Part shown: piece by piece, positions 1-34,802 of the stretch | Position numbering within the stretch: position 1 is the stretch's first letter | How the letters are laid out: every line of letters begins with the position of its first letter | NCBI GenBank assembly: GCA_023265235.1 | Contig: JAHFUF010000003.1 | Location: 1 to 34,802 of the forward strand | Origin: Blastocatellia bacterium | Lineage (GTDB): Bacteria; Acidobacteriota; Blastocatellia; Chloracidobacteriales; JADJPF01 | Length of the DNA: 34,802 bases | Direction: 5' to 3' | The notes under the pieces: generated by a model | Database searches by the model: none | The model's input: only the letters and a program-made list of their open reading frames with translations | Told to the model about the DNA's origin: nothing | Translations under genes and position numbers: made by a program

Positions 1-348
1 ATCATCAGGCAATACTTGGTATTAAAGGATAAATTCCCAGAGCTATCAGATAACTTACTGAGGGAATGTGTAATATTTAGTTACCAAGTAGATGAATTTG
101 TGTGCATGGAAAAGCCTGTAGACTTGAGTGAGATAATCAACTGGATGCACTCATTACGCCATTCAGGAGCAACAGTGCTTAGCTGGGAGACTGTTTCAGC
201 TAATATTGGTGATTTGGCTAAGACTGATTTGGACAAAGAGAACCTGCTAGCCTCTGTCAACAAGATTTTTGATTATATCAAGGAGCATTCCGATATTGAT
301 ATTAGGGCACTGAGTGATATGGTTGAGAGAAATACCAAGAAGCGGTAG
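1..348 (+). CDS. C-terminal fragment of a hypothetical protein that starts upstream of the window
   Basis: Frame 1 is open from base 1 (ATC ATC AGG CAA TAC TTG...) to the TAG at 346-348, so the TTG at 16 in the ORF track is probably internal. I recognise no motif. Confidence 0.4.
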   Translation: MIRQYLVLKDKFPELSDNLLRECVIFSYQVDEFVCMEKPVDLSEIINWMHSLRHSGATVLSWETVSANIGDLAKTDLDKENLLASVNKIFDYIKEHSDIDIRALSDMVERNTKKR

Positions 349-411
349 TTAGCAGATTAACAAGTATATTATTTCACTACAGTAAATCAATTAATACTAT
401 TAATTATAGGG

Positions 412-1173
412 TTATTGCTCTAAATCTTCTTTATCAGTAATCAAATCTAAAGATTTTAAGAACTCATTTGCGGATTCTAAGCTAAATTTATCACTGTCAA
501 CAGATGCTAAGATTTTTTTTACTTGTTCTCGATTAACAGTATCCATATTTTGATACCATTGGTATATAAAGCGTATTTGCCGATGTAGTTTAGCCGCTTT
601 AAGACCTATCTTAAAATGTTCTAAGTCTTTCCAATAAGAATAGTTTGTTTCAAACTCAGACCAAGATTTTGGTCTAAGCTTACCATCGTAGGGTCGATAT
701 AAAACACCATTATAAGTAGCTCGGTAGCCTACACTTTTATAAGTGGGTTCAATAAAAATAGCTAAAACCTTTGGATCACCATGGTTTTTCCATTTTACTG
801 TTATACAATATTCACCAGCATATTTTTCTAAATGGCTCTCCTCATAAGTATCAAGTCTCCCAATATCATACCAAGGATTTCTACCTGCTTCACCAGATTT
901 AACGTCTATTGCATAATCTTTTCCGTTGAAGCGGATTTTCAAATCAGGGTAAACACTTTTACTGGTTGTTTTTTTTATATTTTTCTCAGAGATATTTAAA
1001 GGAACATTTGTTAAAAACTCAGTTAGTACCTCAATAATTACTTCTTCATAGTGTTCCCAGGCTGATCTAAAACCAAATTGGGAAACTCGGTTGCTAAATG
1101 TACCTAATATTTTTTGTTTTAAGTCTTCTATTGCTGCTTCAAAGTGAATTGAAAACTCGCTTATGTTGCTCAT
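412..1173 (-). CDS. putative type II restriction endonuclease (PD-(D/E)XK fold)
   Basis: A 253-aa ORF on the same strand as, and downstream of, a DNA methyltransferase. It contains VYPDLKIRFNGKDYAIDVKSG, a PD ... D-x-K arrangement with ~14-aa spacing as in PD-(D/E)XK nucleases. The call rests on motif plus context only. Confidence 0.45.
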   Translation of the reverse strand: MSNISEFSIHFEAAIEDLKQKILGTFSNRVSQFGFRSAWEHYEEVIIEVLTEFLTNVPLNISEKNIKKTTSKSVYPDLKIRFNGKDYAIDVKSGEAGRNPWYDIGRLDTYEESHLEKYAGEYCITVKWKNHGDPKVLAIFIEPTYKSVGYRATYNGVLYRPYDGKLRPKSWSEFETNYSYWKDLEHFKIGLKAAKLHRQIRFIYQWYQNMDTVNREQVKKILASVDSDKFSLESANEFLKSLDLITDKEDLEQ

Positions 1174-1252
1174 GGTATTGTTATTGTCAAAAAAATAACC
1201 AACATCTTCTAATGCTGCCTATGGTATTCATTAAAGGTATTTGTATGAACCT

Positions 1253-1273
1253 CTCGGCTCTGAAAAAGCCGAG
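1253..1273. repeat. hairpin repeat copy 1 (ctcggct-N7-agccgag) in the R-M spacer
   Basis: ctcggctctgaaaaagccgag has a 7-bp perfect stem. A near-identical copy lies at 1608-1628. Confidence 0.6.
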
Positions 1274-1607
1274 TTTCTGGGTCGGAAAACGCTGTCTCAC
1301 GACAGTGAAGAGCTTGAGTATCAGCAAAAGAGGTATTGAGCTTGAGATGTAGCAACCTTAGCAGTTCGCGCTTATTTCTGATAAATGTTTTAATTGCCGT
1401 TAGGCTATCAGAGTTGTGGGCTGCGTTTTACCGTTGGCAAAGTCGTCTTACAATCCCTCTACGCGCACATTCCCGCGTCCCTGCGGGTGCTAATGGTAAC
1501 TTCACAATTACCATTTTTACTTTTTATCATATTAACTTTATTTTGTCTACTTATTTTTCTTATTTTATTCGCTTTTTTATCGCCTTTTCAGGCGATTGCT
1601 CACTTGA

Positions 1608-1628
1608 CTCGGCTCTAAAGAAGCCGAG
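1608..1628. repeat. hairpin repeat copy 2 (ctcggct-N7-agccgag) in the R-M spacer
   Basis: ctcggctctaaagaagccgag has the same 7-bp stem as 1253-1273, in direct orientation. The two copies bracket ~330 nt that is richer in G+C than its surroundings. Confidence 0.6.
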
Positions 1629-1663
1629 ATTGCGTTCGCAAAAGAAGGTTCAAGAGGAACTAG

Positions 1664-3472
1664 CTAGCTTAGAACGATTTCTTTTAAAGCAACACGACAG
1701 CGTTTAATTGCGGCTAACCTATTTGGATATATCATATCAATCTTTTTTAGGATATCAGCATTATCAGAAAAAATATCTGATTCTAAAGGTTCTCGGCCAA
1801 GCTTTTGGGCCAATTTTTGTAAATATACTTCTATTTCCTTTTTTGATGCGAGAGGTTTAGATCTTTTAACAGATTGTTTAGGAATGATGGGGTTGCCGAA
1901 TAAATCTAAATGTGTTTGTAAAGTAGCTAATTTCTCATTAGCAACCTGAACATAATTAGGATCAACATCAATTGTTATATAATGCCTATCTAATTTATAA
2001 GCAGAAAAAGCAGTTGTCCCAGTTCCACAAAAAGGATCAAATACTAAATCTTCTTTGTTGGTTGTTAAAGTAATGATTCTCTCCATAAGTTTTTCTGGTA
2101 ATTGGCAAGGATGGGCATCTCTATCACGTTTATGTTTGATTCTATGGATATCAAACCAAATATCTGATAACTCTATTCTGTTGTTATTACGAAAAAGTTT
2201 TCGTTTTTTGACACAAGAAGCTCTTAAACAATATTCTGGAGAATCTGGCGGTGAAACATAGTCTGATAGATTGTTATCAGTAGTGGCTAATGAAGAATAG
2301 TTAAAAGTTGGCTTCTTCCCAGGTTTAGTGTAGTAAAGTAAGGCATAATGAGCAGGCATTATTTTACCTCTAGGATCAGATAAAGCATCCCAGATAATCC
2401 AGTGACGAAATTCTAGGAAGTTATTTAGGAAAGCTGCATGATGGATAGCCCACTTAGGTAAATTTAAGACTATCAAAGTGCCACCAGGTTTTAGTGTTTT
2501 AGCCATTCCGGCTAACCATTCATTACACCATTGAATATATTGTTTTTCAGCTAAAGAATCCTCATATTTGTCATAATTTTTTTTAAGGTTATAAGGAGGA
2601 TCAGCAAAAACTAGGTCAAATATTCCTTCAGGATATAAACTAGCAGTTTTTTCTAGGAAAGAAATACAGTCACCAGAATAAACCTTATCTATCTCGATAG
2701 ATTTTAAATTATTCCAATAACTAGTAGATTGGTTGTTGCTAACAGTTTTTATAATACTTGAAAGAGTTTTGCTGTTGGGTTTATTAATGGATTCTTTACT
2801 GATAGATTCTTTCCTAATAGACTCAATATCAGGTTGTGTTTGAATGATGTGCAAGTAGTTAGCATTATCTGTTTTAGTTAAATTTTCAATACGCTGCAAT
2901 ATTGGACTGGGAATTATATTGTCTGTTACTTGATTTGTTGGCAAATCTTTCCAGACATCAGATAAGGCAATACCATTAGGGTTCATTAGATGTTTTTTTC
3001 CACCCCAGTCTTTGACGTTTTGCCCACAAGCTGAACAGTAAGCATGGGGAACACGTACCAAATCTGTATTTAAGTGAAAAGAGGAAATAGTATTATTTTT
3101 AGTACTAGTTTTTAGAAACATTAATAAACCTAGATGATTAGGCTTAAGAGTTTCTAATCTAGGCATATTGTCGATATTTAAGCCTATCCAATACTTAAAA
3201 ATCATTTGGTGGGCTTCATCGTTGAGTAGAGAAATGTATTGCCCCCAAAATGCTAAATGATGGGGTAATCCATAGACAAAGAAAAATCCACCATATTTAA
3301 GAACCTTAGTAACTTTTTCTATTAATTCAATAGTGGCTCTCTTCAGTTGATAGTTATTTGGCGGCATTTGGTGCAACTTATCTTTTGGATCGAAAAAACT
3401 GCTAATTACTATTACATCCATACTTTCATTGGATAATTTATTAAGTTCTTCTTTAGTAGACCAAAAAGCCAT
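1664..3472 (-). CDS. DNA methyltransferase, beta-class N6-adenine/N4-cytosine type, with a degenerate N-terminal second MTase-like domain
   Basis: The C-terminal half has motif IV before motif I: DLVFADPPYNLKK ... HPCQLPEKLMERII ... DLVFDPFCGTGTTAFSA. The N-terminal half has the same outline (DVIVISSFFDP, KVLKYGGFFFVYG, CSACG...KDWGGKKH...DVWKDL) but no intact DPPY or FxGxG. Confidence 0.85.
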   Translation of the reverse strand: MAFWSTKEELNKLSNESMDVIVISSFFDPKDKLHQMPPNNYQLKRATIELIEKVTKVLKYGGFFFVYGLPHHLAFWGQYISLLNDEAHQMIFKYWIGLNIDNMPRLETLKPNHLGLLMFLKTSTKNNTISSFHLNTDLVRVPHAYCSACGQNVKDWGGKKHLMNPNGIALSDVWKDLPTNQVTDNIIPSPILQRIENLTKTDNANYLHIIQTQPDIESIRKESISKESINKPNSKTLSSIIKTVSNNQSTSYWNNLKSIEIDKVYSGDCISFLEKTASLYPEGIFDLVFADPPYNLKKNYDKYEDSLAEKQYIQWCNEWLAGMAKTLKPGGTLIVLNLPKWAIHHAAFLNNFLEFRHWIIWDALSDPRGKIMPAHYALLYYTKPGKKPTFNYSSLATTDNNLSDYVSPPDSPEYCLRASCVKKRKLFRNNNRIELSDIWFDIHRIKHKRDRDAHPCQLPEKLMERIITLTTNKEDLVFDPFCGTGTTAFSAYKLDRHYITIDVDPNYVQVANEKLATLQTHLDLFGNPIIPKQSVKRSKPLASKKEIEVYLQKLAQKLGREPLESDIFSDNADILKKIDMIYPNRLAAIKRCRVALKEIVLS

Positions 3473-3622
3473 TGTATTTACTTCCTTTATAGTGGGTTAT
3501 AATAATTAATCCTTGGGTTAGTCTTGTTTATTATTGAAGGGTTTTCTGCCCAACTTAACCAAAATTTAACTAAAAAAATCATTTAATAGTTTTCTTCTGC
3601 TTTTAAGATCCTTAACTGGAAA

Positions 3623-4570
3623 TCAAGTTTTTTCATTAGAGTTTCTTTGCTCTTGGTATTTTGCTAGCATTTTTCTTCGTGACTTTAAATAAATATCTAA
3701 GTTTTCTCTGTCAAATTTAGCATCAATAATATTTTCAATCTCAGGTACAAAATATTTAAAGCTGTTTATTTTTCTTCCTTTAGCTTGTATATAAGTTTGA
3801 ATCATTCCTAGTTCTATTGTTCGTCGATCCACGTTATTAAATTTAGCTCCTACACGGTCGTCTGCTGCTGTCCATCTACGGCCAGTAAGATTTTTATAGA
3901 GCATGATGATATCATCATGTGATTTAAATATCATCAAATCATCATGAGACGGCCACTTATCCTTATTGGTGGCCGTCAGTGGTATTGATTGGTGGCCATC
4001 CACTCTATATTGTTGGTGGCCGTCCACCGTTTCCATATATTGGTTTGCTGCTAACTCATAAAAATCTTGAATTTGTAGGTCTTTATTTTGGCAAAAGTCT
4101 TTTATTTGCTGATAAAAGTCTTGTTTATGCCTGATAGTTACTTTGACTTTATCTGTTGAATGTCTATCGCCTTTACGCTTGTTAATATTATGAATTTTTT
4201 GAGGTATTTGGTATTCTTGGTGGCCGTCCACATTAATAGGTTTTTCTTGTAAGTGGCCGTCCACTATATAAGGTTGGTGGCCGTCAGGTGGCCGTCCACT
4301 TTTAGGTATTATTGCTTTATTAGGTGGCCGTCCACCAGTTAATTTGCTGTCCACCAAATTAGGTTGGTGGCCGTCCACTAAATCACTATTTTGCTGAATT
4401 TTCGCTTGATCATCTTGATCATCTCGATCTTTTTGATCTAAGAGAGTGTTTAGATCAGCTTGATCATTTCTCAGATCAATTTGATCACTAGGTTGATCGT
4501 TTTGTTGATTTTCAACCTGATCAAGAAATTTAGGGCGTAAAGTAGCTAGTTTTGAATAATTAAATGACAT
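3623..4570 (-). CDS. hypothetical protein with reiterated VDGH(Q) peptide repeats
   Basis: A 315-aa ORF whose start lies 4 nt after the stop of the upstream ATPase gene (operon-like). The N-terminus is D/Q-rich. VDGHQ/VDGHL occurs about 7 times, plus related DGHQ and GGRPP/SGRPP forms. The C-terminal ~90 aa is non-repetitive (LTGRRWTAADDRVGAKFNNVDRRTIELG...). Confidence 0.6.
   Translation of the reverse strand: MSFNYSKLATLRPKFLDQVENQQNDQPSDQIDLRNDQADLNTLLDQKDRDDQDDQAKIQQNSDLVDGHQPNLVDSKLTGGRPPNKAIIPKSGRPPDGHQPYIVDGHLQEKPINVDGHQEYQIPQKIHNINKRKGDRHSTDKVKVTIRHKQDFYQQIKDFCQNKDLQIQDFYELAANQYMETVDGHQQYRVDGHQSIPLTATNKDKWPSHDDLMIFKSHDDIIMLYKNLTGRRWTAADDRVGAKFNNVDRRTIELGMIQTYIQAKGRKINSFKYFVPEIENIIDAKFDRENLDIYLKSRRKMLAKYQEQRNSNEKT
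3968..4378. repeat. dispersed array of a GC-rich 12-13-mer, GGTGGCCGTCCAC (quasi-palindrome GTGG-NCGN-CCAC)
   Basis: Copies read at 3968, 3991 (GGTGGCCATCCAC), 4015, 4219, 4253, 4276, 4288, 4323 and 4366, with a degenerate one near 4346. Spacing is irregular, all copies lie inside ORF 3623-4570, and the codons are identical each time. Confidence 0.85.
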
Positions 4571-4574
4571 AATA

Positions 4575-5393
4575 CTAGTCCTCTACAATGGGTTCATAGA
4601 TAGTTGATTTAGCAGCGTCTTGAATAAGTTCAGATGTAACTTGGGTTTTATTAATGACAGCCATTTCAAAAGCTAAATTACAGATTTTTACTATATTACG
4701 AGGAACACCATGACTTAATTCATAAAGTTTCACTTTTGCGTCTTCTGTTAACTTTCCTCCATTCCAACTAGCAACGTGTAAACGGTGTTCAACCATTGCT
4801 ACCATATCATCAAAAGTAAATTCATCTAAGGTAGAGGTAATAGTTATTCTTGAAACTAAAGGCTGGCGTTTCTTTACTCTTAATTTCTCGTTAATTTCAG
4901 GTTGAGCAGCTAAAACTATTTGTAGTAACTTTGCTTGCTCTACTTCAAAATTAAGTAATTGACGTAATACTTCAAAATGGTCGCCTTTAAGTAAATTAGC
5001 TTCATCTACTAATAATACTGCGTTTTTTCCTTCTTCATATAAGTTAGCTAATTTAGTTTCTAATGCTTGTCTTTGGTCTAGTTGAGAACGTTTTGGAGCT
5101 ATATCAAATTGAGCAGAAATAGCCTTAAGTAGTGCAAAATCGCTTTTGTAATCAGGGTTATTTAATCTTGATACATAGTAGCTAGGATCATCACGTAATG
5201 CTTCTTCTATGTATCGTAATAAAGAAGTTTTTCCAAAACCAACTTTACCAATTATTAATGTAAGCCCTTGTCTACGCTGAAGTACAAATGTAGTTTTAGC
5301 TATTGCTGCACTAGCTTGTGTAGTGACATAGAAAAATCGTGTACTGCTTGTTGGAGAAAACGGTTGTTGTAAGTAGAGCGTTTGAGTTGTCAT
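4575..5393 (-). CDS. AAA-family ATPase (ExeA/AAA_22-like P-loop NTPase)
   Basis: Walker A is IIGKVGFGKTSLL, Walker B is VLLVDEANLL, and the size is 272 aa. The overall pattern resembles ExeA/TniB-type ATPases; the subfamily was not resolved. Confidence 0.75.
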   Translation of the reverse strand: MTTQTLYLQQPFSPTSSTRFFYVTTQASAAIAKTTFVLQRRQGLTLIIGKVGFGKTSLLRYIEEALRDDPSYYVSRLNNPDYKSDFALLKAISAQFDIAPKRSQLDQRQALETKLANLYEEGKNAVLLVDEANLLKGDHFEVLRQLLNFEVEQAKLLQIVLAAQPEINEKLRVKKRQPLVSRITITSTLDEFTFDDMVAMVEHRLHVASWNGGKLTEDAKVKLYELSHGVPRNIVKICNLAFEMAVINKTQVTSELIQDAAKSTIYEPIVED

Positions 5394-5718
5394 TGCTCAT
5401 TAGTCCTCTAAAATTTATTTATTAAAGCTAATTTTGCTACTAGAGTAGTAAAATTGAAATCAATTTTTGCAATAAATTTTAAAATATTGTTTGTTTAATA
5501 ATGTCTGTTACTAGATAAACAGGTTTTCAGGAAAGGTGTTGTAATTTTTTTCTGTCCAAGCATAGATACATTGTGTAGAGATGTATTTTAGTCAAAGTTT
5601 AACAACAGTTACTTGTATTAAGCAGTTTATTAAAGTAATAGCTCTTGTTATAATCGTTTTCTCAAAGTAATCAACACTTAAATACAGTCACTACAAGTTT
5701 TATTATTAGGAGTTAGGT

Positions 5719-7200
5719 ATGGGAAAAATATTTCTAGCAATGACTTTAATAGTATTATTTTGTAATGTAGTACTAGCTAAAGATAGAGTTTTATTAGTGG
5801 GTATCAGTCAGTATAAAGATAAAAATATCAAACCTATAGCAGGCCCAAAAGAAGATGCTAAGGATATGGCAAATTTTTTAGTTAGTCATTTTAAGTTTGC
5901 TCAATCAGATATAAAAATGCTTTTGGATGAGCAAGCAACTAAAGAAGCGATTATTAATGTTTTTCATAGTTGGTTAATTGAGGGAACAAAACCAGGAGAT
6001 AGGGTCTTTTTCTTATATTCAGGACATGGTTCAAGGCTGCCTGATGATAATGGTGATGAAGATGATGGAAAAGATGAAACAATAGTGCCTTATGATACAG
6101 TTGCTAAAACAGGTGTAGGTCAAATTCGTGATGATGTGTTTGAGCAGTTAATAACTGAGCTTTCAGGACGTAGAGCCGTATTAGTATTTGACTCATGCCA
6201 TTCAGGAACTATTTCACGAGGTGGAGCAGCTACTACAACTAGCCAAAGTAGTTATGCCCGTTATTTACCTAGCCCAGAAGAGTTTGAGCAGATTGCAAAT
6301 ACAAGTGGAACGCGAGGTGGTATGGTAGATGGCTATGAAGTGTTACCAGATAAAAATAAACATAGTAGTAGGGATTTAGTCCCAGAATTTGGTGATAAAC
6401 ATTCTGACAATCTTGTTGGTGTGGTTGTTTTTAGTGCTGCACAAACAGGGCAAATAGCACATTCTTTCAAATCTGATAGAGGCTTTAGAGGTGCTTTGAC
6501 TTATACCTTTATTAAACTACAAGAAAATAGCTTACCTATAATAAGTGAATTACGAAAAGGGATCGTTGACCAAATTAAAGACTTACAAAAAAATCAAAAA
6601 CTGGACGGACAACAACAACCTATGGTGGAATGTCTTTCTACTCTGCCATTAGAAGACTTTCCTTTATTTGGAATAACAGAGCAAATACCTGTTATCGAAC
6701 AAGCCGTAGAGTTTGCTACGCTAGCTAATGCTGATTCTAAAATAAAAATTAGCATCGCTACAAAGGAAGGAAAACAATCTTATAAAGTTGGGGAATATGT
6801 TTCTTATCAAGTAAATACAGATACATTTGGATATTTATATGTGATTATTTTTAGTGCTAAGGATCAAGCAGTGTGTTTGTTACCAAATCCATACGACTTA
6901 AAAAATCGTGTTAATCCTGGGGCAATAAGCTTTCCTAACAACGACAAATACAACTTTGAAGTAACTGAGCCAGTAGGCTATGACATAGTTATAGCACTTT
7001 TATCCAAAGAAGAACTTGATTTTGGAGAAAAGGAAATCTACACATGGAAAGAAGCTTTTTCTCGCCTAAATATAAAAGAGCTACAAAAGGCTATAGAAAC
7101 TACTAATAAAAATCTATCTAGGAGTAACAAAGTTGTTCCTGTAAAAACACAATATACTGATTGGCAAGCTGCTATTACTGTAGTTAGAGCATTCAAGTGA
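5719..7200 (+). CDS. exported caspase-like peptidase (C14) with C-terminal DUF4384-like domain
   Basis: N-terminal signal-like segment MGKIFLAMTLIVLFCNVVLA. Catalytic His in FFLYSGHGS and Cys in LVFDSCHSGT. C-terminal GEYVSYQVNTDTFGYLYVIIFSAKDQAVCLLPN matches the DUF4384 pattern. Confidence 0.85.
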   Translation: MGKIFLAMTLIVLFCNVVLAKDRVLLVGISQYKDKNIKPIAGPKEDAKDMANFLVSHFKFAQSDIKMLLDEQATKEAIINVFHSWLIEGTKPGDRVFFLYSGHGSRLPDDNGDEDDGKDETIVPYDTVAKTGVGQIRDDVFEQLITELSGRRAVLVFDSCHSGTISRGGAATTTSQSSYARYLPSPEEFEQIANTSGTRGGMVDGYEVLPDKNKHSSRDLVPEFGDKHSDNLVGVVVFSAAQTGQIAHSFKSDRGFRGALTYTFIKLQENSLPIISELRKGIVDQIKDLQKNQKLDGQQQPMVECLSTLPLEDFPLFGITEQIPVIEQAVEFATLANADSKIKISIATKEGKQSYKVGEYVSYQVNTDTFGYLYVIIFSAKDQAVCLLPNPYDLKNRVNPGAISFPNNDKYNFEVTEPVGYDIVIALLSKEELDFGEKEIYTWKEAFSRLNIKELQKAIETTNKNLSRSNKVVPVKTQYTDWQAAITVVRAFK

Positions 7201-7321
7201 GAGTAAGTATTAAGTACGAAGTATGAAGTTAATATTCATGGCTAAATAATAGCAAGCGATTAAGTGCTACTACTGGTCGTTTGCTATTTACTAGTAAAAA
7301 AAGGAGATATAGGGAGATATT

Positions 7322-8968
7322 ATGAAGCTTACAAAATGGGTTATGTATGTTTTAGTAGTAATGATATCGTTCATATTAAGCACAAGTAACGTAGAAATGC
7401 AAAGTAGTCGACCTAGTACTTCTAGCCAAGATAACCGTAGTCAAAAGGTTGTAGGAGTTGGTGAAAATAAAATAAATCAACGACGCATCGCACTAGTAAT
7501 AGGTAATAGTAGTTATCCCATAGGAGCATTAGCAAATCCTGTAAATGATGTAGCCGCAATGGAAAAAGCTCTTACTGCTACAGGATTCCAAGTTACGCGT
7601 CTAACTAATTTAACCCAACGAGATATGAAATCAGCCATAGCTAATTTTGGTAGAAGCTTGAAAGATGGAGGAGTAGGGCTATTTTATTTTGCTGGTCATG
7701 GTAATCAAGTTAATGGGGAAAATTATTTAATCCCAATAGATGCTAAGATTAGCCAAGAAGCAGATGTAGATATTTATGGTGTAAATGTTAGCAATATATT
7801 GCAACAAATGGGGAGTGCTGGTAATTCATTAAATATTTTAATCTTAGATGCTTGCCGTAATAACCCATTTATTGCTAGCAGCAAACGTAGTGGCACACAA
7901 GGATTGGCTCAAATAAATGCTACCAAAGGGTTGTTTATTGCTTATGCCACAGCCCCAGGTTCAACAGCAAGTGATGGACGTGAGGTAAATAGCCCTTACA
8001 CAGAAGAATTAGTAAAAGCCTTAAATATTTCAGGGCTTTCTATTGAAGAAGTATTTAAGTTTGTATTACGAGGAGTGGACGAAAAAACTCAAGGAAAACA
8101 ACTGCCTTGGGTTTCTTCTGTGCTTAGTGGTGATTTTTATTTTAGAGCAGGCACTAACAGTGACAACACCGCACTTGAGCGTGACAAAGCAGTTTGGGCA
8201 GGGTGTTGTATAAATAGCAATAGAGTATCAGACTATCAAAGTTATTTAGATGGGTACCCTAGCGGATTATATGCAACAATAGCCAAGGCACGGATTAAAG
8301 AACTTGAGCAACCTACTAATGTTAATGCTAGTGGGAATAAAAATTCAGGTAATGGTACTTCTCCTAGTACAAATGAAGTAGATCCGCCCAAAGTTATAGA
8401 ATCACGTTCATCAGAACTACAACTAGCAGAAATGCAATTTAAGGGTGGGGATTATGATAAGGTAAGCCGCACTTGTGAAAGCTTCATGAAAAACCAACCT
8501 GATCACCCGCAAGCAAACCGCTTATTAGGAATGAGTTATTTTTTAGACAGGAGATATCAACAAGGAGTGCCTTTTATTGTTAATGCTGTAAAAAGAGGGG
8601 AAGTAGTAACTTTTACCATTCAGCATCATGGTAATAGCTTATATGGGGATAGGTTAACAAAAGAAACTTTAATTTTGTATAAAGATAGGTTTGAATTTCA
8701 AGGAGGAGATAGATATTCACTCCCTTATAGTAGCTTATTAGAACTTAACGAAAAACAAAGCTCTAGTGAATATCCTTACGTACATATGAAGTTCAAGTTT
8801 TTTGATAACAAAGAGAAAAAAGAAAAAGTTAAGGACTACAATTTTTATGCTCCTTCTGCGGAGTTGTATGAAAACAAAAGCATGAAAGTTAGATGTTCTG
8901 GTTGTGACAAATGGACAGATAGTATGGTGAATATAATTAGAGAAATAGCACAGGGCGGACTAAGATAG
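7322..8968 (+). CDS. exported caspase-like peptidase (C14) with TPR-like and unknown C-terminal region
   Basis: RIALVIGNSSYP...NPVNDVAAM...LFYFAGHGNQVNGENYLIPID...ILILDACRNNPF is the canonical bacterial caspase-domain pattern. There is an N-terminal hydrophobic segment, and an RBS-like aaaggag lies upstream. Confidence 0.8.
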   Translation: MKLTKWVMYVLVVMISFILSTSNVEMQSSRPSTSSQDNRSQKVVGVGENKINQRRIALVIGNSSYPIGALANPVNDVAAMEKALTATGFQVTRLTNLTQRDMKSAIANFGRSLKDGGVGLFYFAGHGNQVNGENYLIPIDAKISQEADVDIYGVNVSNILQQMGSAGNSLNILILDACRNNPFIASSKRSGTQGLAQINATKGLFIAYATAPGSTASDGREVNSPYTEELVKALNISGLSIEEVFKFVLRGVDEKTQGKQLPWVSSVLSGDFYFRAGTNSDNTALERDKAVWAGCCINSNRVSDYQSYLDGYPSGLYATIAKARIKELEQPTNVNASGNKNSGNGTSPSTNEVDPPKVIESRSSELQLAEMQFKGGDYDKVSRTCESFMKNQPDHPQANRLLGMSYFLDRRYQQGVPFIVNAVKRGEVVTFTIQHHGNSLYGDRLTKETLILYKDRFEFQGGDRYSLPYSSLLELNEKQSSSEYPYVHMKFKFFDNKEKKEKVKDYNFYAPSAELYENKSMKVRCSGCDKWTDSMVNIIREIAQGGLR

Positions 8969-8976
8969 CTGGCAAG

Positions 8977-9010
8977 GTGTACTTAAGGATTCATTGGATT
9001 TTAAGTACAC
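8977..9010 (+). terminator. 10-bp perfect inverted repeat (gtgtacttaa-N14-ttaagtacac), candidate terminator or operator
   Basis: It sits 9 nt after the stop of 7322-8968 and 34 nt before the start of 9044-11185. The stem is followed by ttt. Confidence 0.35.
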
Positions 9011-9043
9011 TTTAGCAAAACAAAAAATAACAGGAGGAAAGCT

Positions 9044-11185
9044 ATGCGAATGGTAATGTTATTGCTGGTGTTTTTATATAGTTTTAGCAGTGATATATAT
9101 GCTCAATCTAATGCAAAACCAAATGAACAAAAAAGGTCAGTAGTTGTAAAAAAAGCTGATCTAACAGTATTGCCAGCAAAAGCAAAGAGGTTTGCCTTAA
9201 TAGTAGGAATAGATAATTATCAAAGTAGCCAACTAACTAAATTAGGTGGTGCTGTAAATGATGCAAAAGCTTTGGCAGAAACGCTAGAAACATATGCAGG
9301 ATTTCCCAAAGAGCAAATTTATTTGTTGACCTCTTCTACAGGAAAAATAGGTGAAAACTTTTCTTCTGCATCCGAAGCCAATAGAGCAAATATTTTACGG
9401 ACGTTAGCGATTATTGGAAACTCTATTCCCAAAGATGGATTGTTGTTAGTAGCATTTTCTTGTCATGGAATGCAGCGAGATAAGAAAGGTGATAAAGTTT
9501 ATATTTTGCCTTCAGATGCACAAACTTTAACAACAGATTTGTTGGAAGAGACAGCATTAAATGTAGGAAAATTAAAAGAAAAGGTTCTTGCTACAGGAGT
9601 AGAGCAAGTAATTTTTCTAATAGATGCTTGTCGCAATGATCCAGAAGCAGGAAAAGGAGAAACAGACAATCTTTTAACCAAAGAGTATTTGAAAGCTTTT
9701 TCTTTTAACTATGATGAAAAAAATAAAGATGTAAATGCGTTTGCTACTTTTTTTGCTTCTTCCGAAGGAGAAAGAGCTTATGAAGATGCAGAAAAAAAAC
9801 AAGGCTATTTTACTTATGCTTTAATAGAAGGATTAAAAGGTGCTGCGGCTAACTCACAAGGAGAAGTGACTTTAATTAACTTAAAGAGTTATTTAGAAAG
9901 AGTTGTTCCTACAAGAGTGAAAAAGAGTACAGGTGAAAAACAACTACCAAAAATAGAGATTGGAGGATATAAATCAGAATCCTTAGTTTTATCAGTTATT
10001 CCTAAAGTAAATACGTCTAAACCACCAGAAGAAGAAGTAACAATCCCAACGGGTACGTTGATAATAGTAACAAAAGAAGCAGGCATAAAATTAGAGTTAG
10101 ATGGTGTTGATAAAGGAGTTAGTGTAGCAAATAATCAAGAATTAAAATTAAAAGGTCATCCTGCAAGAACAGTAACAATTGTAGCAAAAAAAGCAGGTAA
10201 ACCAGATAAAGTAGAAAAGTTTGAAATCAAGCCTGATCAAGACAACAAAATACTTATAGGATGGGATGAAATAGCTGTTACTCCAACAACTCCAACAAAT
10301 AATCCATCAGTCTCAACAGTCTACAAACCAGCAGGAACGGCAGTAGCTCCAATGATAAGAAGCTACAGCTATGAAACAGTAACAATAGATAGTAAAGGAG
10401 ATATAAAAAACCGAGAAAATAAGCAAGCGGGTTATTATGAGGAGGATTTAGGAAAAGGAGTAAAGCTAGAGATGGTGGAAGTAGCTAGTGGTGAATTTAT
10501 GATGGGATCGTCAGAAACAGAAGTAGATCGATTCAGTGATGAGGGACCACAGCACCAAGTAAGAGTAGAAGGATTTTATATAGGGAAATATGAAGTAACA
10601 CAGGGACAATGGAAAGCAATAATAGGAAGTAACCTTAACCCAAGCAACTTTAAGGGAGATGATAATTTGCCAGTAGAGAAAGTAAGTTGGGAAGAAGCAA
10701 AAGAATTTTGTAAGAAGTTGAGTGAGAAGACAGGAAGAGAATATAGATTGCCAAGTGAAGCAGAATGGGAATATGCAGCAAGAGGAGGGACAAGAACAGC
10801 ATTTGGGTTAGGAGAAACAATAACGCCAGGTGTAGTAAACTATAATGGGGACTATCCATATGGAGGAGCCACAAAAGGGGAATACAGAGGAAAAACAGTA
10901 AAAGTAGGAAGTTTAGGAATAGCGAATGGATATGGGCTATATGATATGGCGGGAAATGTGTGGGAATGGTGTGAAGATGGATGGCATGACAGCTATAAAG
11001 GAGCACCAACAGATGGAAGAGTGTGGGAGAGTGGGGCTGATAATAGTTACCGGGTCTTGCGTGGTGGTTCGTGGCTCGACTATGCTTACTACTGCCGTTC
11101 TGCCGTCCGCGGCAGGCTCGCGCCGGGCAACCATGACAACGTCGGGTTTCGGGTTGTTGTTGGGGCTGCGAGGACTCTTCAGTAA
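9044..11185 (+). CDS. DGR target protein 1: exported caspase-like peptidase + PEGA-like beta domain + FGE-sulfatase/C-type-lectin-fold domain ending in VR1
   Basis: Signal-like [20 protein letters not shown]. Caspase His in VAFSCHGM and Cys in [13 protein letters not shown]-type motifs [50 protein letters not shown] and [16 protein letters not shown]. The last 45 codons are the VR. Confidence 0.9.
11050..11182 (+). repeat. DGR variable repeat VR1
   Basis: Collinear with the TR (12765-12897) and the same length. Across the variable part there are 15 differences, all at TR adenines (e.g. TR AAC AAC AAT vs CTC GAC TAT). The 3' end differs from the TR at fixed positions (ctgcgaGGAc vs ctgcgaTGTc). 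Confidence 0.9.
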
Positions 11186-11247
11186 TTATCCGTACTCTTT
11201 ATCCCTATACACTTAAGCGAGCGAAGCGAGCGCGTGAAAAATTTTTT
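11186..11247 (+). repeat. conserved ~60-nt element immediately 3' of VR1
   Basis: ttatccgtactctttatccctatacacttaagcgagcgaagcgagcgcgtgaaaaatttttt recurs after VR2 and VR3 but not after the TR. It contains the direct repeat GCGAGCG-AA-GCGAGCG. Confidence 0.8.
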
Positions 11248-11282
11248 GCTTTTTGAGATTAATTTTGAAACTAGTGTAAAAT

Positions 11283-11636
11283 ATGCAAGAATTACCAATA
11301 ATTCAAAAAACTTATGACTTAATACTATGGTATGTACCAATATTGAACAAATTACCAAAAGATCATAAGTTTGCTATTGGAGAACGGATAATAAAAGGGC
11401 TATATGACTTGTTAGAACAGTTAATAATAGCTCGATATGCTAAAGACAAGCTTGGACTCTTAGAGCCAATTAACGCTAGGTTAGATATTTTACGCTATCA
11501 AACTCGCTTGCTCCTTAACTTAAGCTTAATGGCTTCTAATCGCTATGAGTATGTTTCTAAACAAATTAATGAAATAGGCAAAGATTTGGGTAGCTGGATT
11601 AAACAGCAAAAAACAAAGACAAATGAAGAAAAATGA
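11283..11636 (+). CDS. avd: DGR accessory variability determinant (Avd; four-helix-bundle / 23S rRNA IVS-protein family)
   Basis: A 117-aa helical protein. The N-terminus [31 protein letters not shown] is typical of bAvd-type proteins. Its stop overlaps the RT start (ATGA at 11633-11636). Confidence 0.85.
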
Positions 11637-12715
11637 AACGATACAATAACCTTTGGTCACAAATTACTGATTTTAAGAACATCTTTCAAGCAGCACGACA
11701 AGCACAGAGAGGAAAACGCTTTCGTGATAATGTGTTGGAATTTAATTACAATTTGGAGTCTGAGCTAATAGCCATCCAAGAAGAACTTACATTAAAAACC
11801 TACTTGCCTGGAGAATATAGCACTTTCCAAATAGTAGAGCCAAAAAAGCGAATGATTTCTGCTGCACCTTATCGAGATAGAGTTGTTCATCACTCACTGT
11901 GCAACATTATCATGCCAATATTTGAAAGAAGTTTTATCTATGATTCTTATGCAAATAGGCTAGGGTTTGGCACTCATAAGGCTCTAAGGCGGTTTACAGG
12001 ATTTTTACGATCTAGTCGCTATGTGTTTCAAGCCGATATCCAAAAATACTTTCCTAGTATTGACCATGCGATTTTAAAGGATCTAGTTCGCCAAAAAATC
12101 AAATGTAAAGACACTTTATGGCTAATAGATAAAATAATTGATGGTAGTAATGAGCAAGAATCAGCAAATTATTATTTTGCAGGTGATGATTTATTTACCC
12201 CTTATGAACGTAGACGAGGATTACCTATTGGTAACTTAACTAGTCAGTTTTTTGCTAATCTATATTTAAATAACTTTGATCATTTTGTTAAGGAAAATCT
12301 AAAAGCAACCAAGTATTTGCGTTATGTGGATGATTTTGCAATATTTAGTAATGATAAATATTACTTAGAGCAAGCTAGGTTAAAAATCTCAGAGTTTCTT
12401 TCTACACTAAGACTAAAGATTCACCCTATTAAAAGCCAAATATTTGAAACAAAACATGGAGCAACATTTCTAGGGTTTCGTGTTTTTCCTAACCATATCA
12501 GGGTTAAATCAGAAAACCTTAGACGTGCTCGTCGCCGCTTGCGCGGCCTACAAGAAGCTTTTTCAAATGGAGAAATAACCTTTTATCAACTTAGCCAGTC
12601 GATTTGTAGTTGGATAGCTCATTTAGAGCATGGGGACACTTGGCGATTACGTGAGCAGATATTTGATAAATTAATTTTTGTACAAGATAAAAAGCTAATT
12701 AATACAACTAATTAA
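11633..12715 (+). CDS. DGR reverse transcriptase
   Basis: RT motifs read: [44 protein letters not shown] (the IGxxxSQ signature of DGR RTs) and catalytic YVDDF. At 360 aa there is no maturase or endonuclease extension. A TR follows 49 nt downstream. Confidence 0.93.
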
Positions 12716-12764
12716 TATAGCTTAAGTTTCTACCTTGAAAGAGGTAGATTTGGGACATGTCACT

Positions 12765-12897
12765 CCGGGTCTTGCGTGGTGGTTCGTGGAACAACAATGC
12801 TAACAACTGCCGTTCTGCCAACCGCAACAGGAACGCGCCGGGCAACCATAACAACAACGGGTTTCGGGTTGTTGTTGGGGCTGCGATGTCTCTTCAC
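12765..12897 (+). repeat. DGR template repeat (TR)
   Basis: A non-coding copy of the VR sequence. It carries AAC/AAT at every position where the VRs vary (it would read ...[36 protein letters not shown]). The invariant segments contain no adenine at all. Boundaries are +/- a few nt. Confidence 0.9.
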
Positions 12898-13101
12898 CTA
12901 TCAGAACTAATAAATGGGAATTTATTAGGAGCATAACCGAAGAGTCCAGAACATGTTCCAGTGATAAGAGCAATCTTATCCGAAAACAAAACGATGTAAG
13001 TAGTTTGGTAAGTGGCAACACTGAAAAATTACTTACATTATAAAATTAATGAGTTTATGTTAAAAACTACGAACAGGTTATAATCATTAAAGGCAATATT
13101 T

Positions 13102-15078
13102 ATGAGAAAAATATCTCTAAGTGTCGTGATAACAATACTTATCAGTATAATCTATATACCTACAGCATTAATGCAGCAAAACCGCTCGCAAACTCCTGTG
13201 CGTGTGTCTACAAGTGATGGACAAACGACAGAACTTTATCAGGGTAGCTATGCTTTGGTTATAGGAGCTAGCGATTATGAGCATTGGAATAAGTTACCAG
13301 GAGTTAAAGAAGATGTAGTGGTTATAAAGGCAGCACTAGAAAAACAAGGGTTCAAGGTTGAAGAATTGTCAAACCCTACAAGTAGTGTGTTTGAGGTAAA
13401 GTTAAAAGAATTTATAACTAAATATGGATTGAAAAAAAGTAATCGATTACTAATTTATTTTGCAGGACATGGGGAAACTTTAACTACAATAGATGGAAGA
13501 AAACAAGGTTATATTGTGCTAATAGATGCTCCTAGACCTAACCAAGATGAAGCAGGGTTTAAGAGATTAGCAGTAAATATGCGGATAATAGAGAACTATG
13601 CTAAAGATATAGAATCAAACCATGCAATGTTTATTTTAGATAGCTGTTTTTCAGGAAGTATATTTAAGAGAGAAAATGAAAATAAAGTACCGCCTGTAAT
13701 AACTCACAATACTTTAAAGAGTGTTAGGCAATTTATTACTGCTGGAGATGAAAAACAAACCGTACCAGACAGAAGCATTTTTAGAAGATGGTTTGTAAGA
13801 GGATTAGAGGGAGAAGCAGACCAAAATGGAGATGGTTATATAACAGGTACAGAACTGGGGGATTTTGTAAAGAACCAAGTAACGAATGAAAGTAATCGTA
13901 CACAAACTCCACGTGCAGAAAAAATAATGGATGTTGATCTAAATGAAGGAGATATGATTTTCCCGCTAGATTTGTCTAGCAAGCGAAGAGAAGAAGAACA
14001 ATATTGGGCATCAATATCTAAAAATAGTGTTGGGCAATTAGCCGAATATATTGCGAAATACCCACAGGGAAAATATGTTAGTGAAGCAATTGGCATAATA
14101 AAGAAATTAGAGAAAGAACCGGCAGTTAATAATGTAACAGCATCATCAACAAGACCAACCTTTCCAGCACCATCAGGGAGAGTAGCCCCACCAACCTTTA
14201 GAAGTTATAACTATGATACATTGATATTAGATAAAACGGGAAAGGTGAAAGAGAAGCTAACAGGACAAGCTAGCTATTATGAGGAGGATTTAGGGGTAGG
14301 GATAAAGCTAGAGATGGTATATGTACCAAATGGTAGCTATGAAATGGGGAATGATGAAAAAGAAGGAGTAGAATTTATAAAAGAAGTAAAAAGATATTGT
14401 GAAAGTTGTTCAGCAGAAGAATGGGTAAATTGGGCAAAACCACAGCATCAAGTAAGAGTAGAAGGGTTTTATATAGGGAAATATGAAGTAACACAAGGAC
14501 AATGGAAAGCAATAATAGGAAGTAACCTTAACCCAAGCTACTTTAAGGGAGATGATAGTTTACCAGTGGAGAGCGTGAGTTGGGAAGAAGTAAAAGAATT
14601 TTGTAAGAAGTTGAGTGAGAAGACAGGAAGAGAATATAGATTGCCAAGTGAAGCAGAATGGGAGTATGGAGCAAGAGGGGGAACAACAACAGCATTTGGA
14701 TTAGGGGAAACAATAACACCACAGGTAGTAAACTACGATGGTAGCTATCCATATGAGGGAGCAACAAAAGGGGAATACAGAGGAAAAACAGTAAAAGTAG
14801 GAAGTTTAGGAATAGCGAATGGATATGGGCTATATGATATGGCCGGAAATGTGTGGGAATGGTGTGAAGATGGATGGCATGATAGTTATAAAGGAGCACC
14901 AACAGATGGAAAAGCGTGGGAGGGTGGGACTGATAATAGTCGCCGGGTCTTGCGTGGTGGTTCGTGGTTCCTCAATGCTAGCCTCTGCCGTTCTGCCATC
15001 CGCCTCAGGTACGCGCCGGGCGTCCATAACGACCTCGGGTTTCGGGTTGTTGTTGGGGCTGCGAGGACTCTTAAGTAA
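13102..15078 (+). CDS. DGR target protein 2: exported caspase-like peptidase + FGE-sulfatase/C-type-lectin-fold domain ending in VR2
   Basis: Signal-like MRKISLSVVITILISIIYIPTA. Caspase His in LIYFAGHGE and Cys in MFILDSCFSGS. The FGE domain is nearly identical in DNA to that of 9044-11185. The C-terminal 45 codons are the VR. Confidence 0.9.
   Translation: MRKISLSVVITILISIIYIPTALMQQNRSQTPVRVSTSDGQTTELYQGSYALVIGASDYEHWNKLPGVKEDVVVIKAALEKQGFKVEELSNPTSSVFEVKLKEFITKYGLKKSNRLLIYFAGHGETLTTIDGRKQGYIVLIDAPRPNQDEAGFKRLAVNMRIIENYAKDIESNHAMFILDSCFSGSIFKRENENKVPPVITHNTLKSVRQFITAGDEKQTVPDRSIFRRWFVRGLEGEADQNGDGYITGTELGDFVKNQVTNESNRTQTPRAEKIMDVDLNEGDMIFPLDLSSKRREEEQYWASISKNSVGQLAEYIAKYPQGKYVSEAIGIIKKLEKEPAVNNVTASSTRPTFPAPSGRVAPPTFRSYNYDTLILDKTGKVKEKLTGQASYYEEDLGVGIKLEMVYVPNGSYEMGNDEKEGVEFIKEVKRYCESCSAEEWVNWAKPQHQVRVEGFYIGKYEVTQGQWKAIIGSNLNPSYFKGDDSLPVESVSWEEVKEFCKKLSEKTGREYRLPSEAEWEYGARGGTTTAFGLGETITPQVVNYDGSYPYEGATKGEYRGKTVKVGSLGIANGYGLYDMAGNVWEWCEDGWHDSYKGAPTDGKAWEGGTDNSRRVLRGGSWFLNASLCRSAIRLRYAPGVHNDLGFRVVVGAARTLK
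14943..15075 (+). repeat. DGR variable repeat VR2
   Basis: Same length as the TR, with 16 differences in the variable part, all at TR adenines (TTC CTC AAT GCT AGC CTC ... ATC ... CTC ... TAC ... GTC CAT AAC GAC CTC). Confidence 0.9.
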
Positions 15079-15140
15079 CTACTTGTACTCTTTATCCCTA
15101 TACACTTAAGCGAGCAAAGCGAGCGCGTGAAATTTTTTTT
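15079..15140 (+). repeat. conserved ~60-nt element immediately 3' of VR2
   Basis: ctacttgtactctttatccctatacacttaagcgagcaaagcgagcgcgtgaaatttttttt is a near-copy of 11186-11247. Confidence 0.8.
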
Positions 15141-15194
15141 GGGTTTGTAAAATCGAAGTATTACAAATATTTATTTACTATTTGAGTATAAAAT

Positions 15195-17720
15195 ATGACA
15201 AACACAATAGTAGAAAGAGAAAAATATTTACTGGAAACACAACTTAACCAACAAAATGGTAATGAAACTTGGCTAGGTAAAGATAAAGCTATTGATGGGC
15301 AACATCTAGTAATTAGATTACTTTCTCCTTCTATAAAAGAAGACTATCTTACCCAAATTGCTGATGACTGGCAAAAATTGGAAACCCATAACAATTTGTT
15401 GTTAATGAAAGTAGAAAAAAATAGTGATAAAACTGTTGTTGTTAGAGATTATGCTGGTATATCACTAACAGAATGGTTAAAAGAAAATAGTCGTTCTGCC
15501 CCATCAATAGAATTAGCCATAAAAATAGTTACAGGTATTATTTCGGCTATTGAACAATTGCATTTGCAAGGAATAATTCATGGTCATTTAACGCCTAACA
15601 ATATAATGATGTGTGATGATGTTGCAAAGGTAGTAGATTTTGGGTTAGCTAAACTATTAGAAAATAACCTTGCTATGGATAATAGTAAATATTATGTTGC
15701 ACCCGAAGCACTAAAAGGAGAGTTTTTAGTACAGTCAGATATTTGGTCAATAGGAGCAATACTTTATAAATTATTAAGAGGCTATGCTCCTATTACTTCT
15801 CCAGATAAAGCTATTACTAAAAATCAGATAGATTTAGTTTGGGCAATAAAACAAAATAATCCTGATGGTTTGCATGTTGCAATCCCACGACCATTAGGAA
15901 AAATTATTGTTAAGGCATTGCAACCAATTGTAAAAGATCGTTATGAATCCATTGTGATAATGAAAGAAGCTTGGGGAAAGGCTTTAGGAGAACTACAAGA
16001 GTTAAACGAGCAACAATCTTATACTAGGCAGTTAGTTAGAGCTTTTACCAACCAAACTGGAATAGAGTTTGTGTTGATTCCATCAGGAAGTTTTTTAATG
16101 GGAGATAGACATCCTATAACTATTAATAAACCTTTTTACTTAGCTAAATACTTAACTACACAAACACAATGGAAGACTGTAATGGGTTACAATAACAGCA
16201 CTTTTGCTGGGGCTGATTTGCCAGTGGAAGAAGTTTCTTGGCAGGATGCACAAGAGTTTATTAAACAGTTGAATCAATTAAATGATGGATACCATTATCA
16301 ATTACCAAGTGAAGCGCAATGGGAATATGCCTGTCTTAGTGGTAGTGGTGAGAAAGGTGATAATAACCTAACAGATAATATAGATAATATTTGGTGTAAT
16401 GAAAATGCTGGTAGTACCACTCATAATGTAGGAATGAAAAAAGCAAATGATTTTGGGTTACATGATATGTGTGGAAACGTGTGGGAATGGTGTCAAGACC
16501 AATATATGCCAAAATATGAACATATCCCTAATAATGGTAATGCTTGGCAAGATGTAAATAATATTAATCTTGATAGTGGAGTAGTTGAAAGAGTAATTCG
16601 AGGTGGATCTTGGGATGATGATAAAAGTTACTGTTCTGCTAAATGGCGTAGCAGTGAAAAAGCACATCGTCGTAATAGCTTAATTGGGCTTAGAGTTGCT
16701 GCTTTACCACTATCAACAGCACCAATCGCAGAAATAGCACAAAATAACAATCAACCTGTTAATTTAGCAGAAAAAAATATAGTAGAGGTAAATGAATTAG
16801 CTGCTAATAAAAGAAGTAAATATACTACTAATCCTCTAGTAGGCAAGAAAAGTAAGCTTACAGCATTAATTCTTGGAAAAGGTAAAGTAATAGTAAGCCT
16901 GTTGATTTTTTGTCTTATGGTTGTAGCAGGATTAGCCCTATTTGAAAAAAATCAAAACAAGCCAGTAAATAACTTTGAAAACTCTATTGGGATTAAATTT
17001 GTTTTAGTTCCTACTGGTGATTTTATAATGGGTACAGATAATGGTAAAAATGATGAAAAACCTATTCATAAAGTGGTCATAGATAAACCTTTTTATTTGG
17101 GACAATATGAAATCACTCAAGCAGAATGGCAAAAAGTGATAAAAAATAATCCTAGTAAGTTTAAAGGTGAAAACTTACCTGTAGAACAAGTTTCTTGGCT
17201 AGAAGCACAAGACTTTATTAAAAAACTAAATTCGCTTAATGATGGATATTTTTACCGATTACCAAGTGAAGCAGAATGGGAATATGCTGCACAGTTAGAT
17301 AACAATATAACAGCTAGTAATGCTAATAAATTAATCTGGTCGTCCAATAATTCAGGAGATTCATTGTTAAATGCAGAAGAAATTTTGCAAAAAGATAATA
17401 ATAATTATGCTAAAAAAATTCTTGATAATAATTGTAAAACTCATGTAGTTGGGCAAAAAAAACCTAACAAATTAGGCATATATGATATGCAAGGAAATGT
17501 TTGGGAATTATGCCAAGATCAGTATCACACTGACTATAATAATGCTCCAAGTGATGGCAGTGTGTGGGAAAAAGGAACTGAGCTAAGACGCGTAGCTAGG
17601 GGAGGATCTTGGAGCTATCCACCAAGTTATTGTAGTAAGACTAATCGCCTTTCTGTTGATGAAAATAAAAAATTTAATAGCGTAGGTTTACGTGTTGTAG
17701 CTGTAATAGTAAATAAATAG
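15195..17720 (+). CDS. predicted pseudokinase fused to two non-diversified FGE/C-type-lectin-like domains separated by one transmembrane helix
   Basis: The kinase fold is recognisable (VVDFGLAK, YVAPEAL, DIWSIGAILYKLL). However the catalytic loop reads HGHLTPNN instead of HRDLKPxN, the VAIK Lys is Arg (LVIRLL), and there is no GxGxxG loop. FGE domain 1 spans about aa 290-505, the TM helix is VIVSLLIFCLMVVAGLALF, and FGE domain 2 spans about aa 600-838 (both contain LPSEAxWEYA and GNVWEW). Confidence 0.8.
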   Translation: MTNTIVEREKYLLETQLNQQNGNETWLGKDKAIDGQHLVIRLLSPSIKEDYLTQIADDWQKLETHNNLLLMKVEKNSDKTVVVRDYAGISLTEWLKENSRSAPSIELAIKIVTGIISAIEQLHLQGIIHGHLTPNNIMMCDDVAKVVDFGLAKLLENNLAMDNSKYYVAPEALKGEFLVQSDIWSIGAILYKLLRGYAPITSPDKAITKNQIDLVWAIKQNNPDGLHVAIPRPLGKIIVKALQPIVKDRYESIVIMKEAWGKALGELQELNEQQSYTRQLVRAFTNQTGIEFVLIPSGSFLMGDRHPITINKPFYLAKYLTTQTQWKTVMGYNNSTFAGADLPVEEVSWQDAQEFIKQLNQLNDGYHYQLPSEAQWEYACLSGSGEKGDNNLTDNIDNIWCNENAGSTTHNVGMKKANDFGLHDMCGNVWEWCQDQYMPKYEHIPNNGNAWQDVNNINLDSGVVERVIRGGSWDDDKSYCSAKWRSSEKAHRRNSLIGLRVAALPLSTAPIAEIAQNNNQPVNLAEKNIVEVNELAANKRSKYTTNPLVGKKSKLTALILGKGKVIVSLLIFCLMVVAGLALFEKNQNKPVNNFENSIGIKFVLVPTGDFIMGTDNGKNDEKPIHKVVIDKPFYLGQYEITQAEWQKVIKNNPSKFKGENLPVEQVSWLEAQDFIKKLNSLNDGYFYRLPSEAEWEYAAQLDNNITASNANKLIWSSNNSGDSLLNAEEILQKDNNNYAKKILDNNCKTHVVGQKKPNKLGIYDMQGNVWELCQDQYHTDYNNAPSDGSVWEKGTELRRVARGGSWSYPPSYCSKTNRLSVDENKKFNSVGLRVVAVIVNK

Positions 17721-17818
17721 GTGCTGAGCTATAAGTTTTCAGACATTTAGAAATTATATCAAAAACTCTAACTTGTTTATTTTCAATTCTTTTGCCCCAT
17801 TAGGGGCAATTAGTAATA

Positions 17819-17840
17819 GCCCTGAGATTTATCTCTGGGC
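17819..17840. repeat. hairpin element gccctgagatttatctctgggc (copy 1), terminator- or REP-like
   Basis: It lies downstream of the 15195-17720 stop and is preceded by a second hairpin, gcccc-atta-ggggc (17794-17807). A ~40-nt homologous element occurs at 30648-30685. Confidence 0.45.
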
Positions 17841-17880
17841 ATTCTGGGCTTAAGTTTAATTAATTAACAATAAATATTTT

Positions 17881-19557
17881 ATGACTGAAAATACATTAGT
17901 AGGCAAAACTCTAGATAATCTATACAAAATAGAAGCATTAATTGGGCAAGGTGGAATGGGAGATGTGTATAAAGCTACACATATAATCTTAGGTGATTTA
18001 GTAGCTATAAAGGTAATGCCACCTGATAAAAATAGTACTATAGAAGATAAAAAGCGGTTTTTAAGGGAAGGAAAAGCAGCAAGAAAGTTTAACCACACTA
18101 ATGCTATTACTGTACATGATTTAAGAGAATCTAATGATGGCATTGCTTATATGGTTATGGAATACGTCGAAGGGCGTAATTTAAGAGAAGAAATGAATGA
18201 AAAAAAATGTTTTTCAATTGAAGAAACATTATCAATAATTGAACCAGTGGCCAGCGCATTAAGTGAAGCACACGCGATGGGAGTAGTACACCGAGATATT
18301 AAACCAGAAAATATTATGATTGGTCGTGTAGGCGATAAAACAATAATTAAACTGCTAGATTTAGGGGTTGCTAAACTTATTGATGAAAAAACAATTTTAA
18401 CCATAGAAGGACAACAGTTAGGGACTCCTTATTATATGTCTCCTGAGCAATGGGGAATGGTATCACAAGCAGATCCAGATAAAATATTAGAAGTAGATGG
18501 CAGGTCAGATATTTATAGTTTAGCGGTAATAATCTATGAAATGGTTACAGGGCAAAGACCATTTACAGGAAAAACATTACAAGAATTAGCCATACAACAT
18601 ATTACTGCTACACCAATTTCCATAGACAAATTAAACCCAACTGTACCAATAAGGTTTAGTCAAGTAGTAGCTCAAGCAATGGCTAAAGAGCCAAAAGATA
18701 GACCTACTGATTGCCAAGAATTAATTACAGGATTACATAATGGAGTGAGTTTACAAGAACCTAATCTTTTAGTGACAGAAAAAAATATAGTAATTGATAC
18801 TAATTCAGAGAATTACAACGGTCAAAAGTTAGATGTTAAAGTTAAAAACACAAATGATAAATACTTAATAGCTGGTTTAGCAACAATTGGAGTATTAGTA
18901 TTGTTGGGATTAGGCTTATATACTTGGCAAAATACTTTACAGTCTGTTGAAGTACCAAACTTAAATGTGATAACGCCTTTACCTACTGTCCTGTCAACAC
19001 CAATAGTTAACAGTAAAGAAAATACAGAAATAATGGGTTATTGGGTAAAAGTGGTAGCAAAAGATGGTACAGTTTTACGCAAGGCAAAGGATATTATCTT
19101 AAGCAATGAGGAAAAAATACAATTACATTTTAATAGTAGACAAATAGGTTATTTGTATTTGATTATCACAGGCCGTGATAGTAACTTAACCACAATACTA
19201 ACGAGCAAACCTATAGTACAAACAGGGATAGACAGTAATTTAATATCAGAGGGTGAAGATTTTGCCTTTCCTAATAGCAAACAATTAATAAAAATGGGCG
19301 GAAATAGCACTAATGACAAAGTTATAGTAATATTTGCTCCTTTGCCAATAAAAACCTTGCCTTTTTTAGACAAAACCGCAGGGTATACTTTAAATGAGCA
19401 AGAACAATCATTGTTAGCTAATTTACGTGCAAAGTCAGTTACTAATAAATTTGTGCTAAAGACAGAAAATGATATTGAGATGGCAGTTAGTACTAAAGAA
19501 CAATTAAAAGACGATGAGTGTTTAGTTTTTGATATTGATATTGCACACAACAATTAA
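17881..19557 (+). CDS. Ser/Thr protein kinase (Hanks type) with a TM helix and an extracytoplasmic DUF4384-like domain
   Basis: GQGGMGDVYKA, VAIKVM, HRDIKPENIM, DLGVAK and YYMSPEQW are all present. The TM helix is YLIAGLATIGVLVLLGLGLYTW. C-terminal EKIQLHFNSRQIGYLYLIITGRDSN matches the DUF4384 pattern. Confidence 0.9.
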   Translation: MTENTLVGKTLDNLYKIEALIGQGGMGDVYKATHIILGDLVAIKVMPPDKNSTIEDKKRFLREGKAARKFNHTNAITVHDLRESNDGIAYMVMEYVEGRNLREEMNEKKCFSIEETLSIIEPVASALSEAHAMGVVHRDIKPENIMIGRVGDKTIIKLLDLGVAKLIDEKTILTIEGQQLGTPYYMSPEQWGMVSQADPDKILEVDGRSDIYSLAVIIYEMVTGQRPFTGKTLQELAIQHITATPISIDKLNPTVPIRFSQVVAQAMAKEPKDRPTDCQELITGLHNGVSLQEPNLLVTEKNIVIDTNSENYNGQKLDVKVKNTNDKYLIAGLATIGVLVLLGLGLYTWQNTLQSVEVPNLNVITPLPTVLSTPIVNSKENTEIMGYWVKVVAKDGTVLRKAKDIILSNEEKIQLHFNSRQIGYLYLIITGRDSNLTTILTSKPIVQTGIDSNLISEGEDFAFPNSKQLIKMGGNSTNDKVIVIFAPLPIKTLPFLDKTAGYTLNEQEQSLLANLRAKSVTNKFVLKTENDIEMAVSTKEQLKDDECLVFDIDIAHNN

Positions 19558-19573
19558 AGGGGCTTGATAAAAA

Positions 19574-21889
19574 ATGAGAAAAGCTTTGTTAACGCTAACA
19601 TTAGTGGCAATAGCCAGTACTTTATTCTTGCCAGTAGCATTTATGCACCCAACCCAAAATTTACCTCAACGTTCACAAAAAGTAGTAATTAATGTGGAAA
19701 ATGGTGAGCAAATAGATCTTTATCAAGCAAGTTATGCATTAATTATAGGAGCAAGCGATTACACCAAAGGGTGGAAACGGCTTCCTGGAGTCAAAAAAGA
19801 TCTTGAAGAGATAGAAAAAGTCTTAAGAAAACAAGGGTTTGAAGTAGAGGTGCTGTTAAATCCTACTCGTAGCAGTTTTGATGAGAGGATGAGAAAGTTT
19901 ATTAGTAAATATGGCCGTTTAGCAAATAACCGCTTAGTGATTTATTTTGCAGGCCATGGAGAAACATTAAAAACCGCAGATGGTAGAAAACAAGGTTATT
20001 TAGTTCCAGTAGATGCTCCTACACCAAACAAAGATGAAGCAGGATTTAAAGAATTGGCAATCAACATGAGGTTAATCGAAAACTATGCAACAGATATAGA
20101 AGCAAAACATGCAATGTTTGTGTTTGATAGTTGTTTTTCAGGAACTTTGTTTAGAGGCAATGAAGGAAGACCACCTGCAATGAGCAGCAAAGCAGCTAAA
20201 CCTGTAAGACAATTTATTACTGCTGGAGATGAGAATCAGACTGTACCAGATGAAAGTATTTTTAGGCAAATGTTTGTACGTGGATTAGATGGAGAAGCAG
20301 ACCAAGATGGTGATGGGTATGTAACAGGTAGTGAGTTAGGCTATTTCTTGGAAACTAGGGTAGCTAATTATTCTAACAATTCACAAACACCACGTACAGG
20401 TAAAATGCGTAATCCTGATTTAGACCAAGGCGATCTTGTGTTTGCATTGCCAAATACAAAGTTAGTAGGAGCAACGAAACCAAAGCCCAAAATAGAGATA
20501 GAAAGAGAAGTACCGCTAGGAACGCTAATAATAATAGCAAACCGTAAAGATATGGAAATATTATTAGATAAGGAAGTGGTAGCAAAATCAAAAGCAGCAG
20601 GAGAGAAAATAACAATTAAAAATGTAGAAGCAGATAGATTAATAGAAGTAGTAGGACGAGTAAAAGGGGAAACAGATGTAGTAGAAGAAATAGAGCTAGT
20701 ACCAGGAGGAAGAAAAGAAGTAAGCTTAGGTGAATCAGTCGTTGGTAGCGATCTTAATGAGAACTCTACTACAAATGGTAGTTCTACGTCATTACCTAGT
20801 ACAGCAACTACAAACAAAAAAGATGTAAAAATTGGTACAACTCTTAAACTATCAATGGATACCTACTTGAGTTCACTAACAGCTAAAATAGGAGATCCTT
20901 TTACAGCAACGGTTTTTGAAGATGTTTGGATTAGTCAGGAAATCGCTATTGCAAGAGGAACAAAAGTTGAAGGAAAAGTGGTTTCTGTAAATGCTGCAAA
21001 ACGAAAAAAACAATCAGGTATGTTAGGTATTGGTTTTGATAAGTTGCGTTTGCCCAATGGTCAAGTTATTTCTGTTGAAGGACATCTTGCTAGTTTAAAT
21101 GCTATAGAACAAAAGCAAATAGATGAAGAAAATCGTACTCCTAGTAGTTCTTTAACTAAACGAAATGTAGTTTTTATTGGTGGTGGTAGTGCTAGTGGTG
21201 CTGTAATTGGTGCTATTGGTGGTAGTGCAATAACAGGAGCTTTGCGGGGAATTTTATCCAAAGGCGAAGAAGCGCAAGTAATGAGTGGCCAAAAATTCGG
21301 CATGGAAATCTTACGCCCAATAACTCTCGCAGATGCCAAGACTAACTCAACTAATCCTCCCAGTGAAGGTTATCGTAGTCGTTCTGTTAACTTAAAATCT
21401 ATAGGTTTACTGAAACGTGCTCAAAAATCATTGTTAGATCTAAATTATTATAAAGGCCCTCTTAATGGTGTTGATGGCCCTAGCACTCGTACTGCTGTTC
21501 GTGCTTTTCAACGCGATTATGATTTAGGCCAAACAGGAGAGTTAGATTTAGATACCGCTTATCAACTGGGTTTAGTTAATGAAGATGGTGTTGAGATTTT
21601 GCCAGTTCGCATACTAAGTGCTACTGCTGATCGTCAAAATAATAGTATTATTGTAAAAGCCATGGTTGAAGCTAGCTCCGGAGGGTGGCAAATCTACACT
21701 AGTACTCAAACTGATGGCGATCAATTGCATGTTTATGTTACTGGTGCACCTCCTTATGATGGTAGAACACAAACCTTAACTCGTTATCCTGTTAATACTC
21801 CTCCCGTTCGTGATGATAGTTTTATTACTAAAGTTGTTATTCACGGCAATGGTAATCCTATAACTGTTTTTTTGGCGAAAAAACTTTAG
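19574..21889 (+). CDS. exported caspase-like peptidase + PEGA-like domain + Gly-rich segment + peptidoglycan-binding (PG_binding_1-like) domain
   Basis: Caspase His in VIYFAGHGE and Cys in MFVFDSCFSGT. The central segment TKPKPKIEIEREVPLGTLIIIANRKDMEILLDKEVVAKSKAAGEKITIKN is almost identical to that of 27272-29356. The C-terminal LLKRAQKSLLDLNYYKGPLNGVDGPSTRTAVRAFQRDYDLGQTGELD is a PG-binding repeat pattern. There is no FGE domain and no VR. Confidence 0.85.
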   Translation: MRKALLTLTLVAIASTLFLPVAFMHPTQNLPQRSQKVVINVENGEQIDLYQASYALIIGASDYTKGWKRLPGVKKDLEEIEKVLRKQGFEVEVLLNPTRSSFDERMRKFISKYGRLANNRLVIYFAGHGETLKTADGRKQGYLVPVDAPTPNKDEAGFKELAINMRLIENYATDIEAKHAMFVFDSCFSGTLFRGNEGRPPAMSSKAAKPVRQFITAGDENQTVPDESIFRQMFVRGLDGEADQDGDGYVTGSELGYFLETRVANYSNNSQTPRTGKMRNPDLDQGDLVFALPNTKLVGATKPKPKIEIEREVPLGTLIIIANRKDMEILLDKEVVAKSKAAGEKITIKNVEADRLIEVVGRVKGETDVVEEIELVPGGRKEVSLGESVVGSDLNENSTTNGSSTSLPSTATTNKKDVKIGTTLKLSMDTYLSSLTAKIGDPFTATVFEDVWISQEIAIARGTKVEGKVVSVNAAKRKKQSGMLGIGFDKLRLPNGQVISVEGHLASLNAIEQKQIDEENRTPSSSLTKRNVVFIGGGSASGAVIGAIGGSAITGALRGILSKGEEAQVMSGQKFGMEILRPITLADAKTNSTNPPSEGYRSRSVNLKSIGLLKRAQKSLLDLNYYKGPLNGVDGPSTRTAVRAFQRDYDLGQTGELDLDTAYQLGLVNEDGVEILPVRILSATADRQNNSIIVKAMVEASSGGWQIYTSTQTDGDQLHVYVTGAPPYDGRTQTLTRYPVNTPPVRDDSFITKVVIHGNGNPITVFLAKKL

Positions 21890-22026
21890 AGAACTATTGG
21901 TTTTTGATCTTTCGCCATATTAACCTTGCACAAAGTTACTAGTTTCTGGAAAAAATATGTAATCTTTAATGACTCAAGGCTACAAACAATATATAAGGAC
22001 GCAAATATTGTTTCTGTAGGCTGAGT

Positions 22027-23547
22027 ATGAAAACAAAACAAATTATTAAGTATTGTCAAGCTGTTAGTATAGTATTTTTAGCAATCTGGTCATTGTTTAT
22101 CGAACCATCTGTTAACCTATTTCTGCAAGAAGCAAAAGCTTTACAACTACCTGCACAAAAAGCATATGGACTTAATACTAAATGGGGATTTTTAGTAAGT
22201 GTCAATCTATATCAGTACATGAAATCAGACAACCAACTTACAGGTTGTGTTAATGATGTTAAGGATTTTGAAGATGTACTAGTAAATTTGTATGATTTTT
22301 CACCTAATAACATTGGAAAATTAATCAATAGCGAAGCTACACGCGATAACATCCTTGGTTATTTGCGACGTATGGCTAACACCGTAAAAGATGGAGATTT
22401 ATTTACTTTCTATTTTTCTGGACATGGTACGTTGTTTCCTGACAGAAACTCTTTAGAACAAGATGAGGAAACTATCATTTCTCCAAAATGCAGCAAACCT
22501 CCTCACTGTTTTGAGCCAGACACTTATGATTCTGCTCTTTGTCCTACAGACACTTGTTCTAAAACAGATAATTGTTCTTCTACTAACAAGAAACCTTGGA
22601 AAAACTTAATTTTAGATGATGAATTATTTGAAATATTTTCTCAGTTTACTAGCAAGGGATGTCTAGTCATTTTTATCACTGATAGTTGCCATTCTGGTAC
22701 TATTGGACGTGGTGCTAGAGGTAACTATGAGCCTAGTTTTACTAGTAATACAGTGAGTGAACAGGCAAAATTTTTACCCCTAGATGTATTGTTAGAAAAA
22801 TCATGGTTGCAACAACCAGAAAGTGAAGCGACTAAACCCCCAAAACCTGCTATTGCTCGTGATATGAAAGGACTCTATTTAGTAATTTCATCATCTCAAG
22901 ATTATCAGTCTTCTTATGAAACTGATTTTAGTGGGATAAAAAGAGGGGCATTTACTAGTAGTTTAACAAGTGTTATTAGGCACAAAGGCAAAACTGTTAG
23001 TTATCAAGAGCTTTTTCAAACTGTAGAACAAGGTTTTGCATTAAACAAAAAAAATGAGCTAGGACAACAACCTAGTTTATCTAGTAAATATTGCAAAGAA
23101 AGTTTGTTAGATAGACCACTATTTTCATTTCCTAATGATAAAGAGCTTAAAGTAGCTGTAAAAGTAGTAGATAAAGAAGATGAACCATTAGCAAATAGTT
23201 ATTTTGTAATACTAAAACCTGGAATTAAACCTCAAGCTAACATTACTAAAAAAGACACAATAATTATTGCAAAAACAGATGAAAAAGGAATTTTTAATTC
23301 TAATCAAAAGGTTATGTTCCCAGGAAAATATTGGGTAAAAGTAGTGCGAAAAGGGTTCAAGCCTTATGTTAAAGAAGCAGAAGTTAAAGCTGGTTCTAGA
23401 GCAGATACAGCAGTTTTCAAGTTTGAACTGGCTTTAGATGAAGATATAAATAGTAATAAAACAAGGAGTAATAATTATGAAAACGAAAATTTTAATGATG
23501 AAGAATTTTTTGAATTACAACTCGATGAGCAAGAAGATAATGAGTAA
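22027..23547 (+). CDS. membrane-anchored or exported caspase-like peptidase with a Cys-rich insert and a C-terminal carboxypeptidase-regulatory-like beta domain
   Basis: His in FTFYFSGHGT and Cys in IFITDSCHSGT. The insert is CSKPPHCFEPDTYDSALCPTDTCSKTDNCSS. The C-terminus has LKVAVKVVDKEDEPL...GKYWVKVVRKGFKPYV. Confidence 0.8.
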   Translation: MKTKQIIKYCQAVSIVFLAIWSLFIEPSVNLFLQEAKALQLPAQKAYGLNTKWGFLVSVNLYQYMKSDNQLTGCVNDVKDFEDVLVNLYDFSPNNIGKLINSEATRDNILGYLRRMANTVKDGDLFTFYFSGHGTLFPDRNSLEQDEETIISPKCSKPPHCFEPDTYDSALCPTDTCSKTDNCSSTNKKPWKNLILDDELFEIFSQFTSKGCLVIFITDSCHSGTIGRGARGNYEPSFTSNTVSEQAKFLPLDVLLEKSWLQQPESEATKPPKPAIARDMKGLYLVISSSQDYQSSYETDFSGIKRGAFTSSLTSVIRHKGKTVSYQELFQTVEQGFALNKKNELGQQPSLSSKYCKESLLDRPLFSFPNDKELKVAVKVVDKEDEPLANSYFVILKPGIKPQANITKKDTIIIAKTDEKGIFNSNQKVMFPGKYWVKVVRKGFKPYVKEAEVKAGSRADTAVFKFELALDEDINSNKTRSNNYENENFNDEEFFELQLDEQEDNE

Positions 23548-24301
23548 AACAATACTATCAATAACAATAATATTAATAGTATGTTCAGTAGGAATTAGTC
23601 AAATTAAACCGCGTAAAGTTAAACAACAATCTGAGACTGTGTTACCTACTGCTACTAATGTTGAAACTGTAGTAAGTGACCCGATAGTTGAGGATCAAGC
23701 AAGAGAACTGTTTTTTGTATCTGATAAAAAAGGACAAGGACGCAATATAGGGATGCAAGTCAAAGTCTATCAAATGCTAGGAAACTGTGATTTTTCTGTA
23801 GTGTCACCTTACAAACAGTTTGCTAGTGGGGATCGCATCCGATTTAGTATCGAGACAAATATAGATGGCTATGTGTATGTGATAGGGCAAGGAACTTCAG
23901 GTAAAGCTAGATTGCTCTATCCATTACCACAAATTAATAAAGGTAATAATTTTATTCGTCGAGGAGCAGAATTAATAGTACCAGGTACTGATTGGTTTCG
24001 TTTTGACAATCGCGCTGGCGTAGAGGAAGTGAAAGTAGTGGTGTCCAAAAATAAGCTTGATTTATTGAGACACTTAATGCCTAGAGTTGGAGGAGAGCAA
24101 GTAGTAGCAAAAGATGTAGAAGCAGATATCTTGACACTAATACAAGACCAAAATGAAAGTAAGGACTTTATTTTCACAAAAGAAGGATTTGAAGACACAA
24201 CTTCAACAGAAGCCAAAGATATTATTTATCAACCGCTATATGCTGTTAATCGAGAACGAGGCAGCTATACAGTTTTAACTCTTAAACTTAGACATCGTTA
24301 A
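23525..24301 (+). CDS. exported DUF4384-like protein
   Basis: I prefer the ATG at 23525 (or 23540) because MSKKIMSKTILSITIILIVCSVGISQ reads as a signal peptide. The track start at 23477 would overlap the upstream gene by 71 nt. DUF4384 pattern: FASGDRIRFSIETNIDGYVYVIGQGTSGKARLLYPL. Confidence 0.7.
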   Translation: MSKKIMSKTILSITIILIVCSVGISQIKPRKVKQQSETVLPTATNVETVVSDPIVEDQARELFFVSDKKGQGRNIGMQVKVYQMLGNCDFSVVSPYKQFASGDRIRFSIETNIDGYVYVIGQGTSGKARLLYPLPQINKGNNFIRRGAELIVPGTDWFRFDNRAGVEEVKVVVSKNKLDLLRHLMPRVGGEQVVAKDVEADILTLIQDQNESKDFIFTKEGFEDTTSTEAKDIIYQPLYAVNRERGSYTVLTLKLRHR

Positions 24302-24313
24302 GGAGATTAGAAG

Positions 24314-25015
24314 ATGAAAAAAATACTAGCTATAACATTATTAATGATCAGTTTAATGCTACCAATCATGGCAAAAGAACCAAATGTATTAGTAAACGTA
24401 CAAGAGCCAACAGCAAAAGATTTATATTTAGATTTTCAAACAAACACAGGGTCAGCAAATGGAGCAAATAATAAACCTAATCGCAACAATAAAGGTCGTC
24501 CAGGGACAAAGCTACAAGTAGATTTAATGCGTAATGGAGAACTAAGTAGAAAATCAACTAAAGAAACTTTTTATTCTGGTGATAGGATAGCCTTTAGGCT
24601 AAACACTAATTTTTCTGGTTATGTTAAGGTTATCAATGTTGGGACTACAGGTAAAAATACAGTGCTTTATGATGGAAAGATTGATTCTAAAGGCTATCGT
24701 ATCCCTCAAAATAATTGGATAAAGTTTGATGACAATGAAGGAATAGAAACAGTGAAATTTATTTTTTCATCTAGTCCAATGAATTTTCAAGTTAATACTA
24801 GCAGTAACAATGTTGCTAGTATTAGTTCAAGTAATAATTCAAGTGGTGGGCAAGTATCAGGAGATAGCGAAGAGCAAATACTCAATGAAATTAACAGTAA
24901 GGACTTAAGCCGTGATTTGAGTTTAGATGTTGTTGGTAATGAGACTTATGTATTGACTTCTGTTGAGAAGTTGCCTAAACCACAATTTTTCACTGTTAAG
25001 CTTGTTCATAAGTAA
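24314..25015 (+). CDS. exported DUF4384-like protein
   Basis: Signal-like MKKILAITLLMISLMLPIMA. FYSGDRIAFRLNTNFSGYVKVINVGTTGKNTVLYDG matches the pattern. An RBS aaggag lies upstream. Confidence 0.7.
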   Translation: MKKILAITLLMISLMLPIMAKEPNVLVNVQEPTAKDLYLDFQTNTGSANGANNKPNRNNKGRPGTKLQVDLMRNGELSRKSTKETFYSGDRIAFRLNTNFSGYVKVINVGTTGKNTVLYDGKIDSKGYRIPQNNWIKFDDNEGIETVKFIFSSSPMNFQVNTSSNNVASISSSNNSSGGQVSGDSEEQILNEINSKDLSRDLSLDVVGNETYVLTSVEKLPKPQFFTVKLVHK

Positions 25016-25027
25016 ATAGGGGGGAAT

Positions 25028-26131
25028 ATGAAAAAAGTTATATTTTTATTAGTTACTGTAATGATGATGGGTTACTGGACAACTTTGACTTATGGTCAAG
25101 GTATTCCTGGGGCCAGAACCGAAGCAACAAACGCTATACAAAAAACAGTTGCTGCTACAGTACACATTATTTCAGGCAAAGATGAAGATTTAGAAGGTTT
25201 TCAAGGTCAAAGCACAGGATCAGGAGTAATCATTAGTTCACAAGGATTGGTATTAACCAACTATCATGTAATTTTTCCTAATGGAGATAGAGACGTAGCA
25301 ATCTGGGCAGGTTTAGTAGATACTCGTAATGAGTATCTACCGCCTAACCAGGTGGTAAGGCTAAAGGTAATTCAAGCTGATAAAGATTTAGATTTAGCAT
25401 TGTTACAAATTGTTTCTAAGCGGGATAGTCAAAAACAAAAATACCCTTATTTATCTTTGGTTACAGATACAGACATAACTTATGGAGATAATTTAACTTT
25501 AGTTGGTTTTCCTAGTGTTGGTGGACTAACTAGCACCGTTGTTAAAACTAGTGTGATTGGGTTTGATGAGCAAGAAGGCTGGATAAAAGTAGAAGGTTCT
25601 GTAATGAGAGGTGCTTCTGGAGGTGCAGTAATTAATAAAAATGGTGAGTTAGTGGGAATTGCCACTAAAGTAGCAGCCGATAAAAGCCCGCTTTTTGATG
25701 AGGAAGGTTTGCCTTTAGGTACTGTGTTACTAGGAACAGTAGGTTTTGTGCGTTCTGCTGATACAATAGCAAATTTTATAAATAGCAGTACTAGTAACAA
25801 TAATGATGCAGGGCGTATTACTAGTAAAACCAGAGAAAAGAAAATAACGGTTAAAGGTGTAGTCTTAGATAAAAAAACAGGCAAACCAATTCCTGGTACA
25901 GTTATAGCAGTACTTGCAGTAGGTCTTTCTGGAAAAGAAGAATTTTCACAAGGAGATTTACTAGCATGGGCACGAACAGATTTTAATGGTGACTTTACAC
26001 TAAATCGCCCATTAAAGTCTGACAAATATCGGGTGAAGGTGGTACATCCTCAATATAAAGTGTTGTTAGATGATATGGATCTAAAAGAGTCAAATGATTT
26101 TGAAATAATGCTTAGTCGAGAAAAGGAGTGA
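25028..26131 (+). CDS. exported trypsin-like serine protease (S1 family) with C-terminal carboxypeptidase-regulatory-like domain
   Basis: The catalytic triad contexts are LVLTNYHVI (His), DLDLALLQI (Asp) and MRGASGGAVINKNGELVGI (Ser). The C-terminus has ITVKGVVLDKKTGKPIPGTVIAVL. Confidence 0.85.
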   Translation: MKKVIFLLVTVMMMGYWTTLTYGQGIPGARTEATNAIQKTVAATVHIISGKDEDLEGFQGQSTGSGVIISSQGLVLTNYHVIFPNGDRDVAIWAGLVDTRNEYLPPNQVVRLKVIQADKDLDLALLQIVSKRDSQKQKYPYLSLVTDTDITYGDNLTLVGFPSVGGLTSTVVKTSVIGFDEQEGWIKVEGSVMRGASGGAVINKNGELVGIATKVAADKSPLFDEEGLPLGTVLLGTVGFVRSADTIANFINSSTSNNNDAGRITSKTREKKITVKGVVLDKKTGKPIPGTVIAVLAVGLSGKEEFSQGDLLAWARTDFNGDFTLNRPLKSDKYRVKVVHPQYKVLLDDMDLKESNDFEIMLSREKE

Positions 26132-26133
26132 TT

Positions 26134-27063
26134 ATGCAAATTAAATTTTACTTAACATTATTGTTATTAGTTTTTATAGTAGCTTGTGATAGCACTCCAA
26201 AAGAAAAAGAGGTTAATTCTAAACTACCTACTGCTAAAGTAGAATTAGCAAACACTCCTGTACCAGAAACTAATGCTAATTTGGACTTGGAAGAATCTTC
26301 ACCTCAATTAGAATTATCTATTTGGAAAAAAGACGCTAATGGAAAGCCTATAAAGACTAGCCCAACACAAGCTTTTCGTAGTGGTGATTCTATTAGAGTA
26401 ACAGTTAAAACAAATAAAGAGGGCTATTTATACCTCTTACTTAATGGCAGTACAGGTAGTAAAAAAGCACTTTATCCTGATGCGCGAATTAATGGAGGTA
26501 CTAATAAAATTAAGGCTGACAAAGAAGTAACTATTCCTGCTAATGGTTGGTTTGTTTTTGATAAAAAACCAGGAGTGGAAACAGTTTATGCTCTATTCGC
26601 GCTAAAACCAGAGCTTAAATTGTTTCAACAAATTGAGCTTATTACAAATTTAAGAAAATATAATCAAGTAGGTGGTAATAATAGCTTAAATCAAGCGAAT
26701 GCTAGTGCAAATGCTAGCACTGGTATTAATACAAGTACAGAAGCCAACAATAGTATTAATGATACCGCAACAGGAAACATAGTTAACCAAACTGACAATA
26801 CAAACAATACAAATAATACAAACAATACTACAACAAATACTGAACTAGAAAATGAGGTTTTGGAACAATTGCAAGAAAGGGCTAAAGATATAGACTACGT
26901 TCCTGATAGCCAATTAATAGCCAATAAGGATTCTAATCATAATAGTAATAGTAATAGCACTAGCACTAGTATCACAAATACTAGTAATTCTGTAAAAGTG
27001 AAGCCTACAGCAATAAATAGACAAGATAGTATAGTCAGTATTCTTAAGCTTTATCATAAATAG
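26134..27063 (+). CDS. DUF4384-like lipoprotein with an N/T/S-rich low-complexity tail
   Basis: I prefer the ATG at 26134 (AAGGAG 5 nt upstream) over the track's GTG at 26128. The lipobox-like segment is LLLVFIVAC. DUF4384 pattern: FRSGDSIRVTVKTNKEGYLYLLLNGSTGSKKALYPD. Confidence 0.7.
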   Translation: MQIKFYLTLLLLVFIVACDSTPKEKEVNSKLPTAKVELANTPVPETNANLDLEESSPQLELSIWKKDANGKPIKTSPTQAFRSGDSIRVTVKTNKEGYLYLLLNGSTGSKKALYPDARINGGTNKIKADKEVTIPANGWFVFDKKPGVETVYALFALKPELKLFQQIELITNLRKYNQVGGNNSLNQANASANASTGINTSTEANNSINDTATGNIVNQTDNTNNTNNTNNTTTNTELENEVLEQLQERAKDIDYVPDSQLIANKDSNHNSNSNSTSTSITNTSNSVKVKPTAINRQDSIVSILKLYHK

Positions 27064-27075
27064 TGATAACTTAGG

Positions 27076-27102
27076 CATTGATTTAGACCTACGAAATCAA
27101 TG
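27076..27102 (+). terminator. 9-bp inverted repeat cattgattt-N9-aaatcaatg, candidate terminator
   Basis: It starts 13 nt after the stop of 26134-27063. There is no clear T-tract, so confidence is low. Confidence 0.3.
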
Positions 27103-27271
27103 TGGCTAAACTACTTTTGCAAGATGTCTAATGTAGTTGTGGGTTTGCATAAAAATAGTAAAAATAGTAAAGAAATAATAAACACTCCCAAATTAAAAAT
27201 CTGAAAGGTTTTTAACTTGAGAGTGTTATATCAATTAAAATAATAAGTTTAGTTACGCTAAGGAGTGGCTT

Positions 27272-29356
27272 ATGAGAAGGTTGTTATTAACCATTTGTGT
27301 TGTAATGTTAATAGGTTTGTCTTTAAGAATGGGTTTAAGTCAAAACACCAGAGGGCAGGCTGTAGTAAAGATAAAAACAGAAGAAGGTATCTTAAATTTA
27401 TATGAAGGAAGTTATGCACTAGTAATAGGAGCGAGTCATTACACAAATGGTTGGTCAAACCTAGAAGGAGTAAATACAGATGTTAATAAAGTTACAACAG
27501 CATTAAAAGAACATGGGTTTGAGGTAGAAATATTAATTGATCCAACTAGAGAACAGTTAGATCAAATGATGAGAAAATTTATTAGTCGTTATGGGATAAA
27601 AGAGGGAAATAGAATAGTCGTTTATTATGCAGGACATGGATATACAGAAAAAAATAATGGCTCAAATTTGGGTTATATAGTGCCTGTAGACGCACCATTA
27701 CCTAAAAAAGATCTTGGTGGGTTTATAGAAAAAGCAATAAGTATGAGCGAAATAGAAAACTATGCTCGTCAAATACGTTCTAAGCATGCCTTATTTGTGT
27801 TTGATAGCTGTTTTTCAGGGACATTATTTGAGCCAAGAAGTAGAGCCGTGCCGCCAATCATTAGTAGCAAAACTTCTAGACCTGTGCGCCAATTTATTAC
27901 CGCAGGAACTGCTGAACAAGAAGTTCCTGATAATAGTGTTTTCTGCCAACAATTTGTTGAAGGATTAAAAGGAGAAGCTGATTTAGATGGAAATAATTTT
28001 ATTACAGGTAATGAATTAGGGGCTTTTTTAGAAACACAAGTAACAAATTATTCTAATCGTAGTCAAACTCCTAGATATGGCACTATCCGTGATCCCAATT
28101 TAGACAAAGGTGATTTTGTATTTGCATTAGTAGATACAAAGGTAGTAGGAATAACAAAACCAAAACCCAAAATGGAAATAGAAAGAGAAGTACCAGTAGG
28201 CACACTAGTAATAACAGCAAATCGTAAAGATATGGAAATATTATTAGATAAGGAAGTAGTAGCGAAATCAAAAGCAGTAGGAGAAAAAATAACAATTAAA
28301 AATATGGAAGCAGGTAAAATAATAGAGATAATAGGGCGAGTAGGAGGAGAAAAAGATGTAGTAGAACAAATTGAGTTAGTAGCAGGGGTAAAAACAGAAA
28401 TGAGCTTAGGCAAAACAATTGTTAGCAGTAATCCTAGTGAAAGTGCTAATACAGTTGGAGCTAGTACAAATGGCAGTTCTATACCAGTAGCAAGTTACAG
28501 ACCAGTAGGAAAAGCAGTAGCCCCAATGATGAGAAGCTATAATTATGAAACGGTGACAATAGATGATAAAGGGTATGTCAAAAATCGAGAAAACAAGCAA
28601 GCAAGTTTTTATGAAGAGGGTTTAGGAAAAGGGGTAAAGCTAGAAATGGTGGAAATAGCTGGGGGGACATTTATGATGGGGTCACTAGAAACAGAGGCCA
28701 GTACATATGGTGATGAGTATCCACAGCATCAAGTAAAAATAGAAGGGTTTTATATAGGAAAATATGAGGTAACACAAGGGCAATGGAAAGCAATAATGGG
28801 AAGTAACCCAAGCGACTTTAAGGGAGATGATAATTTGCCAGTGGAGAACGTAAGCTGGGAAAAAGCAAAAGAGTTTTGTAAGAAGTTGAGTGAAAAAATA
28901 GGAAGGGAATACAGGTTGCCAAGTGAAGCAGAATGGGAATATGCAGCAAGAGGAGGGACAAAAACAGTATTTGGGTTAGGGGAAACAATAACGCCAGATG
29001 TAGTAAACTATAATGGAGATTATTCATATGGGACAGCAACAAAAGGAGAATACAGAAAAAAAACAGTAAAAGTAGGAAGTTTAAGAATAGCAAATGGATA
29101 TGGGATATATGACATGCACGGTAATGTATTGGAATGGTGTGAAGATGGGTGGCATGATAGCTATAAAGGAGCACCAACAGATGGAAGTGCGTGGGAGAGT
29201 GGGGCTGATAATAGTGGCCGGGTCTTGCGCGGTGGTTCGTGGAACAACAATGCTAACGTCTGCCGTTCTGCCTTCCGCAGCAGGAACGCGCCGGGCATCC
29301 TTATCAACTACATCGGGTTTCGGGTTGTTGTTGGGGCTGCGAGGACTCTTAGGTAA
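27272..29356 (+). CDS. DGR target protein 3: exported caspase-like peptidase + PEGA-like domain + FGE-sulfatase/C-type-lectin-fold domain ending in VR3
   Basis: Signal-like MRRLLLTICVVMLIGLSL. His in VVYYAGHGY and Cys in LFVFDSCFSGT. FGE motifs [39 protein letters not shown] and GIYDMHGNVLEWCEDG. The C-terminal 46 codons are the VR. Confidence 0.9.
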   Translation: MRRLLLTICVVMLIGLSLRMGLSQNTRGQAVVKIKTEEGILNLYEGSYALVIGASHYTNGWSNLEGVNTDVNKVTTALKEHGFEVEILIDPTREQLDQMMRKFISRYGIKEGNRIVVYYAGHGYTEKNNGSNLGYIVPVDAPLPKKDLGGFIEKAISMSEIENYARQIRSKHALFVFDSCFSGTLFEPRSRAVPPIISSKTSRPVRQFITAGTAEQEVPDNSVFCQQFVEGLKGEADLDGNNFITGNELGAFLETQVTNYSNRSQTPRYGTIRDPNLDKGDFVFALVDTKVVGITKPKPKMEIEREVPVGTLVITANRKDMEILLDKEVVAKSKAVGEKITIKNMEAGKIIEIIGRVGGEKDVVEQIELVAGVKTEMSLGKTIVSSNPSESANTVGASTNGSSIPVASYRPVGKAVAPMMRSYNYETVTIDDKGYVKNRENKQASFYEEGLGKGVKLEMVEIAGGTFMMGSLETEASTYGDEYPQHQVKIEGFYIGKYEVTQGQWKAIMGSNPSDFKGDDNLPVENVSWEKAKEFCKKLSEKIGREYRLPSEAEWEYAARGGTKTVFGLGETITPDVVNYNGDYSYGTATKGEYRKKTVKVGSLRIANGYGIYDMHGNVLEWCEDGWHDSYKGAPTDGSAWESGADNSGRVLRGGSWNNNANVCRSAFRSRNAPGILINYIGFRVVVGAARTLR
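29218..29353 (+). repeat. DGR variable repeat VR3 (remote, atypical)
   Basis: Collinear with the TR, with differences at TR adenines (GTC, TTC, AGC, ATC, CTT, ATC, TAC). It also has one extra NNC codon in the (AAC)3 tract (ATC AAC TAC ATC vs AAC AAC AAC) and one non-A mismatch (C at 29230 vs T at TR 12777). The first five variable codons equal the TR. Confidence 0.8.
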
Positions 29357-29417
29357 TTATTTGTACTCTTTATCCTTATACACTTAAGCGAGCGAAGCGA
29401 GCGCATGAAAAATTTTT
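29357..29417 (+). repeat. conserved ~60-nt element immediately 3' of VR3
   Basis: ttatttgtactctttatccttatacacttaagcgagcgaagcgagcgcatgaaaaattttt is a near-copy of 11186-11247 and 15079-15140. Confidence 0.8.
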
Positions 29418-29519
29418 AAGAAAACCTGTAATGTTTAACAGCCCAAACAGACAAACAATATAGAAGGATAAAAAAACTGAAGTTTTTAGAACAGTACAAA
29501 ATGAGTAGGGAGTAATAAA

Positions 29520-30557
29520 TTGAAAAAAGATATAAGCGAAAAAGAAATTATAGAATATTTTTTAGGAGGTTTATCTGATGAAAAAGCTGATTCTTTTGAA
29601 GAATCGTATTTTACAGATGAATCTGTCTTTGAGTTAATGGAAATAACAGAGGATCGTTTAGTTGAGAAATATGTTAGTAATCGTTTGTCTGCAACAGATA
29701 AAGCTAGATTTGAAAAACACTACTTGGTTAGCCAACAACGCTATCAAAAAGTACAAGAACAGAAACTTTTGACAGAATTCATTACTACATACCGTTCCGA
29801 TTATTTGCCAGAACCTGTTACAAATGTAAGTGTAGAAACTAGAAAAATAGCTGATAAACAAAAATCTTTCTTTACTGTAATAAAAGAGGCTTTTGAACAA
29901 TCATTTCCGTTAAGATTATCTTTTGCCGCAGGGTTAATAGCAATTATATTTATGCCAATTACGTTACTAAAAATACTTGACCTGCAAAAAGAGTTAGGCG
30001 AAACACAGATTAAATTATCAAAAGCTGAAGAAAAAAAACTAATTAGTGAAGAAGAAAAAGAGCAAAAAGAAAAAGAACGATTAGCGAGTATAGGAGAAAT
30101 AGAAACGTTAAAACAAGACTTAGAGAATGTGAAAAAATTAAATATTGGTTTGGAATCTATTAAAAAAACTGATACTACTTTAGCTTCTACAATAGCGAGT
30201 TTTTTATTAATACCAGGATTATCAAGTAGGGGTGAAGGTCAGAAAGGAAACGAATTAGTTTTACCACAAAACATTAAAACTATAAAAATGCAGCTTAAAC
30301 TAGATACAAAGAAGACTTCACAATACAAAACATTTGAAATCAAAATAACAGATATTAAGGAAAATGTTGTTGAACCAGGCAAGCTAATTTTTGTCCCTAA
30401 TCCTAACGCAAAAGTATTGGCATTTGAACTACCTGCTACACAATTTAATTCTGGAGATTATATTCTAGTTCTAAATGGAATTAGCGATAGTGGTTCTAAG
30501 GTAAAGGATTTAGATGTCTATCAATTTTCAGTTGCTGTTAATAAGAAGTCTAAATAG
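29520..30557 (+). CDS. single-pass membrane protein with anti-sigma-factor-like N-terminus and coiled-coil region
   Basis: TTG start with gggag upstream. The N-terminal EIIEYFLGGLSDEKADSFEESYFTDESVFELME...LSATDKARFEKHY resembles cytoplasmic anti-sigma N-domains. The TM helix is LSFAAGLIAIIFMPITLL, followed by a K/E-rich coiled coil. It neighbours an ECF sigma gene. The functional call is tentative. Confidence 0.5.
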   Translation: MKKDISEKEIIEYFLGGLSDEKADSFEESYFTDESVFELMEITEDRLVEKYVSNRLSATDKARFEKHYLVSQQRYQKVQEQKLLTEFITTYRSDYLPEPVTNVSVETRKIADKQKSFFTVIKEAFEQSFPLRLSFAAGLIAIIFMPITLLKILDLQKELGETQIKLSKAEEKKLISEEEKEQKEKERLASIGEIETLKQDLENVKKLNIGLESIKKTDTTLASTIASFLLIPGLSSRGEGQKGNELVLPQNIKTIKMQLKLDTKKTSQYKTFEIKITDIKENVVEPGKLIFVPNPNAKVLAFELPATQFNSGDYILVLNGISDSGSKVKDLDVYQFSVAVNKKSK

Positions 30558-30651
30558 TTGTCAATTAAATATATATGGAATTTGTTTTGTAAACTTATTG
30601 ATTCTAAAAAATCTTAAGTCTTTAATGCCCTTAACAGGACATTTGACAATA

Positions 30652-30673
30652 GCCCAGTGATTTATCTCTGGGC
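30652..30673. repeat. hairpin element gcccagtgatttatctctgggc (copy 2), terminator- or REP-like
   Basis: It lies between the convergent genes 29520-30557 and 30691-31218. It is homologous to 17819-17840, including the flanks (aatagccc ... ctgggct(t)aag). The stem mismatch sits at a different position in each copy. Confidence 0.45.
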
Positions 30674-30690
30674 TGGGCTAAGACAGTTTT

Positions 30691-31218
30691 TTAGGTTTTA
30701 GGTTTTAGATATTTGCTTACGCATTTTAGCATTGCTGTTTTAATACGAAATCTTTTTACACGAAGATTTACTACAGTTAATCCTATTTGTTCTGCAAGAA
30801 CATCATCTTTATCTAAATCATCGGAAAAGAAAATAAGACGGTCGTTTAGGGACAACGCGAGATTATCAGCACATTTTCTTACGTATTGCAAATATTGTTT
30901 CTGGATTAATACATCATCTAATGAATTTCCTTTTTGTGGATATTCAGCTTTTATATCCTCTAAAGATTCAGGTGCTTTTTGAAGCTTTTTATACATATCT
31001 ATAGCAAGATGTTTAGCTATCCCAAAAGCAAAAGCTTCAATATTTTCAATAGGATGCTTAGCATTGATTTTTTTAAACAAAGCACTCATAACTTCACTAG
31101 CAAGATCCTCTGCCTGGTTACTTAAACCTTTGCGATAGAAAAAAATACAAAGTTTTTTAAGCAACGTAGGAAATTTTTGAGCAAACTCATCTAGTGGAGA
31201 GTTGTAGTTGAAACTCAT
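30691..31218 (-). CDS. ECF-type sigma-70 family factor
   Basis: 175 aa. Region-2-like NQAEDLASEVMSALFKKI...EAFAFGIAKHLAIDMYKK and a region-4-like HTH, LAEQIGLTVVNLRVKRFRIKTAML. Confidence 0.7.
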   Translation of the reverse strand: MSFNYNSPLDEFAQKFPTLLKKLCIFFYRKGLSNQAEDLASEVMSALFKKINAKHPIENIEAFAFGIAKHLAIDMYKKLQKAPESLEDIKAEYPQKGNSLDDVLIQKQYLQYVRKCADNLALSLNDRLIFFSDDLDKDDVLAEQIGLTVVNLRVKRFRIKTAMLKCVSKYLKPKT

Positions 31219-31350
31219 TAGCCCTCTAAATTATTTACTTACGAGTATATTGCTAGTTAATGTAATTACTAATTATTAAAGAAGCAATTAGGAGCGACAA
31301 TAATACTACAATTATTTACAATAATAAAGATAACTGTGTATAGTTTTTTT

Positions 31351-32913
31351 CTATTCAGAGGAGGTTAATACTATAAAAGCTGTTTGCCAATCAAATTTAA
31401 TTTTGGTAGTAGAGCCACTTTTTTGCTTATTGGCTTCTAACATAGTTTTTTCTAATTTTTCTGTGATGAGAGAAAATACTTCTTTCCAAGATAAATCTTC
31501 AGATAAGACCTTATTATGAAAGTTGAGAGGCACAGTTGATAACAAAGCGACAACCGTATCTTGACCAACAGGCGCACTAACTGTTAAGCCAAAATCTCCT
31601 GTATTTTGTGGTATAGAAATTATACCTGGTGTAATAAAATTATAGGAATATTCTTTATTAGGAAAAATACAAACAACGGATTCTTTTTTATCTAATGTTT
31701 TAGTGAAAATAAGCAAATGTAAATAACCTTCAACATCGGTTTTTATTTTGTAAGAAATTTTCTCCCCTAATTTGTAATCAGTTTTTTGCTCTGTGGTATT
31801 AACTATAATATTAATCTTAGAGTTAGTATTTATTAGACTAGCAAATTGGCTAGGAATTGAAAGGGTAGGTATTGGAGAACTGGTTAATATTTCTGGTTTT
31901 ACAATAGGCTTATTAGCTGTTACTCCAAATACAGGTAATGTTTTTAGTGAGGGAGGAGAAATAATTTCAAAGTATGGGTTTTGATAGTACTTAATTTTTT
32001 GTTGTTCTTTTAGTTTTTCTATATTTTTAGTAATTGTTTCCTCTAAAGTATCTAAAGAAAGGAGTTTATCTTTTTGCAGTTCTACAAAAAAATAAGAAAA
32101 AACTCCATAAGCCTTGCTATCAGAAATAAATTCTTGTGCTGGTTGATAAGCTGCTGCTGCACTTAGTATTACTATACCATCAGGGTTATTAATCTTTGAA
32201 ATATCAACAAAAGGTGAAGACGCTTGGTTAGAGCGACTAACACTACTCTTATTAATTTGTGGCAATATTGTATAGCCTAGACTGTCATTGTCCTGAGCGT
32301 TTGAACCACGCGTAGACCTAGTAATAGTTTCTATTTCTTGAAGTTGGTCAGGTGTTGGCAAATAACGAACAGTGCTTTGTGCTAAATCTTTGGTGGATAG
32401 AGTACTACGAGATATTGTACCAGAATGACAACTATCAAAAATCAATACTGCTTTCCTACCACCAAGCTGAGAAATGAACTTTTCAAAAACATCATCTCGA
32501 ATTTCATTAGCTTGGGTCTTAGGGTCAGCATCATAAGCAACAATAGTTTCATCCATTTTATCTTCTTCATCACCGTTATCATCCTTTATCTGAGAGCCAT
32601 GGCCAGCAAAAAAGAAAAACACTCTATCACCTGGTTTTGTATCGGTGATTAACCAAGTACAAAAAGTATTTTCTATTTCTGTTGCAGTTGCTTGTTCATT
32701 GAGCAAAAGCTTGATATCTGAGTTAGCAAAGCCAAGTTTGTCAGTTATAAAGCTTTCCATACGTTTTGCATCTGGGACAGCACCGAAAAGAGGACGTAGC
32801 CCTTTATCGCTATGCTTGTAAGTCGAAATACCAATGATTAAAGCACGATCACGAGCATAGGAAAGAGAAGAACACAGTAGAAGGAAAATAAAGGCTATAA
32901 TGCAGTATTTCAT
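31351..32913 (-). CDS. exported caspase-like peptidase (C14) with C-terminal DUF4384-like domain (inverted paralogue of 5719-7200)
   Basis: Signal-like MKYCIIAFIFLLLCSSLSYA. His in FFFFAGHGS and Cys in LIFDSCHSGT. DDNGDEEDKMDETIVAYD parallels DDNGDEDDGKDETIVPYD in 5719-7200. The C-terminus has GEKISYKIKTDVEGYLHLLIFTKT. Confidence 0.85.
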   Translation of the reverse strand: MKYCIIAFIFLLLCSSLSYARDRALIIGISTYKHSDKGLRPLFGAVPDAKRMESFITDKLGFANSDIKLLLNEQATATEIENTFCTWLITDTKPGDRVFFFFAGHGSQIKDDNGDEEDKMDETIVAYDADPKTQANEIRDDVFEKFISQLGGRKAVLIFDSCHSGTISRSTLSTKDLAQSTVRYLPTPDQLQEIETITRSTRGSNAQDNDSLGYTILPQINKSSVSRSNQASSPFVDISKINNPDGIVILSAAAAYQPAQEFISDSKAYGVFSYFFVELQKDKLLSLDTLEETITKNIEKLKEQQKIKYYQNPYFEIISPPSLKTLPVFGVTANKPIVKPEILTSSPIPTLSIPSQFASLINTNSKINIIVNTTEQKTDYKLGEKISYKIKTDVEGYLHLLIFTKTLDKKESVVCIFPNKEYSYNFITPGIISIPQNTGDFGLTVSAPVGQDTVVALLSTVPLNFHNKVLSEDLSWKEVFSLITEKLEKTMLEANKQKSGSTTKIKFDWQTAFIVLTSSE

Positions 32914-32983
32914 GATTAGCTACCGTAATTATCCTAGAAATAATAGTTTTACAATTTTAAGATTTTTGTAAAGAGTATTTTAA

Positions 32984-33364
32984 TTACTTTTGTATATGTA
33001 TATTTTCAATTTCAACTCGGCGTTCTGGAGTAGGAAAAGATATCTGAAAATTAAGTTCAGCGATTTTAGATATATTTTGGGGAACTCCACGAAATGTAAC
33101 AACAAGCTCTAGTGTTTTACCTCTAAGAATTTCTACACCGGAATATAAATCATAATTAATATGTTCTCCTAGTTTTAAGAAAGCTTGTTTGACTTGGCTT
33201 CCATCATCAAGTATTGCATAAGCATCTCCACCATTTTTCATACTAATAGCTCGATTTGTCCCATTATTTGTGATCGATAGCTTACAAGTTAATTCACCTC
33301 CCGATAAAACGCAGGACTTAGTTTGTATTAAGTAGTCATCAATTATAACAGTGTTTTGCTTCAA
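32984..33364 (-). CDS. hypothetical beta-rich protein, possibly the 3' remnant of a gene interrupted by the IS element
   Basis: The only start candidate is a TTG 0-2 nt from the predicted IS end. The frame stays open upstream into the IS terminus until a stop at 33407-33409, with no canonical ATG/GTG/TTG start codon in between. There is no signal peptide and no recognised motif. Confidence 0.4.
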   Translation of the reverse strand: MKQNTVIIDDYLIQTKSCVLSGGELTCKLSITNNGTNRAISMKNGGDAYAILDDGSQVKQAFLKLGEHINYDLYSGVEILRGKTLELVVTFRGVPQNISKIAELNFQISFPTPERRVEIENIHIQK

Positions 33365-33426
33365 GTGAAAATGGACAGAAAGGTAGCTGGAATGGACAAT
33401 AACAACTTAAAGAAAGGAAACTAACC

Positions 33427-33777
33427 ATGTCAGAAAAAACTAAAAGAAAATATACACCAGCCGAGAAAGTATCCCTATTAAGAAAACATTTGATAGAAAA
33501 AGAAGCAATCTCAAAAATCTGTGAAGAAAATCGATTACAACCAAAGTTATTTTATAGATGGCAGCAAGAATTTTTTGAGAGAGGGCGAGTAGTATTTGAG
33601 CCGAAAGTTAGTTCAAATAATCAAGCTCATATTGGCAAAGATAAAGATAAAGATAAAGATAAAGATAAAGATGAGAAAATTAAAAATCTAGAGGAAAAAC
33701 TAGTACGTAAAAACGAAGTAGTATCAGAATTGATGGAGGAGTTAATTAAAGTAAAAAAAGAAGTTGGGGTACTCTAA
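33427..33777 (+). CDS. IS3-family transposase OrfA (HTH_Tnp_1-like)
   Basis: KYTPAEKVSLLRKHLIEKEAISKICEENRLQPKLFYRWQQEFFERG, with a leucine-zipper-like C-terminus. It contains a (KD)6 tract encoded by the hexanucleotide repeat. Confidence 0.85.
   Translation: MSEKTKRKYTPAEKVSLLRKHLIEKEAISKICEENRLQPKLFYRWQQEFFERGRVVFEPKVSSNNQAHIGKDKDKDKDKDKDEKIKNLEEKLVRKNEVVSELMEELIKVKKEVGVL
33637..33672 (+). repeat. perfect hexanucleotide microsatellite (AAAGAT)x6 inside orfA
   Basis: aaagat is read six times consecutively, encoding KDKDKDKDKDKD. It is in frame, because the unit is a multiple of 3. Confidence 0.9.
33753..33760 (+). promoter_or_regulatory. candidate programmed -1 ribosomal frameshift site, A AAA AAG
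   Basis: Seven A then G near the orfA 3' end. The -1 frame is open from here (K K R S W G T L I K K W I S R K L R D E...) into orfB. This arrangement is classical for IS3 family OrfAB. Confidence 0.6.
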
Positions 33778-34725
33778 TAAAAAAGTGGATAAGTAGAAAA
33801 TTGAGAGACGAAATCATCAAATTTATTTTCTACTGGTCACAGCGAGCAGAGTTGCCCCTAAAAAAGTTAGTATTATGGATAGGAATAAAGAGAAGCAAGT
33901 TTAGTAACTGGAAAAGGAGAGAGGGTAAAGAAAATAGCCATAATAGTAAGCAGCCAAAAGAGGGATGGTTGCTAGAGTGGGAAAAAAAAGCAATCATCAA
34001 ATTTTATTTAGAAAATAAAGAAGAAGGATATAGACGAGTAACTTATATGATGATAGATGCAAATATAGTAGCAGTTAGCCCAAGTTCGGTTTATCGAGTT
34101 CTAAAATCTGCTAATTTATTAAAAAGTTGGGCTAGAAAGACCAGCAAAAAAGGAACTGGCTTTGAACAACCAACTTTTTCTCATCAGCATTGGCATATAG
34201 ATATAGCTTACATCAGAATTTGCTCAACTTTTTTACTTGTGTTCTGTTTTGGATGGATGGAGTCGCTATATTGTTCATTGGGAGCTTAAAGAACATATAA
34301 CTGAAGTCGATTTAGAAATAATTCTTCAAAAAGCCCGTGAACTTTTTCCAAAAACTTCTCCTAGAATTATTTCTGACAATGGACCTCAATTTATTGCCAG
34401 AGATTTTAAGGAGTTTATCAATGTTATGGAAATGACTCATGTTCGTACTTCTCCTTATTATCCTCAAAGTAATGGGAAAATTGAGCGTTTTCACCGTTCC
34501 TTAAAATCTGAGTGCATTCGCCCTAACTGTCCTCTTTCTTTAGATGATGCTCTGAGGTTGCTTTCTCATTATGTTCATTATTATAATTGTGAACGTTTAC
34601 ACTCTGCTATTTCTTACCTTTCTCCTTTTGATAAATTGCAGGGTAAATCTGAAACTATTTTTGCCGAGCGCAAAGATAAACTTCTTTTGGCTCGTAATCT
34701 TAGATCTTCTAAAATTTCTGCTTAA
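33753..34725 (+). pseudogene. IS3-family transposase OrfB (DDE/rve core), frame broken in a T6 run
   Basis: DDE contexts are HWHIDIAYI, IISDNGPQFIA and YYPQSNGKIERFHRSLKSE. The two track ORFs (33801-34289, 34237-34725) join into ...AYIRICSTFYLCSVLDGWSRYIVHWEL... if one T is removed from tttttt at 34229-34234. Confidence 0.75.
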
Positions 34726-34802
34726 TGCTTTTGCTTAAGCTAACTTTTTAACTTTGTCTTTTGTTCGCTACCCCAGGTACATTTTCCACTGAACCAAAAC
34801 AA

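What the first reader, a model, noticed from the sequence alone, without database searches (positions are those of the whole stretch)
5719..32913. 27-kb island: eight exported caspase paralogues wired to hypervariable lectin-like receptors, kinase/pseudokinase and ECF sigma modules - a candidate extracytoplasmic sensor-protease system
Contents of the island:
- Eight C14 caspase-like ORFs, each with an N-terminal signal or anchor and an intact GHG...D(S/A)C dyad: 5719, 7322, 9044, 13102, 19574, 22027, 27272 and 31351(-).
- Five FGE/CLec domains, three DGR-diversified and two fixed.
- Six DUF4384-like modules.
- One S1 protease, one active Hanks kinase, one pseudokinase, and one ECF sigma gene with an anti-sigma-like neighbour.

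What I infer from this:
- The diversified domain is covalently linked to the protease, so ligand recognition by a hypervariable receptor could gate caspase activity outside the cytoplasm.
- The DUF4384 proteins or domains could be substrates, adaptors or inhibitors.
- The kinase (DUF4384 ectodomain), the pseudokinase (FGE ectodomain) and the sigma gene with its anti-sigma-like neighbour could carry the signal inward.
- This resembles an adaptive-repertoire pattern-recognition or self/non-self (possibly cell-death) system rather than a phage receptor-binding DGR.

DGR surveys have noted variable proteins with signalling or protease N-termini. I cannot check whether this exact multi-component locus has been described.
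Basis: inference. Interest (0 to 1): 0.8.

Follow-up and report, generated by a model that had tools for sequence, protein, structure and literature searches.

The report
Exported caspase-lectin array with hypermutation cassette
A bacterial gene island encodes eight exported caspase-like proteases; three carry a lectin-like binding tip that a built-in reverse-transcriptase element hypermutates. They sit among membrane kinases, a sigma/anti-sigma pair and small partner proteins that recur together in other bacteria, so the island looks like a cell-envelope sensor-protease system and not a phage receptor.

Summary
The inventory is real. Pfam finds Peptidase_C14 in all eight ORFs. All eight keep the His/Cys dyad and have an N-terminal hydrophobic signal or anchor. 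There are five FGE/CLec domains, six DUF4384 modules, one intact HtrA-like serine protease, one active Hanks kinase, one pseudokinase, a divergent ECF-type sigma and a neighbour from an anti-sigma (zf-HC2) family.

The DGR is textbook: bAvd, an RT with the LPIGNLTSQ and YVDD motifs, and a 122-nt TR. In VR1 and VR2 every mismatch (15/15, 16/16) lies at a TR adenine. VR3 shows the same pattern plus one extra codon.

The same non-DGR gene set recurs in unrelated metagenome contigs (L033, L118, L119, L120, L027, L028, L032), so the genes form a conserved neighbourhood.

DGR-diversified caspase-CLec proteins are already published for cyanobacteria, and the cyanobacterial examples read here lack signal peptides. 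An 86%-identical DGR cassette elsewhere serves a MoxR-vWA conflict system.

New here are the exported location and the embedding in an undescribed caspase/DUF4384/kinase/ECF envelope module. Ligand-gated proteolysis and inward signalling remain inference.

Verdict: observation confirmed, interpretation partly supported, new variant of a known kind.

The parts
5719..7200 (+). o5719: signal peptide, C14 caspase (metacaspase-like), DUF4384
   Evidence: Pfam C14 1e-20 and DUF4384 2e-15. Dyad SGHG/DSC. Matches PDB metacaspase-1 at 2.6e-21. Homologues (29-45% identity) in all 10 loci compared that hold caspase/DUF4384 genes; in L120 the best hit is only a C14 domain without DUF4384 (29% over 197 aa).
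7322..8968 (+). o7322: signal/anchor, C14 caspase, weak TPR-like C-terminus
   Evidence: Pfam C14 1e-41. Dyad AGHG/DAC. Relatives in L033, L120 and the T. nelsonii locus L013.
9044..11185 (+). o9044: signal peptide, C14 caspase, FGE/CLec; DGR target 1
   Evidence: Pfam C14 6e-23 and FGE 7e-55. Dyad SCHG/DAC.
11050..11171 (+). VR1
   Evidence: 15 of 15 mismatches to the TR are at TR adenines.
11283..11636 (+). bAvd accessory gene
   Evidence: Pfam bAvd 1.9e-22, above cut-off.
11633..12715 (+). DGR reverse transcriptase
   Evidence: RVT_1 7.7e-24. LPIGNLTSQ and YVDD motifs. 63-73% identical to RTs of cyanobacteria (mostly filamentous genera) and Ca. Thiomargarita nelsonii.
12765..12886 (+). Template repeat (TR)
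   Evidence: 122 nt with 27 A. 14 variable codons (12 AAC/AAT, AGG, CAT). A occurs only at codon positions 1 and 2, and no stop codons are reachable.
13102..15078 (+). o13102: signal/anchor, C14 caspase with EF-hand loop, FGE/CLec; DGR target 2
   Evidence: Pfam C14 2e-17 and FGE 4.5e-49. EF loop DQNGDGYITGTE at residue 240. The FGE domain's best solved relative is TvpA (2y3c, 7.7e-28).
14943..15064 (+). VR2
   Evidence: 16 of 16 mismatches are at TR adenines.
15195..17720 (+). o15195: pseudokinase, FGE (cytoplasmic side), TM, FGE (outside); both FGE domains fixed
   Evidence: Pfam Pkinase 1e-24 and two FGE stretches. Motif losses and a single TM at about 565-585.
17881..19557 (+). o17881: active Hanks Ser/Thr kinase, TM, DUF4384 ectodomain
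   Evidence: Pkinase 1.5e-48. All catalytic motifs present. DUF4384 1e-30 with a profile built from this segment and the five window paralogues, so partly circular. The same architecture occurs in L033, L118 and L120.
19574..21889 (+). o19574: signal/anchor, C14 caspase with EF-hand loop, PG_binding_1
   Evidence: Pfam C14 9e-20 and PG_binding_1 4e-12. 58-59% identical to o13102 and o27272 over their N-terminal parts (first ~290 and ~400 aa).
22027..23547 (+). o22027: anchor, C14 caspase, CarboxypepD_reg/PEGA-like
   Evidence: Pfam C14 3e-25. The C-terminal hits are weak. It corresponds to the 'second caspase' of the acidobacterial operons.
23477..24301 (+). o23477: signal peptide, DUF4384 (likely start near 23540)
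   Evidence: Pfam DUF4384 5e-15. The public gene call is 253 aa.
24314..25015 (+). o24314: signal peptide, DUF4384
   Evidence: Pfam DUF4384 9e-7, above cut-off.
25028..26131 (+). o25028: signal peptide, HtrA/DegS-like serine protease, CarboxypepD_reg-like
   Evidence: Trypsin_2 7e-24. Triad intact. Same position in the cassette in L028 and L120.
26128..27063 (+). o26128: lipoprotein (IVAC lipobox), DUF4384
   Evidence: Pfam DUF4384 2e-12. N-terminus read.
27272..29356 (+). o27272: signal peptide, C14 caspase with EF-like loop, FGE/CLec; remote DGR target 3
   Evidence: Pfam C14 2e-20 and FGE 1.6e-55.
29218..29342 (+). VR3
   Evidence: A-site substitutions, plus one T>C change and one extra AAC-derived codon relative to the TR.
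29520..30557 (+). o29520: anti-sigma-family protein (helical N-domain, TM and long helix, Ig-like ectodomain)
   Evidence: 4953 family representatives. 38 of 62 aligned members hit zf-HC2. AF2 model at pLDDT 87. A homologue lies near C14-DUF4384 in L032.
30691..31218 (-). o30691: divergent ECF-type sigma factor
   Evidence: Sigma70_r2 27.4 bits against a cut-off of 24. Weak matches to 18 sigma-factor models, mostly ECF-type, all below cut-off.
31351..32913 (-). o31351: signal peptide, C14 caspase, DUF4384; upstream of the sigma gene on the same strand
   Evidence: Pfam C14 7e-22 and DUF4384 2e-12. 41% identical to o5719.

Best explanation
**What it is.** The island is an envelope-located protease-signalling module of a recurrent, so far unnamed type.
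- Its core is exported caspase-like (C14) proteases, some fused to the small beta-sandwich DUF4384.
- With them come free DUF4384 proteins or lipoproteins, an HtrA-like serine protease, a Hanks kinase with a DUF4384 ectodomain, and an ECF-type sigma with an anti-sigma-family membrane protein.
- A portable DGR cassette (CLec tip, bAvd, RT, TR) sits inside this module.

**Shown.**
- The DGR rewrites 14 codons of the C-terminal lectin-like domain of three exported caspases, about 1e15 variants each.
- The domain content, the predicted export, the intact catalytic residues and the A-specific VR/TR pattern.
- The recurrence of the neighbourhood in other contigs.

**Inferred mechanism.**
- The variable lectin tip binds a changing extracytoplasmic ligand, such as a phage, competitor, predator or kin surface molecule.
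- Binding concentrates or activates the Ca2+-dependent caspase domain at that site.
- The caspase then cleaves envelope substrates. Candidates are DUF4384 proteins, the ectodomain of the anti-sigma protein, the kinase ectodomain, or peptidoglycan-associated targets reached by the PG-binding paralogue.
- The ECF sigma and the kinase/pseudokinase pair carry the signal into the cell.
For: **DGR.**
- bAvd and RT are above Pfam cut-offs.
- The RT has the LPIGNLTSQ and YVDD motifs.
- The TR is 122 nt. 15/15 (VR1) and 16/16 (VR2) mismatches are at TR adenines. Adenines lie only in codon positions 1 and 2, and no stop codon is reachable.
- The CLec domain's closest solved relative is the DGR variable protein TvpA, ahead of true FGE enzymes.

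**Export.**
- All eight caspases, the serine protease and the three DUF4384-only proteins have N-terminal hydrophobic leaders, and one has a lipobox.
- 104 of 120 C14-FGE homologues and 112 of 120 C14-DUF4384 homologues also have such leaders.
- One paralogue carries PG_binding_1.

**Catalysis.**
- The His/Cys dyads and the Ser triad are intact.
- EF-hand Ca2+ loops occur in o13102, o19574 and o27272. Three acidic residues of the loop (D240, D244, E251) are near-invariant across 44 family members.

**Recurrence without a DGR on the stretch of each contig that was read.**

| Locus | Genes found |
|---|---|
| L120 | 2 Pkinase-DUF4384, 2 C14-FGE, 2 ECF sigma, 2 DUF4384, Trypsin_2-CarboxypepD_reg, C14 |
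| L118 | 3 C14-FGE, C14-DUF4384, DUF4384, ECF sigma, Pkinase-DUF4384 |
| L033 | 3 C14 (one fused to DUF4384), 2 DUF4384, CsgG, ECF sigma, Pkinase-DUF4384, FGE, C14-FGE |
| L119 | 2 ECF sigma, Pkinase-WD40, 3 C14, C14-FGE, WD40 proteins, DUF4384 |
| L027 | ECF sigma, Pkinase-TPR, C14-DUF4384, C14, DUF4384, 2 WD40-C14 |
| L028 | same DUF4384-DUF4384-trypsin-DUF4384 order as window 23477-27063 |
| L032 | Pkinase, DUF4384, C14-DUF4384, CHAT, and an o29520 homologue |

**Portability of the cassette.** An RT from the same 90%-identity protein cluster, with 86% nucleotide identity over CLec tip, avd, RT and TR, serves an EAD9/MoxR/vWA system in L034-L037.

**Precedent for the logic.** The caspase-like Csx29 cleaves Csx30, which holds the ECF sigma RpoE. 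One group of Csx30 C-terminal domains is DUF4384 (bioRxiv 10.1101/2022.08.17.504292).
Against: - No direct evidence links binding to protease activation, or names any substrate.
- Signal peptides were called by a hydrophobicity heuristic only.
- The sigma and anti-sigma-like genes are convergent, not co-transcribed. The sigma factor is divergent: region 4 has no Pfam hit, and all its NCBIfam sigma-factor matches are below cut-off. o29520 itself scores only E=0.32 on zf-HC2.
- Profile comparison found no relation between the o29520 ectodomain and DUF4384.
- The DUF4384 model has no informative structural neighbour.
- One FGE domain of the pseudokinase is predicted to be cytoplasmic, which does not fit a purely extracytoplasmic scheme.
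- VR3 differs from the TR by an indel and one non-A change, so it may no longer be updated by the present TR.
- None of the related caspase/DUF4384 loci had an RT on the stretch that was read (whole contig only for L120), so the DGR link may be rare.
Confidence: 0.45

Rival explanations
1. **Envelope-directed conflict or abortive-infection system.** The hypermutated lectin tips detect an invader (for example phage proteins at the envelope). The caspases, the serine protease and the PG-binding paralogue then destroy the cell's own envelope to kill the infected cell. This is the exported counterpart of the published DGR-linked MoxR-vWA/STAND conflict systems.
For: - The RT lineage and a near-identical cassette serve an EAD9/MoxR/vWA ternary system.
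- The closest RTs are mostly in filamentous cyanobacteria and giant sulfur bacteria, as in the multicellular-bacteria clade of PMC10907252.
- Caspase and trypsin effectors are typical of these systems (PMC7159879).
Against: - The window has no NTPase switch (MoxR, STAND, GTPase), no vWA and no EAD adaptor.
- PADLOC gives only generic domain hits.
- The published model senses invaders inside the cell, whereas here the sensors are exported.
- The conserved core also occurs next to housekeeping genes (ribosomal protein L31, release factor, Mur ligase) in L030.
Confidence: 0.2
2. **Variable adhesin-protease for foraging, predation or matrix remodelling.** The diversified lectin only tethers a secreted protease to changing surfaces or polymers. 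The kinases and sigma factor are ordinary neighbours that regulate expression, not a receptor relay.
For: - Most cellular DGR targets are membrane-anchored or secreted binding proteins (PMC8144416).
- The C14-FGE and C14-DUF4384 families are abundant in Acidobacteriota, named by sources as Blastocatellia, Pyrinomonadaceae and Thermoanaerobaculia.
- L032 and L025 have large adhesin- or lectin-like neighbours.
Against: - DUF4384 is shared between proteases, free proteins and a kinase ectodomain. This sharing, together with the repeated presence of ECF sigma, argues for an interaction network and not a simple secreted enzyme.
- Many paralogues look anchored and not released.
Confidence: 0.2
3. 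**Accretion without coupling.** A mobile DGR cassette landed in a paralogue-rich island. The components do not work together.
For: - The cassette is portable.
- The island is flanked by an IS3-type transposase and by an AAA_22 gene pair that also lies next to the related DGR in L036.
- No relative of the caspase/DUF4384 module had an RT on the stretch that was read.
Against: - The non-DGR components recur together at low sequence identity in several loci.
- Three separate paralogues carry matching VRs, one of them 16 kb from the TR.
- The tandem C14-FGE genes in L118 and L120 have VR-like, patchily variable 3' ends with a conserved downstream tail. This suggests remote DGR targeting there too.
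Confidence: 0.1
4. **True FGE enzymes.** The FGE-sulfatase domains are formylglycine-generating enzymes that modify sulfatases or the caspases.
For: - The Pfam family name.
- NCBI names for homologues, 'SUMF1/EgtB/PvdO family nonheme iron enzyme'.
Against: - The closest solved relative is the non-enzymatic DGR variable protein TvpA.
- The segment after RGGSW is the hypervariable region. It holds a single Cys, whereas FGE enzymes have a Cys pair there (the enzyme feature is from my own knowledge).
- No sulfatase gene is in the window.
Confidence: 0.03

Closest known systems
Cyanobacterial DGR variable proteins with N-terminal orthocaspase and C-terminal CLec/FGE domain (Vallota-Eastman et al. 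2020, PMC7517822)
   Same: - Same two-domain fusion.
- Same gene order: target, bAvd, RT.
- RT 65-73% identical.
   Different: - The cyanobacterial proteins start directly with the caspase domain and have no leader (L001, L003, L010, L012). The paper predicts most variable proteins to be cytosolic.
- Here all are exported. They come as three targets among eight caspase paralogues, with DUF4384, kinase and ECF partners that are absent from the cyanobacterial flanks.
- The one RT-clade relative that has a leader is Ca. Thiomargarita nelsonii (L013).
DGR-linked MoxR-vWA (VMAP) ternary and STAND conflict systems (Kaur et al. 2020 PMC7159879; Kaur et al. 2021 PMC8195603; Dore et al. 2024 PMC10907252)
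   Same: - A hypermutated FGS/CLec sensor combined with caspase or trypsin effectors.
- The same RT lineage.
- A cassette 86% identical at nucleotide level sits in such a system in L034-L037.
   Different: - The window has no MoxR, vWA, STAND NTPase or EAD adaptor.
- The sensor and protease are one exported polypeptide, whereas PMC8195603 describes intracellular sensing.
- The signalling partners here are a TM kinase, a pseudokinase and an ECF sigma.
Type III-E CRISPR Craspase: Csx29 protease, Csx30, Csx31, RpoE (Kato et al. 2022, bioRxiv 10.1101/2022.08.17.504292)
   Same: - A caspase-like protease controls an ECF sigma by cleaving its partner.
- One Csx30 group has a DUF4384 C-terminal domain.
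   Different: - No CRISPR components are present.
- In Craspase the trigger is RNA, and the cleaved Csx30 fragment with RpoE is released into the cytoplasm.
- The o29520 ectodomain is not DUF4384.
- This is an analogy only.
Extracellular lectin-protease recognition cascades of animals (complement lectin pathway MBL-MASP) - analogy from my own knowledge
   Same: A carbohydrate or pattern-binding module outside the cell is coupled to a protease that starts signalling.
   Different: - Unrelated protein folds and catalytic classes.
- Here the recognition module is somatically hypermutated by a retroelement.
- No cascade has been demonstrated.
Bacterial STK family 'Proteo1' with C-terminal TM, FGE-sulfatase or DUF4384 (bSTK atlas, bioRxiv 10.1101/2025.01.12.632604)
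   Same: The kinase-TM-DUF4384 and kinase-FGE architectures of o17881 and o15195.
   Different: - The atlas lists the architectures only.
- In the passages matched for 'DUF4384', 'FGE-sulfatase' and 'pseudokinase' it does not link them to caspases or DGRs. The paper was not searched for 'caspase'.

Membership tests
Diversity-generating retroelement (DGR) | Reverse transcriptase of the DGR type ([LIV]GxxxSQ motif and YxDD) | tested here: met
   RVT_1 7.7e-24. LPIGNLTSQ at residue 196 and YVDD at 231.
Diversity-generating retroelement (DGR) | Accessory variability determinant (Avd-like four-helix protein) next to the RT | tested here: met
   bAvd 1.9e-22, 80 bits against a cut-off of 40, overlapping the RT start.
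Diversity-generating retroelement (DGR) | TR/VR pair whose differences fall at TR adenines | tested here: met
   VR1 15/15 and VR2 16/16 mismatches at A. VR3 has A-site changes plus one T>C and a 3-nt insertion.
Diversity-generating retroelement (DGR) | VR at the 3' end of a target gene encoding a CLec-fold domain | tested here: met
   The VRs end 14-17 nt before the stop codons. FGE-sulfatase domains score 5e-49 to 2e-55. The best PDB relative is TvpA.
Diversity-generating retroelement (DGR) | Ongoing mutagenic retrohoming (VR variation within a population) | not testable with these tools
   The only other contig with the same RT protein sequence had no retrievable DNA. The other contigs from the same 90%-identity RT cluster (L034-L037) hold a different, MoxR-vWA-linked locus.
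Peptidase C14 (orthocaspase/metacaspase-like) | p20-like caspase fold domain | tested here: met
   All eight are above the Pfam cut-off. o5719 matches solved metacaspase-1 at 2.6e-21. o13102 matches MALT1 only weakly, at 1e-3.
Peptidase C14 (orthocaspase/metacaspase-like) | Catalytic His-Cys dyad | tested here: met
   (G/C)HG and D(S/A)C motifs at the expected spacing in all eight.
Peptidase C14 (orthocaspase/metacaspase-like) | Proteolytic activity and P1 specificity | not testable with these tools
   This needs biochemistry.
MoxR-vWA (VMAP) ternary / STAND conflict systems | MoxR-type AAA+ ATPase with a vWA protein, or a STAND NTPase, with EAD adaptors in the locus | tested here: not met
   None found among the window ORFs. 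They are present in the related locus L034. The only ATPase in the window is an AAA_22 protein outside the island.
ECF sigma / anti-sigma pair | Sigma-70 regions 2 and 4 | tested here: inconclusive
   Region 2 passes (27.4 bits against 24). Region 4 has no Pfam hit. All its NCBIfam sigma-factor matches (mostly ECF-type) are below cut-off, though several alignments reach residue 167 or so.
ECF sigma / anti-sigma pair | Adjacent membrane anti-sigma factor with an N-terminal anti-sigma domain | tested here: inconclusive
   o29520 itself scores E=0.32 on zf-HC2. 38 of 62 family members hit zf-HC2. The model shows a helical N-domain, a TM and an ectodomain. The genes are adjacent but convergent.
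Hanks-type Ser/Thr kinase | G-loop, VAIK Lys, HRD Asp, DFG Asp | tested here: met
   o17881 has all four, with DLG in place of DFG. o15195 lacks the G-loop, the Lys and the HRD Asp, so it is a pseudokinase.
Type III-E Craspase-Csx30-RpoE | Cas7-11 effector, TPR-CHAT protease, Csx30/Csx31 | tested here: not met
   No CRISPR-associated genes are in the window. The comparison is an analogy only.
Recurrent exported caspase/DUF4384 neighbourhood (unnamed; defined here) | Leader-bearing C14-DUF4384, plus a second leader-bearing C14, plus a DUF4384-only protein in one cluster | tested here: met
   All three genes: window (o5719/o31351, o22027, o23477/o24314/o26128) and L025, L027, L030, L031, L033. 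L118 and L119 have C14-DUF4384 (DUF4384 hit weak in L118, not on record in L119) with DUF4384-only and other C14 genes. L028 and L032 have C14-DUF4384 and DUF4384-only but no second C14. L120 has no C14-DUF4384 fusion.

The most novel reading that the evidence does not exclude
This is a bacterial extracytoplasmic 'adaptive-repertoire' recognition system.
- Retroelement-hypermutated lectin tips on exported, Ca2+-dependent caspases act as a pre-formed receptor repertoire outside the cell.
- Engagement of a ligand triggers proteolysis of DUF4384-tagged partners and of the anti-sigma or kinase ectodomains.
- That proteolysis turns on an ECF-sigma and Ser/Thr-phosphorylation response.

It would be a functional analogue of lectin-protease recognition cascades. 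It would also define DUF4384 as a caspase-docking or substrate module.
Probability: 0.2. Interest if true: 0.85.

Novelty: new variant of a known kind. Interest (0 to 1): 0.6.

Why it matters
- Published DGR 'antigen sensor' models for non-phage systems place the hypermutated lectin inside the cell, next to NTPase switches. This locus puts the sensor and a protease on one exported polypeptide. It also ties them to membrane kinases and an ECF sigma pair.
- If the coupling is real, it would show hypermutated receptors working at the cell surface to start a proteolytic signal.
- It would give a first functional handle on two very large uncharacterised groups. In single searches capped at 8,000 candidates, exported C14-DUF4384 proteins gave more than 800 relatives and exported C14-FGE proteins more than 2,000.
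- It would also give a role to DUF4384, which in the searched library appears only in passing in seven papers.
- The parts are small and separable, so the predictions can be tested directly by biochemistry.

Tried and rejected
- **Anti-sigma ectodomain as DUF4384.** A window-built HMM gave a weak hit (E 0.003). Profile-profile comparison gave nothing (probability 0.5%). The model is a generic Ig-like sandwich. Its best PDB match is the chagasin-type cysteine-protease inhibitor EhICP2 (E 1e-6, TM 0.53, 15% identity), which is too generic to build on.
- **DUF4384 fold.** The AF2 model is confident (pLDDT 88), but there is no PDB neighbour below E 0.08.
- **Metagenome scan with a C14-FGE alignment.** The degenerate patterns mostly picked up generic FGE proteins. 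Only about 4 of 80 loci had the fusion and none had DUF4384, so it gave no usable co-occurrence statistic.
- **Hairpin downstream of the VRs.** None was found. The conserved tail of about 110 nt holds a direct repeat, not a stem.
- **Sigma-70 promoter and terminator scan.** No better than shuffles.
- **12-nt core of the shared upstream element.** Not enriched.
- **PADLOC.** Only domain-level kinase, caspase and protease hits, with no system assignment.
- **Source organism.** Not resolved. The contig is a whole 34,802-nt MAG contig, and the one name recovered (for a cluster mate of the RT) is only 'MAG... [bacterium]'. RT relatives point to cyanobacteria and Thiotrichales. Caspase relatives point to Acidobacteriota.
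- **Direct test of DGR activity.** Comparison with a contig holding the same RT failed because that contig's DNA was not retrievable.

Full report
**1. What is in the window**

The window is a complete 34,802-nt metagenome-assembled contig of about 34% G+C. Proteins from it are recorded on a contig of exactly this length. Between 5719 and 32913 almost every gene belongs to one theme.

Pfam places Peptidase_C14 above its gathering score in eight ORFs: 5719, 7322, 9044, 13102, 19574, 22027, 27272 and 31351(-).
- Three of them (9044, 13102, 27272) end in an FGE-sulfatase domain.
- Two (5719, 31351) end in DUF4384.
- One (19574) ends in PG_binding_1.

Three short proteins (23477, 24314, 26128) are DUF4384-only.

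| ORF | Content |
|---|---|
| 25028 | Trypsin_2/HtrA-like protease |
| 15195 | kinase-like domain followed by two FGE domains |
| 17881 | kinase followed by DUF4384 |
| 30691(-) | passes Sigma70_r2 |
| 11283 and 11633 | bAvd and a reverse transcriptase |

The flanks hold a DNA methylase, an AAA_22 ATPase with an unknown partner, and a split IS3-type transposase.

**2.

- **Caspase dyads.** All eight caspase domains keep a His in (G/C)HG and a Cys in D(S/A)C.
- **Serine protease.** It keeps His80/Asp122/Ser197.
- **Export.**
  - All eight caspases, the serine protease and the DUF4384-only proteins begin with a hydrophobic leader.
  - o26128 has a lipobox, IVAC.
  - This is a Kyte-Doolittle heuristic, not SignalP.
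- **Active kinase.** o17881 has every Hanks motif and a single TM helix before its DUF4384 domain.
- **Pseudokinase.**
  - o15195 lacks the glycine loop. It has VIR where VAIK should be, and HGHLTPNN where HRDxKxxN should be.
  - Its first FGE domain precedes the only TM helix and its second follows it. One lectin-like domain is therefore predicted on each side of the membrane.
- **Sigma.** The sigma protein is a divergent ECF-like factor.
- **Anti-sigma-like neighbour, o29520.**
  - It has no Pfam hit of its own.
  - It belongs to a family with 4,953 representatives, and 38 of 62 aligned members match the anti-sigma zf-HC2 domain.
  - A confident model (pLDDT 87) shows a helical N-domain, a TM helix continuing into a long helix, and an Ig-like ectodomain.
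  - The sigma and anti-sigma-like genes are adjacent but convergent.

**3. The DGR**

- The TR lies at 12765-12886, just after the RT.
- VR1 (11050-11171) and VR2 (14943-15064) differ from it at 15 and 16 positions. Every one of those is a TR adenine.
- The TR has 27 adenines in 14 codons (12 AAC/AAT, one AGG, one CAT).
  - They occupy only first and second codon positions.
  - No stop codon is reachable.
  - That gives about 1e15 protein variants per target.
- The RT carries the DGR signature LPIGNLTSQ and YVDD.
- VR3 (29218-29342), 16 kb away, shows the same A-site pattern. It also has one T>C change and one extra AAC-derived codon.
  - A related TR in L034 has four AAC units where the window TR has three.
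  - VR3 may therefore record an older TR length.
- The diversified domain's best solved relative is the Treponema DGR variable protein TvpA (7.7e-28), ahead of real formylglycine-generating enzymes.

**4. Relatives of the DGR**

The RT is 63-73% identical to RTs of Nostoc, Fischerella, Scytonema, Phormidium, Pseudanabaena, a Merismopediaceae MAG and Candidatus Thiomargarita nelsonii.

In several of these loci the gene just upstream of bAvd-RT is also a C14-FGE fusion: Nostoc (L001), Fischerella (L003), Pseudanabaena (L010), a Merismopediaceae MAG (L012) and T. nelsonii (L013).
- The cyanobacterial proteins start directly with the caspase domain and have no leader.
- The Thiomargarita protein has a leader.
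- None of these flanks contains DUF4384.

An RT from the same 90%-identity protein cluster (P0122) occurs in four contigs.
- There, the CLec tip, bAvd, RT and TR are 86% identical in DNA to window 10547-12924.
- The upstream genes are EAD9, EAD9, a MoxR-type ATPase and a vWA protein. This is the published ternary conflict system.

The cassette, including the lectin tip, is therefore a portable module grafted onto different N-terminal machinery.

**5. Relatives of the caspase/DUF4384 genes**

- o5719 has more than 800 relatives with the same C14-DUF4384 architecture. Sources name them mainly in Acidobacteriota and Schekmanbacteria.
- o13102 has more than 2,000 relatives, nearly all C14-FGE among those listed.
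- By the same heuristic, 112 of 120 and 104 of 120 of them carry an N-terminal hydrophobic leader. Several of the exceptions are visibly truncated at the N-terminus.

The neighbourhoods are the key result.

| Locus | Genes |
|---|---|
| L025, L027, L030, L031 | four-gene operon: leader-C14-DUF4384, leader-C14, leader-DUF4384, leader-WD40-C14. L027 adds an ECF sigma and a kinase upstream |
| L028 (Schekmanbacteria) | DUF4384, DUF4384, small ORF, Trypsin_2-CarboxypepD_reg, DUF4384, then C14-DUF4384. This is the order of window 23477-27063 |
| L033 | C14, two DUF4384, C14-DUF4384, CsgG, C14, ECF sigma, Pkinase-DUF4384, FGE and C14-FGE |
| L118 | three tandem C14-FGE genes, C14-DUF4384, DUF4384, ECF sigma, Pkinase-DUF4384 |
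| L119 | two ECF sigmas, Pkinase-WD40, three C14, C14-FGE, WD40 proteins and DUF4384 |
| L120 | two Pkinase-DUF4384, two C14-FGE, two ECF sigmas, two DUF4384, Trypsin_2-CarboxypepD_reg and C14 |
| L032 | a homologue of o29520 near Pkinase, DUF4384 and C14-DUF4384 |

Reciprocal BLAST groups the window proteins with these partners at 30-55% identity.

None of these loci showed an RT on the stretch read. However, the tandem C14-FGE genes of L118 and L120 have patchily variable 3' ends between conserved flanks, followed by a conserved downstream tail. They look like remote VRs. I could not find their TR, so this is only suggestive.

**6. Clues to mechanism**

- **Calcium.** o13102 and o19574 have canonical EF-hand loops (DQNGDGYITGTE, DQDGDGYVTGSE) and o27272 has a close variant. 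Three acidic residues of the loop (D240, D244, E251) are nearly invariant across 44 family members. A Ca2+-dependent protease fits an extracytoplasmic site. Ca2+ activation is known for metacaspases (my own knowledge).
- **Two caspase lineages.** o5719 is metacaspase-like (2.6e-21 to solved metacaspase-1). o13102 only weakly resembles the MALT1 paracaspase.
- **DUF4384.** It models as a small beta-sandwich with no informative solved neighbour.
- **Anti-sigma ectodomain.** It is an Ig-like sandwich. Its top PDB match is a chagasin-type cysteine-protease inhibitor, but with low TM-score and among many generic Ig hits. I record this as a lead, not a finding. It is not related to DUF4384 by profile comparison.

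**7. Literature**

- Metacaspase-FGE fusions, and N-terminal TM segments or signals on bacterial metacaspases, were catalogued in 2012 (PMC3501461).
- Orthocaspase N-termini on cyanobacterial DGR variable proteins were reported in 2020. Most variable proteins were predicted to be cytosolic (PMC7517822).
- The idea that DGR-diversified FGS/CLec domains are hypermutated invader sensors coupled to caspase, trypsin or TIR effectors is published.
  - PMC8195603 treats these lectin-like domains as intracellular sensors regulated by NTPases.
  - Sources: PMC7159879, PMC8195603, PMC10907252.
- DUF4384 appears in only seven papers of the searched library, always in passing. Two mentions are useful.
  - One group of Csx30 C-terminal domains is DUF4384. 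Csx30 is the substrate of the caspase-like Csx29 and holds the ECF sigma RpoE.
  - A bacterial kinase family ('Proteo1') carries TM, FGE or DUF4384 C-termini.
- I found no paper describing the exported caspase/DUF4384/kinase/ECF neighbourhood, or a DGR inside it. This statement is limited to the library searched.

**8. Interpretation**

*Shown:*
- a functional-looking DGR with three targets;
- eight catalytically intact, leader-bearing caspase paralogues;
- a gene set that recurs across distant genomes.

*Inferred:* the variable lectin tip binds an external ligand and thereby localises or activates its own caspase. The protease then acts on envelope partners (DUF4384 proteins, the anti-sigma or kinase ectodomains, peptidoglycan-associated targets). 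The ECF sigma and the kinase/pseudokinase pair carry the result inward.

*Precedent:* the Craspase-Csx30-RpoE logic gives a precedent for caspase-like control of an ECF sigma.

*Rivals:*
- an envelope-directed suicide or defence system;
- a variable adhesin-protease used for foraging or predation;
- mere accretion of genes;
- true FGE enzymology, which is very unlikely.

*Points that do not fit neatly:*
- the cytoplasmic FGE domain of the pseudokinase;
- the convergent sigma/anti-sigma arrangement;
- the imperfect VR3;
- the absence of an RT from the stretches read of the related caspase/DUF4384 loci.

**9. Verdict**

- The locus is a real, recurrent, extracytoplasmic multi-protease module with a DGR plugged in.
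- The wiring is not demonstrated, and the central fusion is already known from cyanobacteria.

I rate it a new variant of a known kind, with moderate to high interest. It moves the hypermutated-sensor idea to the cell envelope, and it points to a large uncharacterised caspase/DUF4384 system that is directly testable.

Noticed in passing
window 29218-29345 (VR3) against TR 12765-12886; L034 11135-11260: VR3 carries one extra AAC-derived codon and one non-adenine (T>C) difference relative to the window TR. The related TR in L034 has a run of four AAC where the window TR has three. The TR length may have changed after VR3 was last rewritten, or cDNA slippage may have occurred.
   Followed up: partly
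window 15195-17720 (o15195): The pseudokinase has one FGE/CLec domain before its only TM helix (predicted cytoplasmic) and one after it (outside). In two other Pkinase-FGE-FGE proteins (L083, L091) the TM comes before both FGE domains, so this split topology is unusual.
   Followed up: partly
L034-L037 (ENA ERZ2728437x; NCBI GCA_009773835.1), against window 10547-12924: A DGR cassette 86% identical in DNA (its RT is in the same 90%-identity protein cluster) sits behind EAD9-EAD9-MoxR-vWA genes and has its own TR and two VRs. The lectin tip travels with bAvd-RT-TR as one portable unit.
   Followed up: yes
window 21952-22010 and 29421-29479: A 59-nt intergenic element, 71% identical between its two copies, lies upstream of the o22027 operon and of the anti-sigma-like gene. 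It could be a shared regulatory site. Its 12-nt core is not enriched elsewhere in the window.
   Followed up: partly
window 3623-5393 (-) and L036 2056-4105 (-): An AAA_22 ATPase (37.5% identical between the two loci) with a weakly similar partner gene flanks both the window island and the related DGR in L036. It may belong to a mobile element or be a DGR-associated pair.
   Followed up: partly
window 11136-11246, 15029-15139, 29307-29417: About 110 nt after each VR are 91-93% conserved and run past the stop codons. The segment contains a direct repeat (AGCGAGCGAAGCGAGCG) and not the hairpin known from the Bordetella phage DGR.
   Followed up: partly
L118 7400-7660, 9650-9910, 11790-12050; L120 7100-7320, 9370-9590: The tandem exported C14-FGE genes in two unrelated metagenome contigs have VR-like, patchily variable 3' ends and a shared downstream tail (GCGCTTTTACCCTTT...). 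No TR or RT is present on the stretch read (for L120, the whole contig). They may be remote DGR targets.
   Followed up: partly
window 13819-13854, 20300-20335, about 27950-27985: EF-hand Ca2+-binding loops are embedded in the caspase region of o13102, o19574 and o27272. They are conserved across the exported C14-FGE family.
   Followed up: partly
window 20599-20645, 24091-24137, 25834-25880, 28279-28325: A 47-nt motif (70-87% identical to the reference copy) recurs in four different genes (o19574, o23477, o25028, o27272). In o25028 it lies at the start of the CarboxypepD_reg/PEGA-like region. It suggests a shared small beta-sandwich module that Pfam barely detects.
   Followed up: no
window 33427-34725: An IS3-family transposase lies at the contig end. 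Its integrase part is split over two overlapping ORFs (33801-34289 and 34237-34725), so it carries a frameshift or is decayed.
   Followed up: no
window 29520-30557 (o29520), residues 225-340: The Ig-like ectodomain of the anti-sigma-family protein has a chagasin-type cysteine-protease inhibitor (EhICP2, 3m86) as its best PDB match, at E 1e-6, TM 0.53 and 15% identity. This is intriguing next to eight cysteine proteases, but the match sits among many generic Ig-fold hits.
   Followed up: partly
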